Origin: a virus
Lineage: Duplodnaviria > Caudoviricetes
IMG/VR virus record: IMGVR_UViG_3300023174_000175
Location: 1-61,782 of that record
DNA: 61,782 bases
Strand: one strand, 5' to 3'
Shown here: positions 1 through 61,782 of the stretch, one piece after another
How positions within the stretch are numbered: position 1 is the stretch's first letter
How the letters are laid out: each line of letters opens with the position of its first letter
Translations under genes and position numbers: made by a program
Notes under the pieces: generated by a model
Databases searched by the model: none
Told to the model about the DNA's origin: nothing
What the model saw: the letters and a program-made list of their open reading frames with translations, nothing else

Positions 1-151
1 TAATGTTTGTTGTGCCACCAGCCCAATTGCCGTGGCTGGATTGGTCGTGTTGTCCTGACATGTGTTTGGTAAAAGCATCAACTACTGTCCAATTACCAAC
101 TTTTTGCCATTTATCAAATAGCCCAACTGTGCTTGTTGTGCCATTTTTCTG
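1..151. repeat. Terminal overlap with 61632-61782 (circular assembly; 3 mismatches)
   Basis: 1-151 aligns ungapped to 61632-61782 except at positions 127, 129 and 131; the ORF reads through the join in frame. Confidence 0.97.
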
Positions 152-253
152 GCGTAAATACCCGTATGGATAACCGTCAGCATCAACGAAATCAAAAATC
201 AACTCGGCTCCGTCAGCCCTTACAGCGTAAACACTACCTTTGGTTAGTTCCAT
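1..253 (-). CDS. N-terminal part of the junction-spanning tagged polyprotein (continues into 59587-61631; about 765 aa)
   Basis: ATG at 253, just after the stop of 256-1404, is in frame with the ATG at 61 (=61692); reads MELTKGSVYAV...DAFTKHMSGQHDQSSHGNWA. Confidence 0.9.
   Translation of the reverse strand, partial: MELTKGSVYAVRADGAELIFDFVDADGYPYGYLRQKNGTTSTVGLFDKWQKVGNWTVVDAFTKHMSGQHDQSSHGNWAGGTTNI
20..67 (-). repeat. Tag copy KHMSGQHDQSSHGNWA (one of 18)
   Basis: Direct translation. Other copies at 1291-1338, 2358-2405, 3109-3156, 3844-3891, 4810-4857, 50643-50690, 51030-51077, 52574-52621, 53219-53266, 53945-53992, 54434-54481, 55141-55188, 56613-56660, 57794-57841, 59425-59472, 60340-60387, 61144-61191. 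Confidence 0.97.
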
Positions 254-255
254 AA

Positions 256-1404
256 TTAATACTCTACCACCTTAATTCCCTTGGGAACAAGGGGACTAAT
301 GTCATTAAAACTGTCTGAAGGAATGTAAATAGCCTCAACATCACTCAACTTAACACCATCATGAATTTGGGCTTCAAAATAAGAACCTTCATTGACAAAC
401 CCAATTTCATAATTATGATTATTCCAGCCCTCTTCTTCAGCAATGTTGTACAAAATTCTGTCAGACGCTCGCCACGCTTCAAAAGGAGTAATTTCTTCTT
501 GAGTCATAGAAATAGGGACACAACCAGTTGATAACGAATCGCCAACGGTCATAGTTGTCCGAGGTTTAACATCATCTTTAAACACAACCCGAACAGCCCC
601 ATACTGCTCAGGCCCATTAATCAAAACACTTTCATCTAAATTGTCTTCGGAAACATAACCATAAATAGGTCTTTTAGAAACAGGTTCCGACAATGGAATG
701 CTTTGCCCACGCAACTCACCAGCCATACGACCAATTTTGCTGTACGAACCATTGCTTGTACCTGTTTCAAATTGTGTTTTAAACCTTTGGTCATCACTTT
801 TTAATAAATTAATAAATGATTTTTCATCCATTGCCATGCAGACTTTTCCATCTGTTTGTATGGTTCTTAAATCATCAGCAATAAAACCTTGATAATCTTC
901 CTCAAAAGAATCAAAATCAGCAAAAGTAACCTGTTTAACAACTTCATCAGACACCCTGCGAAGCAATGCTTCATACATCACAACTGGATAATCTTTCCCA
1001 GTTACAAATTCAGGATTAATGACTCCTTTAAAAGTGTTATCAAAAACTCCACCAGTTTTAAGAAAAACAGCATCACGAGGATAAGCGTCTTTAACTTGTT
1101 TTTGTAACTCTTTTCCAAGAGCAGAATTAGCAAAAGTGTCACCATGAAGAATTTTAACTAAAAAATCTTCTGAGCGACTACCGCCGTATTTGCGCGCACC
1201 GCTATCTATTTTTTCGGCATAAGTTTTAGCCAATTTTTTTACAGCATTTTTAAAAGTTGTCGTTTCAGCAAAATCGTTAACTGCACCATGCGACCAATTG
1301 CCATGCGTAGATTGGTCATGTTGACCCAAATAATGTTTGGTAATTCCAGTACGCAACCAAAAAGCATTATTACCAGCATCAATGTCAATAATTAAACTCA
1401 TCAT
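256..1404 (-). CDS. Tagged protein with DUF3626-like domain
   Basis: Tag at aa 23; FKTQFETGTSNG, RPIYGY, QYG, RTTMTVGDSL and YFEAQIH motifs; paralog of 58027-59580. Confidence 0.75.
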   Translation of the reverse strand: MMSLIIDIDAGNNAFWLRTGITKHYLGQHDQSTHGNWSHGAVNDFAETTTFKNAVKKLAKTYAEKIDSGARKYGGSRSEDFLVKILHGDTFANSALGKELQKQVKDAYPRDAVFLKTGGVFDNTFKGVINPEFVTGKDYPVVMYEALLRRVSDEVVKQVTFADFDSFEEDYQGFIADDLRTIQTDGKVCMAMDEKSFINLLKSDDQRFKTQFETGTSNGSYSKIGRMAGELRGQSIPLSEPVSKRPIYGYVSEDNLDESVLINGPEQYGAVRVVFKDDVKPRTTMTVGDSLSTGCVPISMTQEEITPFEAWRASDRILYNIAEEEGWNNHNYEIGFVNEGSYFEAQIHDGVKLSDVEAIYIPSDSFNDISPLVPKGIKVVEY

Positions 1405-2507
1405 GAACCCCCAAAATTGCTCATGATTCCAACCATGGCAGAACGAGGTTGGCTAACAGAAACATTTGCTTGAACCGTACCACCAAGCAACACATGTTCA
1501 GCCTCAACTTCTGCACCCAAGCCCGTGGCATAAGTAGAAAAAACATTCTCAACAGGAACCACAATTTTAGTAAAAGCATTGCCAAAAGTTTTAGCGACAC
1601 TTGCTTTACTTGTCCAGCAACTCAAAGGTTGCATACGAATAGTTTGCTTAGAATCCGTGCCATACAAACTTTCATCAGCCACATCAAACCCACGCCATAA
1701 AGTCACCGCTTTAATACCTTTTTCAGCAAACTGTTTTTGAGTTTCTTCATACATTGCGGTAGTAATTGCTTCTAAAACTTCATAGTTTTCAGACAAAATC
1801 TTTTGAACTTGAGGAGCAATCTTTTCGGGATGACCAGTGATAAAAGAATCTTGCAACCCAAAATCTTCACGGACAACATCATTTAACGCATAGTACAAAG
1901 GGTTAGAGTTTTGTAGTTTATCCCACTGTTCCATGATTTCAACTACTGCATACTGTTTAATTAATTTTTCTTTTTCTGCCACCGTTTGAGTTTCAGGATT
2001 CATAGACCTTAAAGAAGAATTGGTTTTATCAACCCAAAGAGTGTTGTAGTAAGACTGTTTAAAAATAGCATTAGGGTCGTGGATAGCCTCCATGATTTGT
2101 TTAGCAGTAGTAAATTGTCCACTACCATCTTCAGATACATAATTTATGCCACTAGAAAAATTTGTTGGAAGAATCATTGGTGTGTTGAGAAACTCTTCAA
2201 TGGGAATGTCAGCAAGATGTTTAACCACATTGTCAGATGCAACCCATGTTGTTATGTCCTCGCTACCAAAACGACCAGCATTAGGGACTTGTGCATAAAA
2301 ATCTTGACTAGAAGGTTTAGGAGCATAAGAATAATCATTTGGTTTCAGGTTATGGTCAGCCCAAGACCCGTGTGAACTCTGGTCGTGCTGACCAGCAAGA
2401 TGTTTTGATAAAAGGGAACGCCCAAGAATTTGTTCTGCCTGTTTACGATGACGCAAAGCCTCGGCACCATCAATTTCAGACAAGAAAGAATCAGTAAACC
2501 TATCCAT
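1401..2507 (-). CDS. Tagged protein with R-S-ExE ADP-ribosyltransferase-like domain
   Basis: Tag at aa 35; LWRG...LSCWTS...AKTF...EAEHVL; paralog of 55395-56750. Confidence 0.7.
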   Translation of the reverse strand: MDRFTDSFLSEIDGAEALRHRKQAEQILGRSLLSKHLAGQHDQSSHGSWADHNLKPNDYSYAPKPSSQDFYAQVPNAGRFGSEDITTWVASDNVVKHLADIPIEEFLNTPMILPTNFSSGINYVSEDGSGQFTTAKQIMEAIHDPNAIFKQSYYNTLWVDKTNSSLRSMNPETQTVAEKEKLIKQYAVVEIMEQWDKLQNSNPLYYALNDVVREDFGLQDSFITGHPEKIAPQVQKILSENYEVLEAITTAMYEETQKQFAEKGIKAVTLWRGFDVADESLYGTDSKQTIRMQPLSCWTSKASVAKTFGNAFTKIVVPVENVFSTYATGLGAEVEAEHVLLGGTVQANVSVSQPRSAMVGIMSNFGGS

Positions 2508-4890
2508 TTTCTTGTCCCGTCACTAAAAGGTCTAACACAATCCTAGTTTTATCCAACCTTTTTGCTCCCATAACCACAAAAGTAGTATTTGGAGCAATAA
2601 CGAACTCGCCTTCTCTATCATTACCCATTGTTGCACCATGAGTACCTGCTGGCATGTGAATGTTTGAAAAAACTGTTGAAGACGCTTTAAATGAATCATT
2701 AACGCTTTGATGCACACTATTAGGGGCAGAAGTTGATGTAAAACCTTTTGCTTCAAAAGTTTTCCCAACCAAGCCATTAATGTCTTCCTCAGACATTGCA
2801 GAAACTTGTTGTCTAAAAAGACTTGCCCCTGAACTCCACCTAGTAACCGTCAAATCTTGTGTTGTTTCTGTTTCATACAACGCATTTTTCAAAGACTCAA
2901 TTTGAGCGATTCCTTGTTCTTTAGGAATTTGTTCATTGTAAATAATTCTAACTGTGTCATCAATGTTGCCACTACGAAGGTAATCATTCATCCATGAGTA
3001 CCCAAAACCAACATAATTATTTCTAGCATCCATTGTTGTTGAATCAAGTCTTGAAAGGTCTAAGGCTGGAAGGTCACTCAACGAAGCAGATTTAAAACCT
3101 TCAGCACCTGCCCAATTGCCGTGCGTAGATTGGTCATGCTGACCTTGCAAGTGTTTAGACACTGCATCAGGGTTTTGAACAATTAAAGCACCAGCATTTA
3201 AAACAACCATTTCTCGGTCAGGCAAACTTCTATCGGCTGGGTCATAAAGCATTGGACTGTCATTAATTGCGTCATAGCCCATTGCCAAAGCCATAAAATT
3301 TCTAGTTGTTAATTTGTCAGTAAAAAACCAACTTGTTGGAAAATCTGTTAAAGCCGTATGGCGAAGTAAATTAATTTGAGATTCTAGCAATCCACTATTT
3401 GCCAATACCCAGTTTGCTTCAGAAGAAGGAATAGTTAAAATTTTTGCATTAGGTTTAAAAGCCATTTTAACTATTTGTTTTTCATCACCTTTATAACCCC
3501 AAATTTCAGCCTCTTTTTGCGTATGGGCACCATAAAGACCAATGCCATTTCTACCCATAGAAATGTAAGGCAACTCCGAAGCCATAAATTGTTTAATTTT
3601 ATCTTCAGCAGATAATCTAATGTTGTCTGAAGTTTCCAAATCAAAAGCAGAACCTTGCTGAAAAGTTCGCCAAAATTCCATACCCTGTGAAGTATCACCA
3701 AAAGTAGGTTTACCAGTTTTGCCTGTGGCTTTTAAAACATCTTGCAAAGTTTTACGCCAAACATCAAGGCTGTCGTATGGTTTATTTGCGTTAATTATTG
3801 ACGCAAGTTGCTCAATACTAATTTCATTTGACCCGTCACCGTTAGCCCAATTACCGTGTGAACTCTGGTCATGTTGCCCAGCAAGGTGCTTAGAAACATT
3901 AGCCAAATTATCCCATAACGGTTGCCAAATTTCATCAAATAACTTAACGGCTTTATCGCCCGTAACTGATTTAGATTGTTTTGCTCGTTTTCTAGATTCC
4001 ATAACAATTTTATTTAAATTATTATCATCATTTTTTGAAACTTCAGAATCCGAACTCCAATACGGAGTATCTAAAACAACTAAACCCGACCTATCTAAAA
4101 TGTTAAAACATTTAGTTGAAGCACCAGCACCTTCAGGAGTTTTGGTTGTGTAAAATTGAACTCCTTGTGCTGTGGCTAAAATTCCAACATCGGTAGAACC
4201 AGCCCAAACTTTAGTTGTATCTTTTATTTCCAATAATGTGTTTTTTCTTGCTGTTTTAGTTAATGCAGACAACTTTGTTTTAGGCAAAGTTACATAATCA
4301 GGTGGAATTAACATGGCTATAACCAGCCCTCTACCCTGCCCGTCACCATTGTCATAATCATTTTTTGCATAGGCTGTTGCAAGGGCTGGATTATTGGTCA
4401 CATAAGTGCCATCACCAAAATCACCAATTCCAGCATAATAATTACCAGTTTTGAATTGTTCATAAATTTGTTCCGCAGTAGCAATTAATTTGCCATCTTC
4501 ATCATAAGAATCAGTAATTCCACGAAAAACCACTTGATAACCTTGTTTACGCAATTTAGCAAACTCATCTGCTTTAACTGTTTTAGGTTTACCAGTAAAA
4601 CCTTGTCTTTCGGCTACCATCCTCAAAATGTAATCTTGATTCATTGTGCCTACGCCATGGGCTTCATCCCATTTTTCCATAGCAGTAATTTGTTTTTGCA
4701 ATTCTAAAGAAATGTTGTAACCAAAAATTTTGTATTCTTTGTCGCCTTTTTTAAAAACATTTTTTAAATGTTCAGAAATTTCTTTAGTTATGTCTTGACC
4801 AGCACCTCCAGACCATGACCCATGTGAACTCTGGTCATGCTGACCCTGAAGGTGTTTTTGAACTGGGACAATTACATAAACAGATTTCAT
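2500..4890 (-). CDS. Three-tag polyprotein: two PARP/ART-PolyVal-like modules plus a VIP2-like ADP-ribosyltransferase
   Basis: Modules: FRG...GIGDFGDGTYVT; GRNGIGLY...GYDAI...EMVVLN; YSWMNDYLR...VTR...GFTSTS...EGEFVI. Confidence 0.75.
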   Translation of the reverse strand: MKSVYVIVPVQKHLQGQHDQSSHGSWSGGAGQDITKEISEHLKNVFKKGDKEYKIFGYNISLELQKQITAMEKWDEAHGVGTMNQDYILRMVAERQGFTGKPKTVKADEFAKLRKQGYQVVFRGITDSYDEDGKLIATAEQIYEQFKTGNYYAGIGDFGDGTYVTNNPALATAYAKNDYDNGDGQGRGLVIAMLIPPDYVTLPKTKLSALTKTARKNTLLEIKDTTKVWAGSTDVGILATAQGVQFYTTKTPEGAGASTKCFNILDRSGLVVLDTPYWSSDSEVSKNDDNNLNKIVMESRKRAKQSKSVTGDKAVKLFDEIWQPLWDNLANVSKHLAGQHDQSSHGNWANGDGSNEISIEQLASIINANKPYDSLDVWRKTLQDVLKATGKTGKPTFGDTSQGMEFWRTFQQGSAFDLETSDNIRLSAEDKIKQFMASELPYISMGRNGIGLYGAHTQKEAEIWGYKGDEKQIVKMAFKPNAKILTIPSSEANWVLANSGLLESQINLLRHTALTDFPTSWFFTDKLTTRNFMALAMGYDAINDSPMLYDPADRSLPDREMVVLNAGALIVQNPDAVSKHLQGQHDQSTHGNWAGAEGFKSASLSDLPALDLSRLDSTTMDARNNYVGFGYSWMNDYLRSGNIDDTVRIIYNEQIPKEQGIAQIESLKNALYETETTQDLTVTRWSSGASLFRQQVSAMSEEDINGLVGKTFEAKGFTSTSAPNSVHQSVNDSFKASSTVFSNIHMPAGTHGATMGNDREGEFVIAPNTTFVVMGAKRLDKTRIVLDLLVTGQENG

Positions 4891-5894
4891 GCCTGTCCCC
4901 CTAAATACCTCATTTGACCAGTTTTAATCCACTCAGCATCATTTAAACCACGGTCAGGAGGCACCAGAAACGCCGTACAGCGACAATGAGGATGAGCAGG
5001 TGGCATAAGTAGCCCATTATCAAAAGCACCGTCCCAACGCACCTGAACTCCATCTAACGGGGCACACTTATCGCAAGGAGGTCCACCAGCATTATTTTTG
5101 TAAACCGTTTGCCACTGTTTCATGGAATCACCAGCAACCCAACCGCCATCAACAGCCTGTTGCCAAGCCAACTGACGACCCATGTTTTGAGCAATCTGAA
5201 TTTCGGTACGGGCAATCATTGTGGCACGGGCACGAATTAACTTTTGGCGATACCTGTCTGTCAACAAATCCGTTTTTTCAACTGCTTTTTCAGGTTTTAA
5301 ACCCTGTTTTAATAAACTTTTATAGGTACGGTCATAAAACTTGTCAACTGCCTGTGCCCAACGAGGATGCAAACCAATAACTTGACGCAACTTTTTAGCC
5401 GTGTAAGGAACCGAAATTTCTTTACTGAAAGAATCGCTAATAATTTGACGAATTGCCAAACGCATTGAATCGTTAATGGCTGTGACCAAACGCCCAGCCT
5501 GACGCTCCGCATACAAATCCGCCACGGGGTTATGAATGTTAAAAGTGAACTCACCCTTGGGTTTACCCGTCAAAGTATTAGCGTTACCCCAATCAGGTGT
5601 TGCCTCAATTAACGGTTTTATTTCCTGACCAGCCAAAACACCAGCATTATTAATAACTGCCGTAATCGAATCCCGAATAATTTGACCAATCGCGTCAACA
5701 TTAATTGTCAACAAGGCTTGCTCCAGCAAATCGGGTTGCAGATTAATAATTGCTGAAGCCAACGCATCAGCATCAGCAACTCGCCCAGCCCGATACAAAG
5801 CATTACGAATAATGTTGTATAACTGCTCTTCAGTTACATTAAAAACTGGAGGTGCAGGTACCGAAGATTTGGCTTTCCTGACTAATGGCATCAA
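4887..5894 (-). CDS. MuF-like (SPP1 gp7 / Mu gp30) head morphogenesis protein without a C-terminal toxin
   Basis: RATMIARTE, KQW, CDKC, PPAHPHCRC; directly follows the portal gene. Confidence 0.9.
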   Translation of the reverse strand: MMPLVRKAKSSVPAPPVFNVTEEQLYNIIRNALYRAGRVADADALASAIINLQPDLLEQALLTINVDAIGQIIRDSITAVINNAGVLAGQEIKPLIEATPDWGNANTLTGKPKGEFTFNIHNPVADLYAERQAGRLVTAINDSMRLAIRQIISDSFSKEISVPYTAKKLRQVIGLHPRWAQAVDKFYDRTYKSLLKQGLKPEKAVEKTDLLTDRYRQKLIRARATMIARTEIQIAQNMGRQLAWQQAVDGGWVAGDSMKQWQTVYKNNAGGPPCDKCAPLDGVQVRWDGAFDNGLLMPPAHPHCRCTAFLVPPDRGLNDAEWIKTGQMRYLGGQA

Positions 5895-5899
5895 AACCC

Positions 5900-7351
5900 C
5901 TAGAAAGCATTATCGGATTGTCCAGCATCCTGTTTGTTAGGTGCAGGTTTTTTAGCATTTGGTTTTTGTGCAGGAGGTTGAACTGCTTGACCTTGCTGTG
6001 GCGGTTGACCTGTGGTTAAAGGCAATCCTGTAGCAGGGTCAATTGCACCCGTGGTATCACCATTATGTTCAGCAGGTGGAAGTGAACCAAGTTCACGCAA
6101 ATAATCTTCAAGATTCGGGTCAGAAACAATAATTCCAGCATTAGCCAACTTGGTCACATAATCTGCAACTTCAGTCAAATCAACATGAGCAATGTCACCA
6201 TAATTCAACTTGGGAAGACGGGAAGTGTCCATTCCATTGAAACGCATCAAACGACCAATAGCATGCTGGTTAATAACTTCTGCAATGGATTTAGCAATAG
6301 CGTCAACTGCCATTGACCACAAATCCATTTTTGCGGTACCCAAAGCAAATGACCCAACATTGTCATGACCCAACAAAATAAAATCAGATAGCACCGACAT
6401 AGCAATTCGTTGGTCATAGCGAGAAATAATTTTGTCCGTATCGAACTGACGGGAACCACCAGCCGACAAAAGGGTCAAATCAAACAGTTTTTTACCAGAT
6501 TCGTCATACTGGGCAGGAAAAACCACACCCTCTTGTTCATTGCGTTTAATGTTTTGAACAATTTCAACAATGCTATTTAGTACCGCTTTTTGTGCATCTG
6601 TAGCCGTAGATGAAAGGAACTCAGGTGGAACATAAGCGACAGGAAGACCAGCCAAATCACGCTCAATACCAATTGCTTCAATTTCTTCCATACGCTTTTT
6701 AAAGAAATAAGGACGGTAAGCGTTCCGAAGCATGGAACGACCTTCAGGATTATTTTTTTGATTTGTGGTACGGAATAATAATGCTTTTTCAATTGGGACA
6801 TAATGGGTTCCACCACCTGAAGGGTCATTTTGAATCATGCAGTTCACGCCACCATCGTCATCAAATTCCCAACGCATTAAAGAATCTTGACTACGGATAG
6901 CAAATTTACGCCAACCAATTTTGCCGTCCGTGTATTGTGAACGCTTTGTTGGGTCATTTTCGTCAGGTCCAACTCGGCGTTTGTAAACAATTTCGTGGTA
7001 TGACCAACCAAAAGTAAGCATTGAAAGAATACTTGCTAAGGTTGCGTCCCAAGAATCAGACATGTCAAAAAGGCAAGATTCAATAAAATCTGCAACTTCA
7101 ACATCTTTTTCTTTAGGGTCGCCTTCGGCATTTGGCTCAATGTAAGGGTCAACTCGCCATTCAAGGCGAACAATAACTTTCTCAATTGCGTAAAGAATGG
7201 AACCAATTACAGGGTCGTTGTCAGCCATTTCACGGTAAGCACGGATACCGTTTTTGTTTCGTAACGCTGTAATGAACTCTTCAAAGACTGTGCCACCAGC
7301 ACGATGAAGCCCTGTGGAGCCTAACTCAGAAAAATCTGGTTTTGGTGCCAT
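5900..7351 (-). CDS. Portal protein (DUF935 / Mu gp29-like)
   Basis: YREMADNDP, FGWSYHEIVY, NPEGRSMLR, GIERD, GSFALG; probable start at ATG 7351. Confidence 0.88.
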   Translation of the reverse strand: MAPKPDFSELGSTGLHRAGGTVFEEFITALRNKNGIRAYREMADNDPVIGSILYAIEKVIVRLEWRVDPYIEPNAEGDPKEKDVEVADFIESCLFDMSDSWDATLASILSMLTFGWSYHEIVYKRRVGPDENDPTKRSQYTDGKIGWRKFAIRSQDSLMRWEFDDDGGVNCMIQNDPSGGGTHYVPIEKALLFRTTNQKNNPEGRSMLRNAYRPYFFKKRMEEIEAIGIERDLAGLPVAYVPPEFLSSTATDAQKAVLNSIVEIVQNIKRNEQEGVVFPAQYDESGKKLFDLTLLSAGGSRQFDTDKIISRYDQRIAMSVLSDFILLGHDNVGSFALGTAKMDLWSMAVDAIAKSIAEVINQHAIGRLMRFNGMDTSRLPKLNYGDIAHVDLTEVADYVTKLANAGIIVSDPNLEDYLRELGSLPPAEHNGDTTGAIDPATGLPLTTGQPPQQGQAVQPPAQKPNAKKPAPNKQDAGQSDNAF

Positions 7352-7423
7352 GTTCACATCCTTACAGTAAAATAAACCTTCTTGCATAATACATTGCAAA
7401 AGGCACTATCTTGAGGTGGCTCG

Positions 7424-8059
7424 CTACTTAATGTAAAGCCATGCTTCAAAATTTAATGATTTCCAAATCAACTCACCTTGCTCAAATCCAGCATCTTCAG
7501 CCATTTGTTGATTCTTTGCAGATGTGTTGGGTCGCATTAGTTTACGCAAATCTGCGTCTTTATCCAAAATTTCCATTGCATCAAAATAAGGTCTTTTATG
7601 TTGGTGCAAAGTAGATGTCAGCATTTCTTGAATTTTGCCTGATTCTGCATAAACTTTTTCAGCCCAAATGAAAGCCCCATTTGGTCGTAGTCCATCATAA
7701 ATTCTTTTTAACAATTCTTGGCGTTTAGTGCTGTCAATGAACTGCAAAGTAAAAATTGAGGTAATTAGTGAACAGTCTTCAAATCCAAAATACTCGGTTA
7801 TGTCGTAACTAAAATACTCAACAGGGGTTGGGTTAAATCTTGGTAGCAAATTTCTTGATTTATCAATCCCAATTTTTACACCATCATGCCGAACGGTTTC
7901 CAACAATTTGCCTGTACTGCAACCAATGTCAATAAAAGTTGTATCAGGTAATAAAAAGAAATCACTTAAAGTTACTACCGTGTCAAACAAAGTATCGTAA
8001 GCAGGAATTGAACTCGCTATGTGGTCATCAAAGTTTTTGACCGTATCAAAAGAAAACAT
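7424..8059 (-). CDS. cmoA: CmoA-like carboxy-SAM synthase / SAM-dependent transferase
   Basis: FSFD..FDDHI..SIPAY, DIGCSTG, FTLQFI, AEKV and KR motifs as in CmoA. Confidence 0.75.
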   Translation of the reverse strand: MFSFDTVKNFDDHIASSIPAYDTLFDTVVTLSDFFLLPDTTFIDIGCSTGKLLETVRHDGVKIGIDKSRNLLPRFNPTPVEYFSYDITEYFGFEDCSLITSIFTLQFIDSTKRQELLKRIYDGLRPNGAFIWAEKVYAESGKIQEMLTSTLHQHKRPYFDAMEILDKDADLRKLMRPNTSAKNQQMAEDAGFEQGELIWKSLNFEAWLYIK

Positions 8060-9041
8060 TTAACCCTTTACCTATTGCTTCAACAACTGGGATTGTTATT
8101 GTTCTGCCCAATCGTTCGTATCTGACATTATCGGAAACCAATGAACCATCTTCGTAATACTTAGTGAACTCATCTGGTAAACCCTGTAGCCGTTCACATT
8201 CCAACGGGGTAAGCCTACGGATGGCTACAGTTTTGCCGTCATCAATAGCAACTCCGTGCCTATCCTGAGCCGTTAAAGTAAATGCTGATTCGTTATGTTC
8301 TTTAAACCTGCGACCATTTTGGCGTTTCTCGGCACGGTTAACTGTCAAGACGGGTTTGACGGTAACAAACGGAACATTGCCACCACCTGTTCCCATTTGG
8401 GCTAAAAGAGTTGGGGATGTTGCTCCAAAGTATCGAAATCCGTTATCTCTTCGGCTCCATTGAGCAATTCCGTTTTCTGGTTCAACTTCGACAACATTCG
8501 CTGTACCTGTTCTTCCGATAGGAAATACTTTGGGTCGGGGTTTTCCTCTAAGATTTGCGACAAGGAAAATGCGTTCTCGGTGTTGTGGGACTCCAAAGTT
8601 TTCGCTGTTAAGCAATTCCCACTGGCAGTCATACCCCATCTCATCCAAGACTCCGAGGATAACTGCGAAAGTTGTTCCATTGTCGTGGTTGAGGAGTCCT
8701 TTGACATTCTCAAAAAGGATGTACGGAATTCGCTTATCTCTGGCAAGTCGGAACATTTCAAAAGCCAAAGTACCTCTTGTGTCTTCCAAAGAGAATCCAG
8801 TTCTTTTTCCTGCAACTGAGAAAGTTGCACAAGGAAATCCTCCAACGATGAGGTCGGCATCAGGGAGGTCGCTGGCGGAAATAGTCCGAACATCTCTTCC
8901 ATCTGGTTGTTCGCCAAATTGTCGTTCATAAATCCTCCGTGGTGCTTTTTCCCATTCGTTTGCCCATACACAAGTATGACCAGTGCGTTCCAGCCCTAGC
9001 CGAAACGCACCGATACCTGCAAAAAGTTCAATAAATTTCAT
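8046..9041 (-). CDS. DNA cytosine-C5 methyltransferase-family enzyme (motif X GN changed to GR; candidate carboxymethyltransferase)
   Basis: LFAGIG, GGFPC, ENVKG, QHRERIF, RRLTPLECERLQG, RYERLGRT. Confidence 0.92.
   Translation of the reverse strand: MKFIELFAGIGAFRLGLERTGHTCVWANEWEKAPRRIYERQFGEQPDGRDVRTISASDLPDADLIVGGFPCATFSVAGKRTGFSLEDTRGTLAFEMFRLARDKRIPYILFENVKGLLNHDNGTTFAVILGVLDEMGYDCQWELLNSENFGVPQHRERIFLVANLRGKPRPKVFPIGRTGTANVVEVEPENGIAQWSRRDNGFRYFGATSPTLLAQMGTGGGNVPFVTVKPVLTVNRAEKRQNGRRFKEHNESAFTLTAQDRHGVAIDDGKTVAIRRLTPLECERLQGLPDEFTKYYEDGSLVSDNVRYERLGRTITIPVVEAIGKGLNVFF
8402..8971 (-). CDS. Nested alternative-frame ORF inside the C5-MTase (resembles the beta subunit of split MTases)
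   Basis: 189-aa open frame ending SLSQILEENPDPKYFLS; true start uncertain. Confidence 0.5.
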   Translation of the reverse strand: MYGQTNGKKHHGGFMNDNLANNQMEEMFGLFPPATSLMPTSSLEDFLVQLSQLQEKELDSLWKTQEVLWLLKCSDLPEISEFRTSFLRMSKDSSTTTMEQLSQLSSESWMRWGMTASGNCLTAKTLESHNTENAFSLSQILEENPDPKYFLSEEQVQRMLSKLNQKTELLNGAEEITDFDTLEQHPQLF

Positions 9042-9217
9042 TGACCAATTTGTTCAATTTTTGTTGCTTGAACTGGTGGCGACCATGTTGACCAAGCATC
9101 GGAACGAAACGCAATTCGTCCAATGTCGGTGCCCCATGTTGTGACAAGGATTTGTGAACCGTCAACCATGTCAAAAATGTAGTTGCGTCCAACTGCTGTT
9201 TCTTCTTGTTCGCTCAT
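9038..9217 (-). CDS. Hypothetical protein (59 aa)
   Basis: MSEQEETAVGR...IGQ; stop overlaps the MTase ATG (ATGA). Confidence 0.65.
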   Translation of the reverse strand: MSEQEETAVGRNYIFDMVDGSQILVTTWGTDIGRIAFRSDAWSTWSPPVQATKIEQIGQ

Positions 9218-9345
9218 TATTTTTGTCCTGCCTTATGATTTTTGCGTTCCATCTCAATAAGTGAAACGGCTTCTTCCATGGTTATTAAATCTTCTTGTTG
9301 AGATTTAATAATGTCTATGATTAATTGAATTAATTTTGAACTCAA
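9217..9345 (-). CDS. Hypothetical protein (42 aa, TTG start)
   Basis: AGGAAGGAC RBS upstream; TAATG coupling to the next gene. Confidence 0.5.
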   Translation of the reverse strand: MSSKLIQLIIDIIKSQQEDLITMEEAVSLIEMERKNHKAGQK

Positions 9346-9398
9346 TTTTTCGTCCTTCCTGTTTGGGGTATTGCCAGACTAACACACTTAAAGGTTAG

Positions 9399-9653
9399 TT
9401 ACAATTCTTTGGGTTTATTGTCATCTTTAGCCTGACATTTGCAATTATCACTTTCGCAACCGCCAACAACATCCCAATCAAACATGTCCCACTCAACAAC
9501 TTTAGGCTCACGCTTAGGGAGGCTATTGCGAATCCAACTCAAAGCCGTCATAACCAACGCAATCCAACCAAGAATTTGAACAGTGTATTCATGCCAATAA
9601 AAAGCCAAACCAACAATTGTGCCATTGACCGCAAACTTAAAATAACCGTACAT
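9399..9653 (-). CDS. Small membrane protein
   Basis: Two hydrophobic segments; coupled to ssb. Confidence 0.65.
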   Translation of the reverse strand: MYGYFKFAVNGTIVGLAFYWHEYTVQILGWIALVMTALSWIRNSLPKREPKVVEWDMFDWDVVGGCESDNCKCQAKDDNKPKEL

Positions 9654-10072
9654 TAGAACGGAAATTCTTCAGACGGTGCAGGTGTAGCCCAAGGGTCAAC
9701 TTCTTTAGAACGATTAGAACCCGAACCCTTATTAATACTCACAGGGTCACGCTTCAAATCAACTGCAACATTGTAAGCCTGAATTTGCATAGCCCCACCT
9801 TTGTTGCCTTCTTTGTTTTCCCATTCTTTCCAAGATGCCTTGCCGTAAACAACAACGGGGGAACCCTTGGTCAAAGATTCAGCAACATTTTCGCCCAACT
9901 TGTCCCAAGCAGAAACACGCCAAGCCGTTACATCGGTTGATTCCCAACCAGAATCTGTTTTCTTAGATGTTGAAGTTAGAACTGTAAAAGTTGCTACAGC
10001 CTTACCTTCTTTAGTAAATCGCAACTCAGGGTCGCCAGCAAGATTCCCGATTACGGTTACATTTGCACTCAT
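9653..10072 (-). CDS. ssb: Single-stranded DNA-binding protein
   Basis: VIGNLAGDPELRFT, AENV-like ENVAESL, acidic EEFPF tail; actinobacterial style. Confidence 0.95.
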   Translation of the reverse strand: MSANVTVIGNLAGDPELRFTKEGKAVATFTVLTSTSKKTDSGWESTDVTAWRVSAWDKLGENVAESLTKGSPVVVYGKASWKEWENKEGNKGGAMQIQAYNVAVDLKRDPVSINKGSGSNRSKEVDPWATPAPSEEFPF

Positions 10073-10401
10073 TCGTTTTCCTTTTCCTTTTGGAGTTCTT
10101 TAATCAAAGCCCTTTTTTCACGGGCTTTAATTGCTTGAGGTGTTGTTGACAAAAACTCAAAAATTGGTTTTGCAACAATTCCCCTAGTCTTTCTTATCAC
10201 TTTTCGTTGCGGATAGGTAGTACCGCCCCAAATTCCTTGAACATCAGTTTGTACAGCGTACTCCAAGCATTCCTCAAGGAAGTGACATTTTTTGCAAATT
10301 TCCATTGCATCACGGTTTGCTCGTATAAGCGAACCATCTGGAAACCACATCTCTGGGTCAACTTGGGCACAAAGTTGCGACCCATCAAACTTTGGGTACA
10401 A
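10069..10401 (-). CDS. whiB: WhiB-family Fe-S transcription factor
   Basis: CAQVDPEMWFP...CKKC...CLEYA...GIWGG. Confidence 0.95.
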   Translation of the reverse strand: MYPKFDGSQLCAQVDPEMWFPDGSLIRANRDAMEICKKCHFLEECLEYAVQTDVQGIWGGTTYPQRKVIRKTRGIVAKPIFEFLSTTPQAIKAREKRALIKELQKEKENE

Positions 10402-10665
10402 CTAATCTTCCTCTTCTTCTGAAGATAAGATTTCGTCCAACTCAGATTGTGATTTTGCCAGAATCCCAACATGATGCCACGGTGGTGCCTTGTCATCGGT
10501 TAAAGTAACGGTGTAATACTCACCATTAATTGCAACCCATTCCGTTGCCAAAACCCACGCTGTTGAAAGTGCCCCTTCAGGAAACATTTCTTTTTGGATT
10601 TCGTACAGCATGTTGTCCACGGGGGACTTTTCTGACGCTTCAACAGCATCATCATCTTTTGGCAT
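10402..10665 (-). CDS. Hypothetical acidic protein
   Basis: ORF fitting the operon. Confidence 0.7.
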   Translation of the reverse strand: MPKDDDAVEASEKSPVDNMLYEIQKEMFPEGALSTAWVLATEWVAINGEYYTVTLTDDKAPPWHHVGILAKSQSELDEILSSEEEED

Positions 10666-10674
10666 GCACCTATT

Positions 10675-10803
10675 CTATTGTTTGTCCTTCAAGTTCTTAA
10701 GCAACTCGCAAGTTGAGCATTTTCCCAATTTCAACATTGGCTCCCAAACACGATGCCCACAATCGGGACAATCAACAATTTTGGTGTCGGGCAATTCCGA
10801 CAT
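10675..10803 (-). CDS. Small CxxC...CxxC zinc-ribbon protein (42 aa)
   Basis: MSELPDTKIVDCPDCGHR...CSTC. Confidence 0.55.
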   Translation of the reverse strand: MSELPDTKIVDCPDCGHRVWEPMLKLGKCSTCELLKNLKDKQ

Positions 10804-10805
10804 AA

Positions 10806-11285
10806 TTAATACCAGCCCTGCCGATTATGAAAATCTAACGCTGAACATGGTGTGCCGTAACGATTTTGGATGTAACCAATTCCCCAACGGATTTGGGTTT
10901 TGCCGTTCGTAAGGTAATCGGCACCAGCAGAACGCATTTTTGATGCAGGTAACGCTTGTGGAATGCCATGGGCACCTGAACTGGAATTGTGTGCCCGTGG
11001 ATTCCAGCCTGATTCCTGATTCCACAATTTCACCAAGCAAGAATGTTGGTGTGAACTCCAACCCCGTTTAACGCCCTGAGAACGGGCATAGGAGCGTAAA
11101 GAAACCTTTACTGGTGGCTTTGTATGGGCAATTACTGAAACTGCCTGAGATTTGTTTTTAGCATCGTATTTGGCTAGGGCAACTGCGTCCGAGTATTCCA
11201 ATGAGCCACAAAACCCAATTGCCAAAAATACTAAAAATGCGTAAAAGGTATTTACAACCGCTTTTCCTCGTTTGGTTAATTTCAT
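10806..11285 (-). CDS. Lytic transglycosylase (Rpf/APF-like) with N-terminal TM
   Basis: WNQESGWN, SGAHGIPQALP, QIRWGIGYIQNRYG, GWY. Confidence 0.9.
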   Translation of the reverse strand: MKLTKRGKAVVNTFYAFLVFLAIGFCGSLEYSDAVALAKYDAKNKSQAVSVIAHTKPPVKVSLRSYARSQGVKRGWSSHQHSCLVKLWNQESGWNPRAHNSSSGAHGIPQALPASKMRSAGADYLTNGKTQIRWGIGYIQNRYGTPCSALDFHNRQGWY

Positions 11286-11842
11286 GATTCCTCCGTGTGT
11301 CCACAGTTGCTACATGTGTGAATGCGTTTCTTACGCCCGTGAGGGCTTGTCTGACGCTCGTTGACGAACTCAGGTAACACATACACCGCAGAACGACTGC
11401 GTTTTTCTACTAGGCGATTTATTCGGTTTTCTAGGTGCAGAACCGACAACACACTTGTTGCTTGACCATGATGCCAGCCAAAGTGGGAAGCCAACTCTTT
11501 CCAAGTTAAGCCCAGAATACCAGCACCAGCCAACGCCTTAATTGTGTCTTTTTGTCGCTTACTGGTTGTACCGTCCAAATCTTCAGCAATAGCACGGGCT
11601 TTAGAAGTTTCAGAACCTGACCAGCCCGAAGTGTCGGCGTATGGCAAAAGTGGGAAATCTGCATTAAAATTATTTGCGACCCAATCTGTTTGTGGGGTTA
11701 ACGCATTGACGAACTGCTCTAGTGCTTCAAAGCGTCCACAATCGGAGCAGACACGGGTTTTATTATCTGTCCGAGATAGGGCTGGTGGAACTTTACTGAT
11801 GTCGCCACATCGGGGACATTTGAATGGGGGTTGCTGGGTCAT
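11282..11842 (-). CDS. Zinc-finger/HTH hypothetical protein
   Basis: CPRC..ALSRTDN..CSDC; LTWKELA..GWHHG; C-terminal CSNC. Confidence 0.7.
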   Translation of the reverse strand: MTQQPPFKCPRCGDISKVPPALSRTDNKTRVCSDCGRFEALEQFVNALTPQTDWVANNFNADFPLLPYADTSGWSGSETSKARAIAEDLDGTTSKRQKDTIKALAGAGILGLTWKELASHFGWHHGQATSVLSVLHLENRINRLVEKRSRSAVYVLPEFVNERQTSPHGRKKRIHTCSNCGHTEES

Positions 11843-11843
11843 G

Positions 11844-12005
11844 TTAAACGCCTACTGCTTTCAGTTCGTAGCCTTCATACTTAAAAGCCCAATCAGCCGA
11901 GTATGAATGATTTTTGTGGATGTATGCGAGAACCCCTATCCAATCGTCAAATAATTGAATAGGTTTTCCGTCACGAAATAGTTGGTATTTTATTTGCTCT
12001 GACAT
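11844..12005 (-). CDS. Hypothetical protein
   Basis: AGGAAGGA RBS before ATG 12005. Confidence 0.65.
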   Translation of the reverse strand: MSEQIKYQLFRDGKPIQLFDDWIGVLAYIHKNHSYSADWAFKYEGYELKAVGV

Positions 12006-12016
12006 GTTTTTCCTTC

Positions 12017-12346
12017 CTAGTAGGTTCCGACTGGAGATTGACCAAGTTGCTGACCTGACCAAATGTTTTGTGCGAACTTGTAGTCATTGATTCGGATTGA
12101 CCACCAGCCACCGTAAGATTCGTAAATTTTCAACTTTCGTGAAAACGCAATGCCATCGAATTCATCTTCAACTGGCACCACATAGTCGGCGTAACTGGTA
12201 GATTCGCCAACGAATTTTTTCGCAAGTTTTCGCAACTTGACGCTTTTTTCGGTGACACCTACGACTTTGTAGAAATCATAAAATGTCGCATCGTATCCGT
12301 ATGAGGCATAGAGAATGTCCCCCACGGCTGGCTTTTGATTTTCCAT
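12017..12346 (-). CDS. Hypothetical protein (VGDILYASYGY..T..DFYKV family)
   Basis: RBS and repeated promoter motif upstream. Confidence 0.75.
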   Translation of the reverse strand: MENQKPAVGDILYASYGYDATFYDFYKVVGVTEKSVKLRKLAKKFVGESTSYADYVVPVEDEFDGIAFSRKLKIYESYGGWWSIRINDYKFAQNIWSGQQLGQSPVGTY

Positions 12347-12351
12347 TTTTT

Positions 12352-12400
12352 GTCCTTCCTTTTTGCTTACACTTAATTGTAACACACTTTTGGTTTAGTT
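12352..12400 (-). promoter_or_regulatory. Repeated promoter + RBS cassette
   Basis: AACTAAACCAAAAGTGTGTTACAATTAAGTGT...AGGAAGGAC; extended -10 TGtTACAAT. Confidence 0.8.
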
Positions 12401-12700
12401 ATTACCATTGAAAACTGCTTGATTGTTTGGGAATTCCCGAACAAACGCTTGCCCAGCCACAACCTCTTCAGGGATTTCTTGAATCTTTACAACATCATCA
12501 CCAAAAACGGATTTTAGGAACTGCGATGCTTCGTAATCTTCTTCAAGGTAAATGACTTTTGCAAAATCATCTATGTAGCCAAAACCAGTTCCAAAGTTAA
12601 ACGCTTTAGGGAACTTCTCTAGCGACACCGCTAACCACCCGTGGCTATCGTCCGAAATAAACTTCATACCTACTTCACTTGCTTTTGCTTTTGCATTCAT
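12395..12700 (-). CDS. Hypothetical protein (D..HGWLAV...YLEED family)
   Basis: RBS and promoter cassette upstream. Confidence 0.75.
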   Translation of the reverse strand: MNAKAKASEVGMKFISDDSHGWLAVSLEKFPKAFNFGTGFGYIDDFAKVIYLEEDYEASQFLKSVFGDDVVKIQEIPEEVVAGQAFVREFPNNQAVFNGNN

Positions 12701-12705
12701 GCTCT

Positions 12706-12747
12706 GTCCTTCCTGACACTTTAATTGTAACACACTTTAAGTTTACT
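12706..12747 (-). promoter_or_regulatory. Repeated promoter + RBS cassette
   Basis: AGTAAACTTAAAGTGTGTTACAATTAAAGTGTCAGGAAGGAC. Confidence 0.8.
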
Positions 12748-12755
12748 TTTTACCA

Positions 12756-13691
12756 CTAGATTTCCCCACGCAAACGCTTCCAAGATTCACGAGCATCCAA
12801 AGTTTTTTTAACTCGCTTGGCAACCTTCTTGTCCAAGTCGGCACGAACCGCGTCAACTGATACACCATGTTTACCAGCAAGGGCTGACAAAATGTTTTCC
12901 AAAGATTCTTGAATAACCGCAACCTCATCTTCAGGCTTGTTGCTTTTCCAAAGAGCCAACGATTCAGATTTGTCAACATACCAAATCCGAGCCGTCCGTT
13001 CGGTTTTCAACTCTTCCACCACAAACTTGTCATTTCGCTTGTAGCCATCCGAAACCAAAAGTTCCGAACCGTCAACTGTTGGAGCCGATGCAATTCGTTT
13101 TGCTTCACGAACCTTTTTGGCTTCAGCCCGTTCAGCCTTCCGTGCTTCCTTTTCCAACTTTTCCTCAGTGACAATCACTGATGGACGGTTAAGAACTTCG
13201 GCAGGAGCCGATGGATAACACACGGTACAAGCATCTTGACCAGCATCCGACACAATGTCTTCTTCAGGTGAGCCACTGTATTGAACCAACCACTGATAAT
13301 GAGTTGATGGAAAACATGTTGAACAGTTTTGGTTTTTGTGAACATGCCCGTTGGTGTTGGTAACTAAGTAAGCCCGTGTCCATTTGTGCTGAAGATAAAT
13401 TGCGTTCAAGTTGTTGATGCGGATTCCGATTTCATTTGCCTCGGCTCGTGCCTGTCGGTACTTTGCAATGATTTCTTGAACGCGAGTGTTATCTGGACTC
13501 ACGCTGTCAATTACGCTTCCGATTGATTCGCTGTAAACCCGTTCAAATTTGATAATTTCGTATTTGGCATTAGCAGACCAATAAATTTCTGAGGTGTATC
13601 GTTCAATTTGAGATTGTGCCCCAGCAAGTTTGAATAGTTCTTCTGCAATTGCTGTATCGGTAGCAACTGCGAGGGTTTTTATGTCGGTCAT
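12756..13691 (-). CDS. Hypothetical actinophage-type protein (GHVH..CSTC..CTVCYP)
   Basis: 311-aa ORF with its own promoter/RBS. Confidence 0.8.
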   Translation of the reverse strand: MTDIKTLAVATDTAIAEELFKLAGAQSQIERYTSEIYWSANAKYEIIKFERVYSESIGSVIDSVSPDNTRVQEIIAKYRQARAEANEIGIRINNLNAIYLQHKWTRAYLVTNTNGHVHKNQNCSTCFPSTHYQWLVQYSGSPEEDIVSDAGQDACTVCYPSAPAEVLNRPSVIVTEEKLEKEARKAERAEAKKVREAKRIASAPTVDGSELLVSDGYKRNDKFVVEELKTERTARIWYVDKSESLALWKSNKPEDEVAVIQESLENILSALAGKHGVSVDAVRADLDKKVAKRVKKTLDARESWKRLRGEI

Positions 13692-13696
13692 GATTT

Positions 13697-13743
13697 GTCC
13701 TTCCTGTTGACACTTTCAGTGTAACACACTTTTGGTTTAGTTT
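13697..13743 (-). promoter_or_regulatory. Repeated promoter + RBS cassette
   Basis: AAACTAAACCAAAAGTGTGTTACACTGAAAGTGT...AGGAAGGAC. Confidence 0.8.
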
Positions 13744-13749
13744 TGACCA

Positions 13750-13974
13750 TTACGCAAGATTGACCCTGCGTAACGATGCACACGGATACGGTTGCCTTGA
13801 TTCGACATCGCCGATTACTTGCTTGCACTGGATACAAAACCCGTCAACATTTTTGTGTCGCTCTAAATGGCTTTGTTGAACTTCTGCATAAGTCGGCAGT
13901 TTTTCTTTTGGCTTTCGCTTTTGAACGCCGTACTGCTTGAGAAGTTCTTCCCTAGACAATTTGGTTTTTGTCAT
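13750..13974 (-). CDS. Small H..CxxC..YPC zinc-binding protein
   Basis: ERH..CIQC..QPYPC; similar to 24074 and 24316. Confidence 0.65.
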   Translation of the reverse strand: MTKTKLSREELLKQYGVQKRKPKEKLPTYAEVQQSHLERHKNVDGFCIQCKQVIGDVESRQPYPCASLRRVNLA

Positions 13975-14067
13975 TCCTACCTCCTACTACCATTATACCA
14001 CAACTTTGGTTTAGTTTTAACCATTGGTATTAAAGGGTTTTTGGCACACCTAAACTAAACCTCCGAT

Positions 14068-14096
14068 TTCATAATTGTCAGTGAACCTGCTACAAT
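14068..14096 (+). promoter_or_regulatory. Putative promoter for the plus-strand block
   Basis: TTCATA-17-TACAAT with TG extension; divergent from the minus-strand promoter near 13991-14017. Confidence 0.55.
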
Positions 14097-14114
14097 GGTT
14101 ATGTGGGAGAAAAC

Positions 14115-14906
14115 ATGACAAAGCAAGTTCGATGGAAATGCCCATCGTGTAACAGTGGTGTTTTGAACTCGTCACGCCCACGCATGAATGATGTCAAACG
14201 ATACTGTTTGCCGTGTTCTTCAAAGTCTGGGGTGCTGGTTCAGCGAATCGCACCTGCACTTGAAAAACAGCGTGACGCATCAAAAACCAAACAAGTGGCA
14301 AAGCAAACTGCCAAACGACAAAAAGAATCTGCCAAACGAAAAAAGCAAAATGAGCGAGATAAAGCCCAGCGAGCAATTTGGCGTGAGCAACGATTGACCG
14401 CCGAACGGGAAAAGAAAATTGCTAAAGCCGAATTGAACTGGGTTGGCGATTTGAACATTCCTAAAGAAGCCGTGAGGCTTTGGAAATTGTTGGAACCGTA
14501 TCACCGTGGTCGGGCGTTACCGCCGATTGAGATTCGGGACAACAACTACAGGGGAAACTTAGGTTGGGCACATGTTAGCCAATCGTGGCGTGGCATCGTG
14601 GTCAAAAAGCAAAGCAATGAATCTGCGACTTGGATGTTGTTGCTACACGAATTGACGCACATGGCTGTTGGCGTTCGATACCCGAATGGTCGCAGTGGTC
14701 GTTGTTCGGCACACGATGAAACTTTTTACAAAGCGATGAAAGATGTGACGGAACGGCGATGGAAAACTAGAATCTCATTTTATGAAGTCACCAAGTATGG
14801 CTACATTGTGGATGGCATAATTGGAAGCCAACTACGCAAACAAGGTGTGGTGAAATTCCCACCACGCTACAAGACCAAGAAGCAAATAATGGAAGAGGTT
14901 GCATGA
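14115..14906 (+). CDS. SprT-like HExxH metalloprotease with N-terminal zinc ribbon
   Basis: CPSC..CLPC; basic coil; LLHELTH...AHDETF. Confidence 0.7.
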   Translation: MTKQVRWKCPSCNSGVLNSSRPRMNDVKRYCLPCSSKSGVLVQRIAPALEKQRDASKTKQVAKQTAKRQKESAKRKKQNERDKAQRAIWREQRLTAEREKKIAKAELNWVGDLNIPKEAVRLWKLLEPYHRGRALPPIEIRDNNYRGNLGWAHVSQSWRGIVVKKQSNESATWMLLLHELTHMAVGVRYPNGRSGRCSAHDETFYKAMKDVTERRWKTRISFYEVTKYGYIVDGIIGSQLRKQGVVKFPPRYKTKKQIMEEVA

Positions 14907-15121
14907 GGCTTTATCACGGTGACGACATGAATCGAACTCCCCGACAATACGAAGCAAAACCTATTGGCTACAACTTTATGTGCCGATACAATCCCCGAAC
15001 AAAAACTTGGGCGTGTTGGAAAGTTGATGGGATGGGTAATCCTGTTCCGCAACTCAATGGCGAAATTGAAAAAGTGTTTAGTACCAAGAGCGAAATGGTT
15101 AATTTTGTTTTTGGCATGTAG
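14903..15121 (+). CDS. Hypothetical protein
   Basis: ATGA coupling. Confidence 0.6.
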   Translation: MRLYHGDDMNRTPRQYEAKPIGYNFMCRYNPRTKTWACWKVDGMGNPVPQLNGEIEKVFSTKSEMVNFVFGM

Positions 15122-15155
15122 CCGTGGTAGCGTATACACAACAGGAAGGACGGGC

Positions 15156-15362
15156 ATGGAAAAGTTCAATGTCAAAATCGGTGACAAGATTCAATACCGA
15201 AACAACTCAGGTCAACTTTTATCAATTGAAGTTACCAGTATCGAAATCGAAAACAGTCAAGGTGTATTCCTTGGCGAAACATTACCCGAACACCACAATG
15301 GAAAAGTCGAACTCGTTTGGGGTTGGGCTGACCAAATTGTAAAAGTTCTAGAGGAGGACTAA
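15156..15362 (+). CDS. Hypothetical protein
   Basis: AGGAAGGAC RBS before ATG 15156. Confidence 0.7.
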   Translation: MEKFNVKIGDKIQYRNNSGQLLSIEVTSIEIENSQGVFLGETLPEHHNGKVELVWGWADQIVKVLEED

Positions 15363-15550
15363 TGAATTCTGATGAATGGAAAGGTTCGGGTGTGTTGTCT
15401 TACGATGTAGCAATTAAAGTTTCGTGCCCAAATGAAAAATGTGATTTTGATGAAGTCACGGATGTTCGTGTGGATGATTGGAAAAACTATTGGTTTGATT
15501 GTCCCAAGTGTGATTTTGATGACCAACTCAAAAGCGACACGCCGTTTTAG
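15362..15550 (+). CDS. Small zinc-ribbon protein
   Basis: CPNEKC...CPKC; TAATG coupling. Confidence 0.65.
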   Translation: MNSDEWKGSGVLSYDVAIKVSCPNEKCDFDEVTDVRVDDWKNYWFDCPKCDFDDQLKSDTPF

Positions 15551-15610
15551 GTTGTTGCTTAAAACTAACGCCAATACTAAATTGGTACTAAACCCCTACG
15601 AGAGGAAACT

Positions 15611-16027
15611 ATGAAGAAACCCCTAATAGCCGTAATCGGCTCTGCACTGCTGGTGCTGTCACTAACCGCTTGCGGTGGTGGGTCAACATCAGCCACGGAT
15701 ACAACAAGCACCACAGACACTACTGCTGTTGAAACTCCAATTGATGTCCCAGTTGATAGTGGATACACAAACGCTGAAGACGAATTTTTGTTTGATGTAC
15801 ATAATGTTGATAACCCAGTTATTGAAAAAAACACAGATAAACAAATTTTGGAAACTGGTCACATTGTTTGCGACACATTAGATTCTGGTGAAACCGTTAC
15901 CACAATTTCTAATTACTTAACCTCAACAGGTGACTATGAAGGTGATACCGCAATTGAATTTGTGGCATCAATGGTTGTTGGTGCAGTAATCAATCTTTGC
16001 CCCGAATACAAATACCAGTTGCCGTAA
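15611..16027 (+). CDS. DUF732-like lipoprotein
   Basis: Signal peptide with lipobox LTAC, Thr-rich linker, GHIVCDTL..G...AVINLCP. Confidence 0.85.
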   Translation: MKKPLIAVIGSALLVLSLTACGGGSTSATDTTSTTDTTAVETPIDVPVDSGYTNAEDEFLFDVHNVDNPVIEKNTDKQILETGHIVCDTLDSGETVTTISNYLTSTGDYEGDTAIEFVASMVVGAVINLCPEYKYQLP

Positions 16028-16194
16028 TGGTGACAAATCAATTTGGTACAGAGTGTCCACACTTTGTAATCAAAACCGCAGATGCTGTGACGCTGGCAAA
16101 TGTCACTGGTTCAGTATTTTGCGAATTATGTAAAAACCCCAAAACTCCACAAACTTTGTGGGAAAGGAAATTTGGTCAAAATGGCGAAAAGTAA
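16027..16194 (+). CDS. Hypothetical protein
   Basis: CPH..CELC; coupled start. Confidence 0.5.
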   Translation: MVTNQFGTECPHFVIKTADAVTLANVTGSVFCELCKNPKTPQTLWERKFGQNGEK

Positions 16195-16408
16195 AAATCT
16201 AACTGGAATGAAGTGGCTACGCACCGAAATGGAACGCAACGGCTACAAGTCGTTAGAAGCAGTGGCAACTGAAATGAGCATCAATCGTGGAAACCTTTAT
16301 CGGTATTTCACTTTTGAGAATCGTCCCAGTGTTGACATGCTTCCAGTAATGGCAACTGCTCTAGACACCACAATTGACGATGTGTTGATTGCTTTAGAAG
16401 TGGTTTAG
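16181..16408 (+). CDS. XRE-family HTH regulator
   Basis: SLEAVATEMSINRGNLYRY...RPS. Confidence 0.8.
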   Translation: MAKSKNLTGMKWLRTEMERNGYKSLEAVATEMSINRGNLYRYFTFENRPSVDMLPVMATALDTTIDDVLIALEVV

Positions 16409-16460
16409 CCCCATAAATTTGTAGTCTTAGGTTTTGATGTTGTTGTCCTAAGATTTTGGA

Positions 16461-16492
16461 GGTGGGTTGCTCCGCCACTGCAAACACGGAGC
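16461..16492 (+). ncRNA. Candidate H-type pseudoknot in the leader of 16531
   Basis: GGTGG/CCACT and GCTCCG/CGGAGC form interlocked stems. Confidence 0.4.
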
Positions 16493-16530
16493 CTTTAAAC
16501 TTTTAATAAGAATCTACAAAAGGAACTCAA

Positions 16531-16893
16531 ATGGCTGAAATTGTTGTATTTGCTAAAGAAGATGTTGGTCGCCTAATTGACGCATCGCAAGAATGGCGAA
16601 TCATTAGCGGTGCAATTCGATTAGCGGTAACTGCTGGTTATCAAATTACCCCATCAGATGCAATTGCTGTTGAAGCGTTTGAAAATGAATTCCCCAAATA
16701 CACTGATGCGTTTGGAATAGTCCGAGAAACGGCTCAGACGCTTTTTGACGAGAATGGATTGGCTGACCGTGCAATTACTTGGCTCAATAAAGAAAAGGCT
16801 CCAGAAGGCTGTGCTTTTCATTTTCATGAAGGTGCTTTTTACTTGTCTGAGTTGGAGGAAAAGAATTCTGGGGAGGAATCTAATGGCGAGTGA
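16531..16893 (+). CDS. Hypothetical protein
   Basis: AAGGAA RBS; 120 aa. Confidence 0.75.
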   Translation: MAEIVVFAKEDVGRLIDASQEWRIISGAIRLAVTAGYQITPSDAIAVEAFENEFPKYTDAFGIVRETAQTLFDENGLADRAITWLNKEKAPEGCAFHFHEGAFYLSELEEKNSGEESNGE

Positions 16894-17044
16894 AGAAGAA
16901 TTAAACAAAATTTTTGGTGAAGCACATAACTCTTTAGTGCAAGGTGCGATTGCGATGCACGAATTGTTTTTGTCTTTTATGAAGGCTGGGTTTACTGAGG
17001 CTCAGGCGTTAACTCTTGTTGTTGAAGCGATGAAAAAAGATTAA
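16883..17044 (+). CDS. Small actinophage-type protein (HELF..F..AGFTE.QAL)
   Basis: GGAGG RBS; recognisable motif. Confidence 0.7.
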   Translation: MASEEELNKIFGEAHNSLVQGAIAMHELFLSFMKAGFTEAQALTLVVEAMKKD

Positions 17045-17250
17045 TTATGGGTTGGGCTTTTATCGGGGTCATGGTTTGGCTTTTAGGAATTGTGTTGTGG
17101 GTCAACCGTGGAAATCGGTAACGAGGTTTCTGTCAGATGTTCGTGGTGTAATAAATCAACTGATGAACCTAAAGTTTTTTTGGGTTGGAACATTTTGTGC
17201 CCAAAGTGCTTAAAGTACGCTTTTTCTGAATGGTTTGAAAATGGTAAAAA

Positions 17251-17298
17251 GTAAACTCAAAGTGTGTTACAATTAAAGTGTAGGGACGAGGAAGGACG
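17251..17298 (+). promoter_or_regulatory. Repeated promoter + RBS cassette (plus strand)
   Basis: GTAAACTCAAAGTGTGTTACAATTAAAGTGT...AGGAAGGAC before ATG 17304. Confidence 0.8.
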
Positions 17299-17392
17299 AA
17301 AAAATGGAAAGCAAAATTCTAATCATGGTTTGCCCCGACTGTAGAGGCATCATGGTTCCAGAAATTCACCCATGTAAGGAAGGACAATAAAC

Positions 17393-17599
17393 ATGACAAA
17401 ATACATCGTTGATGTAAATGTAGATGGAAAAGAAGTCAGGGTCTATGACCAAACCGCGAGCGATGTTGCAGTGTGGATTCTTCAAGAAAAACCATTCACA
17501 AAAATTGTAAAGCAAAGTCGTTATTACGCAGTAAAAAGCAGTGAACATCGTGATGGCGAAGAAGCCAAATGGATTGTGTTCGCAGAAGGGGGTTCATAA
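17393..17599 (+). CDS. Hypothetical protein
   Basis: AGGAAGGAC RBS. Confidence 0.65.
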   Translation: MTKYIVDVNVDGKEVRVYDQTASDVAVWILQEKPFTKIVKQSRYYAVKSSEHRDGEEAKWIVFAEGGS

Positions 17600-17856
17600 T
17601 GGGAACTGTAACTAAGAAGCAAGCAGAAAAAGCATTTGCACAAATCAAAAACAAATACAAAGGCTATTGGGGCGAAGGTCTAGACGAGCCGAAACTTGTC
17701 AAAGATTTCAACTGGTCAGGAACCAATGCACCATACGCAATTATTTGGGAATCAGGTCCATACGAATGGGCAATTGAATCATCATTCACTGTTCAAGTGG
17801 AAGGTGTTTTTGCGGAACCTTACACGGGTTGGGCACTAGGAATCTTTAAGGACTAA
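17599..17856 (+). CDS. Hypothetical protein (WESGPYEWA...FAEPY family)
   Basis: TAATG coupling. Confidence 0.7.
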   Translation: MGTVTKKQAEKAFAQIKNKYKGYWGEGLDEPKLVKDFNWSGTNAPYAIIWESGPYEWAIESSFTVQVEGVFAEPYTGWALGIFKD

Positions 17857-17858
17857 TC

Positions 17859-18080
17859 ATGAACTGTCAGATTTGTGAACCACTATTAGGTCGCGTTGTT
17901 CCCATGGAACGAATTGAAAAAAAGAGGCGACATGTTACGGGTACTCGGAAACGGGAATCAGGTGGCTGGACTTATGTTCGAAAAGTTCTTGACACTAGCG
18001 TTTCTTGGTATTGCCCAAACAGTTTCACTCATACAATCGTGGAAGAGGAAAATGATGAAACGGATAAAAGCGACACCTGA
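17859..18080 (+). CDS. Hypothetical protein
   Basis: CQIC...CPN. Confidence 0.55.
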   Translation: MNCQICEPLLGRVVPMERIEKKRRHVTGTRKRESGGWTYVRKVLDTSVSWYCPNSFTHTIVEEENDETDKSDT

Positions 18081-18189
18081 GCAACTCAAGGCTCGGTTAG
18101 AACTTCGGCGTTCATCAGCGTCAGGTGCCCACACATCAAAAAAGGTTTACAAGCGGAAACCCAAACATGCTTGCAATCCTGACGATTAG
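18052..18189 (+). CDS. Small basic protein (ELRRS.A.G.H...K.Y.R..KH)
   Basis: RBS GAGG; motif seen in small actinophage proteins. Confidence 0.55.
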   Translation: MMKRIKATPEQLKARLELRRSSASGAHTSKKVYKRKPKHACNPDD

Positions 18190-18208
18190 TCCTTAGAATC
18201 AGACATAG

Positions 18209-18253
18209 AAAAACCCCTGAAGGTTAATGGGAAGTCACCTTTAGGGGTTTTTT
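18209..18253. terminator. Bidirectional intrinsic terminator
   Basis: AAAAACCCCTGAAGGT...ACCTTTAGGGGTTTTTT between convergent genes. Confidence 0.85.
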
Positions 18254-18257
18254 GCTG

Positions 18258-18677
18258 TTATTTACCCTTGTAACGGAAAATCCATTTAGGGTTAACGCCT
18301 TTACCAACTTGCCAAAATGGTGTTGGTTGTGCTTCAAAATGTAGATGCGAGCCCGAATGAGCGTTGCCTTCAACTCCGACATCTGCAATGTGCTGACCCA
18401 TCTTTACGAAATCGCCAGCCTTCACATAAACCTTTTTTACATGTGCGTAGGTGCAGTAATAAGTTTTGAAACGAAATTTGTGCTTGATTGTTGGTGAAAA
18501 TTTTCCTAGGGCTGAACCTTGGGCACCAACTGATGTAACAACACCGTCAGCCACTGCATAGACGGGTGTTCCTAGTGGGGCACCAAAATCTACGCCTTGA
18601 TGCCATCCACTCATCCATTGATTCCCACGAACTCCGTATTCACATGTCACATGAGGATTTTTTACTGGGTATGCCAT
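18258..18677 (-). CDS. M23 peptidase (endolysin candidate)
   Basis: HQGVDFGA..GTPVYA..DG, YAH, HLHFE. Confidence 0.92.
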   Translation of the reverse strand: MAYPVKNPHVTCEYGVRGNQWMSGWHQGVDFGAPLGTPVYAVADGVVTSVGAQGSALGKFSPTIKHKFRFKTYYCTYAHVKKVYVKAGDFVKMGQHIADVGVEGNAHSGSHLHFEAQPTPFWQVGKGVNPKWIFRYKGK

Positions 18678-18898
18678 TATTCTGAACTTCCTTTACCGTA
18701 TCGGGAATCCTGTGGATTCAAATAATTAATAGCAACTGTTAAAATTGCAATTACTAAGGCTGATAAGGCTGGTGACAAATTAAAAGAACCCAGATTATCT
18801 AATAACCATACGGCACTAGCACCAAAACCAATTTTGAGGGCTGTCCCAACTGGACTGGTTGCAACCATGTTTAAAAACTTTTGCCAATACTTTTTCAT
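18677..18898 (-). CDS. Holin-like membrane protein
   Basis: Two TM segments, NYLNPQDSRYG; adjacent to the M23 gene; probable start 18898. Confidence 0.7.
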   Translation of the reverse strand: MKKYWQKFLNMVATSPVGTALKIGFGASAVWLLDNLGSFNLSPALSALVIAILTVAINYLNPQDSRYGKGSSE

Positions 18899-19051
18899 GA
18901 TTCGATGGTACATCTGGGTTTTGACGATTTGGGTTTTAGGCACGGGATTTGCGTAAACTTGCAAGATTGAATTGAATTCCTTGACAGCAATCTGCGTATG
19001 ATTCATGGTCTTGTGTTGGGCATCCTTCCCTACAATTTGGGTTTTTATCCA

Positions 19052-19723
19052 TTATGCTCCCCACGCGCCAGCAACAACAGGATACGAGTTGCCAATTGGC
19101 GTAACACGCAACCAAGACCCTGCGTTTGCAGTTGGCTGAGTAGATGTTGGCGCGGCAGATTGCGCAAAGGTTGGAGTGAGCGTGCCGCCTGTTGTGGCGT
19201 TGCTTTGGAAGATGCCTTTGTATCGAACAAGACCTGTAGCAGATGTTGTGCCTGCACCGCCAACAATCATCTGCAATGTTGTTGTGTAAGTTGAGCCTGT
19301 TAAAGTTGCGGCTGTTCCGTTGTTGTTAGTAAAGAATGAATCCCAATAAAGGTTCTGTTGGGTGTTGCTGAAAGTTAAACCAATAATCCAAGAGCCTGCG
19401 GCAGTAGACGCTTGTTTTGTGATTGAAGAAAAACCTTCAAACAAATAAGTTGTGTTTGGCAGTAGAGATAATTTTGCTGTCGCGCTAGGAAACACAGGGT
19501 ACAAAGTTGTGCCTGTTGTGCTTACTGTTTGAGTAGACAATACTTGTGTAGCGCCAATGCCATTAGATAGATAAGCAGTGTTGTTCCACAACGCGCCAGT
19601 ACCAATTTTTATTGCGTTTGTGTCAGACTCGTAACCTAATTCACCGTCGGCTAATGTTGGGTTGGTGGAAGTCCACAAACTTGCAATACTTCTGCGTAAT
19701 TGAATAAGTGTTTCTCTAGCCAT
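19052..19723 (-). CDS. Tail fibre/receptor-binding protein with Mtd_N-like N-terminus
   Basis: IQLRR...WTSTNPTLADGELGYESDT..IKIG. Confidence 0.75.
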   Translation of the reverse strand: MARETLIQLRRSIASLWTSTNPTLADGELGYESDTNAIKIGTGALWNNTAYLSNGIGATQVLSTQTVSTTGTTLYPVFPSATAKLSLLPNTTYLFEGFSSITKQASTAAGSWIIGLTFSNTQQNLYWDSFFTNNNGTAATLTGSTYTTTLQMIVGGAGTTSATGLVRYKGIFQSNATTGGTLTPTFAQSAAPTSTQPTANAGSWLRVTPIGNSYPVVAGAWGA

Positions 19724-19737
19724 TTAATTTACCCCCA

Positions 19738-20487
19738 TTAGACGAATGACAATCTTGCCCAATAAATAGCGGATGCCGCCGTACCCATAGTAAGTGTTCC
19801 AGCAATACCACCGTTAATGTCTGTCTGTGTTGTTAATGTTGTACCAAGTTTTGGGTTCAAAAAACTAATTGCCGCCACTTGAGATGGAACATAGCCAAGG
19901 AATGACGGCAAAGTTGTCACAGTACCATTTGAATACCAGAAAAATAAAACAGCATAAGTTGTACCAGCATTTAATGTGACACTGGTATCTAGCGTTGCCG
20001 TTACCGCGCCAGTAGCCGCACCGTGAGTAATGCTTTGCGGTGTAAAAGAAATGATGTTGTAAGTAGTATTTCCGTCATACGTTGCAAGAGCGAAACGCCC
20101 AAATTCTGTTGTTGAACCTGTTGATACTTTTGCTGTTGTGCAATAAGCGGTAACTGTATTTACGGTCGTGGTAACTGTTGGTGTAAAACTTGTTGAACGA
20201 ATAACACCGTTAGTATGTGCGCCAACACCTTGAGCATAGAGCCTTGGATAGATGTCTACACCGACAGTTGGCTGAAAATCATTTTTATTGTTATCGGCAA
20301 TACCTAAAGCGGCAAGGTTTGTCCTAGCCCCTGATGCATTGTTAGAACCTGTACCACCATTAGCAACCGCAAGTTGCCCTGTAACAATTTGTGACGCATC
20401 ACCATAAGCCGTACCGCCAGCAGGGCCTGAAGCACCTTGAACAATTGAAACCCAATTTGTTCCATCAAAATACTTTAATGATGTCAT
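19738..20487 (-). CDS. Tail fibre protein
   Basis: LKYFDGTNW, LAVANGGTG..ASGARTNL; T/G/A-rich. Confidence 0.75.
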   Translation of the reverse strand: MTSLKYFDGTNWVSIVQGASGPAGGTAYGDASQIVTGQLAVANGGTGSNNASGARTNLAALGIADNNKNDFQPTVGVDIYPRLYAQGVGAHTNGVIRSTSFTPTVTTTVNTVTAYCTTAKVSTGSTTEFGRFALATYDGNTTYNIISFTPQSITHGAATGAVTATLDTSVTLNAGTTYAVLFFWYSNGTVTTLPSFLGYVPSQVAAISFLNPKLGTTLTTQTDINGGIAGTLTMGTAASAIYWARLSFV

Positions 20488-21350
20488 GCTGACCCTCCAT
20501 TGATAGCCGTGATAGTTGGTGATGTATTTGTATCAGCCCACAATACACCCGTGTTAGATGGGGAGGATGCTCCAATTGCTACACCTGTTGGGATAGTAAA
20601 ATTAAAAATTCTTGCACTTTCAGTACCAGCAGGAACAACATTTGCGGAATTGTAACCATCAACAGTTGTAGTGGTGCCAGCCGTTGCAGTGGCCGCTATT
20701 CCAGTATCACCTTTATCGCCTTTAACGCCGTACACTTGAAACGACCAAGAATTAGAGGTAAATCCTCCAGATTCAGATACTGCTGTAATGTTTACACTAA
20801 TTCCGCTTGTTGAAACTAGACTGCCTACAGTTCCGTAAAAGTATTTACCGTCTAATGCAATTCCGATAATGTTTACTCCAACAAAGTAAGCACCTTGGCT
20901 TGAATTGCCGTCTTTATCAAATGTAGTAAAAATTACACTAGCCCCAACACTTACGGTTCGGTTAGTGTTGCTGGTGAGGTCATAACCTCGCCCTCTAAGC
21001 CCTGTGTTGCCACGAGGGATTGTGAAATCTAATTGGGCCGCGGATGATGTGCCAGAATTTACGACAGTTGCGTTAGTTCCAGCAGAACCAGTAGTTGTTG
21101 AGTTAACTGCAATAGTGGCCGCAGTGCCAGTGTCACCGCGAGGAATGCCAAACGCTAATTGGGCATTGTTAATGGTGCCATTGTTAACAACTGTCGGGGA
21201 AGCACCTGCCGATAATGAAGAAGCAGAAACTGAAATTATTGACCCTGCAACGCCTTGAGGGCCTTGGGCACCAACACTAGACATGTCAACGGTGTAAGTG
21301 TTTTCTGCAACTTCAACAATTACAGGTGCAAGGGTTACATTAATTGTCAT
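20484..21350 (-). CDS. Collagen-like tail fibre protein with internal repeats
   Basis: GAQGPQG, GVKGDKGDTG; three F.IP[RT]G units. Confidence 0.75.
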   Translation of the reverse strand: MTINVTLAPVIVEVAENTYTVDMSSVGAQGPQGVAGSIISVSASSLSAGASPTVVNNGTINNAQLAFGIPRGDTGTAATIAVNSTTTGSAGTNATVVNSGTSSAAQLDFTIPRGNTGLRGRGYDLTSNTNRTVSVGASVIFTTFDKDGNSSQGAYFVGVNIIGIALDGKYFYGTVGSLVSTSGISVNITAVSESGGFTSNSWSFQVYGVKGDKGDTGIAATATAGTTTTVDGYNSANVVPAGTESARIFNFTIPTGVAIGASSPSNTGVLWADTNTSPTITAINGGSA

Positions 21351-21679
21351 CGGGTTGGCTCCGCCGTAACAGTAATTTTGCCTTCAATTAGTCGTGTTTT
21401 TTCACCTGAAGCATTATAAATTTTGAATGAATAAACATAAACACCTGCTGATAGTGCATTGGTTTGGGTATTTGTAAATGTCCAAGAAAAAGTGCCGTTA
21501 CCTAAAACAATACCCCCACCTGTGGCTTGCGTTAAACTGACAATTGGTGAAGCGTCATTAAATGATTTACGGATTTGTAATTTTGCTGTGTAAGTGCGTA
21601 AATCGTAGCCTGAGATTGTGAAAGACAAAGTTTGGTCAGTGTCTTTTGGGATTGTAAAATCTAATGTTCCAGCAAGCAT
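21347..21679 (-). CDS. Fibre-attachment (BppU-like) structural protein
   Basis: DLRTYTAKLQIR...GVYVY...RLIEGKITV. Confidence 0.65.
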   Translation of the reverse strand: MLAGTLDFTIPKDTDQTLSFTISGYDLRTYTAKLQIRKSFNDASPIVSLTQATGGGIVLGNGTFSWTFTNTQTNALSAGVYVYSFKIYNASGEKTRLIEGKITVTAEPTR

Positions 21680-21805
21680 TTAATCATCAGCCTCCAAAGA
21701 TTTTTGTGTTGTTAAACCTAATTCTTCAAGGATTTCACCAAGATTACCCATGTGATTAACTCCTAAGTTTGGTGCGATTTACTTTACCAAAAAAAAATAA
21801 CGGTA

Positions 21806-23410
21806 TTAGACGACTCGCCACCCATTAGCCTGACCCAATGATACGGGAACAGCAGGAATAACGGCTCGACCCTTTGATGGTTCGTACATCGCTAAAAGGA
21901 TTGCTTCACCACGGTCAGGGGATGTCATGCCACGGCGTTTCATTTCCACCTTGGATTCGATTTGGATGCGTCCAGCAGAATCGGATTTGAATGTTGGGGT
22001 GGATAATTGGGCTAGGGTTGCTCTATCTGTATCAAGGGCAACATCTTGCTCTTTAGCGTCATTAGGTTGTAGCAATAATCGCCCGTTCCACCACATTTCG
22101 GCTCTCTGGTTACGGAACTTATCAGGGTCATTTGCTCGTTCTGAAACATTTACACCAATAATGTTTGCGTTCCACTGTTTTTCGTCACACCACTTTTTGA
22201 GCAATGAAACGACACCCCAGCCCACGCCAATGGTGTCAATTTTTACATGTAATTTGTCTTGAACTCCACGCTCTTCATGGATTGCTAGGCATTCCTCAAT
22301 TTCACGGGCTACAACACCTGCAACATCCACGGCGTTATGGTTTTGAATACCAGAGGATTTGTGGGTGATTTTGACCCTGTAACCGTCCATACGGGCAATT
22401 ACGAACTCGTCACCACCATCAGATGCAACATCCACCCCAAGCCTAATACGGGGCGATTCTAAAGGGTTTTCGTTTTGTGATGCTAAATCAGCCCACATAA
22501 ACGGAATTACCTTGTTGGCAACTGCTCGTGGGAATCTTGCATGCACACGGGCTTCCACGAAAGGGGAATCCTCACCAAATTCACCAACAACATCGTCCAC
22601 CCACCTTTGGTCAACTAGGTGCGTTGCTACGGGATGCGGTGCGATGTGTACAGGACAGGATTGGCACATGCCCGTTTCCTCACCCGTAAAATTAGGTGTG
22701 TCATAAGCCCCAATAGGAATCGTTGTATAGAGGTCGCTATTGCATGCCCGTTCAAACCACGAATCTTCTTGGTCTGTGGGTGGATTACCCAAAAGTAGTA
22801 ATCGGGTATTTCCACCCGTCATGAGGGCTTCTAGGGAGCGACCAACAACCTCACCAATACCACCAGCCTCATCCACGATAATGAGCAAATTGGGCATGTG
22901 GATACCTTGGGCCGCCGACTCATCATAGGGATTGGGGCTGAAACCGTAGGCAACAATGTCGCCATTCACTTTCCATGTTTGGGTCAGCACCTCACCTTTA
23001 AGTTTTGCTTTAGTGGCAGTTTTACGAATGTGAGGCCAGATAATGTTGCGTACCTGACGATGCGTTGGGGCGATAGTAACGCATAGCGTTGTACCCACGG
23101 GATGAGCCGATACCCACCAAGCGGCCAGACGGGCTGAAAGGTGCGATTTTCCAGGCCCATGGCATGCTGGAACTGCTACACGCTGATTATTGATTAGGGC
23201 ATTAGCGATTTCTCGCTGTTTCGACCACATCACCTCACCCAAGCCATCTTGGATAAAACCAACTGGGTCTTTTTCCCATTTAGCCCACGGGTTATCAATT
23301 TCGGCATCCAAAAGGTTTGATAATGCCATGCGTTCATCGGGTTCTAGCCCTGCATAGATTTTCATGCGTTCCTGTGGGTCGGCATTGATTAGACGGTCAA
23401 CTAAACGCAT
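21806..23410 (-). CDS. terL: Terminase large subunit
   Basis: ACHGPGKS, IIVDEA, GNP, GVDVA...D, SPDRGEA. Confidence 0.95.
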   Translation of the reverse strand: MRLVDRLINADPQERMKIYAGLEPDERMALSNLLDAEIDNPWAKWEKDPVGFIQDGLGEVMWSKQREIANALINNQRVAVPACHGPGKSHLSARLAAWWVSAHPVGTTLCVTIAPTHRQVRNIIWPHIRKTATKAKLKGEVLTQTWKVNGDIVAYGFSPNPYDESAAQGIHMPNLLIIVDEAGGIGEVVGRSLEALMTGGNTRLLLLGNPPTDQEDSWFERACNSDLYTTIPIGAYDTPNFTGEETGMCQSCPVHIAPHPVATHLVDQRWVDDVVGEFGEDSPFVEARVHARFPRAVANKVIPFMWADLASQNENPLESPRIRLGVDVASDGGDEFVIARMDGYRVKITHKSSGIQNHNAVDVAGVVAREIEECLAIHEERGVQDKLHVKIDTIGVGWGVVSLLKKWCDEKQWNANIIGVNVSERANDPDKFRNQRAEMWWNGRLLLQPNDAKEQDVALDTDRATLAQLSTPTFKSDSAGRIQIESKVEMKRRGMTSPDRGEAILLAMYEPSKGRAVIPAVPVSLGQANGWRVV

Positions 23411-23419
23411 AACCGTAGT

Positions 23420-23944
23420 TTACCCTTCAGATTCTCGCTTGCTTGCTATCTGCATGATTTTGCGTTCCAATTCGTCTGATGCAACATCTATCTTGATTGC
23501 CCCACCATCGGCTCCCGTAACTTCGGTGTGGTCTGTCCGTCCCCACTTTTTTGGGTATGAGCGTTCCAAATACCATGCTGATGCTTGCCATGTTCCCGTA
23601 CTTGCGGCCTGCTGTATTTGCATGACGGCTCGTAATTCGGATTCTGCACGAACCTTTTCTACAGCCACTAAGAATTCTAGAAACACTACCTCGGTTTCAT
23701 CAGGTTTGCTGTCAGGGAATACCTCTAGTCTGTCGCGTTCTTTCTTCCCACGGGCAAGCCAATTGAATAAGGTTGCTTGGCTGATTCCTGCGTAACTGGC
23801 CGCGGTATCTAGATAACATCCTGATTTTAGGGCTTCTAGAATGATTTCTGATTTTTCTAGCGTTAATTTCGTTTTACGACCAACGGCAGGTTTTTTGGCT
23901 GTCGCTTTTTTTGCTGGTGTGACTTTTTTAGGCGTTGCGGTCAT
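23420..23944 (-). CDS. terS: Terminase small subunit
   Basis: GRKTKLT, HTH, WQASAWYLER, EVTGADGGAI; upstream of terL. Confidence 0.8.
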   Translation of the reverse strand: MTATPKKVTPAKKATAKKPAVGRKTKLTLEKSEIILEALKSGCYLDTAASYAGISQATLFNWLARGKKERDRLEVFPDSKPDETEVVFLEFLVAVEKVRAESELRAVMQIQQAASTGTWQASAWYLERSYPKKWGRTDHTEVTGADGGAIKIDVASDELERKIMQIASKRESEG

Positions 23945-24073
23945 GTTTGTGCTTCTTTCGCCTGTTGGTGGTTTTAAGGTCGTCCCATGTCATGAGGAAT
24001 AGGGTGGCAATGAGCAGAAATGCTGTACTCGCTAAAAATACAACTATTGTCCCTGTAATTATTTCGTCAATGC

Positions 24074-24319
24074 TCACGATTCCTCCAGTAATTCGATTGT
24101 TGGGCATGGGTAGATGTATTTGTAATGAAAGCCGTTAGTGCCGATGGTGACATTTTGCTCGCTAATCGTCCAGCAATGCTTACATACCGTTAAATCAGCA
24201 AATTTTTGTGGTTTGTGTAATTGACGGATTTTGTCTTTGATTTCGTTTTGTGCTGAAATCCATAATGTTTGTTGCCATTTGTCTAGGCAACTCTTGAAGG
24301 TGAAACGGTGTTTAGTCAT
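24074..24319 (-). CDS. LH..CxxC..YPCPT zinc-binding protein
   Basis: IRQLHKP..CKHC..YPCPT. Confidence 0.7.
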   Translation of the reverse strand: MTKHRFTFKSCLDKWQQTLWISAQNEIKDKIRQLHKPQKFADLTVCKHCWTISEQNVTIGTNGFHYKYIYPCPTIELLEES

Positions 24320-24561
24320 TCTTGCTCACCGTCTAACGCTTTGATTGTTGGACATGGATAAGGGGTCAGGTATTCTTCCATTCCTTGCTCTACCGAACAT
24401 TCCAAACACCAAATTGTCACACCATGAAGCACACTGTCTTTTACATAATGCTGATTGGTGTCTTCGTATGGTTTGTGCAATTCTCGAACTCGTTGAATGG
24501 CTGATTCTGCAATTTTTAAGCGTTCTAGGGCTTTACGCACATACTCGGTAGTAAATCTCAT
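24316..24561 (-). CDS. LH..CxxC..YPCPT zinc-binding protein
   Basis: RVRELHKP..CLEC..YPCPT; start at 24561 (ATGA overlap). Confidence 0.7.
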   Translation of the reverse strand: MRFTTEYVRKALERLKIAESAIQRVRELHKPYEDTNQHYVKDSVLHGVTIWCLECSVEQGMEEYLTPYPCPTIKALDGEQE

Positions 24562-25745
24562 GAATAAATTATGCCCTGCTCTGGTATTTGTAAGCGGTAA
24601 CTGATGTCTTCGTGTGTTAATCCTGCACACCATCTGTTTATGTCTGCTTTGGGCATACGGAATGCGAATGAGCCAACTTTGCATGTCACTTTCCCTGTGG
24701 TGTCGGGTGCTGGGTTTGGTGCCCCTCCACCTAATAATTCGGCTACATCGGCTGGTTCGTATCCTGTGCCTTTCCAATCGGGTAGGGAACTGATTAGGAG
24801 CCGTAATGCTTCCCTGTCGTATGTTCCGTGGTCGCTGGTGCGGTTATCTACTAAAACTATGCGTGAGGCTTCATCGTCTGTGCATTGAATGTAGGTGACA
24901 GCGATTTGTTTCCAGCCGAGGGCTTTGACGGCTTGGTAGGTGTGGTTTCCTGCGAGGATTGTTCCGTCTGTTCGGGCTACGATGGGTCGGTATTGTCCGA
25001 GTTCTTGGAGGGATTGGGCGATTGCTCCGATGTCCCCTTCTCGTGGGTTTTGTGGGTATGGGCGTAGGGTGTCTATGTCTGCGAGGACTGCTTCGACTCG
25101 TTCTGGTGGGCTTAGTAATGTCGCTGGGTCGTTGTACATTGGCATCGGTGGTGTGGGTAATTGGAGCCATTCCTTGATTGTGGCTATGACTCTTGGGCGT
25201 TTCTGGTCTGAGTCTGCCAGTATTGCCTCTTCCCACGCTTCGTAGATTTGTGCATCTAGAGTCCCCCTGAACTTACCTAACACAAGTTGGTATTCGTCAT
25301 CTTGTGCTTCACGCATTGGTTTGTCATCTGGAGTGAATGGGCTGTTTAGGAGTTCGCTGAGATTAGCAAGGTCATCATCTGTGAATCCTGTCCCTGCAAG
25401 GTCGGGGAGTTCACTAAGCATGCCAAAAAGTGCGTCTTCATTGTATGAACTCAAGTCGGAGGTGCGATTGTCTGCAATCATGATTTTCTTGGCTGTGGTT
25501 TCATCTACATCTACCCACACGACAGCGATTTGAGTCCACCGTAGTTTCTTAACTGCTTTGTATGTGTGATTACCTGCGAGTATGCAGTTATCACGCTTGT
25601 TCACCACTATGGGCTTGTATTGCCCGTGTTTGTCTAGGGACTCAGCAATCTTGTCAATGTCACCGCGTCTAGCGTTTTGTGGATGGGGCGTGATTGAGTT
25701 CACTGGCACTGTTTCAGTTTCAGTGATTCTAATGTTGTTGCCCAT
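24558..25745 (-). CDS. Tandem ParB-like N-terminal domain protein
   Basis: Two repeats of PQN.R.GDI..IA.SL...GQY.PIV...ILAGNHTY.A...DNRTSD. Confidence 0.88.
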   Translation of the reverse strand: MGNNIRITETETVPVNSITPHPQNARRGDIDKIAESLDKHGQYKPIVVNKRDNCILAGNHTYKAVKKLRWTQIAVVWVDVDETTAKKIMIADNRTSDLSSYNEDALFGMLSELPDLAGTGFTDDDLANLSELLNSPFTPDDKPMREAQDDEYQLVLGKFRGTLDAQIYEAWEEAILADSDQKRPRVIATIKEWLQLPTPPMPMYNDPATLLSPPERVEAVLADIDTLRPYPQNPREGDIGAIAQSLQELGQYRPIVARTDGTILAGNHTYQAVKALGWKQIAVTYIQCTDDEASRIVLVDNRTSDHGTYDREALRLLISSLPDWKGTGYEPADVAELLGGGAPNPAPDTTGKVTCKVGSFAFRMPKADINRWCAGLTHEDISYRLQIPEQGIIYS

Positions 25746-25747
25746 GT

Positions 25748-25954
25748 TTACTCCAAGTTTTTGAGTGCGTATGACGCTCTGATTAGACTTTCAGCATCTG
25801 ATTCTCGCCCTTCAGCAATTTCTAGGGTTGCACGAACTTCTAGCCAATGTGCAAACCATTGAGTTGCTACTTGTGCGACTGCTTCGTCCGTGTGGCTGGT
25901 TTCCTCATTGCAAGCAAGTGCTTTAATTAGGCTTTGAGTTGCTGTGTTGGTCAT
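25748..25954 (-). CDS. Hypothetical protein
   Basis: ORF in operon. Confidence 0.6.
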   Translation of the reverse strand: MTNTATQSLIKALACNEETSHTDEAVAQVATQWFAHWLEVRATLEIAEGRESDAESLIRASYALKNLE

Positions 25955-25967
25955 TTCTTATCCCCTC

Positions 25968-26246
25968 TCAAGGATTTAGTGGTGGTCTTCCAACTCTGGC
26001 TTTACCGTGTTCATCTCGCGGAATTTCGTCTTTGATGATTTTGTAAATGTTTTGGTAAGTGGTGCCCATGTACTCAGACATGGTTTTGTAGGTAATGTTT
26101 TTTTCTTTCAGTTTGAGAATGAGTTCTTTACGCCGTTTCATAAGTTTTTCAACTTGGTCGTGGTGTTCTTTCATCATTCCCGACACCAACCTGAGTTCTT
26201 CAAGTTGGCGTTCAGTTTCTTTACCTGCTGGTCGTATGAATGCCAT
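25968..26246 (-). CDS. HTH DNA-binding protein
   Basis: TYKTMSEYMGTTYQNIYKI; C-terminal GRPP. Confidence 0.7.
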   Translation of the reverse strand: MAFIRPAGKETERQLEELRLVSGMMKEHHDQVEKLMKRRKELILKLKEKNITYKTMSEYMGTTYQNIYKIIKDEIPRDEHGKARVGRPPLNP

Positions 26247-26629
26247 TACGAGGTTCCTGTTCCTTTTATGTGTAGTGTTAATCCGTTTTTTGCTCTTGTT
26301 GGTTGCATGAATGTGATTGAAGTTAAAAACTTTGGGGAATCGTCTTCCATCACTCCTGCATCTACGAGTCCATCAATGGCCGCTTTGCTTGCTGGGTTGC
26401 ATGCTCCGACATCTTGAAGTCGTCCTTTTTCTTGCTGTACCTCAACTGTGATTTGTACATCTGTGAGTTGGGGTATTTTTTGCTGTTTGGCTAGGTAGAA
26501 AAAAGCAGTTCGCCATGTTTTGACATTGCTTGCCCGTTCCCACCTATTTCCTGCTCTTTCTGCATTCGTTGTCCATGGTTTTTGAGCAAAATGGAGCGTG
26601 AACTCGTGGGTGTGAGTTTGGCTACACAT
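26246..26629 (-). CDS. rusA: RusA-like Holliday junction resolvase
   Basis: D...KAAIDGLVDAGVMEDD. Confidence 0.8.
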   Translation of the reverse strand: MCSQTHTHEFTLHFAQKPWTTNAERAGNRWERASNVKTWRTAFFYLAKQQKIPQLTDVQITVEVQQEKGRLQDVGACNPASKAAIDGLVDAGVMEDDSPKFLTSITFMQPTRAKNGLTLHIKGTGTS

Positions 26630-26636
26630 AAACCGT

Positions 26637-26665
26637 AGTTTAACAACTCTAGTTGTGTATTACAA
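26637..26665 (-). promoter_or_regulatory. Putative sigma70-type promoter
   Basis: TTGTAA-17-TAAACT with TG extension. Confidence 0.5.
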
Positions 26666-27046
26666 GTCATTCTGTGTCCCATTTTCTGTAGTTTCTACCC
26701 ATAACAATTTGGTTCCATCGTTTAAAATGGTAAAAATTTGCCCCTCTTTGTTTTTGAAAGGTATGAGTTCAGGGTTTTGTCCTCGTTTTACGAGCAATCC
26801 GAGTTCTGTAGCCTCTTCGCGGTTGGACTCAACCCATCCGTGGCATCCTGTGGTTCCTGAGCCACATAACACCAACAGATTGGCTGGCTGATTGATTTCT
26901 TTGACTCTGGTTCCACCCATTCCCCGTGGTGTTCGGTGATGGACATTCAATGAATTGTTTTTCCATCCGCAATACTCGCAAGTAAAATACGCTCTTGCTA
27001 AAACTTCACGCCTAGTATCTGGGTGAACTCCTTGTGATTTACTCAT
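26660..27046 (-). CDS. HNH endonuclease
   Basis: CEYC..HHR..RGMGG..NLLVLCGSGTTGCH. Confidence 0.9.
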   Translation of the reverse strand: MSKSQGVHPDTRREVLARAYFTCEYCGWKNNSLNVHHRTPRGMGGTRVKEINQPANLLVLCGSGTTGCHGWVESNREEATELGLLVKRGQNPELIPFKNKEGQIFTILNDGTKLLWVETTENGTQNDL

Positions 27047-27363
27047 TTTATCCTTCTTAGTTTTGCTAGTGCTTCTTTGAACTCTTCTGTTGGTGGAACA
27101 CCTTGCTGGGTTCTGCGTTCCAAACTTGCTTGTTGTAGGCTCTCATCACGCTTGTAAGCCCTCCACGGGACATTTAGGTGGCTAGGCATGATTCTCTCGT
27201 TGGAAACGCTGTAGTGGCGTTTTAGGGCTTCTACACCGAACTCGAAAGTAAGGTCGCTATCCAAAACGAGTTCCCAAGCGTAAACACGGGCTTCATCCAC
27301 CGAAATTCGGTCATCTATGGACTTAACCATCGTTAGCAATCTGGCGAGGTCTGAACGCTTCAA
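27043..27363 (-). CDS. Replication accessory (helicase loader/inhibitor-like) protein
   Basis: D.R...AW..VL...AL.RHY...IMP.H; follows the replication initiator. Confidence 0.55.
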   Translation of the reverse strand: MKRSDLARLLTMVKSIDDRISVDEARVYAWELVLDSDLTFEFGVEALKRHYSVSNERIMPSHLNVPWRAYKRDESLQQASLERRTQQGVPPTEEFKEALAKLRRIK

Positions 27364-28090
27364 TTCCTGCTACCTGTCCTTCCTGTGCTTCAAACTGTTT
27401 GACCAAATTGAGTCCCGTATTGAGATTATCGCTACGGGCACTGGTCGTGGAACTGCGAGTCCCATTAGCGGTTATCCATGCGTAAGAGGAGTCCAGCCGT
27501 GCGTGACCATCGGTTGCACACTTCTTAGCAGATTCTATGAGTCGGGTCGGCTCAACCCCTTGTTCAAGCAAAACACGGGCTTCACGCGACAACTGTCCAA
27601 TCTGACGAGTCAACGGTTTTTCCCCATGCAACTCAACCCAAGTATCCACATAAGCACCTACGACTTCTCTAGCCGTAATTGGTGCATCAACCGCAGGTTG
27701 TAACTCTATAAGTAAGTCTTTTGTATTAGTTCTTTGTATAGTGCCTGATTTACCGATGACTGGAAATCCGTCTTCGGTGTTTTCGGGGTTTGCAAACTCT
27801 GGATGGTCATAAATTGTCCACAGGGTTTCCCAATGCCCTAACTCGTTTTGTGATTTGGAGCGTTTAAGATAACCTGCTTCTTCCATCTCGGTTAAACATT
27901 TGCGAATCGCATCACGACCCTCAACTGCTTCTTTTGCAAGGGAAATTGAGTCCGTTCGCCAATTATCTGGCAATGACAAAATGTAAATTAAGAGTCCACG
28001 GGCACGGTAGGACAAACGGGTGTCTTGAGCGACATCGTTACGAACTACCGTGAACCCTGAATGTGGACGCTGGGCACGGATAATGCTCAT
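27323..28090 (-). CDS. HTH replication initiator protein
   Basis: FTVVRN...D.RLSYRARGLL.YILS.PDNW...EGRDAI...L.E.E.AGYL. Confidence 0.85.
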   Translation of the reverse strand: MSIIRAQRPHSGFTVVRNDVAQDTRLSYRARGLLIYILSLPDNWRTDSISLAKEAVEGRDAIRKCLTEMEEAGYLKRSKSQNELGHWETLWTIYDHPEFANPENTEDGFPVIGKSGTIQRTNTKDLLIELQPAVDAPITAREVVGAYVDTWVELHGEKPLTRQIGQLSREARVLLEQGVEPTRLIESAKKCATDGHARLDSSYAWITANGTRSSTTSARSDNLNTGLNLVKQFEAQEGQVAGIEAFRPRQIANDG

Positions 28091-28098
28091 GACGCTTC

Positions 28099-28713
28099 CT
28101 AACTGGTGAGTTCAGTAAAGCGTTGAGTGTATACCAAGCGTAAAAATTTCTTTTCATCGGCTGTAAAGTTGTACTTACCAACTGTTTGAGCCACGGCTGT
28201 CAGATTCTCGGCTGTGTCTGCTTCCATCAAACCAGCATGAACTGAGTTGTACTCATCCTCTGTGGCTGGCGGTAGAGGCTCTGAACGCTCATACGAAACC
28301 GAGTCTGGGTCTGGTTCATCAGTTGGCAGAGCAAGTGCCTGAAGTAATGCAGTTCGGAACGCAACAGACATAGCCTTCGACATCGCCTTGTCACCTGAGT
28401 CCATGGCTTCAGATACCACCACGGCTTCAATTGCGTCCCCAGCGATGCCTATGAACTTGTAAGACACCTTTAGGATGACATGGCTCATAGGAGTTCTGTT
28501 TTTGCCAACTTCTACGGTGCCGTATTGGTGTTCAAGCACCACAGGAACTACTACGACTTTGTGTTTACGCAATGCTGGAGCAACTGCGTTAACGACTGCA
28601 TCAATGCCACGAAAACTAAATCCTTGTGAGTTGTTGCGGTCTTTTTTGGCTACGGCTTGCACATCTTCCATTACGAAAGCAAGCGATTGTTGAATGGTGG
28701 GGTTCTCAGACAT
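28099..28713 (-). CDS. ERF-family ssDNA annealing protein
   Basis: K..N..QGFSFRGID, DSGDKAMSKAMS.A; start MSENP. Confidence 0.88.
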   Translation of the reverse strand: MSENPTIQQSLAFVMEDVQAVAKKDRNNSQGFSFRGIDAVVNAVAPALRKHKVVVVPVVLEHQYGTVEVGKNRTPMSHVILKVSYKFIGIAGDAIEAVVVSEAMDSGDKAMSKAMSVAFRTALLQALALPTDEPDPDSVSYERSEPLPPATEDEYNSVHAGLMEADTAENLTAVAQTVGKYNFTADEKKFLRLVYTQRFTELTS

Positions 28714-28714
28714 T

Positions 28715-29257
28715 TTACTCCGATTCGATTGTGATTGAGGTTGCTTCTGGTACAACAGTTACGCCTTGAACGACTTCACCTGTTGCTCGTAGGACGACTT
28801 TATCGCCTACGATGTCAAACAGTTCCTTGAATGTGGAAACTGCTGGTTCTTCTTTTACACGGATGAGTTCATTGGCTTCTGTCGCTTTTGCCCAACCCAA
28901 GAAAACTTCCGCATCATCTACTTTAACTTTTGGTGCTGACACGCGAGATTTAATTACGCCATGAGGCAAGGTAATGGTTTTACGATTGTCTTTTACACGA
29001 ACGCGATAAGCGTAATCGGTCAACAATCCAACAAAATAATTTTCATCTTTTTCCAATTTTTCGTTGGCTTTTTCTAACCATTTGTTTATGCGATTTAACT
29101 CGTGCGAATAAATTTCCGTATTTTCACTTAACTTCATACGAATCGCTGACAACTTACGAATTGCCCAAGTCGCCCCTGAATCGTCCAAAATTTTAAATGC
29201 TTCTTTGAACTCATTTGCGTCTGTTGCTGGGTCTTCAAATTCATGAATGTTTTCCAT
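28715..29257 (-). CDS. Mu Gam-like host-nuclease inhibitor
   Basis: WAIRKL coiled coil, KTITLPHGVIKSR, IRVKEEP; next to ERF. Confidence 0.75.
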   Translation of the reverse strand: MENIHEFEDPATDANEFKEAFKILDDSGATWAIRKLSAIRMKLSENTEIYSHELNRINKWLEKANEKLEKDENYFVGLLTDYAYRVRVKDNRKTITLPHGVIKSRVSAPKVKVDDAEVFLGWAKATEANELIRVKEEPAVSTFKELFDIVGDKVVLRATGEVVQGVTVVPEATSITIESE

Positions 29258-29280
29258 GATTAACTCCTTACTTTGTACCC

Positions 29281-29308
29281 ATAATACACCTAGGGTTTAG
29301 AAAGTCAA
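29281..29308 (-). promoter_or_regulatory. Putative promoter of the recombination/replication operon
   Basis: TTGACT-16-TATTAT containing the CTAAACC element. Confidence 0.55.
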
Positions 29309-29377
29309 AACACGGCTTGAATCGTCAGTAAAAAGTGGCAAAGATAAACGGAGCAAGACTTTTATGTTTACTTGCGA

Positions 29378-29450
29378 GAGCGACTGGTAAGGGGTTCCCA
29401 GTTGCTCGGCTGGGACTGGAGTGTTTTTCCCTTTTCACTCCAGTTTCAGT
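29378..29450. terminator. Paired hairpins at the end of the tail operon
   Basis: GAGCGACTGG/CCAGTTGCTC and CTGGAGTG/CACTCCAG stems. Confidence 0.5.
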
Positions 29451-29741
29451 CTATTTACGGTTAGTTAAAAGAGCCTGAAGCAGTTCACGAATAATCGTGA
29501 TTTCCCCTGAAATTTCGCTATTTATACGCTCATTTGAGTTCACTTTGTCCATCAAACTGGAACCACCATTGGGCCATAATTGGTGTTCAACTCTACCCAT
29601 ACGCTCGGACACAGTACGCCCATCCCTGTCCAAACCTATTGAAGCATCTATGCGTTTAGTCAACTTGTAGATTTTTACAATGCCACCAAGGATTACAATT
29701 AAAGAGCAAGTTACCGCTAAATAAGTTTGCCACTGCATCAT
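29451..29741 (-). CDS. Membrane-anchored coiled-coil protein
   Basis: N-terminal TM; PNGGSSL.D motif. Confidence 0.7.
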   Translation of the reverse strand: MMQWQTYLAVTCSLIVILGGIVKIYKLTKRIDASIGLDRDGRTVSERMGRVEHQLWPNGGSSLMDKVNSNERINSEISGEITIIRELLQALLTNRK

Positions 29742-29795
29742 TCGTCTACTCCACTAAGTTTGTTTAGGCATTAAACTCAGTTTACATAAAAAATG

Positions 29796-30548
29796 TTACG
29801 GAGTTTCGTAGACATAAGTAAAAGTTAAACGAGAACCCGATGCCCACCACGATGTTGCAGGGACTGTTGAAGTCACACCGCTTATAGATGCGTATGTAGA
29901 AGCAGTATTTTGTGCATACAAACGAATTGTTGTATCGGTGTCCTGCATAGCCACACCAGTAAAATAAGTCGCACCGTTGTAAAGAATGACTCCACCTTGG
30001 GCACCACGAAAATTGGCACTTGAAGATGAAATGGGCAAACTTATGGTGAAAATGTCAGAACTACCAGTGGCAGTGGCTCCAGTTCCAGCCAATAAATTAA
30101 ATTTACAAATTACAGTTTTGCCAATTTGTACCCATTTGTGATTTTTTGTAGGGTCTGAACCTTCATCAAAGTTAGTTAACTCTGGAGTCCAAATTTGCCA
30201 AGCATCTAAAAACGATTCTGTATCAAAACGCTGTTGACCAATAGCCAAATAGTCTGTGCCAATTTGCAATAACCAAACTGCACCACCAACAACAGGCTCA
30301 AAATTATTCAACATTTTTATGGGACTAATAGCAGTGGTAGAACCACCAATAAAAACGCTTAAAGTTCCGTAAGTTGAATTAAAAGATTCAATTTTGCCTA
30401 AAACACAATTAAAATTTGAAACTGAATTTTGAAAAGTGTCAACAAAACTATCAAACATTCCCGTTGGAAACTCAACACCTAAACTCATTGAATAATCAAC
30501 ATTGGCATTTATAGAATTGCCAGCCTTCTGTGGAGTCAAATTATCCAT
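29796..30548 (-). CDS. Minor tail protein
   Basis: WTP...KWVQIGKTV...ISLP; in the tail module. Confidence 0.65.
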   Translation of the reverse strand: MDNLTPQKAGNSINANVDYSMSLGVEFPTGMFDSFVDTFQNSVSNFNCVLGKIESFNSTYGTLSVFIGGSTTAISPIKMLNNFEPVVGGAVWLLQIGTDYLAIGQQRFDTESFLDAWQIWTPELTNFDEGSDPTKNHKWVQIGKTVICKFNLLAGTGATATGSSDIFTISLPISSSSANFRGAQGGVILYNGATYFTGVAMQDTDTTIRLYAQNTASTYASISGVTSTVPATSWWASGSRLTFTYVYETP

Positions 30549-30550
30549 TT

Positions 30551-31180
30551 TTAGTTGTAACCATAAACCTTGGCGATACCGTTAGTTACAGCCGAACCTG
30601 CAATTACAATCGTAAAACCGTCATACGCTGAAGTTAATAAATGATTTCCTGAATACTGTGCAAATCCTGAAATACCAGCAGTGTTTGGCATTTCGCCTTG
30701 TGCATTAAAACAAGTTTGAAGTGCCAATTGTGGTTGAAAAACATCAATTGTTAAATTGCCTACACTGCCATAAATTCCACTAGACCCTGTGCCACCATAA
30801 CTCCATGGCATTTTCCATGAAGTTTGATTTGAACTTGCATTTCCAACAAAAGTACTGGAACTACTTACATACATTCCTGCATAATTGTAATTAGTTGCAC
30901 TCGTTGTTGTTCCACTGGCACGAAGAGCCATTGTTGCACCACTTGATACCGATGCCCCAATTTGTGCTGTCAAAATTATTTTGTAATTACGAAAACTACT
31001 TGTAAAAACACCATCAATAGTGCAAGTACTTGTAAAAGTAGTCGTATTTAAAAGAAACAAACCCATTTTTGTGTTTACATCAGTATTAATGTCACTTGCA
31101 AGATTTTGAATGTCCGTAGCAATGTTAGGTGTATCCGCATTGGACGGATAACGATAACCTCTAGATGTAGTACCAGCCAT
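30551..31180 (-). CDS. Minor tail/fibre protein
   Basis: GYRYP...DIQNLA, FTSSFRNYKI, YDGFTI, KVYGYN. Confidence 0.7.
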   Translation of the reverse strand: MAGTTSRGYRYPSNADTPNIATDIQNLASDINTDVNTKMGLFLLNTTTFTSTCTIDGVFTSSFRNYKIILTAQIGASVSSGATMALRASGTTTSATNYNYAGMYVSSSSTFVGNASSNQTSWKMPWSYGGTGSSGIYGSVGNLTIDVFQPQLALQTCFNAQGEMPNTAGISGFAQYSGNHLLTSAYDGFTIVIAGSAVTNGIAKVYGYN

Positions 31181-31209
31181 TTTAACTCCTCAATTTCTTA
31201 TTTAGTGTA

Positions 31210-32502
31210 TCAACTTAACGGCAAAAACTTGATAGAACGAGCCTTAGCCGACATGGATTCATTAGCCCCAAATGGAATGGTTAAACTATCAATAATTAAA
31301 ACCACATTAATTTGAGTCCCAGTATTTTGAACCTGCACCACATCAAATACATCGTGAGCAGGATTGGTAATAGAAGTCCAAGTAATTTCTTCACTAGCCC
31401 CAATGTAACGATACAAAGTGCGAACTGCTGAAGCATTACAAATAGCCTGAGTAGACAAAAGATTAGAAGTTAAAAAAATTGGTACTTGACCAAAACTGCC
31501 ATAACGATAAGTTGGCGAACTTGAATCTTCATCCCAAGCCGTAGCCATAAAAGGTTCCAACATTGCTGTACCTGTAGCCGTCAAATGAACTCCGTTGTAA
31601 GTATTATCGGAAGAAATTCTTCGACTAACCCCCAACAAAACTGCTTCAGAACCTTCTTGATAAGTGACCATTGGCACCATGCTGGAAGAATCAGGAATTG
31701 CACCTAAAGTACAAACACCATCAGCATCAAAAAACAAATCATAACCACACGCATTAGCAATTTCAACTGCTTTAACCCAAGGGTCTTCACCAATTCCAAG
31801 AACAAAAGCATTTATGTTTAAATCAACATCAATAAAATTAAATTTTACATCAGCCCAACTGGTTTGAATTAAATTTTTAAGAGCCGTAACCAAATTGATT
31901 ACTTCAGTTCCTGTAACGCCAGCAGTGCCACCTGAAGAATAATAAGGTGCATCAGTTGGTTTGTTGCGACTTATACGCAAAGAACGGTCAACTCCATCAA
32001 CTTTAATGGTAATTCCACTTTCATTTGAATCCACATCAACACTTGTAATTAAAAAAACACCAAGAGGAACTTCTTCAACTGTCCCATCACCGTATTTAAT
32101 GCCACGCCAAATAGTGATTTCGTTACCGAAAGGAGTCAAAGGTGAATAAGCATTAACTGGAACATACTTAGAAATTGAAGGTTTATTTACACTGTAAGAC
32201 AACAATGCCAAAAATAAGGAATAAGTGGCTTTGCTTGCATTTAATAAAGTGTAAGTTGAAGTGGCACTATTAACGGTTGTGTAATTATTGTAAACTGGAA
32301 CAGTAGTTGCAAGGTCATTTTTTTCTTCGGCAATAGTCATAGTCATAGTACGGCGAAAACTGCTATTAGAATCAATCGTTACATTTCCGCTTGTTGGATA
32401 CAATTCCAAAACAGTTTGACCAAAAGCACGAACTTCAGCACGAATAGTTGCATTATGAGTGTTACGAACTGCTGAAAGAAATTTAGAAGTAACTGGATAC
32501 AT
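31210..32502 (-). CDS. Minor tail (DUF5047-like hub) protein
   Basis: MYPVTSKF..AV, LTPFGNEI...RG, VPLGVF, FFDADG, YG.FGQVP. Confidence 0.75.
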   Translation of the reverse strand: MYPVTSKFLSAVRNTHNATIRAEVRAFGQTVLELYPTSGNVTIDSNSSFRRTMTMTIAEEKNDLATTVPVYNNYTTVNSATSTYTLLNASKATYSLFLALLSYSVNKPSISKYVPVNAYSPLTPFGNEITIWRGIKYGDGTVEEVPLGVFLITSVDVDSNESGITIKVDGVDRSLRISRNKPTDAPYYSSGGTAGVTGTEVINLVTALKNLIQTSWADVKFNFIDVDLNINAFVLGIGEDPWVKAVEIANACGYDLFFDADGVCTLGAIPDSSSMVPMVTYQEGSEAVLLGVSRRISSDNTYNGVHLTATGTAMLEPFMATAWDEDSSSPTYRYGSFGQVPIFLTSNLLSTQAICNASAVRTLYRYIGASEEITWTSITNPAHDVFDVVQVQNTGTQINVVLIIDSLTIPFGANESMSAKARSIKFLPLS

Positions 32503-32504
32503 GA

Positions 32505-34031
32505 TTACGGAACAACTTCGATGTAATCAATTTTTAAACTACGAACCCTTCGACCACTCGTACCAGCCAAATCAAGTTCACGAGTAATAAAACGAACATA
32601 CTTTTGAGTTCCGTAAGGGTCTTGAACTAAAACAATAGATTGAGATTTTAAAACATTTTGCATGGCAAGCCATTCAGTATCATCTATTAAAGAAATTTGA
32701 TAATTGCCATCATTTTGATAAATAGACCCAGCAACAATCACAGCATTTGTCCGACCCAAAGGGCGAAAAACTCCAGTAGTTTCAACAATAGTTTCTGAAA
32801 TACCATAATTAACTTTGACCCCACTCATGTTAAAAGTTGGGTAATCAATTGGTTTAAACCACCATTTTTTGTCATTAGTGACCGATACACTGCTGGAAGA
32901 ACTCCAAGCGGAAGTAAATGTGCTTGAACTTGTGGTTCCAACTGAACGAACACGATAATAAACAGTTTTTCTTTGAGCCTCATAATCTGTAACAGAAGCA
33001 ACATAACTAGCACTTGGAACAAGATTGGTGCCTAAAGTCACATTAGTCCATGTTGTTCCACCATCATCGGAACGCTGAAAATTAAACAATTGAGTTCCAG
33101 CCGAGTAAATAGCACCAGTGGCACTTAAACTTACGCTATTAGTTGTTGAATTATAGGAAGCGGTTAAAGTTGGCACAGTTGGTGTTGCCACAGCCATAGT
33201 TACAGCAGTTGAAGTTGTCCAATCTGAATAATAGATTGACCCAGCAATTTTTTTGCCAGCCTTAACATAAAATTTGTAAGTTCCATTAGGCACCAACTCT
33301 AACGATGTGGCGAAAGCATCAAAAGAAGCAACCTCGCCAGAATCATAAAAAGCCGTAGAAGTAGCAGGGCTAAAATCACTGGCACCGTATTGTGCTGAAG
33401 TAAAAACTTTCATCTGATAATACTCTTGAGCATCATCATCAGAATCTGAGTATGTCCATGTAACTTGCGGATACGAACTTGCTGTAGTTGAAGGATTAGT
33501 AACAACAATTGTAGGTTTGTTAGCAATAACAACATCAACATACAATTCTAGCAAACTGACAGCAGAAACAGTTCCTGTATTTTCGCCATACTCGGTGCAT
33601 TGAATAAATAATTTATCCAAACGGTCTTGATTCCAAGCCTGACCATCGGGAGCAAAAGTAAAATAACCACCAGAAAAATTAGTTGGATTATCGTACTCGC
33701 CACGGATACTTAAAGGTTGAGAATAATAAGACAGACCCGAAACCACAGTGCCAATTTGCAAATCGTAACGACTTGAACTCACTGGAGCAGTAGCCCTTGC
33801 ACGAACTCGGACATAACGCACCGTTTGAGCCGAACTTAAAGTAGTTGATTCCATGTCAAAATTCATACGCTTGGTACCATTTGCAGTGCCAGCCAATTTA
33901 ATTACACCAGTAGTGTCATCAGCAGGGCTATCATCAAGAACTGAATACAAATTGGTGGTATTACCATCTAATCTTTGAAAAGCAGATGCACCAGCACCAT
34001 CGCCATTAGGTCGCAAAACTACAGTGGACAT
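32505..34031 (-). CDS. Minor tail protein with FN3-like domains
   Basis: Follows the tape measure gene; YYRVRS; T/S-rich. Confidence 0.7.
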   Translation of the reverse strand: MSTVVLRPNGDGAGASAFQRLDGNTTNLYSVLDDSPADDTTGVIKLAGTANGTKRMNFDMESTTLSSAQTVRYVRVRARATAPVSSSRYDLQIGTVVSGLSYYSQPLSIRGEYDNPTNFSGGYFTFAPDGQAWNQDRLDKLFIQCTEYGENTGTVSAVSLLELYVDVVIANKPTIVVTNPSTTASSYPQVTWTYSDSDDDAQEYYQMKVFTSAQYGASDFSPATSTAFYDSGEVASFDAFATSLELVPNGTYKFYVKAGKKIAGSIYYSDWTTSTAVTMAVATPTVPTLTASYNSTTNSVSLSATGAIYSAGTQLFNFQRSDDGGTTWTNVTLGTNLVPSASYVASVTDYEAQRKTVYYRVRSVGTTSSSTFTSAWSSSSSVSVTNDKKWWFKPIDYPTFNMSGVKVNYGISETIVETTGVFRPLGRTNAVIVAGSIYQNDGNYQISLIDDTEWLAMQNVLKSQSIVLVQDPYGTQKYVRFITRELDLAGTSGRRVRSLKIDYIEVVP

Positions 34032-34033
34032 AA

Positions 34034-37000
34034 TTATTTCTTTTTAGCCTTACCTTGACGAACAGCCTCAGCCAACGCAGATTTAATTGCAATTTTCATG
34101 GATTTTTCCATTTCAAGTTGTGTAGCCTTATCAACATTAGCCCCAAAATGGAACTGAAAAGCCCCATTTTCAAAAGTTTGAACAGTGGTAGCCTGAACTC
34201 CTTTAGCCTCAGCAACACCCATACCAAATTGTGACTTAGCACCAATGTCACCAATTGCATAAGAAGCCACATCAATAGCACCCTGCAAGGTATTTACTTG
34301 TTTAACTCCACCTTTACCAGCACTAATAAGAGCCTTAGCCATTTTGTCACCAGCGACAGGACCTGCACCAATTAATTCCTGAATGTAAGCATTATTTAAA
34401 CCCATGCCTTTGAGTTTTTTCAAATCATCGCCAAATTCAGTAATACGAGCCAATCTTTGCTGAAGATTAGCCGTAATCATTTCTGAACTCACAGGAGTAT
34501 CAGCAGAAGCATCAAGGGACATCAAACTGCCAAAAGAATTAATGTTTTTACGGATTTCGTTAGCAAAATCTAAAACTTCTTGTGCCCTTGATTTCATTGC
34601 ATCAAGAACCGATTTAGAAGTTTCTTTAGCAATTTCTTTAGCCTTAGCACCAACACTTTTTAAATCATTAAGCATTTTTTCATTAGCAGTTTTAATAGGG
34701 TCTTTTCTAGTGTCAGGCTTTGCAGTTTTACCTGCACCAAAAAGGTCGCCAGCAAGTTCGCCAAACTTTTTTGCAGTATCTTTAAATTTCGAAAAGAAAT
34801 CATCATTAGCGTGAGATAAAACAGTATCACCAGCACTGGTTAACCAAGCACCAGCCTTTAAAGCACCTTCAGAAATTTTGTCAACAACAGTGTCAACAAT
34901 ACCTTCAACTTTTCCAGCAAATTCGGTGGCTTTTCCACCCCATTCAACTAATTTGTTGCCAGCAATCCCAAAAGCCTTGCCCAAAAAATCGGCAATTTTT
35001 TCACCAATTGGTGTATTGCCCACTTTTCGCACTTTAGTTGCCCATGATTCCAAAGTGTCAGCAAATCCAAGCATTTGGTTGCCAATTTTAACTCCCCATT
35101 TTTGAGTCGTATCACCTAAATGAGCAGTTGAATCTTCAACTTCGGCTTGTGCCCCAACAATACCTTTAGCCCAATTAGTTACACCATTAACAATTGATTT
35201 ACCCAAATTCCAAAGAGCAGTTGCTATGCCTTTAAAAATTTTAAAAATAATACTGCCAAGATTTTTAGCAATGTTGATTAGACCATTAACAACTTGCGTA
35301 AAGGCTTCGCCAAATGATTTCATGCCAGCCAGCCATTGACCCAAACCACGCAAAATAGTTGCGATGGCTTGCAAAATAGCGGAAATTACAGCAGTCCAAA
35401 CTTTCAAAATCCCGTTAACAACTGCAACAATAACTTTATACAAAACCCCATGGGCTTTAATGTTTTCCGACATTGCTATAAGGAATCTGCCGTATAGAGT
35501 TAAAACAAAACCAATAACAGTGAAAATTGTTTTGCCAATAGCAGTCCATAATTGACGGATAAATTTGCCAAAACCGCTACTGGAACTTGCTAAATTGCCG
35601 TAAGCAGTTAACAACCATCCCAACGCTTTTAAAATGTATCCAACCACTGTAAAAATTACTTTGCCGACCATGTTGAACGCTTTACCAACAATTTCGCGGA
35701 ATTTTTCAGAATGTTGATACGCATAAACAAAGGCCGCGACTAAAACAACAATTACTGCCGTTGTAGCCAAAACTTGCCAATTGACTCCAGCCAACATTTT
35801 TTTAACAAATTCGGTAGCCTTGCCCCATAATTCTGTAGCCTTTGAAACTCCCTGAGTTCGTATCATGTAAATAGCCAAAATAGCGACAATTGCGTAAACA
35901 ACAATGCGGTGTTTATCCAACCATTGAACTCCAACAGCAACCCATTTAGCCATTTTTTCAAGCCCCTGAGCAACAAGATGCAAAACGCCATTCAAAACTT
36001 TTGCAAAAAAACCTGCTATTTCTTGACCGATTTTAAGTAAAGGAGTCAAACTTTTTACAATGCTCATTAATGCTTTTTGAATTTCTGGACTTGTCAAAAT
36101 CATGCCAACTAAAGCACCCAAAACAGGATTTAAACTTTCAAGGAATCCACCAATAAATGGCAAGTCACCCAAGAAAGTATTACCAGCCTTAATAGCCAAA
36201 AATCCAGTAATAGCCGTAACTAAAGGCATCAACATTGCAAATTTTTGAGCAAGTCCTTGAGTTTGTTTGTTTAAGGCTTTAACGCCTTCAGCAGACTCAC
36301 GCCATTTTTGACTCATTTCAAAAAGTTCTCGTTTTTTCTTAAAAAATTCACCAACTTTTGCCAACATGTCAGTAAGAGGTTTCATAATGTAAGTAAAAGT
36401 TCTACCAATTGCATCAAAAATCCAATTTAATGCTCCACCTTCACGAACAAGTTTGCTGAATTCTTTAGTTGCTTCGTAAGCATTAATAATTAATGGACCA
36501 AAGGCTTTAGTCAAACCTTGACCAACTGCTTCTTGAATGTCATCAAAAAGACGAGGAAATGAACGCAAAACTTTAGCAGGTTGTTCCATAGCCTTTGTGT
36601 ATACTCCAGCAACTTTGGCACCTTCAGAAATAATCATGTTGGTAATTGCTTGTTTTTTATCTGTTTCAGTCATTGCTTTAACACTCATGTGATTAGCAGT
36701 TGCATAATCGCTAAATGCTTCAGAAGCAGATTTAGTAATACCCACAGAACGAAGCATTTGAGTATCTTGGTTCATGATGGCATAAGTCAAACGAGTAGCG
36801 GTTTCCGTTGAATTGGATTGTGAGATAACAGCCAAATCTTGAGCAACACGAGAAACTTCTTGAGCCTTAGCCACATCCAGATTTGCTTTTGCATACAACA
36901 AAATCATTTCTTGGGCCGCATGCATTTCAATACCGTTGTCACGAACCGCAAGAGTTGCTTCTTTAAGTTTTATGTAACCTAAACCAGTTGATTTTCCAAC

Positions 37001-37309
37001 CGCTTGCATGGCAATGTCGAGTTCGTTAACACGGGCGGCCGCTTCAAAAGATTTCATACCAAAATGAATTAAAGCACCACCAGCAACACCAGCAACAACA
37101 CCAAGAGTAGCAAGCCCTTTTTGAATCATTTGAGAACGCATCTGCATGCCTTCCATGCTTGCAGTCATCCCATTGATTTGCTCAGTGCCACCAGCAACAA
37201 CTTGTTGCATACGCTGGGCAGAATCCGCGGCCATTTGCATGCCACGAACAAAATTAGCGGAGTCAGCAGAAATCCTCGCAATTACATCAGTTACGATGGA
37301 TTCAGACAT
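34034..37309 (-). CDS. Tape measure protein
   Basis: 1091 aa, helical and amphipathic; follows the chaperones. Confidence 0.92.
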   Translation of the reverse strand: MSESIVTDVIARISADSANFVRGMQMAADSAQRMQQVVAGGTEQINGMTASMEGMQMRSQMIQKGLATLGVVAGVAGGALIHFGMKSFEAAARVNELDIAMQAVGKSTGLGYIKLKEATLAVRDNGIEMHAAQEMILLYAKANLDVAKAQEVSRVAQDLAVISQSNSTETATRLTYAIMNQDTQMLRSVGITKSASEAFSDYATANHMSVKAMTETDKKQAITNMIISEGAKVAGVYTKAMEQPAKVLRSFPRLFDDIQEAVGQGLTKAFGPLIINAYEATKEFSKLVREGGALNWIFDAIGRTFTYIMKPLTDMLAKVGEFFKKKRELFEMSQKWRESAEGVKALNKQTQGLAQKFAMLMPLVTAITGFLAIKAGNTFLGDLPFIGGFLESLNPVLGALVGMILTSPEIQKALMSIVKSLTPLLKIGQEIAGFFAKVLNGVLHLVAQGLEKMAKWVAVGVQWLDKHRIVVYAIVAILAIYMIRTQGVSKATELWGKATEFVKKMLAGVNWQVLATTAVIVVLVAAFVYAYQHSEKFREIVGKAFNMVGKVIFTVVGYILKALGWLLTAYGNLASSSSGFGKFIRQLWTAIGKTIFTVIGFVLTLYGRFLIAMSENIKAHGVLYKVIVAVVNGILKVWTAVISAILQAIATILRGLGQWLAGMKSFGEAFTQVVNGLINIAKNLGSIIFKIFKGIATALWNLGKSIVNGVTNWAKGIVGAQAEVEDSTAHLGDTTQKWGVKIGNQMLGFADTLESWATKVRKVGNTPIGEKIADFLGKAFGIAGNKLVEWGGKATEFAGKVEGIVDTVVDKISEGALKAGAWLTSAGDTVLSHANDDFFSKFKDTAKKFGELAGDLFGAGKTAKPDTRKDPIKTANEKMLNDLKSVGAKAKEIAKETSKSVLDAMKSRAQEVLDFANEIRKNINSFGSLMSLDASADTPVSSEMITANLQQRLARITEFGDDLKKLKGMGLNNAYIQELIGAGPVAGDKMAKALISAGKGGVKQVNTLQGAIDVASYAIGDIGAKSQFGMGVAEAKGVQATTVQTFENGAFQFHFGANVDKATQLEMEKSMKIAIKSALAEAVRQGKAKKK

Positions 37310-37324
37310 TTCAACTCCTTACAG

Positions 37325-37492
37325 TTAATCTTTAGATTCTTCGGCTTCCAATGCGTACAAAGCCTCCCATTGCATTAACTCATAACCAGAAATCGGGGGT
37401 TGGTTGGGAGTGCCGTAAAGCAACTCACCAACCGTTTTCCCCAATTCCCGTGCAAGAGTGAAGACGAATCTACGATTCGGATACAGCAGGAA
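37325..37492 (-). CDS. Tail assembly chaperone extension (gpT-like), probably reached by frameshift
   Basis: RRFVFTLARELGKTVGEL...S.YEL..W; +1 frame overlapping the end of the chaperone gene. Confidence 0.65.
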   Translation of the reverse strand, partial: FLLYPNRRFVFTLARELGKTVGELLYGTPNQPPISGYELMQWEALYALEAEESKD

Positions 37493-37841
37493 ACTGTTTA
37501 CCTGCTTCTTCGACCTCATCATTCGTGAGTCCACCAACCTGCATCGCTTCTTGAGCCAAACGGTCAAGAGCCGTAGCAGATTTAGAGAGCAACAAGTCTT
37601 TGTCCTCTGGAGTAAAAATTTGTTCCCCAGTTTCAGGGTCAAAGCATGATGCAATAACCATGGCTGGGTACATAATTCTCAAGTCAACTGCTCCCGTAGT
37701 TGGGTTGACAGCGTTCTCAAGGATTGTGGTACGGTCAGCACCAGTCATTCCACGAACTTCAACATCAATGCCCCATTCAGGTACATTAACAATTTTTTTC
37801 AAGATGTCATCTGTTGCCAGAATCTTTTCACGAAGGGACAT
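37470..37841 (-). CDS. Tail assembly chaperone (gpG-like)
   Basis: LREKIL..DD...VPEWG..VEVRGMTG; GGAG RBS before ATG 37841. Confidence 0.85.
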   Translation of the reverse strand: MSLREKILATDDILKKIVNVPEWGIDVEVRGMTGADRTTILENAVNPTTGAVDLRIMYPAMVIASCFDPETGEQIFTPEDKDLLLSKSATALDRLAQEAMQVGGLTNDEVEEAGKQFPAVSES

Positions 37842-37888
37842 TTTTACTCCTAGGGTTTGGGGCACTAAGCCACGATTGTTTTATTTAG

Positions 37889-38332
37889 TTATGCTGTTGC
37901 ACGGGTTACTGCACCAGTAACCTGTAGTTCCAAAGAGAACGCTACTACATCAGCCACGCCAGCCTTGACTTCGTATGACTTGATTAATGCAGTACCACTG
38001 TACTTTGGATTGGTTGAAGAAGTTGCACCACTATTAGCCTTGTAAGTCCATGATAAATAATCTTGACTTCCACCAGTGAGGGCACTAATAACTGTTTGAA
38101 TGTAGCCATCAATAGTTGGGTCAAACTTACCGCTAACTGAAATGCTTGCATCCTGCAAACCAGTGATGTAAGCCTTCGCTGAGTTGCCAAGGGCTGTAAC
38201 TTCACCCATGTCAATTGAGCGTGAAAAACCGACATCCTGAATGTATTGTGAAATGTCGCGTTCTGTTGTTGTGTTGCTGGTTCCGTCAGTAATAGTGAAT
38301 ACTGCGGATTTACCGTGACGAAAAGTTGGCAT
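37889..38332 (-). CDS. Tail tube protein (short paralog)
   Basis: MPTFRHG...KAYITGLQD...LQVTGAVTR. Confidence 0.85.
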   Translation of the reverse strand: MPTFRHGKSAVFTITDGTSNTTTERDISQYIQDVGFSRSIDMGEVTALGNSAKAYITGLQDASISVSGKFDPTIDGYIQTVISALTGGSQDYLSWTYKANSGATSSTNPKYSGTALIKSYEVKAGVADVVAFSLELQVTGAVTRATA

Positions 38333-38333
38333 G

Positions 38334-39314
38334 TTATCTCCTTGAAAAAGCCATCGAATAGGTGAGGCTACCAGTGCCCGATGCACTCGTAACTGATGCA
38401 CGAACATAACGATAAACAGTCGCTGAAGACGATGTTAAACGGTCTGCCGTAACAATTCCTGCAAGTTGTCCAGTAAAAGTGTCCAGCGTAACCCATGTAG
38501 CGTTATCGGTTGAATGCTCAACTCTAATAGTTGGTCTTACAGATAGTGTGTTTGCAGTCACATGAACATGTGCTACATAACCTCGTGAAGTGGCACCAAG
38601 GGTTGCACCATTGTCTAAAACTGTTCCGTTATTAACACCCGAAGCACCTGCAAGTGTTGTGGCACCCTGAAGAACATAACCAGCCTCAATGCCACCATCT
38701 GCCTGTAATTCAACAGAAACAGAAACCACATCAGAAACTGCCGATTTGATTTCGTAACTTTTCATTATGGTAGAAGCAAGCAAGCAACGAGTTCCTTGTG
38801 TTAAACCTTCTTGGCACACGGTAACAAAACGGTTGTCATCAGTGACAACACTGCCACCTGTCGAAGATGCTGTGGCAACTGTCGCTGTGGTAGTTAAACT
38901 AAAACTGGTTGTTGTTGGTGCAGGTGACACGGCAACCACACCAGTAACATTGTGAGTTGCCTGAGAAGTGTTACTTACCGTGATTCTTTGACCAGCAGTT
39001 AAAGCCCGTTCCATTGTGGGAACAGTAAAAGCAATAGTGACAGTTCCGTTGCTAGTACCTGAAGTAATGTTGCTGGCATTATCCGCAACTAAAGCACTAC
39101 GAAGAACTGGGTCATTCTCAGAACCTTCAAACAATCCACTTAAAGAAAAACCAGCATCTTCAATGCCTGTAATGTAAGTTTTTGCATCATTGCCAAAAGT
39201 TGTGGTTTCGTTGGTGTCAAGTGAATTGGAAACCCCAGCCGAATTCATGTATTGCGACAAATTATTGGCATCAAACAAAATAGCCGTTTTGCGACCATGA
39301 CGGAAAGTTGGCAT
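38334..39314 (-). CDS. Tail tube-like protein (long paralog with insertion and extension)
   Basis: MPTFRHG...KTYITGIED...YEIKSAVSDVV. Confidence 0.8.
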   Translation of the reverse strand: MPTFRHGRKTAILFDANNLSQYMNSAGVSNSLDTNETTTFGNDAKTYITGIEDAGFSLSGLFEGSENDPVLRSALVADNASNITSGTSNGTVTIAFTVPTMERALTAGQRITVSNTSQATHNVTGVVAVSPAPTTTSFSLTTTATVATASSTGGSVVTDDNRFVTVCQEGLTQGTRCLLASTIMKSYEIKSAVSDVVSVSVELQADGGIEAGYVLQGATTLAGASGVNNGTVLDNGATLGATSRGYVAHVHVTANTLSVRPTIRVEHSTDNATWVTLDTFTGQLAGIVTADRLTSSSATVYRYVRASVTSASGTGSLTYSMAFSRR

Positions 39315-39553
39315 TATTCTGATACCTCTTCATCAATAATGGGTTCATCAATAATGGTTTCTTCTGTAACTTCAGGAATTTCAACTGCTACAGGTTTTTT
39401 AGAAGATTTTGAATCATCAGCAAGTTCAATGTGACCATCTTCCAATAACCATTTGACTGATTTTGTTGGTAAATCATCAACAATGTCACCAGCATAAACC
39501 TGATTGTTGGGTGGATAACTAATTAAAGCGTTAAGTATCCGATACTTAGGCAT
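39314..39553 (-). CDS. Small structural-module protein
   Basis: GDIVDDLP.KSVKWLL..G.IE. Confidence 0.75.
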   Translation of the reverse strand: MPKYRILNALISYPPNNQVYAGDIVDDLPTKSVKWLLEDGHIELADDSKSSKKPVAVEIPEVTEETIIDEPIIDEEVSE

Positions 39554-39604
39554 TTCCAGTCCCGTCTAATAGGCAAGGCGAAATCCCTGCCATAAGACCA
39601 CCAA

Positions 39605-39637
39605 GGGCACGATAACGGCTGGGGACACCTTGGTCAC
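39605..39637 (-). promoter_or_regulatory. Cluster of three GTGNCC hexamers in the tail-operon leader (candidate Com sites)
   Basis: GTGACC 39637-32, GTGTCC 39628-23, GTGCCC 39610-05. Confidence 0.5.
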
Positions 39638-39697
39638 TTCGTTACCACATAGCATACATTTTTGGCGTGACACGCCGACATGAAACACGCCGACATA

Positions 39698-39744
39698 GAA
39701 ATGCCGAGTTGTTCCGAAAGCAAGAACAGAACAACTCGGCATTT
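39698..39744. repeat. 16-bp perfect inverted repeat
   Basis: AAATGCCGAGTTGTTC...GAACAACTCGGCATTT. Confidence 0.85.
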
Positions 39745-39795
39745 GTGTTAAGGAAGGACGAGTTCTCTCAACAAGGCAATAACCTGTTACAAACC

Positions 39796-40392
39796 TTAAC
39801 TCAATGCTGAATGCAAGTCAACTTGATTCTTAATCCAAGTTTTAATTTCTTGTGCATCTTCAGCCTTGGTCAAATAAGTTGTAGCAGTTGAAAACACATT
39901 GCTGGTTGGTTCAAACAACACATACAAAGGCTTTGGGGGCAATGTGTAGCCCTTAGACAGCCTGTTAAGGAAAGTGTGGCTAGATTGCTTGTGAGGCACA
40001 TCAGAATAATCGCCCGTCATCCAGCCCGATTCCAACTCAACCACTCCAGTCATGTTTTTAGTGGTGTCAAAATAGCCACGCCAAGCATCTGACCGAACCC
40101 AATTACGACCTTTGAACTCATTGTTAAACAAATCCAAAAACCATTGTGGGGCTTCAGAATCATAAATTTCTTCAATGGTTCCCGAATAACAAGTATGCTC
40201 ACCAAAAATTACTTGCTCAGGGGTTTCGTTTACCACTCCAGAAAAGCGAGTAATTGTTGACGCATTTTCAGAATCTGAGTTGTAGCAAGATTCACAAAGA
40301 GTTTTGCCCGACAGTGAACCATACTGAGCGTAATCCTCAGCATTTTCAATCACTTCTTTACACGATTCGCACTTGATAATTGTTTCTGTCAT
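39796..40392 (-). CDS. Hypothetical protein with N-terminal zinc finger
   Basis: CESC..CESC; WVRSDAWRGY; TSNVFS. Confidence 0.75.
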   Translation of the reverse strand: MTETIIKCESCKEVIENAEDYAQYGSLSGKTLCESCYNSDSENASTITRFSGVVNETPEQVIFGEHTCYSGTIEEIYDSEAPQWFLDLFNNEFKGRNWVRSDAWRGYFDTTKNMTGVVELESGWMTGDYSDVPHKQSSHTFLNRLSKGYTLPPKPLYVLFEPTSNVFSTATTYLTKAEDAQEIKTWIKNQVDLHSALS

Positions 40393-40417
40393 TTTGCCCT
40401 CCCTAGGCTGTTTGTTA

Positions 40418-41662
40418 TTAAAGTTGCCATTCCGTATTAGCCAATGCTAATTTCTCAGCCTTGGTCAACTTTGGCTTAACCTCTGAGCATCGCGTCAACA
40501 AGGTTGAGTTGGCATCTTTGTAAGTATCAAAGCCCTTGACCGTTCCCTTCAAGTTGACCGTGCTACCAATTTCAGCATCAAATCCACCCGTTGAGAACCA
40601 TTTGAATCGGGCACCCTCAGCGATAAAAGTGAAAATCTGAACCCAGCCATAGGCACCGTCAAAACCGTGAACATCAACCACCTTGGCTTGGTTCAACACC
40701 ACCTTGGTTCCAGTTTCAGCAAACTGAGTTTGGATGGTGACTTCACCTTCGATTTCCAAACGCTTCTCGGCTTCAGCCTTGGCTTTGATTTCTTCCAACT
40801 CAACTTTTTTCAAAACTGGGATGATTGAGATAATCAAGCCAACCAACGATGGAAACGCAAATTCACTTTCCAAGGCAACTTTCAAGTTGTCGTAGTAACT
40901 ACCTGATTTGTCGGCTACAAACTTACGACCCTTAACAATCAACTCTTCTGCTTGAGCCTTGTATTTGCCAGATTCAATTGAGTACGAAGCCCGAATGTAA
41001 GGCGAAGGATAATTTGGGGTTTTGGCATCTTCTTTACAAATGAAATCAAAAGTCAAAACTTTATCTTTAGTGGCACCCAACTTGCTGGATGGGATGTAGC
41101 CACCGTCAATCTCGTTGATGATTGCCAACGCGGTTTCCAAAACCGAAACAGTGGTTGCTGGACGCTCATACCCACTACTGTAACCACGGAATGATTCTTC
41201 CAAATCTTTTTCCGAATCAATGAAAGTTGGACTGAAAGCCCAGCCCAAGAAATCTTTGGTACAAGTAGAGCCAACAACTTTTCGTTCACCTTCAGCGTTT
41301 TCAACTACAACTTGATAGTTACGCTTACGATTAGTTCCACAGTGGTCACATGCGTTCTGCTTGACCAATGAACGGTCAATCTCGGCACCTTCATAGTTCG
41401 GTGAAGATTTGGTGATGAACAACTCGGTTTCTGGAACCCATTCGATGACACCAACAAAAGTCCAGCCACCAATTTCGTAAGGTGTGCCAGTTACAGCAAT
41501 TTCGTAATAAACGGCTTCGTTTTCAGGATTTACTTTTTTGATAAGTTCAACTGAATAGCCACCGTTCAAGCCTTTTTTGTTGGCTCGCTTAACTAATTTT
41601 TGTGCTTTTTCTAGAGATGCTTGGGCTGATAACGGGTCAACCACCCAACTGTAATTTTCCAT
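40418..41662 (-). CDS. Hypothetical protein (CDHC..R.R..VGSTC.KDF; C-terminal OB-fold-like)
   Basis: 414-aa ORF with its own promoter cassette. Confidence 0.8.
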   Translation of the reverse strand: MENYSWVVDPLSAQASLEKAQKLVKRANKKGLNGGYSVELIKKVNPENEAVYYEIAVTGTPYEIGGWTFVGVIEWVPETELFITKSSPNYEGAEIDRSLVKQNACDHCGTNRKRNYQVVVENAEGERKVVGSTCTKDFLGWAFSPTFIDSEKDLEESFRGYSSGYERPATTVSVLETALAIINEIDGGYIPSSKLGATKDKVLTFDFICKEDAKTPNYPSPYIRASYSIESGKYKAQAEELIVKGRKFVADKSGSYYDNLKVALESEFAFPSLVGLIISIIPVLKKVELEEIKAKAEAEKRLEIEGEVTIQTQFAETGTKVVLNQAKVVDVHGFDGAYGWVQIFTFIAEGARFKWFSTGGFDAEIGSTVNLKGTVKGFDTYKDANSTLLTRCSEVKPKLTKAEKLALANTEWQL

Positions 41663-41669
41663 TTATGCT

Positions 41670-41712
41670 CCTCGTCCTTACACTTTAAGTATAACACACT
41701 TTGGGTTTAGTT
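41670..41712 (-). promoter_or_regulatory. Repeated promoter cassette
   Basis: AACTAAACCCAAAGTGTGTTATACTTAAAGTGTAAGGACGAGG. Confidence 0.8.
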
Positions 41713-41717
41713 CCAAC

Positions 41718-41906
41718 TTAGCGATAACCAGCGTCATGAAGTGCTTTGAAAATTAATGCCACATCTTTTTGGGCTTTTTCGTATCGGGCTGGTTCTGCAA
41801 CTGGGTCAAATACATAAGATTCATACGCTTGAAGCACCGAATCAAGTTTTGCTATTTGCTCCGCATTGAACTCAACGGTAATTGTGGTACCAATTTGGAT
41901 TCCCAT
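41718..41906 (-). CDS. Hypothetical protein
   Basis: AAGGAC RBS; promoter cassette upstream. Confidence 0.7.
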   Translation of the reverse strand: MGIQIGTTITVEFNAEQIAKLDSVLQAYESYVFDPVAEPARYEKAQKDVALIFKALHDAGYR

Positions 41907-41920
41907 AAGTGTCCTTTCTC

Positions 41921-41960
41921 GTCCTGACACTTCAACTGTATCACACTTCTGGTTTAGTTT
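41921..41960 (-). promoter_or_regulatory. Repeated promoter cassette
   Basis: AAACTAAACCAGAAGTGTGATACAGTTGAAGTGTCAGGAC. Confidence 0.75.
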
Positions 41961-42246
41961 TTACCATTTCGCGTTCAGCCCGTTCCTCACGAACCATAGC
42001 CAAAGTCAAAAAATAACCAATCCCATCAATGATGGTGTCAGGTTTAGACTTGTGAACCTCACGAGCAATCTTCACCCCAATCATGCACAAAGCAACCTGT
42101 TCAGCACTCACAGGCACACCAAGAATGGACTCCCAAATCAACCCAGCACGAGAAAAATCGTCCAACGGATGACCGTACTCATCATTCCTATCGCCACTCA
42201 CTAAACTCGCCGCATAAGACGCAATGTCAGCAGGATGTTGCATCAC
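41941..42246 (-). CDS. DUF6378-like protein
   Basis: GDR..EYGHP..DF....W...VALCMI..KIAR...D..GY. Confidence 0.8.
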   Translation of the reverse strand: MMQHPADIASYAASLVSGDRNDEYGHPLDDFSRAGLIWESILGVPVSAEQVALCMIGVKIAREVHKSKPDTIIDGIGYFLTLAMVREERAEREMVKTKPEV

Positions 42247-43439
42247 AAAACCTCCAAATCTGCTACCCGTTTATCAGGATAAACCGCAAAAGTCAGAATA
42301 CCAGCCTGAGAATGCTCACCAGACACCAAACGCCACCACTCGGAACCCGAATCCAACGCAGGAGCCTGTAACCACATGCACCCACCCCAATCAGCCTGAC
42401 GCAAATGATGATAATGACCCGTGACAAGAATGTCAGAATTGCCAATGTTATGTTTACCACCAGCCATTTTGTTAAACCAGCCATGCAACTTGGCTTCAGC
42501 CGTACCACCAGAACGAGCCACATGTCCATGAGTCAAACCAAGAATCCAACCAGCAATCTCAACCGTGATAGTTAAATGGTCTTTAGGCAAAACGAACTCA
42601 ACATGTCCATAAGCCTCTTTATTGGAAGCAAGAATTTCAGCAACTTGTTCCACAACAGCCAAATCATCATTGTCGCCAAAAGTGGTGTAAGCCTTACCTG
42701 AACCGCCACGATTTTCCCCATGATTACCGCCAACAGCAACCACAACAACTTTGTCAAAAATTTTTGACCATCTAATAATTGAATCACGCAACAAACGGCG
42801 AGTTAATTTAACTTGGTCACGCCTATCCAACTCAACACCAAAAGTTTGCATTGCATAAAACCCAACACAACCCTCAACGCTATCCCCAGGCCAAAGAATA
42901 AACAGAGTTCCAAGCGAGCGACCAATTTTACGCAATTCCCGAACTCGCGTTTCAACATCGTCAATGCCTTTTAAAACTCTTTTGACAGTTTCATCAGTAC
43001 CTTCTTTACCAATCTGCCAATCAGCCAACACCACACAAAAAGCACCATCACCAACAGGAACTTTTTTAGATGGTTTATGTTTCTTAATTTCATCAACTAA
43101 TTCGCTAACATCTAATTGCTCAGAACCCTGAACACGGCGAATAATTTTGGCTTTCCACTGCCTAAACAACTGGGGTCCATCAGCCGTAGCCCCATGCCAA
43201 GCGTTAAAAAGAACAGGTTCAACAACTTGGTATTCATCAGGATTCAACTCAAACACAGACAACACAGCAGACCACTCAGGAGGGTCAGTACCAGCAATAG
43301 CATCTGTGGTTACAGTTCCGCTATTACCGTCCCAGACTGCTCCTGAACGCCATTCAGCATCTTTTTTACGGGTAGGCTCCATTGTTTTGCCAGCCTCAAC
43401 TGGTTCCAACAATTGCTGAATTTCATCATCAAGGTTCAC
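42243..43439 (-). CDS. Calcineurin-like metallophosphoesterase
   Basis: DWQIG, GD..EG, GNHGE, THGH, GHYHH. Confidence 0.88.
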   Translation of the reverse strand: MNLDDEIQQLLEPVEAGKTMEPTRKKDAEWRSGAVWDGNSGTVTTDAIAGTDPPEWSAVLSVFELNPDEYQVVEPVLFNAWHGATADGPQLFRQWKAKIIRRVQGSEQLDVSELVDEIKKHKPSKKVPVGDGAFCVVLADWQIGKEGTDETVKRVLKGIDDVETRVRELRKIGRSLGTLFILWPGDSVEGCVGFYAMQTFGVELDRRDQVKLTRRLLRDSIIRWSKIFDKVVVVAVGGNHGENRGGSGKAYTTFGDNDDLAVVEQVAEILASNKEAYGHVEFVLPKDHLTITVEIAGWILGLTHGHVARSGGTAEAKLHGWFNKMAGGKHNIGNSDILVTGHYHHLRQADWGGCMWLQAPALDSGSEWWRLVSGEHSQAGILTFAVYPDKRVADLEVL

Positions 43440-43670
43440 TTAGGGCACCTGCACCCAGACCCAAAAAGTCGTTTCCTGTGACGCAAAATACTTGAATAAC
43501 TGATAGCAAAGCCATAACGGTTTAACAAATCAGCAATTTTAGTTGCATGAATGCTGGGATTATCAAAAACTTTTTTTAATTGTGGAATTTGAGCATCATC
43601 AACCTGACTAAGAATCCACGCAACCTTGCATTGACTGGAGCCACGAGCATTCTCGTCCAATGAACTCAAA
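43436..43670 (-). CDS. Small HTH-like protein (start uncertain)
   Basis: C.VA.IL...IADLL...SILRHR..CRC; typical neighbour of the phosphoesterase. Confidence 0.6.
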
Positions 43671-43679
43671 TCGTCATCA

Positions 43680-43829
43680 CTAAGCGTTATTTTCGGCTTT
43701 GCATCTTGAACACCTGATACTCCAAGGTCGGGTGACTTTAAGAGCAAGGATTCTGTTGCAACGCCAACACCTTGGGAGTTCGTCTGTTTGCGTGTTCCTG
43801 CCATAAGCGTCTGGTTTCCCTTCGGTCAC
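43680..43829 (-). CDS. Mu Com-like zinc-finger protein
   Basis: RCWRCNRILA...IRCSRCKAEN; GTG start overlapping the upstream TGA. Confidence 0.75.
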   Translation of the reverse strand: MTEGKPDAYGRNTQTDELPRCWRCNRILALKVTRPWSIRCSRCKAENNA

Positions 43830-44059
43830 TGTTGTGGCTCCCATTGCAAATCGCAATCTAGACACAAGGACACTTTTCTTTCACCCATCATTTCAAAATT
43901 TTGAACTGAATTATGGGAACAAGCACCTTCGGGCGTGTCGTTATTTGCAACTTCAGTGGTGTTTTCAACCACCGCACTCACTAAAGCAAGCCTAATTGCT
44001 TGCAATTGCATAATCGCCGAATCTATGGACTTGATACAAGCCAACTCTTTCGGGGTCAT
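43826..44059 (-). CDS. Hypothetical protein
   Basis: ATGA coupling; CSH..CLDC. Confidence 0.6.
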   Translation of the reverse strand: MTPKELACIKSIDSAIMQLQAIRLALVSAVVENTTEVANNDTPEGACSHNSVQNFEMMGERKVSLCLDCDLQWEPQQ

Positions 44060-44451
44060 GATTGAATAATACACCTAAAATTGGCACTAACATGAGGTCG
44101 GTCATTCGTGTCATCACCCATAGGCAACACAGAGCCAACAGGAGCAATCCTAAGCACCGTAATACCAGACAAGGTGGTATTGGCTACCTGAGCCAACAAA
44201 AGACGAATAGACTGTGCTGTATCCCTTGCAGTGGGATAATCTTCAATCCCAGCCCGAACAATGACTTGAATAGCAGGATTGTCTAACAAAACAGTTCCCA
44301 TAGTGAAATCAGGGGAACCGCCCTCATTTTCATAAACACCAATACACACATCGGGCTTATTAGGCATCTTTCCTAAAAAAATGTTGGTACCCAAAGTTCC
44401 ATAACCCTGAGCAACCAAATAATCGCCAACAGCCTCAAGAATCGTACTCAT
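44056..44451 (-). CDS. Tail terminator (minor_capsid_3-like) protein
   Basis: IFLGKMP..PD, PAIQVIVR, D.NDR....NF. Confidence 0.8.
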   Translation of the reverse strand: MSTILEAVGDYLVAQGYGTLGTNIFLGKMPNKPDVCIGVYENEGGSPDFTMGTVLLDNPAIQVIVRAGIEDYPTARDTAQSIRLLLAQVANTTLSGITVLRIAPVGSVLPMGDDTNDRPHVSANFRCIIQS

Positions 44452-44852
44452 TATCTAGCCCACAATCTACGCAACATGTCATTCATACGAAGAGCAATGT
44501 TTTTTTGCAAAAACTTAGAACGCTCATTAACAGGACGCTCCAAATACTTACGCTGAGTTGGCTCCGTATGCTTAGAAAACGATTCATGAACCCACATCGC
44601 ATAACTGGCCGCAGGTCCACCATAACCAATGTCCTGATAACTTACAGCACCAGAACGCTTAACTGAAGTTACATAACCAGAACCCTTCAAAACACCCGTA
44701 GCAACTGGCACCAGCATTTGTGAACGAGCAAAAATTACAGCCGATTCCTCAGCCAAAGCCATTTCAAAAATGTCCGTCAAATAAGGAGGGGAAGTTTTAA
44801 GAGCAAATTTCAACTCATCCAACCCATCCCATTCAATGCCAACTCTAGCCAC
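44451..44852 (-). CDS. HK97 gp10-like neck protein
   Basis: VPVATGVLKGS, YAMWVHE, KYLERP. Confidence 0.82.
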   Translation of the reverse strand: MARVGIEWDGLDELKFALKTSPPYLTDIFEMALAEESAVIFARSQMLVPVATGVLKGSGYVTSVKRSGAVSYQDIGYGGPAASYAMWVHESFSKHTEPTQRKYLERPVNERSKFLQKNIALRMNDMLRRLWAR

Positions 44853-44854
44853 AA

Positions 44855-45184
44855 CTACCGTCCAAACCTGATAACCGCATGATGATACACAGCAGTTTCA
44901 TCCGAAATAACCGAAACAGAAACAATCGGAGGAGTTGAACCATCAGGCAACAGCAACTTAGAATCCACGGTTACGGTAGATACATCATCAGCCGTAATAA
45001 TGCGACCAGACGACAACACATCACGCCCATCATTATTTTTATTTAACTGCGTATCGTAAATAAGACGGCATTTAAACTTTGTACCCGAACCCTTAGAACG
45101 CTTACCGTAAGAATCCGTAGTTGTATAAGGATAAATGGTTACAGAATCAACCATCAACTCAACAAGTTCAGCATCAATAGCCAT
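44855..45184 (-). CDS. Head closure protein
   Basis: DSYG, LPDG; position in the neck module. Confidence 0.7.
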   Translation of the reverse strand: MAIDAELVELMVDSVTIYPYTTTDSYGKRSKGSGTKFKCRLIYDTQLNKNNDGRDVLSSGRIITADDVSTVTVDSKLLLPDGSTPPIVSVSVISDETAVYHHAVIRFGR

Positions 45185-45606
45185 TAGAACGACCTGTTAT
45201 CAGTCATGCCCTCAAAGAAATCAGTCCTACGAGGTGAACTAAAATCACGGTCAGAAGTGGCAAGCAAATTATTACGAGCAACAACAGGAGTAGCAGGAAA
45301 CAACCTAGCCCTTTGCTCCGCCAACTCATCAGACAATTTAGTGTATTCATCAGCCTTAGCAGTGTAAGACTTAGAAATCGTTAAATCGCCAACAGTACGA
45401 GTGATGTGGTCAGCCTGACGAGTGAACTTGGCCGCTATACGCTCCGCACAAGCCCTACCAGCCTCATACACATTGCCCCAAGTAGTCAGCATGTAAGTGT
45501 ACTCTTCGTCTGACATAAGCACATCAGTGCTGTCAGTATCCCAAAGCAAAAAACGAATCAAATCCAAATCAGAATTTGCTGGGTCGCCAGTATAAGTAAA
45601 AGACAT
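45184..45606 (-). CDS. Head-tail adaptor protein
   Basis: IRFLL.DTD..D.LMSDEE, VGDLTIS. Confidence 0.75.
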   Translation of the reverse strand: MSFTYTGDPANSDLDLIRFLLWDTDSTDVLMSDEEYTYMLTTWGNVYEAGRACAERIAAKFTRQADHITRTVGDLTISKSYTAKADEYTKLSDELAEQRARLFPATPVVARNNLLATSDRDFSSPRRTDFFEGMTDNRSF

Positions 45607-45622
45607 AAAGACTCCTTAAAGT

Positions 45623-45647
45623 AAAAGAGCGACCCTTTCAGGTCGCT
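45623..45647 (-). terminator. Intrinsic terminator after the capsid genes
   Basis: AGCGACC-TGAAAG-GGTCGCT-CTTTT. Confidence 0.75.
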
Positions 45648-45651
45648 ACTT

Positions 45652-45891
45652 CTACTCTACATCTGTAGTAGGTTTAGCAACTTTTTTTGTTGCCGTAGTT
45701 TTTTTAGGCTCTTCAGCCTTGGCTTCTTGAGGTTCATTCTGCCCCTGTTTGACAAGGAAGGAACTCAAGTACCTAGTAGCCACTAATTTGTGAGCATGTT
45801 TCCATGTTGACACCTCAGCGATGTCGCCACTTTGGTAACGAGTTCCGTTCCCGTCAAACGGACGCAGTACCTCGCGGTACTGCTTAGTCAT
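45652..45891 (-). CDS. Small protein after the major capsid gene
   Basis: ORF with a K/T-rich tail. Confidence 0.7.
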   Translation of the reverse strand: MTKQYREVLRPFDGNGTRYQSGDIAEVSTWKHAHKLVATRYLSSFLVKQGQNEPQEAKAEEPKKTTATKKVAKPTTDVE

Positions 45892-45892
45892 G

Positions 45893-46870
45893 TTATGCAA
45901 CCACCGAAGCGAAATAAACGCCTAGGTCAGAGCCGACAATCTTGTTATCGAACGCCATTTCAGCCTCAACACGAGTAGCCTTGATGCTTTCCATACGGAA
46001 CTGTGAAGTACCAATGCTCTGACCAAGACCGCCTGAAACACCATTCCAAGCGAAGGTGTAACCAGCAGAAGGAGTCAAGAGGCCTGGGTTTGGAGCAACA
46101 TGGCAAAGAAGAGCAGACTTGCCAACATTAAACGAGTAAGCACCAGTAGCACCTTCGTTGTTAGTTGCCTTTACTGACTTAGCAACAAGCACACGGTCAA
46201 CGCCAAACATACGAGCAATCATGTCTTCGGTGATGACATTTGAAGAGGTGTACTTGATACGGTCAACCAAATCAGGGTGATTTTTCAACTTACGGAATAC
46301 CTGATAGCCAAGAACAAGAGTATTAGCCTCAAAACCAGTGGTTGAAAGAATGGTTTCTTTTGCAAGTTCCATGTCTTCCAATGGGTCAGAGTTATCAAAA
46401 TTGCTCCACTGCTTGAATTCATTAGTAGAAGGTGTACCAGAAACACCAGTTAGGTCAGTACCCCAAACACCAGTCTTAATGAAGTCAGAAACAAACTGAA
46501 TTTCCTTACGAAGAAGCATACGGTTTGTTACAAACTCGGCCGCTTCACGAAGCGGTGACAAAGGTGCATCAGAGTTAGCGATGGTCTGGTCGCCAACATC
46601 CTTGTGGAATGCAAATACTTCTGCACTGTAAGTATCAGTGTTAAGGCTGTAGCCCGAACCTGCTGACTCAGTAGCATCTGCACGGCGTTGTGCCTCATCG
46701 CGGAACCAATCGTTCTTGGTGTAGGTGAAGAACTTGTTGCTCTTCTTATCTACAGGAACAACAGGGAAAACCTTGTCGGCAATGTAGTTCTCAGCCTTTT
46801 GCATGTAAGCAACTGAGATGTTAGTGAGAATAGCGTCAATGTGAACGCTATTAATGGATGGCTGTGGCAT
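45893..46870 (-). CDS. Major capsid protein (lambda gpE-like family)
   Basis: HIDAILTNISVAY, IADKVFP, PSAGYTF. Confidence 0.92.
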   Translation of the reverse strand: MPQPSINSVHIDAILTNISVAYMQKAENYIADKVFPVVPVDKKSNKFFTYTKNDWFRDEAQRRADATESAGSGYSLNTDTYSAEVFAFHKDVGDQTIANSDAPLSPLREAAEFVTNRMLLRKEIQFVSDFIKTGVWGTDLTGVSGTPSTNEFKQWSNFDNSDPLEDMELAKETILSTTGFEANTLVLGYQVFRKLKNHPDLVDRIKYTSSNVITEDMIARMFGVDRVLVAKSVKATNNEGATGAYSFNVGKSALLCHVAPNPGLLTPSAGYTFAWNGVSGGLGQSIGTSQFRMESIKATRVEAEMAFDNKIVGSDLGVYFASVVA

Positions 46871-46883
46871 TAGTTAACTCCTC

Positions 46884-47276
46884 TTAGTTAGCCCGTGTAG
46901 CGTTGGCACAATTGACAACGGCTGTAACAACATTTCCGTCTGCTCCAGAAGCAGAAATCAATGAACCGACAACATACTTTGTGGTATCAGTAGTTGCAAG
47001 AGCAACTGCTTTACCTGTAGCACCAGTGCCAATTGCACTTGGTAGAGTAATCGCCGCACCAGCAACGATTTTGGTTCCACCAACAATTAGAACTTCTGCT
47101 TCCTGACCTGAAAGTGGAGCATTCTGAAGAACGCCAACAGGTACATCTGTAGCGGCCGCAATAGCAATTGCCTGACCACTGGAGTTCAACTTAACAAAGT
47201 TGTACTGTAAAGCGGAAAGGTCTGCACCTGCAACAAGTGTTATCTTTACGCTGTAATTACTGAATTCGTATGCCAT
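46884..47276 (-). CDS. Capsid decoration/cement protein (DUF2190-like)
   Basis: AGADLS..QY.FVK, GVLQNAP..G; upstream of the MCP. Confidence 0.8.
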   Translation of the reverse strand: MAYEFSNYSVKITLVAGADLSALQYNFVKLNSSGQAIAIAAATDVPVGVLQNAPLSGQEAEVLIVGGTKIVAGAAITLPSAIGTGATGKAVALATTDTTKYVVGSLISASGADGNVVTAVVNCANATRAN

Positions 47277-47282
47277 GGTTAA

Positions 47283-48050
47283 TTAAGCACCTTTCTCGTT
47301 TAGGTATTGTGCGTACAATGACGGTTCGGCTGATGCAATGTCAGCAAAAGCCTGTTCAAATGTTTTTGCTTCACCAGCAGAAACCATGGACTTAGCCATT
47401 GATTCCATCTGTGAGAAAGCGTTTCCCGTATTGGCTGAAGTGCGACCAATTTCGGCAAAAATGTTTGCTGATTCAGCCTGAGCATTAACACTCTCAAGAA
47501 CTGCTTCAACAGATTTTGCTAGAACTTCATCGGTTTCTGCCAACTTACGAAGGGCAGGTCCAACATTGTCTGCATCTAGTGAAAGGTGTGACCATGAGCG
47601 AGCCTTAGCAACTGCTTCTGCATCTGCACGGGCATCACGCTCTGACTTTAAAACGGCTTCAACTTCTGTAGCCTTAGCAACTGCTTCTTCCGCTTGCTTA
47701 CGCAAAACTTCAAAAGCCTTCTGCACAGGCTCTGGGGCTGACTTAATTACTTCATCGGTTTCATCAGCAGGAGCCTCAACTTCTGCGTCAACCTCTGTTG
47801 CTTCCTCAAGTTCAGCAATTCTTTCTTCTGCCTTTTGAAGCAAATCCATTGCTTCTTCAAGACGGGTTTCAATGGTTTCCGACATTGATTCCTCCTGTTT
47901 GATAACGGATGATTCAAGGAGTTCGTTAACAGATTCAGTAGAAGCAGATTTCATAACCAACCAACCATCATGCAAATGTGCAGGACGGTCAACGCCACTG
48001 GTTTCCTCAATGTCGAGATTAACCATTTTGCGAGTTGTTGTACGAGCCAT
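47283..48050 (-). CDS. Scaffold protein with N-terminal E-x-S-x-VD-x-PA segment
   Basis: LDIEETSGVDRPAH, then an acidic coiled coil; FAEIG. Confidence 0.8.
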   Translation of the reverse strand: MARTTTRKMVNLDIEETSGVDRPAHLHDGWLVMKSASTESVNELLESSVIKQEESMSETIETRLEEAMDLLQKAEERIAELEEATEVDAEVEAPADETDEVIKSAPEPVQKAFEVLRKQAEEAVAKATEVEAVLKSERDARADAEAVAKARSWSHLSLDADNVGPALRKLAETDEVLAKSVEAVLESVNAQAESANIFAEIGRTSANTGNAFSQMESMAKSMVSAGEAKTFEQAFADIASAEPSLYAQYLNEKGA

Positions 48051-48153
48051 AACATCCTCTGTTCTGAACATGCAGAATTAACTGCAAATCTTGACTTGCT
48101 CAAAATTAACACAAATCAATTACACTGAGGGTTTGACTTTGGGCGTGTCGGAT

Positions 48154-48348
48154 TTAACGACTTTGATAAAAACCAGTAGATGAACCGTGTTTGGAAACTT
48201 TGGTTGCACCCGTAATTACTCTTTTGGTTGAACCATTACCAATACGCAAATTCAAAGTAGTTTGATTAGTTACACCAGTAACAATCGCATGATAAACACG
48301 ACCAGATTCACGATAACGAACTGAAGTACCAACTTTAAAAACTTGCAT
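48154..48348 (-). CDS. Hypothetical basic protein
   Basis: TAATG coupling to dps. Confidence 0.6.
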   Translation of the reverse strand: MQVFKVGTSVRYRESGRVYHAIVTGVTNQTTLNLRIGNGSTKRVITGATKVSKHGSSTGFYQSR

Positions 48349-48845
48349 TACATCCCCAAACTAGAACGAAGTTGCCAATCCCATTTTTTGTGCATGTCAA
48401 TGCGTTCAGCAAGAAAATTAGCCACACCCTGCTCATTAGACGAGTTTGCAGAAGTGAAAGCCATGTTTAATGTATTAATAAGTTGAAGGTTTGCCTTCTG
48501 CAAATCTGATGCCATGGAACGGGGGTCATCAGCAGAACCAATGGTGGTTTCTGGCAGGGTTCGGTAAGCAATAAAATCTGACAACTTAAATGGTGCATCA
48601 ACGCCAAGTTTCAACATGTTTTCAGCCATTGGGTCAATTGAACTGTAAACATCTTCATAGATAGATTCAAAAAGTTCGTGGTATTGAGCAAAATCCGAAC
48701 CTTTAACATTCCAATGAAAGCCATGGGCACGAGTGTAAAAAGTGACAACATCAGCCAAGGCTGTACGCAATAACGAGGCAACATCGCCAACGGCTTTATT
48801 TATTGCTCCAAAAGGAACATAATCACTATCGTTAGTCAGAAACAT
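48348..48845 (-). CDS. dps: Dps/ferritin-like protein
   Basis: HGFHWNVKG..F...HELF..IY...D..AE; H.K..WQL. Confidence 0.93.
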   Translation of the reverse strand: MFLTNDSDYVPFGAINKAVGDVASLLRTALADVVTFYTRAHGFHWNVKGSDFAQYHELFESIYEDVYSSIDPMAENMLKLGVDAPFKLSDFIAYRTLPETTIGSADDPRSMASDLQKANLQLINTLNMAFTSANSSNEQGVANFLAERIDMHKKWDWQLRSSLGM

Positions 48846-49635
48846 CTTCGTCAGAAACCTTTACATCTTTTTTGGGCTTCTTCTTTTGCCCACCCATAAC
48901 AGTATCCACATGAACAGTGTTCACTGTAGGACCCGACACGGTAGATGAACTGTCTTCTTTAGCAACTGGCAAATCAACCTCAAGACGCTGGGCACGACCA
49001 CCAATCGAATAACCCATCAACTTTCCAGCCTTAACCATTTCCCAAGCCCATGGTTCCCAAACAACGCCAAGAAAAACAGTGTCCTTGGGGAAAGTAACAT
49101 CTTCCATAGTTCCATCAGATTTTTGCATAGGAACTGAAACTTCGTAAGGCCATGCCATGACCTCAACCCATTCACCAGCAACAACATCTTTATTGTGCTG
49201 AAGTCGGATACGGCGGTCATCTTTACGCACATAATCCCAAACCGATTTCTGCAACTCAGCAGAATCCGTCCACTCACCATGAGCATCAACACGGTCAGGA
49301 ACATACATTGGACCTAGGGTGTATCGGTTTTCACTAACAGCCTTGGAAACCAATGACATTTGCGGAGTTTCATCAATAGAGAATTGGTCATAAAAACCTT
49401 TACCGTTATGAGCCAATGATGAAGCCTCAAAAATGTCTATTTCGCCATCTTCAAAAGTTTCCCACTCATTTACAGGAGCAATCATTTGTCCTTCTTCAAA
49501 GTTTTTATTAAAATCTTGAGAAATTTCTTCATAGGCTTGTTTGAACTCAGCCGTATCTGGTAATCCTGCTTGAGCCAATGTGTTACCGTAAGCAACAGCA
49601 TTAGTAATGACATTTAATTGCTGAACTGTAATCAT
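48832..49635 (-). CDS. XkdF-like prohead serine protease
   Basis: YVPDRVDAHGE, LQH, W..VK.GKLMGYSIGG. Confidence 0.85.
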   Translation of the reverse strand: MITVQQLNVITNAVAYGNTLAQAGLPDTAEFKQAYEEISQDFNKNFEEGQMIAPVNEWETFEDGEIDIFEASSLAHNGKGFYDQFSIDETPQMSLVSKAVSENRYTLGPMYVPDRVDAHGEWTDSAELQKSVWDYVRKDDRRIRLQHNKDVVAGEWVEVMAWPYEVSVPMQKSDGTMEDVTFPKDTVFLGVVWEPWAWEMVKAGKLMGYSIGGRAQRLEVDLPVAKEDSSSTVSGPTVNTVHVDTVMGGQKKKPKKDVKVSDEDVSD

Positions 49636-51716
49636 TATGCATGTCCCTTCTCAATAAAATTATCCCACATACCTTGATTAAACACAACTTTGGGAGTGTT
49701 TTTACCGCCTTGTGCAATTACAGTAGCGTTAAAACCTTCAGTGCTAACCAATTTCCATTCATCAAAAGCGTTTGCTTCAAAAGCCAAAGGAGCCGTAAGA
49801 CTAACACCTTTATGAATTTTACGGATGACACTATGGGGAACATAACGGCGTTCAGTTTTAGCCCTGTTATTAGAACGCCGAATTGCTTCACTAACAGAAA
49901 CTGTCGCGTAAAAGGCTTTAACAACATAACCCTTTTGCCGAGCAGTATCAATCTTGCCAAGAAGATTTTCAAATTTGCCATTGCCCGTACTGTCATAAAC
50001 AATGTCTGCTCTTTTAGCCAAACCTGCTTTTTCAATTGCCTTAGCCAACATGGAAGATTCTTCATGAGTGTGAGTGCCAGCACCCTTAAAATCAGCCATA
50101 GAGGTGCTGGTAGACATTCTTTTCATTTCGGGAATCATAGTTTTAACCATGTCAGCATTAACCTGAACAGCATCACCGCTAGAAATAAAAGCATCCGTAG
50201 CAGGGTCAGTGATTGGTTGTGGAACTCCCACTTTACCTTTACGAATCATTGTGGTTTTACCTGAAGCAGGTCCACCACCAATTAGATAATAAGTGGGATT
50301 TTTTTGACTCTTAGTTCCATCAACAAAAGTATGCACAATTTCCTCATGAAGTTTTAATCTTTCAGGAGTAAAAACATACTTTAATTGCCCATTGGTAGTT
50401 GTGTAATTAGGGTTAGGCATCAAATGATGCCAAGCAGAATCGCTAGGAGTAATTGATTCAGAACCACCCCACTCTTTCCCAGTGATTGCTTCAGGAATAC
50501 CGTACTTGTAGCCACCAGTTGCTTCAGGAGTAGAAGTGCCACGCTTAACACCACCATAATTACCGCCACCCTCAGCAGTGTCACGATAAATTTTATTAGA
50601 ACCTGCTTCTGGAGCATGCAAACCTTCACCAGCAGGTGATTTAGCCCATGACCCGTGAGTTGACTGGTCATGCTGACCAGCAAGGTGTTTCAATAACGGA
50701 ATAGTGCTTAATTGAGGAATAGGGTCAACTAACAAACGGCGGTATCTGCGTTTACTACCATTTAAAGCATCAAAAAATCCTGCATCCGTAACAATTTGGT
50801 CAGCATAAACACCATTAGTTAGTGAATCAGAACCTTTACGAAAATTATCCAACAAACCATGTAATTCTTCATGCCGTTTCATAACAGCAGGAATGGCAAA
50901 AGGATTTGAATTAGTGCGTTTCAACTCACGACCAGAATCGTAACCATCATTGTAGGACAAACGAACAGTTTTTTTGCTCAAAATTTTAGTGATTGCTTGA
51001 AAATCCGAACCACTAACAGAAGAGCCGTGTGCCCAATCCCCGTGAGTTGACTGGTCATGTTTGCCCTGCATGTGTTTAGACATGCCATTTAATAAATTTT
51101 CAGGAATTATCCAAAACTTGCATAAAGCACAATGGTCAATTTGCCCCTCAACAATTTCACAACCTTGACCACCTTCATAAAATACACAATTTGCACACAT
51201 TAAACCTTCAGACATGAAAGGATTTTCTTCCATGTAATGTGCCCCGTTAGCACCGCAACCTTTATTGAACTTACCAACGGTTTCGGTTAAAGATTCCAAA
51301 AATTCATAAATTGCAGATTGGGTTTCATTTAGTGCATCTTCAGGTTCAGGGTCATTCATGTTCATTGGGGCATCTTTAGCCACCGTATCGAATTTTAAAG
51401 TGTAACCATCAACAGTCAAAATAGTGGTTTTAGAAACAGATTCAGGATAACCCAACTCAACATTGACCGTATCAACCACATCAGAAGGGATGCCATCAAA
51501 CGCTTTATTTACAGGAACATTGTTTTCAACGCCAACTTCAATAACAGCACGATTCCACTCATCGCCTTTATGTCCATGGTCTAAACCACGAACCAGCAAC
51601 TCCGTTGTGACAAGATGGTGGGCTTGAACTTTTACAGGGTCAGCAACATCAGCATGCAAAGACTTATGTAACACTTCCAAATCAGCATTACTTAAATTAG
51701 TTAAATCAAATGACAT
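49635..51716 (-). CDS. Two-tag polyprotein: HiPIP-like Cys domain, short module, zeta-toxin/AAA_33 kinase
   Basis: CANCVFY..C..V.G.I..CALCKFW; GGGPASGKTT, VNAD..K, HEESS, YDST. Confidence 0.8.
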   Translation of the reverse strand: MSFDLTNLSNADLEVLHKSLHADVADPVKVQAHHLVTTELLVRGLDHGHKGDEWNRAVIEVGVENNVPVNKAFDGIPSDVVDTVNVELGYPESVSKTTILTVDGYTLKFDTVAKDAPMNMNDPEPEDALNETQSAIYEFLESLTETVGKFNKGCGANGAHYMEENPFMSEGLMCANCVFYEGGQGCEIVEGQIDHCALCKFWIIPENLLNGMSKHMQGKHDQSTHGDWAHGSSVSGSDFQAITKILSKKTVRLSYNDGYDSGRELKRTNSNPFAIPAVMKRHEELHGLLDNFRKGSDSLTNGVYADQIVTDAGFFDALNGSKRRYRRLLVDPIPQLSTIPLLKHLAGQHDQSTHGSWAKSPAGEGLHAPEAGSNKIYRDTAEGGGNYGGVKRGTSTPEATGGYKYGIPEAITGKEWGGSESITPSDSAWHHLMPNPNYTTTNGQLKYVFTPERLKLHEEIVHTFVDGTKSQKNPTYYLIGGGPASGKTTMIRKGKVGVPQPITDPATDAFISSGDAVQVNADMVKTMIPEMKRMSTSTSMADFKGAGTHTHEESSMLAKAIEKAGLAKRADIVYDSTGNGKFENLLGKIDTARQKGYVVKAFYATVSVSEAIRRSNNRAKTERRYVPHSVIRKIHKGVSLTAPLAFEANAFDEWKLVSTEGFNATVIAQGGKNTPKVVFNQGMWDNFIEKGHA

Positions 51717-51753
51717 TTGAACTCCTTCCCGACAGAATAGCAAACAAAATTAA

Positions 51754-51858
51754 CTATTCAGGTTTTGTCGGCTCAAGCAATTCTCTCGGTTTCATTCGTT
51801 CAGGAATACAATCAGGGTCAATAGGGTCAATGTTTTCAACTATTAAATAATCATCCAT
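51754..51858 (-). CDS. 34-aa peptide following the HEIAH module
   Basis: MDDYLIVENIDPIDPDCIPER...; overlaps the upstream stop. Confidence 0.45.
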   Translation of the reverse strand: MDDYLIVENIDPIDPDCIPERMKPRELLEPTKPE

Positions 51859-54553
51859 TTAAAACACCTTCTTGTACATAGAAATTACGCAAACTAGCAC
51901 CCAACTCGGAACCCCAATAATGGTCAGCAAGCGTAACCAAATTTTCCGCAAACTCAACACCGTGGGCCGCATGAGGATTTTCTTCACTAATAGCCGTGGC
52001 ATAATGAGCAATTTCATGCAAAAGAGTACTTTCGCTAAAACTGTAATGTGAATCTATTTTGAACTCGCTTGTGGTTTTTTCGCGACCAGTAGTGCGATTA
52101 ATAATCACGCCATAGGCATAAGACCCAGATAAAGTCATTGAATTGTTAGTTTTAATTTCTAAAGTACTTCTTAACTGATTTCCACTACCAAAAGTTTCAA
52201 CAAACCAAGGGTCATCAATAACAGTCGTAATGTACTTTTTAATTCCAGACAAAGTGCCATTTAAATTTTTTGCACCCAAGTCAGAAACAATAAATTTATG
52301 TGACTCTCTAGCCCAAACAGTGTGGGCTTTTCTGTAATCTTTAAACGCTCTTACATAATCATCTCGTGATTCAAAATCACTGCTTTTTGGTGCTTGTGGT
52401 TGATTTTTTCGCATTTCTTCGTAATGGTCTTTACCCATTACGCTTTCTTTAAACAAGGCTTCAGCACCATAAATTTTATTTTGCAAAGGGTCGTGTTTTT
52501 GTTTTCGTAAATCCAGCATTTCTCTGGTCGTCAAACTGTGACCACCTTTAACAGCATTTAAATGCGTACCGTGTGCCCAATTGCCATGACTGGACTGGTC
52601 ATGCTGACCTAAAAAATGTTTAAAAAAATCAGAATCAACAGGAACCTGAACAATTACTGAGGCTTCGGCAACTTCCCGTAAATTTTTTCCGCCCAATCCA
52701 TAATTTCCTCGTCCGTCATCTGATTCAATGGTTTCGGGGATGAGGCTATGTTTATGACTTCCTTTTTCGACTGTTCCACCAGTACCTCCTGTTTGAATCT
52801 CATCAAAGTTTACAACATCCCAAATACTAATTTGGTTACGCCTTCTACCCAACGAAATTGCTTGCTTCTTACTAACAACTTTGTCCGTAACATCCAAATG
52901 AACTTGTTGCTGTTCTTTTGGTATTTCAACCGTTACACCATTAATTGTTTTTGTTGTTTCATGCCACACACCAAGATAGGCACGACCAGAACCCAACTCT
53001 GATTTGTTCTTAATCAAGAACGCACCAAGAATTTTGGCTCCTTTTTTCTCGTTAAAAAAATCTGATGCCGTGACTACAGTGCCAAACTTGTCACTGTTTC
53101 GAGATACCATGTAGCCATCTGGAGGCAGTGAGCCGTCTGTTAACTTGATTGATAAACCACCGTTTTCGGCTACTTGCGACAGCACATCATGAACAACTTC
53201 TGGTGCAACATGGCTGTTGAACCTGCGTCCGTGAGTTGATTGGTCGTGTTGACCTTGAAGGTGTTTCTCAACCTCGGTTGATTTAATCTTAGCCCGTAAA
53301 ATAGCAATGTCAAACCGCAAAGCCTTAGAAAACGCACTATTTTTATTATTCTCACCCAATGCAATTGGGGCAACGCCAACTACATCATTCCAAGCAAGAA
53401 CCACATCAATTAATTCTTTAGCAGGAACATTTACCCGAATAACAGGCATTTTCACAGAACTGTCACGCAAACTCATGGACAAAATAGCGGCCCACCTATG
53501 ATGACCGTCAATTACATAATTATCGCTAGACACAATAATTCTAGATTTGTCGTCATCTTTAATGCCTTTTTCTTCCAATGACAACATAATTTGAGCAGAT
53601 TTTGAAGCAGAAATTTCCGATTGAATTGGGTGCAACGCTTGTGGGCTTAAATCAACTCGTTTGTAAGAAATTCCCTCTTTGTCCATCTCAGCAAGAAATT
53701 CATTTTTTAAACCAGAGGGAACTTGTGGCATTTTATCCCTAGGAATGCCCATGTTGTCGCCCGTGTAAAAATGCGTTCCAACAATTTCAAGGTTAGTTAA
53801 ATCAGGATTATCTTGGCGTTTAGCCATTTGCTCCATAAAGAAATGAACATCTAATGGACTAATTTTACCTTGTTTGCCAGCAACTACATTATCAATTGCA
53901 TCGGCAACTGGGTATTGATAATCAGATTTTGTTCCACTATGCCCAGCCCAATTTCCATGTGTAGATTGGTCGTGTTGTCCTGCAAGGTGCTTTTGAACTG
54001 ATTGCGGATAATAAGACCATTCGTACAAAGAATTACCGTCAGTGTAAATTTCATTGGCATGAACTGTGGTGTGCAAAATGTCGTAATCACCAAAACGAGC
54101 AGTTACACTACTTTCGCCATGTAATTTGGCGTATTCTTCGGAAATAGTAACCCAATCACCAGCATTAACTTTAGTAACGCCTTTGGGTACAGCACGATAA
54201 ATGGTCACATGAGCATCGGGTTTATTACGAATACTTACAAGCAAATCATGGATTTTTTTATCTTCAGCCCTATTGTTGCCACCGTGCCCATAAATTCTGG
54301 CACCATCAGAATCATAAACATTTTTTGGATAAATGTTTCCATTTCCAGTTAAATCGTATGCAGGGGCACCATCTTCGGGTTCTGGAGGACGGTGACTCAT
54401 TTGATAATCAGTTTCACTGTTAGCACCGCCATGTGCCCAATCGCCGTGTGAACTCTGGTCATGCTGACCTTGCAAATGTTTTTCAACTTTCACACCATGT
54501 TTAACACCCAAATCGGGGTAAACCACATCAAAAGTTACATCATCTAAAATCAT
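51851..54553 (-). CDS. Four-tag polyprotein: ART-like?, ParB/Srx-like, unknown, HExxH peptidase
   Basis: IYRAVP..GDWVT..E; IVSSDNYVIDGHHRW; YLGVW..NQISIWD; LLHEIAH..HGVEF. Confidence 0.8.
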   Translation of the reverse strand: MILDDVTFDVVYPDLGVKHGVKVEKHLQGQHDQSSHGDWAHGGANSETDYQMSHRPPEPEDGAPAYDLTGNGNIYPKNVYDSDGARIYGHGGNNRAEDKKIHDLLVSIRNKPDAHVTIYRAVPKGVTKVNAGDWVTISEEYAKLHGESSVTARFGDYDILHTTVHANEIYTDGNSLYEWSYYPQSVQKHLAGQHDQSTHGNWAGHSGTKSDYQYPVADAIDNVVAGKQGKISPLDVHFFMEQMAKRQDNPDLTNLEIVGTHFYTGDNMGIPRDKMPQVPSGLKNEFLAEMDKEGISYKRVDLSPQALHPIQSEISASKSAQIMLSLEEKGIKDDDKSRIIVSSDNYVIDGHHRWAAILSMSLRDSSVKMPVIRVNVPAKELIDVVLAWNDVVGVAPIALGENNKNSAFSKALRFDIAILRAKIKSTEVEKHLQGQHDQSTHGRRFNSHVAPEVVHDVLSQVAENGGLSIKLTDGSLPPDGYMVSRNSDKFGTVVTASDFFNEKKGAKILGAFLIKNKSELGSGRAYLGVWHETTKTINGVTVEIPKEQQQVHLDVTDKVVSKKQAISLGRRRNQISIWDVVNFDEIQTGGTGGTVEKGSHKHSLIPETIESDDGRGNYGLGGKNLREVAEASVIVQVPVDSDFFKHFLGQHDQSSHGNWAHGTHLNAVKGGHSLTTREMLDLRKQKHDPLQNKIYGAEALFKESVMGKDHYEEMRKNQPQAPKSSDFESRDDYVRAFKDYRKAHTVWARESHKFIVSDLGAKNLNGTLSGIKKYITTVIDDPWFVETFGSGNQLRSTLEIKTNNSMTLSGSYAYGVIINRTTGREKTTSEFKIDSHYSFSESTLLHEIAHYATAISEENPHAAHGVEFAENLVTLADHYWGSELGASLRNFYVQEGVLNG

Positions 54554-55395
54554 GAAAATACCCCATTGCCATCAGTTTTGTAAGAAAACAAATCCAAAAC
54601 ATTAGCCTGTTTATCTAAGCCCTCATTGCGTAACAAGTATTTCCAAGTTTCCAAAAATGGTAAATTATGACCGCCATCCCCTGCATTGCCTTCCACCCAA
54701 TTGCCTTCAAGAATGTGGGAAATTTCATGCAACAAAACAAATTGGCTAACACCTTTAGGTTTGTAAATTAAAACAGGAAGAGTTGCATTGTGTAAAGGAT
54801 GATTTTCGTCTGCAACATTGCCACGAGTGACTCCAGCCTCAATACCATCAACTAAATAATGACCGTCTTCATCTGGCCACAATTGGTAAACTCTGTCACC
54901 ATAACCGTATTTGGCAAATACTTCATCAACATAAGTTGCAATGTCTTTTCGATTGGTAAAAATGCGTCCTTGTCCAACTGCTTGTAAAGGTGCCGAATCA
55001 AGGCATAAACCTGAAGCAAACTCAATTTGTTTATCATCAGGGGCACCTGTTGGAACAACATCGCTCCAATCCGTACCATCTTTCCAAGGTATTGCCACAC
55101 CAGTCAAATTATTTGGTTTATGAACAACGCCACCATTTTTAGCCCAATTACCATGTGAACTCTGGTCGTGCTGTCCTGTCAAATGTTTAGACAAATCAAA
55201 TTGCAAATAACTATTTACAGCAATTTTTAATGATTCTGGCATACTTCTAAATGCTGGTAAATGCTGAAAATTTTCCCAATTACCACCTATTGCAATAAGA
55301 AATGCTTTTGGCTCAAGTGGCAAATCCCAACTTGCACTTTTAATCCAATCAGAATTAATTAATGAATCATCAACATTTATTTTTAATTTTTTCAT
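54550..55395 (-). CDS. Tagged HExxH (SprT-like) metallopeptidase
   Basis: Tag then VLLHEISH...GHNLPF; probable start at 55395 (TAATG). Confidence 0.75.
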   Translation of the reverse strand: MKKLKINVDDSLINSDWIKSASWDLPLEPKAFLIAIGGNWENFQHLPAFRSMPESLKIAVNSYLQFDLSKHLTGQHDQSSHGNWAKNGGVVHKPNNLTGVAIPWKDGTDWSDVVPTGAPDDKQIEFASGLCLDSAPLQAVGQGRIFTNRKDIATYVDEVFAKYGYGDRVYQLWPDEDGHYLVDGIEAGVTRGNVADENHPLHNATLPVLIYKPKGVSQFVLLHEISHILEGNWVEGNAGDGGHNLPFLETWKYLLRNEGLDKQANVLDLFSYKTDGNGVFS

Positions 55396-56750
55396 TATTT
55401 TGGATTCAATTCTTTCCAAGGCACAACTCGTCCTATCATTGGTTTTCCTAACAACACTGTTTCAAATTCATGAAAACAACCCATACCAGTACCAGCCATT
55501 CCAAGAATTTGAGATGCGTTTACTACAGACTCAACTACGCCACCAACTGTTCTTTTAGTATCTAACGGGTCACTGTAGTCAAATTCAACAGCAAAATTTC
55601 TTGCTGTTTCTTTACTAAGACTCCAAGAAGAAGCAGGTCTTGTTTGCACATCAAAAATTGATACAGAATCCGCAGAACCATTCAAAGATGCAACATCACT
55701 AACACCACGATAAACTGTAACTTCTTGAACTCCTTGTTTTGCTAAAAAATCTTGTGTTAAATCATAAGTGGCTTGCACATAAGATTGTAAAAGTTTTCCA
55801 TGTTTGCTTAAAATGCTTGTAACTTTACTTTGTGTTTCATCGGTCATAGGCCAATCTGAACTATCCGACAAATTAAATTGTTTTTTTACTGCTTCTTGAA
55901 CCGCAAGACTGGCAGGATAGTCGTCATTTGATGTTTGTGCCCACAATTTTACAAGAGTACTACAAGAAGCATTGCGAACCATTGTTTCAGCCTGTGGAGT
56001 GCCTTGCATAGCCCATTTAACATAATTTTTTTCTACAGAATTGTGCATCCGAACTGCTCGTGCAATTTCAGCAGGAGTGGCTTTACCATCTTTAATACCC
56101 AATTTGTCAGTGATTTCGTAATCTAAAACATCAGTCCAGTGATGAACTTCTACCTCACCACTATCCAATTCGGCAACCAGATTTATTCCATTTACTAAAT
56201 CGCCATCACCATTGTCGTCATAATACTCTGTTTGTGCAGGAGTAATAGCAATTTGCAATTCCTTCACATACTGTTTAGTAAAATCTTCAGTAGCAACAGG
56301 ACGAGCAAAAAATACTGCATCCACATTAAAATCAAGCAAATCTTGTGTTGAAACATTGAGCATTGCATCAGATTTTGCTATTGCTTCTGCTGTTTTTGAT
56401 TTAAGTTCTCTTTCAGCAATACTGCCACCTAACCATGGCGTAAAATTTGCAATTCGCGGTGCCCCATTGCCATTGCCATTTAAATCCAATTCCTCAACGG
56501 GAACTCCGTCAAAACTTTCAATACCTAAATCAATCCCGTATTGCGTTAATTGCGAAAGAACTAATTTTTCCATTCCATTTGTCGGCGTAACAACTACTTC
56601 GGCTACATTATCAGCCCAATTACCATGACTGGATTGGTCATGCAAACCTTCTAAATGCTTAATCAGAACAACATCAGAAGATTCAACTACCCCAATAAAC
56701 TTGGCGAGCCGTGCAATGCGTGACACAAAACCTCCTGAAATACTAGACAA
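55395..56750 (-). CDS. Tagged R-S-ExE ADP-ribosyltransferase-like protein
   Basis: VYRG...ASSWS...ARNFA...EFETVL; paralog of 1401-2507. Confidence 0.72.
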   Translation of the reverse strand: MSSISGGFVSRIARLAKFIGVVESSDVVLIKHLEGLHDQSSHGNWADNVAEVVVTPTNGMEKLVLSQLTQYGIDLGIESFDGVPVEELDLNGNGNGAPRIANFTPWLGGSIAERELKSKTAEAIAKSDAMLNVSTQDLLDFNVDAVFFARPVATEDFTKQYVKELQIAITPAQTEYYDDNGDGDLVNGINLVAELDSGEVEVHHWTDVLDYEITDKLGIKDGKATPAEIARAVRMHNSVEKNYVKWAMQGTPQAETMVRNASCSTLVKLWAQTSNDDYPASLAVQEAVKKQFNLSDSSDWPMTDETQSKVTSILSKHGKLLQSYVQATYDLTQDFLAKQGVQEVTVYRGVSDVASLNGSADSVSIFDVQTRPASSWSLSKETARNFAVEFDYSDPLDTKRTVGGVVESVVNASQILGMAGTGMGCFHEFETVLLGKPMIGRVVPWKELNPK

Positions 56751-56788
56751 GAATACCCCAGAAGCATTACCTCAAAAGGTCAACTCGC

Positions 56789-58015
56789 TTAACCCATTGC
56801 TGGTTTATTTGGGTCTTTTTGATTAATAAATGGTCGGTCATTAAATAACCAATAGAACTTGTTACCCAAATCTTGACCTTTAGATTTAGCAACTTCGTCT
56901 GAAACAACATGAGGTTCAATCATTTTCACCTCAACTACCGTAAATTCTTTATCAGGTTGACGAGTCCATAAAGTAGCCGTTCTTTCCCAATCATTACCGC
57001 TATTTCTATCCAAACTAAAAGTTACATCTTTAGACTCAAAAGCACTCATGTCTTTTGCACCTAAAGCATCAAAAATTTGTTTCTTTTGAGTTTCAGATTT
57101 ATTATCTACCCAACCAGCACCAGTATCGTAAGCAACCCAAGCATCAGGGGTGCCATCAGTCCAAGAAACTTTTCTTGCTATGAGATGATGTCTAGCCCAA
57201 TAAGGCATTTTAACTTTGGTTACACCAACAACTTGAAATTTTCCACTAACAATAACTTCAGAATCTTGTGTGTAATAAGCATTATTACCAAACGCCCAGC
57301 CTTTAGCCCCAGCCTGAATTTTCATCAAAACAGCATTTTGACCTCGCCCACGCTCGGCCGCATACCATTGGGCCGCACCTTGAGAACGAGTAGTAGAAAC
57401 CAAAGGCATGTCAAAAACATCCCCTGTTTTAAGGTCTTTAAAATCTTGTGTGAGTTGGTCATCTTCTGAAGACTGCATGCCACGCCATAACACGGGTTGT
57501 GGTTTACTATTAGTAATTGCTTTTAATAAACCTTTTACTTCATTGCGGTTAGGGGCACCCCAACCACGCTCAAGCATGTATTCCAAATAACCGCCTTTGT
57601 CGTAAGGAGTTTTTGGAACAGGTAAGCCTAAAGCCTGACATGCGTATTTGCGAAATAATTCAACAAATTGAGTGCCGTCAGGTCCGTGTTCCCAAGCCTC
57701 TTGTGCCCTAGCAGTAAACCCACCAGCATTGCGAGGACTTGAAGGAACTGGGTCTAAAGGATTCCATGCATTTATTTCATGTGTAATGGCATCTGCCCAA
57801 TTACCATGAGTTGACTGGTCATGCTGACCAGCAAGATGTTTAGATACACCCTGCATACCCTCATCAAGCCACCACTGAAGAGCATCACCATGAGTATGCC
57901 CAATCAAAGCCCCAAAAGACATTTGGTCATTGTTAGCAAAAGTAATTATTGAATCTTCGGTCAATTCACCATTCCAAGACCATGAACCACCAAATTTAGA
58001 AATAATAGAATTCAT
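56789..58015 (-). CDS. Tagged ADP-ribosyltransferase-like protein
   Basis: LWRGM...LVSTT...LMKIQAGAKG...DSEVIV..KFQV. Confidence 0.7.
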   Translation of the reverse strand: MNSIISKFGGSWSWNGELTEDSIITFANNDQMSFGALIGHTHGDALQWWLDEGMQGVSKHLAGQHDQSTHGNWADAITHEINAWNPLDPVPSSPRNAGGFTARAQEAWEHGPDGTQFVELFRKYACQALGLPVPKTPYDKGGYLEYMLERGWGAPNRNEVKGLLKAITNSKPQPVLWRGMQSSEDDQLTQDFKDLKTGDVFDMPLVSTTRSQGAAQWYAAERGRGQNAVLMKIQAGAKGWAFGNNAYYTQDSEVIVSGKFQVVGVTKVKMPYWARHHLIARKVSWTDGTPDAWVAYDTGAGWVDNKSETQKKQIFDALGAKDMSAFESKDVTFSLDRNSGNDWERTATLWTRQPDKEFTVVEVKMIEPHVVSDEVAKSKGQDLGNKFYWLFNDRPFINQKDPNKPAMG

Positions 58016-58026
58016 TCAACATCAAC

Positions 58027-59580
58027 TCAATCTTTGTAACCGCTGTAAGTAAATGGGGGGTTTGAATCACGCGAATCGGGGTAGTCTAAACCATACTGCA
58101 AAAAATCTGATTGTTCTTGTAACTGAATGTTAGGTTCAACAATTATTTCAATACCAGCCCTTGTTAATTTATTTTTTGTTGTTTGATTAATGGCATCAGA
58201 ATTTTTAATAATAACTTGAGAAACATCTGAAAGTTTTATTCCACCATGAACTTGCGCTTCAACATAACCAGAAACAACATAAGAATAAAATTTATTTTTG
58301 CTACTAACAATTGCATCGTTAGAAGAATTGGTATTAAACATTGCCGTAGGGCGATAACTCCAACTGTCATAAAGACTTCTAACCACAGCATTTGGTGAAT
58401 CTAGCCAAAATCTGTCAGAAGAAATTTTTCCATCACGAACATCAGAAGCGACCCATCCAACTTTAGCCTGACCATCCATAGAATCACCAACCGTTATTGT
58501 TGTTCTATTTTTTGTTTCATCTTTCAAAACAAGACGGACATCACCAAAAATTTCATTCCCGTTGTTTGCAACATAGCCGTAAACTGGACGCTGTTCATCT
58601 GGAGTATCTGTAGGAACCCCAAGAATAGTTTCACGGCGTTCCCTACTGTCTAAATACTTTCCTCTAGCAGAACCCTTACCAATTGATGAAACCTCATAAA
58701 CCGTCTTAAATCTTTCATCTTTAATGAATCGTGCTAAACGAGCCGAAGTCATTTGAATAGTAACTGGTTGTTCAGAAACAATGGTTTTCAAAGTGTCTAA
58801 TTGACTTGCGCCAAATTTATCTAGAACTTGTTTAACGGTTTCACCAGAAGGAAATTTGTATGACTGCAATTTTTTAATTACAAAAGCATTTTCTTTAACC
58901 AACCATGTTTGATACTGTTCATTTGTTATCAAGCCATTGCGTATTAATTGACTTGCAACATTTTTTGTATCACCCAAATCTGTTAAAGGTCTGGGAGCAT
59001 AAAATGTTGGTGTATTTTTATTAGCAGGGTCATCATGCCATGCTTGAACTTTGGCATCGTAAGCATCTATCCATTCTTGTGGCATTTTAGGATAAGCAGG
59101 GTCATTTACGATAGATAGCATTACTGTTGTTTTTCCGTCAAAACCGTAATCGTTACGGATGTAATCTTCTTTGCCAGTTACTGCTTCGTAAGCCTTACGA
59201 GCAAGAAAATAATTTACACCCCAATACTCATCACCTGTAGGGAGTGTTCCGTCAGCCGACAATGGGTATTGATGTAAATTTTCATTAATAACCCCTTTGG
59301 ACTCTCTAGCAATTTGTGTTAAAAATGCGTTAACTGCTGGGTAGTAAGCATTTCCAGCCTGTTCATCATAAACAGGTTTGTCGGAAATAACTCGTGGATT
59401 TAACTGATAAGGCATTTCACCATGTGCCCAGTTACCATGGCTTGATTGGTCATGTTGCCCAGCAAGATGTTTGACCAAACTTAAAGGAGGAACAACAAAA
59501 ATTGTTTTAGCCACAGGTTTATCTAAGCCAAAAGTACAACCAATTTTTTGACCCGAAAACATTGGAGGACTTTGCAACAT
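58027..59580 (-). CDS. Tagged protein with DUF3626-like domain
   Basis: RFKT, RPVYGY, RTTITVGDS, YVEAQVHGG; start uncertain. Confidence 0.75.
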   Translation of the reverse strand: MLQSPPMFSGQKIGCTFGLDKPVAKTIFVVPPLSLVKHLAGQHDQSSHGNWAHGEMPYQLNPRVISDKPVYDEQAGNAYYPAVNAFLTQIARESKGVINENLHQYPLSADGTLPTGDEYWGVNYFLARKAYEAVTGKEDYIRNDYGFDGKTTVMLSIVNDPAYPKMPQEWIDAYDAKVQAWHDDPANKNTPTFYAPRPLTDLGDTKNVASQLIRNGLITNEQYQTWLVKENAFVIKKLQSYKFPSGETVKQVLDKFGASQLDTLKTIVSEQPVTIQMTSARLARFIKDERFKTVYEVSSIGKGSARGKYLDSRERRETILGVPTDTPDEQRPVYGYVANNGNEIFGDVRLVLKDETKNRTTITVGDSMDGQAKVGWVASDVRDGKISSDRFWLDSPNAVVRSLYDSWSYRPTAMFNTNSSNDAIVSSKNKFYSYVVSGYVEAQVHGGIKLSDVSQVIIKNSDAINQTTKNKLTRAGIEIIVEPNIQLQEQSDFLQYGLDYPDSRDSNPPFTYSGYKD

Positions 59581-59586
59581 ACTAAA

Positions 59587-61782
59587 TCACTTCTTCCATT
59601 TGTACTGCATACCCCATTTATCTTCTTTAGCCAAAGCCTGAACAATAGGAATTTCAGACTTACCATCAGTCATAAACCATTCAGCAAACGCTTCAGCATA
59701 ACCCTCGCCAGTATTGCTTCTACCATACGGACTTAACTGATTTTCATGAGCCATTAACATTAAACCTGTAGTTTGTTCGTTTTTGTAACCGCTTCCAGCC
59801 ATTGTTCCATTGCCACCTTTATGGAAAAGGGCATCGTAATTAGTTGCATGACCCCATTCATGAGCCAAAAAGTATTCCATAGCAAAAAATTGTTTGGCAT
59901 TGGCTGAAGGCATCCAACTCTGACGAGCCGTATCTTCATCAGCGTAATGATTCATGTCTTCAGGACGAACAGCAATAATAACTTTGTGAATTGCAGGTTT
60001 TACTAATTCACGAACAGTTCTAAGATTTTTTTCATCAAATACCGTTTTCATTTTTTCTGGTTCAGAAAAATTAACAGTCCAACCTCGTTGCATTTCGGAA
60101 TCATAATCAAAATCATTACTTACAACAATTTTTACTTCAGACATTGGTGACAACGGTGCAATTGTTTGCAAATCATGAACTAAAGCCAACACATCTCGTT
60201 TTTGGTCTTCAGTAATGTTGTCCCTGTTGTCAAAAAAAGTTGCAAAACTAGAACCGTTAATTTTTGATTCATGAACATCAGCGTTTTCAAGTACAAGGTC
60301 ATTTACGCCAAAAGCATGCCTAAAATCAGTTTTTGTTTTAGCCCAGTTGCCGTGGGTGGACTGGTCATGTTGACCTGCAAGATGTTTACTTACATCAGGC
60401 AACTCAATAAAAGAAGGGGGTGGTGTTTTACTAAAAGTATCAGCAATTAAAATACTTGAACCCATAGTTTTAACTAGATTAAAAACACCAGTATCCCAAC
60501 CATACTTTAAAGCCATTTCTTGAACATGAGGCAAAGAGGTTTGTCCAGCCGAAAAAAACCATTCCGCAAAAGCCTCGGCATAAGACTCCATTGTGTTTTC
60601 CATCCCATAAGTAGTTTGTCCTTCTTTTTTCCATTTCCATTCTGATTTGCTTTGAGCAAGATAATTTTTGTATTCATCATGAGCCAACTGGTCATCAACA
60701 AGTTGGCTTTGTGTTCTTTTATCAAGAGCGTGACCCCATTCGTGGGCTAAAACAGACATGATGTAATTTGCTTTTGAATCTGCACGGGCAGGGTCGCCTC
60801 CCCATAAATTATGTTCTTCCTGTATTGCTGTTTCCATACTGAGAACTATTTCGCCTTTACCCAAAGTACAAAAACCTACAACATCAGACAAATGACCTTT
60901 GGCTTTGTAATCTTCCATTTTGCTGTCATCAAATTCAACACGCATTCCTTCAATTGGAAAATGCGTTTGCAATTCGGCAATAGTTTGATAAATAAGTTTT
61001 TTTGTATCATCACTTATTGTTCCATCTACTTCTTCAAAACCAACAAAAACTCTAGGAAATTCACCAGCAACGATAACATCGTGAGCAATGCCCACCAGTG
61101 TTTCATCAGTTATGTCTTGTACTGAGTATTTTGCTTCGCCATGTGCCCAGTTACCGTGGGAACTTTGGTCGTGCTGACCTGCAAGATGCTTCACAATTTC
61201 ACTCCACGATTTACCTTCAGAAGTCAAATTTGATGAATGAGAAATAGTTATTCCAGATTGTTGACGAGCAAACTCCAACATTGCTGAAGCAATGCCAAGT
61301 CTTCTGTAACCTTTAGAAACATGAATAGTGTTAATTGTTGCTGAATCAGATTTTGTTGATTCCCAAGTTAATTTATCCATTGACGAAGGATTTATTCCTT
61401 GATAAGAACTATTTTCCCAATCAAAAGGACTTGTTTTAACTACAGGATTAAAAGATACATAACCACTTACTTGATTCCACACATTTGGATTACCAGCGTC
61501 AATTTCTTGATAAAATTCAAAATTGTATTTAGCACCATTTTTATCAGTGTAAATAGCAGTTGCTTTAGTAATGACAGATTTTTGTTTACCATCGTCACTT
61601 GTCCAAACATCTTTATTGCTTTTAACGGAACTAATGTTTGTTGTGCCACCAGCCCAATTGCCGTGGCTGGATTGGTCGTGTTGTCCTGACATGTGTTTGG
61701 TAAAAGCATCAACTACTGTCCAATTACCAACTTTTTGCCATTTATCAAATAGCCCAATTTTACTTGTTGTGCCATTTTTCTG
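59587..61782 (-). CDS. Three-tag polyprotein: GNAT acetyltransferase plus two HEWGH zinc metallopeptidases (starts at 253 across the join)
   Basis: HVSKGYRRLGIASAML; two copies of AHEWGHA...YG..N..E.YAEAFAEWF. Confidence 0.85.
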   Translation of the reverse strand, partial: QKNGTTSKIGLFDKWQKVGNWTVVDAFTKHMSGQHDQSSHGNWAGGTTNISSVKSNKDVWTSDDGKQKSVITKATAIYTDKNGAKYNFEFYQEIDAGNPNVWNQVSGYVSFNPVVKTSPFDWENSSYQGINPSSMDKLTWESTKSDSATINTIHVSKGYRRLGIASAMLEFARQQSGITISHSSNLTSEGKSWSEIVKHLAGQHDQSSHGNWAHGEAKYSVQDITDETLVGIAHDVIVAGEFPRVFVGFEEVDGTISDDTKKLIYQTIAELQTHFPIEGMRVEFDDSKMEDYKAKGHLSDVVGFCTLGKGEIVLSMETAIQEEHNLWGGDPARADSKANYIMSVLAHEWGHALDKRTQSQLVDDQLAHDEYKNYLAQSKSEWKWKKEGQTTYGMENTMESYAEAFAEWFFSAGQTSLPHVQEMALKYGWDTGVFNLVKTMGSSILIADTFSKTPPPSFIELPDVSKHLAGQHDQSTHGNWAKTKTDFRHAFGVNDLVLENADVHESKINGSSFATFFDNRDNITEDQKRDVLALVHDLQTIAPLSPMSEVKIVVSNDFDYDSEMQRGWTVNFSEPEKMKTVFDEKNLRTVRELVKPAIHKVIIAVRPEDMNHYADEDTARQSWMPSANAKQFFAMEYFLAHEWGHATNYDALFHKGGNGTMAGSGYKNEQTTGLMLMAHENQLSPYGRSNTGEGYAEAFAEWFMTDGKSEIPIVQALAKEDKWGMQYKWKK

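Follow-up and report, generated by a model that had tools for sequence, protein, structure and literature searches.

Internal proteins of phage T4 and the T4 protein Alt carry a capsid-targeting sequence that is cut by the gp21 prohead protease. In the polyvalent proteins of phages and conjugative elements described by Iyer et al. (2017, PMC5512222), which are associated with the head and presumably processed and injected, many unrelated conflict enzymes follow one another, among them ADP-ribosyltransferases (ARTs), zincin-like peptidases and zeta-type kinases. For the MuF polymorphic toxins of temperate phages, the small ORF right after the toxin has been taken as the immunity gene (Jamet et al. 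2017, PMC5576092). In CDI, Rhs and other polymorphic toxin cassettes, recombination takes place at a short conserved motif, and the swapped unit comprises the toxin and a family-specific partner encoded right behind it (Zhang et al. 2012, PMC3482391).

The window, i.e. the whole stretch of 61,782 nt analysed here, is the circular genome (~61.6 kb) of an uncultured phage. Between the genes for a MuF-like protein and the prohead protease lies a cargo block of ten genes (g1 to g10) with 18 copies of a 16-residue tag, KHLxGQHDQSxHGxWA, every copy of which opens one effector domain. The effectors include ARTs, HExxH peptidases and one zeta toxin, with Pfam matches to ADPrib_exo_Tox, DRAT, DUF3626, ATLF-like HExxH, GNAT and Zeta_toxin; g1, g4, g9 and g10 each hold two to four domains. 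The genes are as follows, with effector bodies labelled by family (F numbers):

5900-7399: portal protein (Portal_Mu, E 3e-39)
4887..5894, minus strand: MuF-like minor head protein (Pfam Phage_Mu_F, E 1.9e-9), directly after which the cargo block begins
2500..4890, minus strand: g1, a single frame with three cassettes; tags 4857-4810, 3891-3844 and 3156-3109; bodies F06 (3892-4809), F08 (3157-3843) and F01, an exoenzyme-type ART (2503-3108; ADPrib_exo_Tox, E 9e-12)
1401..2405, minus strand: g2, tag 2405-2358 and DRAT-like ART body F10 (1404-2357; Pfam DRAT, E 2.9e-6)
256..1338, minus strand: g3, tag 1338-1291 and DUF3626/SopF-like body F00-A (259-1290; Pfam DUF3626, E 5e-4, below the cut-off)
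59587..61782, minus strand: g4, starting at 253 across the circular junction; tags 67-20 (=61698-61651), 61191-61144 and 60387-60340; bodies GNAT-like (61192-61650), HEWGH peptidase 1 (60388-61143) and HEWGH peptidase 2 (59590-60339)
58027..59472, minus strand: g5, tag 59472-59425 and DUF3626/SopF-like body F00-B (58030-59424)
56789..57841, minus strand: g6, tag 57841-57794 and F18 body
55395..56660, minus strand: g7, tag 56660-56613 and ART body F10 (55398-56612)
54550..55188, minus strand: g8, tag 55188-55141 and HEISH peptidase-like body F07 (54553-55140), for which the Pfam search returned no match
51851..54481, minus strand: g9, a single frame with four cassettes; tags 54481-54434, 53992-53945, 53266-53219 and 52621-52574; bodies F11, F03 (weakly ParB-like), F02 and F04 (HEIAH, weakly SprT-like)
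49635..51743, minus strand: g10, with a conserved ~220-aa N-terminal domain; tags 51077-51030 and 50690-50643; bodies F12 and zeta toxin (49638-50642; Pfam Zeta_toxin, E 7.5e-19)
48832..49341, minus strand: catalytic part of the XkdF-like prohead protease (Pfam Peptidase_S78_2, E 4e-12, residues 94-219)

Like the polyvalent proteins, the block combines several unrelated domains of conflict-type enzymes in polypeptides associated with the head; unlike them, it is divided over ten coupled genes, and the passages of PMC5512222 on cleavage, linkers, processing and conserved motifs give no repeated tag or effector-specific trailers. With the MuF toxins it shares a head-module site beside portal and MuF as well as variable toxin-type domains (ARTs, and RelA/SpoT-like domains in relatives). 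Whereas MuF toxins, as described, have one C-terminal toxin, here up to 18 effectors per genome are opened by the tag instead of being fused to MuF, and the piece downstream usually has no gene of its own, being fused to the next effector or the protease or lying in frame with its own enzyme. As in the CDI and Rhs cassettes, variable toxin domains are exchanged at a short conserved element (here the tag rather than a trafficking domain), and a family-specific partner encoded immediately downstream travels with the toxin. In contrast to the pre-toxin motif of a secretion system, however, the motif is a capsid-cargo tag, probably with a protease site; the cassettes stand in tandem and are all expressed, many partners are far shorter (18–40 residues), and immunity is putative. 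The cassettes thus resemble bacterial toxin-plus-immunity cassettes, with a putative protective role. T4 likewise places a short N-terminal signal, removed by the head protease, on capsid-packaged injected enzymes, one of them an ART; removal is putative in our phage, signal and protease family are different, and the T4 signal is generic, without a segment belonging to the preceding gene.

Ten related phage contigs were compared with the window, giving 11 modules and 128 tagged units, among which the order of 31 body families is shuffled. Nine leader families (34 leaders altogether) were informative, i.e. had at least two different downstream effector families; all nine followed one upstream effector family each and preceded 2–4 downstream families. 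Across 54 junction pairs that share the upstream but not the downstream family, mean DNA identity was 51–63% before the 48-nt tag, 72–76% within it and ~30% after it, compared to ~28%, 70–85% and 60–68% in 54 converse pairs; in single junction pairs, identity fell from 90–100% to ~30%. Recombination between phages joins cassettes inside the tag or at its 5′ edge and, at the array end, at the ..VSK junction of the protease, so that everything between two joints is co-inherited regardless of gene borders. The peptide between an effector and the next tag (its trailer) stays with the upstream effector, even when fused to the next protein. With joints in the tag, and a family-specific trailer always accompanying the upstream effector, the central proposal of the first-pass annotation, that the cassette unit is tag, effector and peptide rather than the gene, was borne out.

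Joints in the tag could yield such linkage without any function, which counts against an inhibitor role of the trailers. A rather unlikely explanation along these lines is that the trailer only supplies the P-side pro-region required by the head protease before each tag, neither binding nor regulating the effector, and stays with the upstream effector solely because the joints sit in the tag. This would agree with the position of the joints, with V, L, M, F or I standing two residues ahead of the tag Lys in 119 of the 128 tags, and with generic leaders (MKSVYVVVPV, SRIARLAKF) filling the same position without an upstream effector. It would also agree with trailer and enzyme divergence sometimes differing: in several pairs, the trailer is far closer than the enzyme (81% vs. 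45% identity, dS 0.63 vs. 1.88), and as this includes synonymous sites, joints also fall between enzyme and trailer.

Trailer specificity was assessed on 52 representative cassettes with <60% body identity. Peptide pairs scored 26.8 on average within effector families (151 pairs) vs. 13.9 between families (1175 pairs), and 68 of the 151 same-family pairs exceeded the 95th percentile of different-family pairs; none of 5000 label permutations matched the observed same-family mean. In 38 of 46 cases, against 5.9 expected, the nearest peptide came from behind the same effector family; together with the single upstream family of all nine leader families, this strongly confirms in the ten related contigs the covariation of effector family and downstream peptide put forward earlier. 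The trailer is specific to the effector family or subfamily, down to 30–40% enzyme identity, at which a processing spacer would not remain family-specific.

Within the window alone, the picture was less clear. The peptides listed in the first-pass annotation are all present at their positions, and three of its four effector pairs proved to be paralogous by BLASTP (ARTs of g2 and g7, E 1e-13; DUF3626 bodies of g3 and g5, E 2.5e-19; HEWGH peptidases, E 3e-12); the two 'SprT-like' domains did not (E 0.96, with the match confined to the HEIxH stretch). The claimed likeness of the peptides behind paralogues was marginal, the four pairs lying at fractions 0.047, 0.135, 0.094 and 0.047 of the 1175 different-family pairs (11 genomes) and shuffle p values varying with the peptide window cut (ART 0.05–0.14, DUF3626 0.03–0.74, HEWGH 0.06–0.38, SprT 0.17–0.42). 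The SprT peptide pairing was not significant across families (scores 17–21, fractions 0.05–0.2), and the KVGNW/KFGGSW pair is not an alignment, since the former is the C-terminal end of one small domain and the latter the N-terminal end of another. Nor was the suggested upstream hydrophobic-x-K flank enriched, either in the window (8 vs. 7.0 expected, p 0.39) or in all genomes (62 vs. 58.2, p 0.29). That all these similarities are random matches of short peptides, reflecting no real feature, would suit four in-window pairs that reach just the top 5–14% of background, with shuffle p values reaching 0.25–0.74 for some window cuts, but the cross-genome permutations and nearest-neighbour counts go far beyond chance and make it scarcely credible. 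Chance is rejected for the general claim and survives only for the SprT and DUF3626 pairings as pairs.

Trailers range from 14 to 98 residues up to the next tag, many having just 18–24. Four expression forms exist: a trailer may be an in-frame tail, lead the following gene from an overlapping start codon, stand alone as a small ORF or extend the N-terminus of the protease. Away from the module end, 64 units are stop-terminated, of which 17 are followed by free ORFs, 46 by ORFs fused to the next tag and one by none; seven module-end units lead into the protease gene, and a further 55 stay in frame up to the following tag, as about ten effector families always do. An ORF starts between –20 and +15 nt from the stop in 70 of 71 stop-terminated units, with 56 of these starts overlapping the upstream gene. 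Free trailer ORFs have 23–77 residues (one truncated to 14). Trailer dN/dS is mostly 0.06–0.5, comparable to the enzymes, and trailers are under purifying selection. The leaders and trailers listed for the window, all on the minus strand, are:

4858..4890, minus strand: g1 leader (MKSVYVIVPVQ), a generic post-MuF leader whose ATG overlaps the MuF stop; the tag at 4857-4810 comes next
2406..2507, minus strand: F01 ART trailer, the 34-aa g2 leader (MDRFTDSF..), whose start overlaps the g1 stop by 8 nt
1339..1404, minus strand (leader also given as 1401-1339): g2 ART (F10) trailer, the g3 leader (..IDIDAGNNAFWLR..)
68..253, minus strand: F00-A trailer, the 62-aa g4 leader, a small beta-rich folded domain
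60388..60468, minus strand: HEWGH peptidase 1 trailer, in frame within g4 (TMGSSILIADTFSKTPPPSFIELPDVS)
59473..59580, minus strand: HEWGH peptidase 2 trailer, the g5 leader (MLQSPP..IGCTFGLDKP..IFVVPPLSLV)
57842..58015, minus strand: F00-B trailer, the 58-aa g6 leader (..FGGSWSW..GDALQWW..)
56661..56750, minus strand: g7 leader (..SRIARLAKFIGVVESSDVVLI), generic, opening a fresh translation unit and bound to no effector
55189..55395, minus strand: g7 ART (F10) trailer, the 69-aa g8 leader (..INVDDSLINSDWIKSASWDLP..), with INVDDSLINSDWIK at about 55380-55339
54482..54553, minus strand: F07 trailer, the g9 leader (MILDDVTFDVVYPDLGVKHGVKVE)
51754..51858, minus strand: F04 trailer (MDDYLIVENIDPIDPD..), a free tagless 34-aa ORF whose ATG overlaps the g9 stop
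49342..49635, minus strand: 98-aa N-terminal extension of the prohead protease (ending ..MSLVSK), behaving as the zeta-cassette trailer

The two generic leaders mark starts rather than effectors. In 8 of 10 related modules, the cargo genes start with a leader like that of g1, and in relative L119 the first tag is fused straight onto MuF; leaders like that which opens g7 follow gaps of 38–288 nt, behind three upstream and before four downstream families. The g6 cassette (F18) is the only stop-terminated one without a trailing ORF, a gap of 38 nt coming after it.

Among the effector-bound trailers, that of the F01 ART stands behind its body in 5/5 genomes, before four different effector families, and is 70–85% identical to distant copies (F01 body 61–64%). 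The g3-type leader recurs in L111, again after an F10 ART but heading a HEWGH peptidase; between the g2 ART trailer and the g7-type leader, the Smith-Waterman score of 28 lies in the top 0.2% of 802 different-family pairs. A 64-aa homologue of the g8 leader follows an F10 ART in L119, before another effector, with 43% identity vs. 35% for the body. The F07 trailer follows F07 in 6/6 genomes, before three different families, with DNA identity dropping past the tag.

Several trailers persist without a tag, as a processing spacer would not. Behind F04, 8/8 genomes have a small ORF that overlaps it and carries the motif h-h-h-E-h-x-[DE]-P (seven free, one tag-fused), and all 15 pairs of F04 trailers score 24–93, above the 95th percentile (20) of different-family pairs. 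Free ORFs are also kept by F13 (77 aa) and by F00-A, whose domain is a free 58-aa ORF in L113, L114 and L116 and a tagged leader in other genomes. The F00-B trailer stands behind F00-B in 4/4 cases, three as tagged leaders before three different families and one as a free 61-aa ORF (L111).

AlphaFold2 predicted a confident fold for the 62-aa g4 leader (mean pLDDT 87.6, pTM 0.73), and this domain is better conserved than its enzyme (43–47% vs. 35–38% identity), neither of which a spacer would explain. No clear structural relative was found (best Foldseek E 0.34, best Z 4.1), nor was homology detectable to the ORFs that come after bacterial SopF-like domains (hhalign probability 0.7%; zero matches in an hmmsearch of 348 ORFs). 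More broadly, searches of the trailers against Pfam families and PDB sequences gave zero matches, and no known immunity family was hit.

Alternatively, the trailer might be a true C-terminal element of the upstream enzyme, cut off by a stop and restart and re-associating afterwards. Indeed, genomes differ in whether a given peptide is in frame with its enzyme or a separate leader: the g5-leader peptide behind HEWGH peptidase 2 (F05) lies in frame as an internal linker in L115 and L112, and the F06 trailer, in frame in the window, is a separate leader in L113–L117. The HEWGH domain, however, ends at about residue 217 of 252 (216–219 in ~77 of 104 homologues, often the homologue's own C-terminus), and as it stops short of the trailer in about three quarters of the homologues, the trailer lies outside the enzyme fold. 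Likewise, the Pfam ART match in g1 extends to within 23 residues of the stop, and bacterial SopF-like domains end at the equivalent point with a separate ORF coming next, making a split enzyme very unlikely. The trailer of HEWGH peptidase 1 is kept in L117; in a single-chain AlphaFold2 model of the HEWGH peptidase with its in-frame tail, the 32-residue tail was undocked at pLDDT 43–50, with few alignment rows spanning it, and such predicted disorder fits a processing spacer.

At the array end, the protease extension co-varies with the toxin: type A follows the zeta toxin (five genomes) and the unrelated type B a RelA/SpoT-like effector (two genomes), while the catalytic domain is near-identical throughout; the DNA joint is sharp and lies ~15 nt upstream of the VSK codons. 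As in zeta-epsilon and other type II toxin-antitoxin pairs, a zeta toxin is directly followed by a segment of ~90 residues that co-varies with toxin type, although here the toxin comes first in gene order and the segment is fused to a protease. In sequence, the 98-aa extension shows no likeness to epsilon, and it matches neither a Pfam family nor, below E 0.08, any PDB chain.

In this array of shuffled cargo cassettes, each made up of a tag, one effector domain and a trailer, our tentative reading is that the trailer is a cognate partner and most likely an inhibitor or immunity element. It would act on the enzyme before it, keeping it quiet in the producing cell, and the prohead protease would cut after the Lys of hydrophobic-x-K|H, releasing the trailer, within the capsid, from the effector behind it. 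Lys is the P1 residue of HK97-type proteases, and a similar ..VSK junction precedes the protease catalytic domain. By likeness to polymorphic toxins, an immunity or inhibitor role is plausible; purifying selection, free small ORFs, the folded 62-aa domain, the toxin-matched protease extensions and the polymorphic-toxin precedent speak for the candidate role. Trailers of 18–24 residues are short for an immunity protein, which counts against it, and a lytic phage late in infection may need no immunity. Also against it are the undocked HEWGH tail, the trailers' zero matches in Pfam and PDB, the joints that fall between enzyme and trailer, the trailerless g6 and the ten or so families that invariably lead in frame to another tag.

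Taken further, and more doubtfully, the cassettes may form a daisy chain, in which each toxic enzyme would be neutralised in the producing cell by the leader of the next cargo protein (the last toxin by that of the prohead protease), and the cut in the capsid would then part each antidote from its fusion partner. Overlapping start codons would couple the making of a toxin to that of its antidote, and as the joints coincide with the putative cut sites, phages could exchange whole toxin-antidote units between arrays.

The linkage, selection and free-ORF evidence applies equally to an effector-specific chaperone or adaptor for solubility, prohead loading or ejection through the tail, and a trailer, where it is part of the following tagged protein, would hold adjacent cargo proteins together. 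Such an escort is improbable, given that every effector has its own tag, making additional tethering seem needless, and that trailers bear no similarity to known chaperone families; the present computations do not separate escort from inhibition.

If the inhibitor reading is true, phages order their injected enzymes by the toxin-plus-partner cassette logic of bacterial polymorphic toxins, with two twists: the partner is joined to the protein beside it, and the joints lie at a peptide tag instead of gene borders. In such phages, annotation by gene and gene-sharing networks will draw the evolutionary units in the wrong places, and short leaders and free ORFs of 23–77 residues are not to be dismissed as noise. 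The leaders are candidate specific inhibitors of ART-, peptidase-, zeta- and alarmone-synthetase-type effectors, and the tag is a candidate for a portable capsid-loading signal.

The ten cargo genes g1-g10 of the phage carry 18 copies of a 16-residue tag (consensus KH[LMYF]xGxHDQS[ST]HGxW[AS]), kept at the protein level with scrambled synonymous sites. Each tag opens an effector body; the segment from the body's end to the next tag is here called the trailer, and the stretch of a gene ahead of its tag the leader. Pfam domains behind the tags comprised an exoenzyme-type ART, a DRAT-like ART, two DUF3626 enzymes (which we take to be the SopF family; SopF has ART activity), a GNAT-like domain, two ATLF-like HExxH peptidases and a zeta toxin, together with a weak SprT-like match. 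Nearly all genes in the window lie on the minus strand.

Head module and cargo region in transcription order
7399-5900, minus strand: portal, first in the head module
5894-4887, minus strand: MuF, directly after the portal
4890 to 49635 across the record junction, minus strand: g1-g10, ten cargo genes
51858-51754, minus strand: LIVENIDPIDPD peptide, a tagless 34-codon ORF whose ATG overlaps the g9 stop
49635-48832, minus strand: XkdF-type prohead protease, followed by scaffold and major capsid protein

Because the first 151 bases of the 61,782-base record recur at its end (1-151 vs 61632-61782, 3 mismatches), the genome is circular or terminally redundant, with a size of ~61.6 kb; IMG/VR classifies the record as linear. 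The end repeat, in which one mismatch pair makes the g4 leader differ at two residues (..TSTVGLF.. vs ..TSKIGLF..), suggests that a slightly mixed population was assembled into a circle. Two ORFs at 7424-9041, immediately ahead of the portal, resemble methyltransferases when their translations are judged by eye, one with cytosine-5 DNA methyltransferase-like motifs, the other SAM-dependent.

The tag DNA pattern matched 104 stretches of IMG/VR contigs, and whole cargo modules from ten contigs plus the window gave eleven modules, which were divided into 128 tag-to-next-tag units (18 in the window, 110 elsewhere). BLASTP clustering sorted the bodies of these modules into 31 families, whose order varies between genomes. 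In 55 units the frame stays open as far as the next tag, 71 stop and 2 run off the DNA. After 70 of the 71 stops, an ORF starts –20 to +15 nt from the end of the stop codon and leads to the next tag (46 cases), a free small ORF of 14-77 residues (17) or the protease gene (7). As 56 of these 70 starts overlap the upstream gene, termination-reinitiation is suggested. Programmed frameshift fusion was rejected, since offsets from –20 to +15 in all three frames fit no single frameshift mechanism. In one related contig (L119, 1-12501), the MuF frame runs on into the first tag, giving a MuF-tag-effector polyprotein, and in another (L118, 1-7001) five variant tags (GAKHLPGQHDQS.HGR) share one long frame; the tag system thus covers split and fused architectures. 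A degenerate tag, KHLQGQHNQSTHGSWA (D to N), missed by the strict pattern, precedes an additional HExxH peptidase in L112 (gene 7489-8475).

Two further elements accompany the tags. A generic motif, [ST]V[FY]V[VF]PP[LV] or SVYVIVPV, adjoins some tags upstream (window 4858-4890, 59473-59510 and 52622-52660; also leaders in L113, L114, L116 and L117), follows MuF in nearly every module and forms the end of trailers from several effector families; an optional tag extension is one possible reading. The N-terminal ~220 residues of g10 (51078-51716), with CxxC...CxxC, are kept in all seven related modules reaching that point, always ahead of a tag, a constant component vs the shuffled cassettes.

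The first-pass annotation had proposed that each effector family is followed by its own cognate peptide. Over the eleven modules, covariation between effector family and downstream peptide was strong. In a dereplicated set of 52 cassettes (enzyme identity <60%), the mean trailer similarity score was 26.8 within the same effector family vs 13.9 between different families, with 68 of 151 same-family pairs lying above the different-family 95th percentile. For 38 of 46 trailers (5.9 expected), the nearest one belonged to the same effector family, and none of 5000 label permutations reached the observed mean. The association appears to exceed mere hitch-hiking. Trailer dN/dS values, for which dS is often saturated, were mostly enzyme-like (0.06-0.5), and the 62-aa trailer of the g3 DUF3626 enzyme reaches 43-47% identity against 35-38% for the enzyme itself. 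No charge complementarity between trailer and enzyme was detected, both being acidic, except for basic-leaning bodies of the HEIAH peptidase-like family, which have very acidic trailers. That the trailers are effector-specific escorts seems improbable to us; the underlying claim of an effector-specific trailing peptide, judged from sequence comparison across genomes, is real and well supported.

The peptide belongs to the effector ahead of it. Nine leader families (34 leaders) occur ahead of at least two different effector families, and all nine lie behind exactly one. For instance, the leader beginning MDRFTDSF.. follows the exoenzyme-type ART in 5/5 cases and precedes four different families; the MILDDVTF.. 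leader follows the g8-type peptidase in 6/6 and precedes three, and the g4 leader, which is the 62-aa trailer, follows the 344-aa DUF3626 enzyme in 4/4 and precedes four. Two more leader families have no link to any effector; they follow gaps and begin a new translation unit. In tag-anchored DNA identity profiles of the four closest genomes (54 junction pairs each way), pairs with the same upstream but different downstream family had mean identities of 51-63% before the tag, 72-76% within it and ~30% after it; with different upstream and the same downstream family, the values were ~28%, 70-85% and 60-68%. Individual pairs drop from 90-100% to ~30%. As the profiles break there, recombination joints lie in the tag, somewhat to its 5′ side, which bears out tag-effector-trailer as the cassette unit. 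The single upstream families and the identity breaks in the tag also rule out the leader as a pro-peptide of the downstream effector. Against strict co-inheritance, the trailer is in some pairs much closer than the enzyme, synonymous sites included, so that joints also occur between enzyme and trailer.

One trailer family can occur as an in-frame tail, as the leader of the next gene or as a free ORF. The trailer of the HEIAH peptidase-like family is free in seven of eight genomes and tagged in one, and that of the g3-type DUF3626 enzyme serves as a leader except in three genomes, where it forms a free 58-aa ORF. A 68-residue compound leader (L114:5203-5406 and L117:7813-8016) joins a trailer of the exoenzyme-type ART family, the generic SVYVVPPL motif and an ..ALGRSLGI.. 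stretch recalling the MDRFTDSF trailer end; it looks like what is left of a cassette that was lost.

The prohead protease lies at the end of the array, and its first 82-98 residues act like a trailer: one type of extension (type A) follows the zeta toxin (5 genomes) and an unrelated type a RelA/SpoT-like effector (2 genomes). All of them share a nearly identical catalytic domain behind ..VSK. That the extension switches with the effector is based on one informative switch, in L116, where the zeta-type extension precedes a catalytic domain of the L114/L117 clade and the two meet at a sharp DNA joint ~15 nt before VSK. In the window, the variable extension ends at 49342-49350 (..MSLVSK/A..) in a sharp joint at hydrophobic-x-K, as ahead of each tag; the junction is a candidate for self-cleavage. 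In 119 of 128 tags, V, L, M, F or I stands two positions ahead of the tag Lys. From this hydrophobic position, the similar ..VSK junction of the protease and the known preference of HK97-type proteases for cutting after Lys, we infer that the head protease would cut after the Lys of hydrophobic-x-K/H, ahead of the tag. On such a scheme the trailer could be a pure processing spacer, which we regard as unlikely. The hydrophobic-x-K flanks noted earlier on the upstream side of internal peptides occur at chance level, with no enrichment.

Every peptide named in the first-pass annotation was located in the window at its reported place. Its further claim, that paralogous effectors are followed by related peptides, fared unevenly. 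Three of the four effector pairs proved to be true paralogues (BLASTP E 1e-13, 2.5e-19 and 3e-12); the 'SprT-like' pair has only HEIxH in common (E 0.96). Within the window, likeness of the downstream peptides was marginal, with shuffle p values of 0.03-0.74 depending on how peptides were delimited and the four pairs lying at fractions 0.047, 0.135, 0.094 and 0.047 of 1175 different-family peptide pairs; on the window alone, it appears a weak finding. Cross-genome comparison placed the two ART leader types (score 28) in the top 0.2% and the trailers of the two g4 HEWGH peptidases (score 26) in the top 1%, so these two pairs are probable remote homologues. In L115 and L112, the g5 leader, which is the second HEWGH trailer, reappears as a linker in frame. 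The SprT pairing (score 17-21, fractions 0.05-0.2) was not rescued, nor was the DUF3626 pairing (score 12-21), although each DUF3626 enzyme has its own well-conserved trailer; KVGNW and KFGGSW, paired earlier, belong to two unrelated small domains, KVGNW at the C-terminal end of one and KFGGSW at the N-terminal end of the other.

Trailers are not part of the enzyme fold, as exemplified by HEWGH peptidase 1: matches end at query residue 216-219, often the homologue's C-terminus, in roughly 77 of 104 homologues, leaving 35 trailer residues uncovered. A split enzyme assembled from trailer and body is, in our estimation, very improbable. AlphaFold2 modeled this peptidase domain confidently and its natural in-frame tail as disordered (pLDDT 43-50), with no docking of the tail seen and few alignment rows over it. 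The 62-aa trailer was predicted with confidence (pLDDT 87.6) to form a small domain rich in beta structure, for which fold searches returned no clear relative (Foldseek best E 0.34; VIA wide best Z 4.1). Six trailers and four protease extensions matched no Pfam family, and a PDB sequence search with the type-A protease extension returned nothing below E 0.08. All seven larger proteins found to contain the small domain carry it as an N-terminal leader, and none is a natural enzyme-trailer fusion.

Bacterial MAG and isolate contigs (L121-L126) encode tagless proteins (330-884 residues) whose C-terminal domain is SopF/DUF3626-like; in 5/5 loci with a visible gene end, a small ORF of 83-138 aa comes next, likely a toxin-immunity layout for this ART family. 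Homology of these ORFs to the phage small domain was rejected (hhalign probability 0.7%; hmmsearch ranked none among 348 ORFs), and the parallel is positional only.

Full-text literature searches, covering main texts, found no paper with the tag letters and no description of effector-specific trailing peptides. The arrangement resembles polymorphic toxin cassettes, with a conserved joint, a variable toxin and its cognate partner immediately behind. By this analogy, service as an inhibitor or immunity element, as the earlier annotation had proposed, may be the most likely single function of the trailer, a tentative assignment and a good hypothesis.

Follow-up and report, generated by a model that had tools for sequence, protein, structure and literature searches.

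A predicted CmoX–CmoA gene pair for DNA 5-carboxymethylcytosine in an uncultured freshwater phage

The locus described here pairs a C5-cytosine methyltransferase homologue with a CmoA-like gene in an uncultured freshwater phage, and it raises the question of whether the two enzymes together write 5-carboxymethylcytosine (5cxmC) into DNA, and whether that base is the end of the pathway. The source record is 61.8 kb long and 100% complete according to CheckV; its entire length of 61,782 nucleotides is the window of this analysis. The idea of a CmoX–CmoA system is not new. Yang et al. (Nat Commun 2025, PMC12783734) published the system of Synechococcus phage S-B43, and with it natural 5cxmC, in December 2025; the present pair is therefore no discovery but one more case of it, somewhat divergent, and it chiefly confirms that the CmoA–CmoX system is widespread. 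In the S-B43 system as reported there, the CmoA enzyme (SpCmoA) makes carboxy-SAM (Cx-SAM) from SAM and prephenate, and wild-type SpCmoX is described as accepting Cx-SAM as its sole cofactor, leaving SAM unused and yielding 5cxmC. Arg350 of SpCmoX touches the carboxymethyl group of Cx-SAM in the reported crystal structure (8YF3), and the R350N variant reportedly accepts neither SAM nor Cx-SAM. The same paper reports that HhaI is blocked by 5cxmC. On the basis of homology and conserved context, the gene pair in the window very probably constitutes a CmoX–CmoA module for DNA 5cxmC.

The gene pair and the residues of its enzymes

Both genes lie on the minus strand. The methyltransferase homologue, a CmoX-like predicted carboxymethyltransferase of 331 aa, occupies positions 8046–9041, and the phage-type CmoA, a predicted carboxy-SAM synthase of 211 aa, occupies positions 7424–8059. 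The end of the former gene and the start of the latter share 14 nt (8046–8059, minus strand), an arrangement labelled as translational coupling; the overlap claimed in the preliminary description is thus present. An overlap of similar size occurs in the closest relatives, whose enzymes are approximately 79–98% identical (e.g., loci L004–L011 and L030), whereas in distant relatives a gap of a few bases separates the two genes. On the other side, the stop codon of a 59-aa ORF (9038–9217, minus strand) overlaps the methyltransferase start by 4 nt. This ORF has no Pfam or PHROG match, a homologue is found in the same position at eight of 80 related loci, and it may be part of the methyltransferase–CmoA operon. 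A promoter and terminator scan of positions 5800–10800 yielded sites no more numerous than in shuffled sequences, and operon boundaries could therefore not be drawn.

The 331-aa protein matches PF00145 over residues 1–326 (E 4.3e-71) and scores 259.9 bits on TIGR00675. Its nearest solved relative is M.HhaI (E 6.9e-50, 173 bits over the whole chain), and most of this similarity falls in residues 1–162 (161.5 bits, E 2.1e-46 for that stretch); the target-recognition region, at about residues 163–250, does not align with M.HhaI. The enzyme is much nearer to M.HhaI than to SpCmoX, which is absent from the matches at E ≤ 1e-10 in the same search. The identity to SpCmoX, whose sequence is identical to that of PDB 8YF3, is 28% (E 7e-17). 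The motifs for C5 attack are all intact, comprising Cys71, the ENV motif (E111-N-V), and the QxRxR motif (Q153-H-R-E-R157). In motif IV (P70-C71-A72; 8826–8834, minus strand), Cys71 aligns with the catalytic Cys81 of M.HhaI and is followed by Ala72 at the position of Gln82, so that the Gln of PCQ is lost. The sequence RYERLGRTITIPVV begins at residue 307 and contains motif X (E309-R310-L311-G312-R313; 8103–8117, minus strand), in which Arg313 replaces the Asn of GN. The preliminary description had placed an Arg at this position, with its codon at 8103–8105, and the alignments bear this out: the codon is AGA, the residue aligns with Asn304 of M.HhaI in the HMMER alignment (LGRTI against FGNSV), and it aligns with Arg350 of SpCmoX in the MAFFT alignment. 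Gln82 and Asn304 of M.HhaI adjoin the transferred group, and the Q82A mutation is reported to lower methylation about 16-fold and to help the transfer of larger groups (Lukinavicius et al., NAR 2012, PMC3526304). Phages S-CRM01, PaBG, and TurkishDelight also have the ERxGR sequence of motif X in their enzymes encoded next to CmoA. It is thus common to these three, S-B43, and the present phage, and the Gln of PCQ is gone in all of them (PCA, PCS, or PCK).

For the 211-aa protein, the best NCBIfam match is CmoA (TIGR00740; E 2e-33, 116 bits against a cut-off of 193.3 bits). The biochemically proven SpCmoA reaches the same score on this model, 115.6 bits. Since SpCmoA is active, the cut-off leaves out true phage CmoAs. 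The two proteins align over their full length with 36% identity (E 3e-46); phrog_4752 matches the 211-aa protein with an E-value of 5.8e-56, and its best solved relatives are the E. coli CmoA entries 4IWN (E 1.7e-27) and 4GEK (E 4.4e-27). The SAM-binding residues named for E. coli CmoA, i.e., Tyr39, Asp62, Gly64, Ser66, Asp89, Asp117, and Phe137 (Byrne et al. 2013, PMC3663124), are kept as Y21, D44, G46, S48, D66, D86, and F107, respectively, and each is conserved in 61–67 of 67 family members. The key carboxylate-binding residue of E. coli CmoA is Arg199, which forms a salt bridge with the carboxylate of the cofactor (Byrne et al. 2013, PMC3663124). In the alignment to 4GEK, whose numbering offset was checked at Tyr39, Asp62, and Asn132, the Arg199 position is taken by D168 within the helix K167-D168-A-D-L-R172 (7544–7561, minus strand). 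The Arg follows four residues on, a helical turn further along, where E. coli CmoA has Glu203. K167 and an acidic residue (Asp or Glu) at 168 are each present in 67 of 67 family members and R172 in 65 of 67. The same phage-type pattern, K-(D/E)-x3-R, occurs in SpCmoA (MDKEKELR, against LDKDADLR here). The position of E. coli Asn132 is occupied by Ile102 in the present protein and by Leu in SpCmoA. From the conservation of R172 and the identical pattern in SpCmoA, we infer that R172 takes over the carboxylate-binding role of Arg199. A caveat had been raised earlier that the Arg of the QKR segment appeared shifted here (DKDADLRK). The shift is real, and the doubt that it cast on the enzyme is removed by the active SpCmoA, which is built alike.

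Conservation of the signature and its genomic setting

Covariation between the two diagnostic positions was assessed in the 150 nearest 50%-identity cluster representatives. PCQ is combined with GN in 129 of them and PCA with GR in seven, and the combination of PCQ with GR is found in none. The other 14 rows are fragments or carry other residues; they include P0124, a fragment of 233 aa in which PCA is accompanied by a GN of doubtful alignment, and P0188, a C-terminal fragment with GR. Judged by these alignments, the joint PCA and GR state is more than chance. Closer to the enzyme, the signature is uniform: GFPCAT together with YER[CLM]GRT occurs in all 120 close homologues, and GFPCAT together with ER[CL]GR in all 80 related IMG/VR loci. 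The literal SPPC motif is missing from the enzyme, which reads G68-F69-P70-C71 and shares only the P-C dipeptide with it, and GFPC replaces SPPC in the 120 close homologues as well. The CmoX candidates of the published survey (n = 5,615) were reportedly chosen by SPPC (S95, P96, P97, and C98) together with R350 (PMC12783734).

A CmoA-like ORF lies directly downstream in 79 of the 80 loci, and its start is only a few bases away from the stop of the methyltransferase gene; the single remaining locus has just 24 nt of sequence past the methyltransferase. In loci L025 and L038, the CmoA-like protein encoded downstream shares only about 22% identity and has no R172, so that not all members of the family show the same pairing. 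A protein with a double ParB_N domain (24558–25745, minus strand; PF02195 in two stretches, E 8e-15; phrog_8071, E 1.1e-92) is encoded 16.5 kb from the gene pair in this phage, and most relatives carry a homologue of it immediately after CmoA. Such a homologue occurs in 50 of the 80 loci, where it begins a median of 1713 nt past the start of the methyltransferase gene. ParBc proteins are likewise reported on many CmoX contigs (Yang et al. 2025, PMC12783734).

A megablast search of positions 5000–12000 against 50,697 phage records returned no match, and the phage is one without a cultured close relative. The presence of WhiB makes an actinobacterial host probable. A scan of cellular genome contigs found only three weak or fragmentary loci, located on short MAG contigs and uninformative on the host. 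Several C-containing palindromes are almost absent from the genome, with counts of 0 for AGCT, 0 for CCGG, 12 for GCGC (about 83 expected), and 31 for GGCC. All four would be protected by an enzyme that modifies GC broadly, indicating that modification does not make site avoidance unnecessary. GATC and ACGT are avoided as well, whereas CGCG, GTAC, TGCA, CATG, and CTAG are not. The avoidance of GCGC, the site of M.HhaI, also argues against this sequence as the protected site.

The origin of the Arg was addressed with a quick maximum-likelihood tree of 63 rows, in which the enzyme belongs to a 12-row clade (support 100) placed amid the Asn-type enzymes and well away from the four of SPPC type. 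In an AU test, a constraint uniting the 16 Arg-type rows in one clade was not rejected; the constrained tree was ahead by 22.3 log-likelihood units (p-AU 0.775). The test was run again after excluding the two Staphylococcus rows and deleting the trait columns A72 and E309–T314. Here, the free tree needs two changes, and the constrained tree leads by 0.87 units (p-AU 0.531). As these tests do not separate one origin of the Arg from two, no convergence is claimed.

Predicted chemistry and competing readings

The preliminary description had proposed that the phage makes carboxy-SAM and writes 5cxmC as anti-restriction cover, a proposal that gains support from the presence of homologues of both S-B43 enzymes with the same diagnostic residues. 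In the predicted scheme, the CmoA-like enzyme would convert SAM and prephenate into carboxy-SAM, as suggested by its homology to SpCmoA and E. coli CmoA. Cys71 would attack C6 of the flipped-out cytosine, and the carboxymethyl group of carboxy-SAM would be moved to C5. The SpCmoX structure and the engineering of M.HhaI suggest that Arg313 would bind the extra carboxylate of the cofactor and that Ala72, in place of the Gln of PCQ, would free space and make simple methyl transfer less favourable. Phage DNA carrying 5cxmC at the target sites would then resist host restriction enzymes. Because the complete genome has no gene for an amide ligase of the CmoY type, 5cxmC may be the end product in this phage.

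A reading that shares most of this scheme is that the pair writes 5cxmC as an intermediate, to be turned into a hypermodified base by another enzyme of phage or host that is not related to CmoY. The S-B43 pathway offers a model for it, as it is reported to end at a glycine amide, with free 5cxmdC absent from virion DNA (PMC12783734). This further enzyme might be the product of the 59-aa ORF coupled to the methyltransferase gene, the protein with two ParB_N domains, or a ligase that escaped recognition, and many ORFs of the genome have no recognisable family in Pfam or PHROGs. In addition, a CmoY-like asparagine-synthetase homologue lies directly upstream of the methyltransferase at three related loci (L009, L010, and L038), in two of which (L009 and L010) the enzyme is about 79–84% identical to the present one. 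These are, however, only three of 80 loci, 74 of which have at least 850 nt upstream of the methyltransferase, and the published survey counts 2,251 ligases against 5,615 CmoX, with a ligase on well under half of the contigs as reported (PMC12783734). Moreover, tblastn searches with SpCmoY and the CmoY-like protein of L010 against the whole 61.8-kb genome, which is complete by CheckV, gave noise (best E 2.7), and AMP-forming ligase, ATP-grasp, and amidotransferase families are absent among the 85 ORFs scanned with Pfam and the 36 of them scanned with PHROGs. An intermediate role for 5cxmC thus appears unlikely.

Two further readings depart from the carboxymethylation chemistry itself. The methyltransferase homologue might be an ordinary SAM-dependent enzyme producing 5mC. 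The CmoA-like gene would then have another use, for instance in modifying tRNA, in depleting SAM as a counter-defence, or in carboxymethylating some other molecule. Its N-terminal half resembles M.HhaI about as closely as many true methyltransferases do (E 6.9e-50), the PC, ENV, and QxRxR motifs are complete, and in Erwinia phage Y3 and Alcaligenes phage Afa-NA1 a CmoA occurs with no C5-methyltransferase within ±4 kb. Against this stand the joint loss of the motif X Asn and the motif IV Gln, with no PCQ and GR combination among the 150 representatives, and the CmoA adjacency in 79 of 80 loci. SpCmoX with the same Arg is reported not to use SAM (PMC12783734), Q82A by itself is reported to reduce HhaI methylation about 16-fold (PMC3526304), and no CmoB homologue is seen in the scans of the 85 ORFs with Pfam and 36 ORFs with PHROGs. 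Taken together, the evidence makes an ordinary methyltransferase very improbable. No more weight can be given to a CmoA-like enzyme that makes a SAM derivative other than carboxy-SAM, for the transfer of a different acidic group to cytosine. This reading draws on D168 at the position of the carboxylate-binding Arg199, the TIGR00740 score under the cut-off, and the substitution of Asn132; but SpCmoA shows the same changes (Glu at 199, Arg one turn on, and Leu at 132) and the same sub-threshold score, and it reportedly makes Cx-SAM about tenfold faster than E. coli CmoA (kcat 2.33 per s versus 0.23 per s; PMC12783734).

The reading of the pair as a CmoX–CmoA module invites a bolder extension, which we hold with more doubt than confidence. 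The GFPC-A/ERxGR enzymes of this phage and its many freshwater relatives might represent a second natural lineage of DNA carboxymethyltransferases outside the SPPC set of 2025. Its ancestors would be HhaI-like methyltransferases that underwent the two pocket changes also introduced by engineering (Gln82 to a small residue and replacement of Asn304). It would have its own target sequence and leave bare 5cxmC as the final base in actinobacterial phages, whose hosts perhaps produce no carboxy-SAM of their own. If so, the want of host carboxy-SAM would explain the adjacency of CmoA in 79 of 80 loci. The family with Arg in motif X does reach past the published SPPC signature, into HhaI-like enzymes that are 28% identical to SpCmoX. 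Such enzymes are picked out more generally by a three-part signature, consisting of PC followed by a residue other than Gln, ERxGR, and an adjacent CmoA. The complete genome without a CmoY-like ligase makes this phage a good candidate for one with 5cxmC as its final base. The compact enzyme of 331 aa, with its different target-recognition region, could also yield a carboxymethyltransferase of new specificity for DNA labelling.

Comparison with known systems

The bacterial CmoA/CmoB pathway for cmo5U in tRNA employs a cofactor-making enzyme that has the fold of the phage CmoA and shares its SAM-binding residues. It differs in that no CmoB was seen among the scanned ORFs of the present phage, in the change of Arg199 to Asp168 with Arg172 one turn later, and in the acceptor, which is ho5U of tRNA in bacteria and is predicted to be DNA cytosine here. 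M.HhaI shares the catalytic Cys, ENV, and QxRxR with the 331-aa enzyme, but it is a SAM user with Gln82 and Asn304, where Ala72 and Arg313 stand here. Two of the three positions engineered in the reported M.HhaI variants Q82A/Y254S/N304A (PMC3526304), which were altered so that larger groups could be transferred, correspond to these natural substitutions. Another parallel, cited in Yang et al. (PMC12783734), is the CpG carboxymethyltransferase M.MpeI N374K, where exchanging the motif X Asn for a basic residue makes a C5-methyltransferase use carboxy-SAM and yield 5cxmC. That enzyme is engineered, bears Lys instead of Arg, and depends on host CmoA, whereas the present enzyme is natural and is accompanied by its own CmoA gene.

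The system of S-B43 is the nearest precedent, and the differences from it are considerable. S-B43 is a 214-kb T4-like cyanophage, and the present one is a 61.8-kb WhiB phage with a probably actinobacterial host. The identity is just 28% for CmoX and 36% for CmoA, and this level of homology (28–36%) is a counterpoint to the module reading. Other counterpoints are the missing SPPC motif and the greater similarity to M.HhaI, Asp168 and Ile102 at the positions of E. coli Arg199 and Asn132, the avoided palindromes, and the divergent CmoA-like proteins of L025 and L038. Motif IV reads SPPC-S in S-B43 and GFPC-A here, and the S-B43 CmoX targets GC. The gene order is A-Y-X in S-B43, in contrast to X followed by A with the 14-nt overlap here. 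CmoY is present there and absent here, and the product of the present phage is thus likely to be 5cxmC rather than 5-glycylcarboxymethylcytosine. In both systems, nevertheless, a phage CmoA with the K-(D/E)-x3-R helix adjoins a C5-methyltransferase homologue in which an Arg (R313 or R350) replaces the motif X Asn within ERxGR and the Gln of PCQ is gone (PCA here and PCS in SpCmoX), and a ParB-domain protein is associated with the pair in relatives. As in S-B43, 5cxmC is the predicted product here, and resistance to restriction its predicted role.

The overlapping gene pair and its active-site residues

The window record (CheckV completeness 100%, 61,782 bases) carries on its minus strand a 331-aa C5-cytosine methyltransferase homologue (8046–9041; PF00145, E = 4.3e-71 over residues 1–326; TIGR00675, 259.9 bits) and a 211-aa CmoA-like ORF (7424–8059). 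CmoA is the top match of the latter in every library searched. It matches TIGR00740 (E = 2e-33, 116 bits, below the cut-off of 193.3 bits), the E. coli CmoA structures 4IWN (E = 1.7e-27) and 4GEK (E = 4.4e-27), and phrog_4752 (E = 5.8e-56). The gene overlap noted in the preliminary description is confirmed and spans 14 nt. The Arg that it placed at the motif X Asn position is correct in every detail, being residue 313 (codon AGA, 8103–8105), which aligns with Asn304 of M.HhaI in HMMER.

Three features are common to the window transferase and the CmoA-adjacent enzymes of phages S-B43, S-CRM01, PaBG, and TurkishDelight. The first is the motif X Arg. The second is a Glu-Arg pair four and three positions ahead of it, forming ERxGR in place of the K-x-x-G-N of ordinary enzymes. 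The third is the loss of the Gln of PCQ, which is replaced to give PCA in the window and PCS, PCK, or PCA in the other enzymes. Gln82, Tyr254, and Asn304 of M.HhaI were modelled by Lukinavicius et al. (2012; PMC3526304) as crowding an enlarged transferable group, and the Q82A mutation lowered methyl transfer about 16-fold (PMC3526304). Since Ala72 of the window protein aligns with Gln82 and Arg313 with Asn304, two of the positions engineered in M.HhaI for bigger groups carry natural substitutions in the window transferase. Tyr254 aligns with Gln259 in a low-confidence stretch, to which we give little weight; the position is Ser in SpCmoX, the characterised S-B43 enzyme. The CmoA-adjacent methyltransferases of Staphylococcus phages vB-SscS-F1 and SPbeta-like (L084:5485–6492 and L085:4669–5667) retain PCQ and have Gly, neither Asn nor Arg, at the motif X position (VVGGVIN), and this Gly type is a third pocket variant beside phage CmoA. 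In vB-SscS-F1, an unannotated 816-nt gene lies between CmoA and the methyltransferase.

The cofactor-holding residues of E. coli CmoA were named by Byrne et al. (2013; PMC3663124), with Arg199 as the key carboxylate partner. Their counterparts were read from a HMMER alignment to 4GEK, with the numbering offset checked at Tyr39, Asp62, and Asn132. The SAM-binding residues Tyr21, Asp44, Gly46, Ser48, Asp66, Asp86, and Phe107 are retained. Arg199 corresponds to Asp168 and Glu203 to Arg172; therefore, the Arg and the acid have swapped places, one helical turn apart. The same swapped pattern (K-E-K-E-L-R) occurs in SpCmoA of S-B43, the more active enzyme, which scores 115.6 bits on TIGR00740, the same as the window protein. 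Among 67 complete CmoA-like ORFs of related loci, Lys167 and an acid at position 168 are invariant (67/67 each), and Arg172 is present in 65. The shifted Arg, raised in the preliminary description as a caveat, thus really occurs in phage CmoAs, yet it does not count against carboxy-SAM synthesis, because SpCmoA shares both the pattern and the score and the pattern is kept across these ORFs. Arg172 would be the carboxylate-binding residue.

Conservation, lineage, and neighbouring genes

A search of 1.84 billion 50%-identity cluster representatives was conducted, and the best 150 were aligned and counted. PCQ occurs with GN in 129 of them and PCA with GR in seven, while PCQ with GR is found in none of the 150. 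The remaining 14 rows are fragments or have other residues; they include P0188, a C-terminal fragment with GR, and P0124, a 233-aa fragment with PCA whose aligned GN is doubtful. The Arg signature is more than chance. GFPCAT and YER[CLM]GRT[IV] are present in all of the 120 best matches (59–98% identity) of a 90%-identity cluster search. Relatives of the transferase are encoded by 124 stretches in IMG/VR; all of the best 80, taken as loci, have GFPCAT and ER[CL]GR, and in 79 of these 80 a CmoA-like ORF starts no more than a few bases from the methyltransferase stop codon. The sole exception, L068, has just 24 nt of sequence past the methyltransferase. In the tree, the window clade falls among Asn-type enzymes, away from the SPPC-type CmoX enzymes. 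A single Arg-type clade is not rejected by the AU test with all columns (p-AU 0.775), nor without the trait columns and the two Staphylococcus rows (p-AU 0.531). In two loci the methyltransferase keeps GFPCAT and ERCGR, yet the downstream ORFs (L025:7000–7548 and L038:5651–6178) encode a methyltransferase-fold protein only about 22% identical to the window CmoA, with Glu or Cys at the Arg172 position.

The S-B43 ligase CmoY has no evident counterpart in the window. SpCmoY and the CmoY-like protein of the related locus L010 gave noise alone across the whole window (best E = 2.7), and no ligase-type family was found among the 85 window ORFs in Pfam or among the 36 of these scanned in PHROGs. The window system is therefore probably ligase-free. 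L010, whose enzyme is 79% identical to that of the window, shares the order SSB ... methyltransferase–CmoA–portal. Just upstream of its methyltransferase lies a 279-aa asparagine-synthetase-like gene (L010:976–1815; 28% identity to SpCmoY), and a CmoY-like gene is likewise placed in L009 (L009:3–536) and also lies upstream in L038. At this place the window has nothing more than a short gap and an ORF of 59 aa. Because the L009 and L010 methyltransferases are 79–84% identical to that of the window and the gene order is the same, the ligase gene has been acquired or lost within a group of very close relatives. CmoY-like genes occur in three of the best 80 loci, 74 of which include at least 850 nt of upstream sequence. 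In relatives, the gene that immediately follows CmoA encodes a protein with two ParB_N domains (homologues in 50 of the best 80 loci, median start +1713 nt), whereas in the window this protein is 16.5 kb from the pair (24558–25745). For the CmoA homologues of the jumbo phages vB_EamM_Y3 (Erwinia; L087) and Afa-NA1 (Alcaligenes; L090), the annotation shows no C5-methyltransferase within 4 kb; the genes after CmoA in Y3 are labelled 'asparagine synthase' and 'oxygenase'. In these phages, carboxy-SAM may have an acceptor other than DNA cytosine, or the transferase gene may lie in another part of the genome.

Host and restriction-site avoidance

A WhiB-type regulator (10069–10401, minus strand; E = 9e-15) and a DUF732 protein (15611–16027, plus strand; E = 6.2e-6) are encoded in the window, and both are typical of Actinobacteria. 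With a G+C content of 41.6%, these genes point to a low-GC freshwater actinobacterium as the probable host, a call for which whiB is the only marker. Kavagutti et al. (2019; PMC6802176) used this gene to mark phages of actinobacteria in freshwater metagenomes and also noted DRAT-like and ADP-ribosyltransferase genes in freshwater phages. Here, two large minus-strand ORFs (1401–2507 and 2500–4890) adjoining the MuF-like and portal genes have such domains: one carries a DRAT-like domain (E = 2.9e-6), and the other encodes a 796-aa protein with an ADP-ribosyltransferase exoenzyme domain at its C-terminus (PF03496, E = 8.9e-12). The structural region also encodes, on the minus strand, a ferritin/Dps-like protein (48348–48845; E = 6.5e-14), a 702-aa protein whose kinase domain is of the Zeta-toxin/AAA_33 type (49635–51743; E = 7.5e-19), and a 900-aa protein that has a match to a PHROG labelled 'ParB C-terminal domain' (51851–54553; E = 7.8e-35).

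AGCT, GATC, CCGG, and ATAT are absent from the window, against about 97–217 expected for each. ACGT occurs once (about 194 expected), GCGC 12 times (about 83), GGCC 31 times (about 155), TCGA 42 times (about 145), and TATA 25 times (about 95); GCWGC, CTGCAG, and GTGCAC are absent, and CCWGG occurs three times. CGCG, GTAC, TGCA, CATG, CTAG, TTAA, and AATT are close to expectation. The near-clearing of so many restriction sites shows strong restriction pressure. Since GC-containing sites are among those avoided, the transferase seems not to protect every such site fully. Avoidance and modification could be reconciled by incomplete modification, as in S-B43, in which an estimated 75% of GC sites are modified (PMC12783734).

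Predicted reaction and relation to the S-B43 system

Following work on SpCmoX and M.HhaI, CmoA would convert SAM and prephenate to carboxy-SAM, and the transferase would flip the target cytosine out and add Cys71 to C6. The carboxymethyl group would then be taken onto C5, with Arg313 gripping the carboxylate and Ala72 leaving space, and β-elimination would release the 5-carboxymethylcytosine (5cxmC) DNA. To this scheme the window protein contributes its residues and the gene pairing alone. The target-recognition part of the protein, which lies between motifs VIII and IX, aligns to no solved enzyme. The window transferase very likely writes 5cxmC. Homology to the S-B43 pair, shared residues, and conserved pairing all argue that the preliminary description was right in deducing phage carboxy-SAM and 5cxmC in the DNA.

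The idea itself is not new and had been in print for a year, the system having been described in Synechococcus phage S-B43 by Yang et al. (Nat Commun 2025; PMC12783734), and the interest of the window system is modest. According to that report, S-B43 CmoA turns SAM plus prephenate into carboxy-SAM at a kcat of 2.33 per s, versus 0.23 for E. coli CmoA, and CmoX uses carboxy-SAM as its only cofactor, forming 5cxmC at GC sites. In the 8YF3 crystal structure, Arg350 of SpCmoX, in place of HhaI Asn304, touches the carboxymethyl group. The R350N mutant is dead with either cofactor. HhaI is blocked by 5cxmC, and CmoY adds glycine after 5cxmC formation (PMC12783734). The methyltransferase ORF of the S-B43 locus is identical to 8YF3. 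SpCmoA is 36% identical to the window CmoA-like protein over its full length (E = 3e-46). SpCmoX shares 28% identity with the window transferase (E = 7e-17), with Arg350 aligned to Arg313, whereas M.HhaI (173 bits) and M.HaeIII (114 bits) are far closer to it, and SpCmoX is not among its PDB matches at E ≤ 1e-10. The filter that gave 5,615 candidates in the published work required Arg350 and a literal 'SPPC' motif (PMC12783734), in place of which the window transferase has GFPC. The window pair is a divergent example of the CmoA–CmoX system and belongs to a large family of uncultured freshwater phages.

Follow-up and report, generated by a model that had tools for sequence, protein, structure and literature searches.

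To our knowledge, how tailed phages choose the non-structural proteins of their capsids is understood mainly for T4 and P1. The locus described here raises this question in a concrete form: why does one short peptide stand before modules of unrelated kinds in consecutive genes of a phage head operon, and what does it do there?

Organization of the tagged array

The window, i.e., the whole stretch of 61,782 nucleotides that was analysed, holds a phage record of roughly 61.6 kb and ends in a terminal repeat, positions 61632-61782 matching its first 151 bases with three mismatches. One tagged ORF (ORF4) is cut by the window ends and was read across the presumed circular junction. All features given below lie on the minus strand.

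The head operon is anchored upstream by a Mu-type portal protein (5900-7399; PF06074, E 3.3e-39), followed by a MuF or SPP1 gp7-like minor head protein (4887-5894; PF04233, E 1.9e-9; phrog_16493/3517), the stop of which overlaps the start of the first tagged ORF by 4 nt. The downstream anchor is an XkdF-type (S78_2) prohead serine protease (48832-49635; PF14550, E 4.4e-12) in which the motifs DAH and GYSIGG are conserved and the C-terminal tail is basic (alignment A3). Using a regular expression and an ORF scan, the tag was detected in all ten consecutive ORFs between MuF and protease, genes with overlapping stops and starts. A scaffold-like ORF (47283-48071), a minor capsid ORF of 130 aa (46884-47276) and a lambda-E-like major capsid protein (MCP; 45893-46870) are untagged. 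The genome in the window is siphovirus-like. We infer an actinobacterial host because a WhiB-like gene is present and the nearest cultured MuF proteins are from Arthrobacter phages.

ORF1 (2500-4890, 796 aa) carries tags at aa 12 (tag 1, 4813-4857), aa 334 (tag 2, 3847-3891) and aa 579 (tag 3, 3112-3156) and has a C-terminal ADP-ribosyltransferase (ART; PF03496, E 8.9e-12). ORF2 (1401-2507, 368 aa; tag 4 at aa 35, 2361-2405) contains a DRAT-like ART module (PF07357, E 2.9e-6) and ORF3 (256-1404, 382 aa; tag 5 at aa 23, 1294-1338) a weak DUF3626-like module (PF12294, E 5e-4, below cut-off; phrog_8314). The N-terminal part of ORF4 (1-253), consisting of a leader and the first tag at aa 63 (tag 6, 23-67, again at 61654-61698 in the terminal overlap), continues in 59587-61782, giving 765 aa in total with further tags at aa 232 (tag 7, 61147-61191) and aa 500 (tag 8, 60343-60387), a weak GNAT-like match and two HExxH (ATLF-like) modules. 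ORF5 (58027-59580, 517 aa; tag 9 at aa 37, 59428-59472) has a DUF3626-like module (Pfam, PHROGs), ORF6 (56789-58015, 408 aa; tag 10 at aa 59, 57797-57841) a module without known family, ORF7 (55395-56750, 451 aa; tag 11 at aa 31, 56616-56660) a module of the same cluster as that of ORF2, and ORF8 (54550-55419, 289 aa; tag 12 at aa 78, 55144-55188) an HExxH module.

ORF9 (51851-54553, 900 aa) is tagged at aa 25 (tag 13, 54437-54481), aa 188 (tag 14, 53948-53992), aa 430 (tag 15, 53222-53266) and aa 645 (tag 16, 52577-52621). It comprises a ParB C-terminal-like module (phrog_2579, PHROG E 7.8e-35), two unknown modules and an HExxH (SprT/TIGR04338-like) module. The last ORF, ORF10 (49635-51743, 702 aa, likely start 51716), carries tags at aa 223 (tag 17, 51033-51077) and aa 352 (tag 18, 50646-50690), and consists of an N-terminal domain without tag, a Cys-rich stretch and a zeta-toxin-like kinase (PF06414, E 7.5e-19). 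The N-terminal domain (51330-51716; alignment A2), a conserved orphan here called c5N, was found in 27 of 30 related loci holding the protease; it always opens the last ORF ahead of the protease and is never preceded by the tag. Its model had a pLDDT of 81, and a fold search gave no match.

In short, the array encodes ten polypeptides with 18 modules: ARTs, zincin-like peptidases, ParB-like, zeta-like kinase, DUF3626-like and unknown ones. Two to four modules each are found in ORF1, ORF4, ORF9 and ORF10, and the other six ORFs are single-module. The original prediction had named the MuF and XkdF-type flanks correctly. Its module list stands for the ART, zeta, ParB-like and four clear HExxH modules; the DUF3626 and GNAT assignments are, like the ATLF-like and SprT-like matches, below Pfam cut-offs. 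Its statement that every tag precedes a distinct module was not fully borne out, the DUF3626-like, HExxH and DRAT-like clusters each occurring twice in the window.

Sequence and copies of the tag

The window copies follow the consensus φxKHLxGQHDQS[ST]HGNWA, a 16-residue peptide with 18 unique copies. A back-translated DNA pattern gave 18 matches in the window and none in 100 shuffles; these represent 17 strict copies, because two of the matches are one copy duplicated in the terminal repeat. The remaining copy, tag 15 (KHLQGQHDQSTHGRRF), was recovered by the ORF scan and is degenerate, ending in HGRRF rather than HGNWA. When a profile built from 99 tags was run over all six frames of the window, 19 matches of 41.9 to 52.1 bits were obtained, being the 18 unique copies and the duplicate; tag 15 scored 41.9 bits, and no tag was found elsewhere, the next best match scoring 5.5 bits. 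The predicted 18 copies in ten genes, and their absence from all other ORFs of the window, were thus both borne out.

In its broader form, the pattern before each module reads φxKH(x2-4)H[DE]Qx[ST]HGxWA. The residues K, H, H, D, Q, H, G and W show no or hardly any variation, nine of the 16 positions are invariant, D may be replaced by E or N, and long and short variants occur together in a single phage. Identity between copies is 0.82 at the amino-acid level, 0.72 at the nucleotide level and 0.54 at third positions of invariant residues. Selection thus acts on the peptide, because synonymous sites vary freely among copies.

Tags are spaced by a median of 234 aa, giving one tag per domain-sized module. 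The first tag lies at a median position of aa 29 (158 proteins) and at aa 12-223 in the window, where leaders before N-terminal tags measure 11-77 aa and 8 of 18 tags are internal. The last tag is always followed by at least 37 aa, so that the tag is never C-terminal.

Distribution of the tag and related loci

The tag was found in at least 226 stretches of IMG/VR, with 349 confirmed. It also occurs in 942 representatives of protein clusters, some of them polyproteins that bear as many as 20 copies. Among the latter are a giant protein of 7059 aa with 20 tags, a protein of 2201 aa made of nine tag-ART repeats and one of 4085 aa (P0143) that matches the Pfam family ART-PolyVal (PF18760). A scan of 185,579 cellular genomes (596 Gb) yielded one match, out of frame and chance-like, and the tag was effectively absent from the cultured phages checked. 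Judging from this distribution, the tag defines a phage lineage.

Searches of Pfam and NCBIfam gave no model for the tag, and literal strings of the motif did not occur in a literature search, in agreement with the earlier view that the tag is not a recognised family. A PHROG of unknown function (phrog_2859) matches it incidentally, at positions ~266-296 of a 740-position model. The portal-MuF-XkdF neighbourhood expected beforehand was also recovered, the order portal-MuF-array-protease-scaffold-MCP being found in 51 related loci. The observation that would have spoken against the original prediction, a tag common outside head operons or in non-phage proteins, was not made in the cellular and operon scans.

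Of the 117 non-nested ORFs of at least 100 aa that lie between MuF and protease in 21 complete related arrays, 116 were tagged. In the 51 related loci, none of 127 ORFs upstream of the portal carried a tag, nor did the portal itself (0/36), the scaffold (0/21), the MCP (0/15) or ORFs following the scaffold (0/18) or the MCP (0/30). The slot between protease and scaffold is partly occupied (9/20 ORFs tagged), and in one relative a tagged ORF of 169 aa lies immediately after TerL. Fusions were found at both ends of the array: a MuF-tag-module fusion in 5 of 40 MuF ORFs of relatives, and, in 3 of 30 protease ORFs, a tagged module joined to the protease domain, with no tag standing directly ahead of that domain in any of the three.

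The tag as a cassette junction

The same module was found either fused or as its own ORF, and module clusters shift in position and leader. Nine pairs of sequences were compared with the tag as anchor, 45 aa being displayed. In all five pairs with a shared leader, identity stops right after the tag. Near-complete identity begins at the tag in two of the four pairs with a shared module, and the other two are too diverged to show a switch within 45 aa. As far as these alignments indicate, cassettes recombine exactly at the tag.

Discussion

The reading that we prefer is a split polyvalent array of head-packaged effectors, in which the tag is a capsid address, probably a processing site, and a cassette junction; we give it an even chance of being right. 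Under it, we infer that the tagged proteins bind a receptor, are packaged, cut and ejected, and that their modules have targets in the host. The original prediction of a packaging or ejection signal is supported in part; it lacked the link to polyvalent proteins, the cassette junction and the fusions to MuF or protease. The array modules would be made late, together with the head. The tag would act as a common address by which a head component common to all takes the polypeptides into the assembling procapsid, candidate receptors being the protease, the scaffold, the capsid interior and portal/MuF. The XkdF-type protease would then probably cut at or beside the tag, releasing modules of ~25 kDa as with the T4 capsid-targeting sequence (CTS). 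At infection these modules would exit along with the DNA to act on targets in the host. The tag would in addition serve as the crossover point for module swaps between phages, fusions and splits, because it is the only sequence common to all cassettes.

Several observations argue for an address. The tag is naturally fused to MuF and protease, proteins known inside proheads; it is confined to phages and to the head operon, with one copy per module and selection at the peptide level; and it also occurs outside the array, after TerL and in the protease-scaffold slot. Single-module ORFs also keep it, although they would have no need of a mere inter-domain separator. Against an address stand the nine invariant positions in 16 residues, far beyond known prohead-protease sites and unlike any described CTS, the many internal tags and the leaders of 11-77 aa, which depart from a strictly N-terminal CTS, and the pattern of three His and Asp/Glu, which could mean a metal site with a different role. 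Cleavage at the tag would leave the last module unfreed in the protease fusions, because no tag precedes the protease domain.

A further, tentative reading, for which we see clearly less than an even chance, treats the tag as a two-step zip code that docks any downstream protein on a conserved procapsid component and is then cut by the XkdF-type protease, the modules being freed within the head and injected, while it also serves as a universal crossover site for effector trade. If true, this would amount to an integron-like cassette economy for virion cargo among co-infecting phages, and would provide a ready-made tag to load foreign proteins into siphovirus capsids.

Because relatives fuse tagged modules to MuF or protease, a role in protease processing is a serious co-explanation. 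In its exclusive form, the tag would be only a processing site or polyprotein junction, cut by the XkdF protease or by the HExxH peptidases of the array, and capsid entry would occur, e.g., via MuF or protease fusion or co-assembly. The same modules occur interchangeably in fused and in split form, giant polyproteins bear up to 20 tags, and the protease invariably marks the end of the array, the two being fused in some cases, all of which suits this reading. So would the small residues that follow the Trp of the tag (Ala at position 16 in 211/230, Gly at position 18 in 135/231), the HExxH modules in 20 of 21 complete arrays, and the autoprocessing by such peptidases that the available text of Iyer et al. 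(2017; PMC5512222) proposes for polyvalent proteins. However, the one complete array that remains (L275) has no HExxH module at all, single-module ORFs keep the tag (116/117), where removal of a leader of 11-77 aa has no evident reason, a tagged ORF lies outside the array beside TerL, and the motif by far exceeds typical protease sites in length and invariance. We consider processing as the sole role unlikely.

Lower still we place a structural or metal-binding cap (His-His-Asp/Glu-His plus Trp) without a trans-acting head partner. Such a cap might bind Zn or Ni, bind DNA, or seed the formation of an internal protein body, and it would be kept as a junction mainly since recombinants formed there stay in frame and functional. 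The near-invariance of K, H, H, D, Q, H, G and W, the exchange of D for E or N and the change of homology blocks exactly at the tag are in line with such a cap, and the co-occurrence of long and short variants in one phage speaks against a very strict receptor. Yet the modules have unrelated folds, which makes a common intramolecular cap improbable, and both the confinement of the tag from MuF to scaffold and its retention in ORFs point to a head-related role. Moreover, the exact in-register run between tag copies has a median of 9 nt, by itself a poor substrate for homologous recombination.

Finally, it is very improbable that the tagged proteins are late enzymes acting in the infected cell or after lysis rather than virion cargo, with a tag for, e.g., regulation, oligomerization or secretion: phage ART genes are so read in the available text of Kavagutti et al. 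(2019; PMC6802176), where ARTs of freshwater actinophages are proposed as 'Trojan horse' anti-predator toxins, but the genes here are enclosed by MuF and prohead protease, with stops that overlap the next starts, are naturally fused to both, encode the repertoire of polyvalent proteins (ARTs, ParB-like, zincins) and carry a strict pattern that is missing from cellular genomes, so that it mimics no host sorting signal.

Under the preferred reading, that of head-packaged cargo addressed by the tag, one conserved peptide labels every candidate cargo module, from single-domain ORFs up to 7059-aa polyproteins. If it works as proposed, it would explain the loading and resolution of polyvalent proteins, effector repertoires would diversify via exchange at a fixed junction, and an engineering handle for phage protein delivery would be at hand. 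The ART 'toxin' genes of metagenomic actinophages would then be reframed: instead of anti-predator toxins, they would encode effectors that are injected for host takeover or counter-defence.

Comparison with known systems

Accessory proteins are loaded into an HK97-fold shell by short targeting regions in the case of the P1 Dar antirestriction proteins and of encapsulin cargo-loading peptides. The former need dedicated helper proteins and the latter operate without portal or DNA; neither has a motif in common with the tag. In the HK97 protease, the C-terminus serves capsid targeting.

The junction motifs VENN of CdiA and PxxxxDPxGL of Rhs demarcate a variable toxin module and are sites of cassette exchange, the Rhs motif being a cleavage site too. 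Like these, the tag is a short conserved peptide at the module boundary where cassettes swap, and breakpoints coincide with it as expected of a polymorphic-toxin junction motif. In contrast to VENN and PxxxxDPxGL, which occur once per protein, before one C-terminal toxin and in bacterial secretion systems, the tag is repeated and phage-confined, and shares no sequence similarity with them.

In MuF polymorphic toxins, effector domains, including ARTs, reportedly ride on MuF. The window array is not of this type, its MuF being a separate ORF; covalent linkage cannot explain the predicted uptake of nine further polypeptides, which have no MuF domain. Arthrobacter phage Laroye has a homologous MuF and, in gp18, an enzyme attached directly to the XkdF-type protease domain. 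No tag is present (best profile score 1.3 bits), and there is one fused enzyme and no array; as in the 3/30 protease fusions of relatives, cargo is joined to the protease. The head can thus take up cargo that bears no tag, which is a point against the address reading.

The T4 CTS is described in the available text of PMC9026906 as a short address peptide that brings IPI-III and the ART Alt, otherwise unrelated, into the prohead core, is cut off by the prohead protease and lets phages vary the injected cargo. The tag resembles it as a short peptide common to otherwise unrelated proteins, and Alt is a packaged ART. According to the same text, the CTS is strictly N-terminal, 10-19 aa long and weakly conserved, and ends in a gp21 site. 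A propeptide of this type does not fit the tag, 8 of 18 copies being internal; the tag is moreover strongly conserved, occurs one to four times per protein (up to 20 elsewhere) after variable leaders, and does not resemble the CTS in sequence. The phages differ as well, T4 being a myovirus that has a core scaffold and the phage of the window being siphovirus-like and equipped with an XkdF-type protease. For the CTS, packaging and cleavage have been proven; for the tag, both are predicted from sequence.

The closest likeness is to polyvalent proteins, which string unrelated effector domains in one polypeptide, as set out in the available text of Iyer et al. (2017; PMC5512222). There and in that of PMC9503650, packaging in the head and injection are deduced for effectors that are fused to, or encoded next to, MuF, portal or the serine peptidase of capsid processing. 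With these proteins the array shares many unrelated conflict-type domains (ART, zincin-like metallopeptidase, ParB-like), a position beside MuF and portal, and predicted packaging and injection; several domains per polypeptide (2-15 or more), the head-gene context and the domain repertoire were all found. The text of PMC5512222 contains no junction motif, though its supplementary files may show one. Unlike polyvalent proteins, the array is split over ten ORFs, with a 16-aa tag before each module that marks recombination junctions, and it is best read as a split form of polyvalent proteins.

Genome organization and head operon

The window comprises 61,782 bases with a GC content of 41.6%, and is plausibly read as a circle of ~61.6 kb because bases 1-151 are repeated at 61632-61782 with three mismatches (positions 127, 129, and 131). 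This 151-base overlap lies inside the tagged ORF4 and carries one tag, the contig being broken within its repeat-bearing array; ORF4 was read across the junction.

The head operon is encoded on the minus strand. A Mu-type portal (5900-7399) and MuF (4887-5894) are followed by ten tagged ORFs (ORF1 to ORF10, from 4890 through the junction to 49635), which are tightly packed or overlapping, as stated in the original prediction of ten consecutive, mostly overlapping genes between MuF and the protease. Next come an XkdF-type S78_2 prohead protease (48832-49635), an untagged Dps/ferritin-like ORF (48348-48845; PF00210, E 6.5e-14, with weak matches to NCBIfam Dps models), a scaffold-like ORF (47283-48071), a 130-aa minor capsid ORF and, at the end of the operon, a lambda-E-like major capsid protein (MCP). 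The N-terminus of the scaffold-like protein is His-rich and strongly conserved in its alignment (IEETSGVDHPAHLHEGWLVMKS), and DAHGEWT is invariant in the alignment of the protease. The resemblance of this scaffold N-terminus (SGVDHPAHLHEGW) and of the protease DAHGEW to the HGxW of the tag is faint, and was treated as possible chance since the register differs from that of the tag.

The remainder of the window is siphovirus-like, with a WhiB-like regulator gene (10069-10401, minus strand), TerS/TerL, a tape measure protein, and Erf and Gam recombination genes. Two methyltransferase-like genes, one matching a tRNA methyltransferase-like PHROG and one a DNA methyltransferase, are located directly upstream of the portal (7424-9041, minus strand). 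The gene order is unusual in that TerS/TerL (21806-23944) are distant from the portal, with early and regulatory genes in between. The WhiB-like gene, the low GC content, and the occurrence of related MuF proteins in phages of Arthrobacter and Microbacterium point to a low-GC actinobacterium as the probable host.

Tag copies in the window

The sequence KHLxGQHDQS[ST]HGNWA was present in all ten ORFs of the array, in the 18 unique copies originally counted; 17 of these follow the strict pattern and one has a degenerate end (HGRRF). The back-translated DNA pattern gave 18 matches in the window versus none in 100 shuffles, two of these matches being a single copy seen twice in the terminal overlap. 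When a profile built from 99 tags was run against all six frames, tag copies scored 41.9-52.1 bits and the next best match 5.5 bits, which agrees with the claim that within the window the tag is confined to the array. The tag is real and highly non-random.

Identity between copies was 0.82 at the amino-acid level and 0.72 at the nucleotide level, falling to 0.54 when third positions of invariant residues were compared; exact in-register runs had a median length of 9 nt. Because third positions are this variable and exact runs this short, the conserved object is the peptide; a DNA- or RNA-level repeat was ruled out by the synonymous variation between copies. Residues following the tag Trp are small: position 16 is Ala in 211 of 230 tags, and position 18 is Gly in 135 of 231.

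Modules of the array and the c5N domain

Clear family matches were obtained for an ADP-ribosyltransferase (ART), a DRAT-like ART, a zeta-toxin-like kinase, a ParB-C-like domain, and an HEXXH family, and four HExxH motifs occur in a zincin-like context in the window array. The module identities assigned from sequence alone stood for the ARTs, the ParB-like module, the zeta-like kinase, and the four HExxH modules; those of DUF3626 and GNAT had weak matches, which, like those of the ATLF-like and SprT-like modules, remained under Pfam cut-offs. Several modules had no family match. With 10 ORFs, 18 tags, and 5578 aa, the window array exceeds all 21 complete related arrays, that is, those holding both MuF and protease (4-9 ORFs, 6-15 tags). 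AlphaFold2 modeling of the 289-aa ORF8 (leader, tag, and HExxH module; alignment of seven rows) gave a mean pLDDT of 37, unusable for the structure of the tag.

The last ORF before the protease, ORF10, opens with an untagged, conserved domain of ~115 aa, c5N (51330-51716, minus strand), in which His, His-His, Glu, Arg, Asp, and Trp residues are invariant; it was found in 27 of 30 protease-holding loci (L235-L284), always at the start of the last ORF before the protease. Its AlphaFold2 model was confident (pLDDT 81). Foldseek returned no PDB match at E ≤ 0.001 (best 0.94), a wide VIA-align comparison no Z ≥ 5, and the ESM Atlas no usable match; a sequence-profile search of the PDB gave haemoglobin rows only, which were judged spurious. 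Arthrobacter phage Laroye, which has no tag, lacks the domain as well. c5N is an orphan domain accompanying the tag system.

A Cys-rich stretch (CANCVFYEGGxGCE...CALCKFW; ORF10 aa 180-220, ~51080-51200, minus strand) lies just upstream of the first tag of ORF10 and recurs in relatives (L274). It gave the sole cultured-phage match for this region, within a gene of Actinomycetia phage DSL-LC01 annotated 'capsid maturation protease'.

Tag context in related loci

Relatives were analyzed in five records and then in 51 loci with 10-kb flanks, all of them uncultured contigs; tallies refer to coding-strand ORFs, with starts taken from the longest ORFs. The order portal, MuF, tagged ORFs, protease, scaffold, 130-aa ORF, MCP was found in all relatives as far as each locus extended, so that the predicted portal-MuF-XkdF neighborhood was encountered wherever it was reached. 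Among the 51 loci, tags were carried by 194 of 213 ORFs on the MuF-to-protease side, by 9 of 20 in the protease-to-scaffold slot (one of them a Hva1_TUDOR-domain ORF), and, as fusions, by 5 of 40 MuF and 3 of 30 protease ORFs. None were found in portal (0/36), scaffold (0/21), or MCP (0/15) ORFs, and the expectation that the tag is not common outside the head operon was borne out upstream of the portal (0/127) and further downstream (0/48). When non-nested ORFs of 100 aa or more between MuF and protease were counted in the 21 complete arrays, 116 of 117 were tagged.

In one related record (G001), an extra tagged ORF of 169 aa, composed of a short leader, the tag, a Gly/Ser linker, and a module of ~120 aa, is located outside the array, immediately downstream of TerL (L233:7696-8205, minus strand); the window has a gap of only 126 nt at the corresponding place. 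The Dps-like protein was dropped as a candidate tag partner, as two of the five relatives (L231 and L232) lack any ORF of 100 aa or more between protease and scaffold-like gene.

Proteins from six phages were split at their tags and the pieces were clustered. One module family occurred as an internal polyprotein module in one phage and as a separate ORF in another, and one short leader preceded differing modules. In tag-anchored alignments of pairs sharing a leader, identity stopped right after ...HGNWA in 5/5; of four pairs sharing a module, two were nearly identical from KH on and unrelated upstream, and two were too diverged in the displayed stretch. Some relatives have a MuF-tag-module fusion, and in others c5N, tag, and ParB-like module are joined to the protease domain. 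The tag is a cassette boundary.

The closest cultured MuF proteins (43% identity) are those of Arthrobacter phages. In Laroye (L286) the order is portal, MuF with extension, enzyme fused to XkdF protease, scaffold, MCP, and the tag is absent. Laroye gp17, annotated 'head maturation protease', consists of a MuF domain and an extension of ~200 aa; gp18, annotated 'RNA ligase', consists of an XkdF-type protease domain preceded by an N-terminal enzyme domain, which we take to be LigT/2H-like. The public annotations of both look swapped or incomplete. PhiSH19 has a stand-alone, untagged module, and the tag was not found in the 18 kb read of DSL-LC01. In MW202462, a ParB-like gene adjoins the terminase.

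Distribution of the tag

Strict pattern scans used the long form of the tag. At DNA level, this pattern matched at least 226 IMG/VR stretches; a looser peptide pattern matched 587, and 349 of these stood up to confirmation. An exhaustive search with the profile, covering 1.84 billion cluster representatives, yielded 942 proteins at E ≤ 1e-3 and 249 at E ≤ 1e-10, and all ten tagged proteins whose source was looked up were metagenomic. The best matches included polyproteins of 3023 aa with 10 tags, 2201 aa with 9 tags (nine tag-ART units by Pfam), and 7059 aa with 20 tags; a tagged protein of 4085 aa contained four ART-PolyVal domains (Pfam). Over 547 tags in 158 proteins, the median inter-tag distance was 234 aa, the first tag stood at median residue 29, and at least 37 residues followed the last tag in every case. 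A shorter variant, KHxxHDQxxHGxW, exists and occurs together with the long form in single phages.

Among 185,579 bacterial and archaeal species (one genome each, 596 Gb), the strict long pattern matched once, apparently out of frame, in an Arg/His-rich reading frame (~0.07 chance matches expected by our arithmetic), consistent with the claim that the tag is not common in non-phage proteins. A tblastn search of 50,697 phage records with a 25-aa tag segment, a short and therefore weak query with which near-identical tags should nevertheless score, gave nothing at E ≤ 1. Neither a curated family (Pfam, NCBIfam) nor a solved structure matched the tag, and PHROG 2859 covers it incidentally only; a lone Rieske ferredoxin segment matched by the profile among PDB sequences (E 1.5) was dismissed as chance. 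Literal strings of the motif were likewise absent from the 8.4 million texts searched, in line with the initial impression that the tag belongs to no described family; the supplements to Iyer et al. (2017), outside the scope of that search, may bear on priority.

Proposed function of the tag

We give an even chance to a combined role of the tag as address, probable processing site, and exchange junction, with packaging, receptor, cleavage, and ejection all putative. As a first step, the tag would act as an address for each polypeptide. Each polypeptide would need its own tag, we argue, because the tag is kept throughout the array, even where an ORF has a single module preceded by an unrelated leader of 11-77 aa, and also in ORFs outside the array. 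As a second step, the prohead protease would cleave at or near the tag. Cleavage is likely because modules are equivalent whether fused or split, giant proteins have as many as 20 tags, the protease invariably marks the end of the array and is in some cases fused to it, and small residues follow the tag Trp. Complex prediction of a 32-aa tag alignment with protease, scaffold-like protein, and MCP, run twice without controls, scored 0.00 and weighs neither for nor against binding.

That the tag is purely a processing site would account well for the polyproteins, and HExxH peptidases, found in 20 of the 21 complete arrays, are possible enzymes; yet the tag in single-module ORFs is left unexplained and one array lacks any HExxH module, which weakens these peptidases as a universal processing enzyme. 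We regard this explanation as unlikely. A role as metal-binding or structural cap, independent of any head partner, matches the His/Asp pattern of the tag but fits poorly with unrelated module folds and strict confinement to the operon, and appears distinctly less probable. Least probable, by a small step, are late enzymes that stay out of the virion, after the 'Trojan horse' interpretation that Kavagutti et al. (2019, PMC6802176) gave to ARTs of actinophages, since array position and the MuF and protease fusions fit them poorly.

An address role has a parallel in the capsid-targeting sequence of T4, by which unrelated proteins, the ART Alt among them, are loaded before the prohead protease cuts it off (PMC9026906); the likeness lies in a short address common to unrelated proteins. 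For polyvalent proteins, Iyer et al. (2017, PMC5512222) and Iyer et al. (2022, PMC9503650) deduced packaging in the head and injection from their being fused to, or encoded next to, MuF, portal, and the capsid-processing serine peptidase. The array is a split version of these polyvalent proteins, and the new element relative to them is the tag, a lineage-wide, phage-specific junction and candidate address peptide of polyvalent-type cargo arrays for which the proposed mechanism is plausible.
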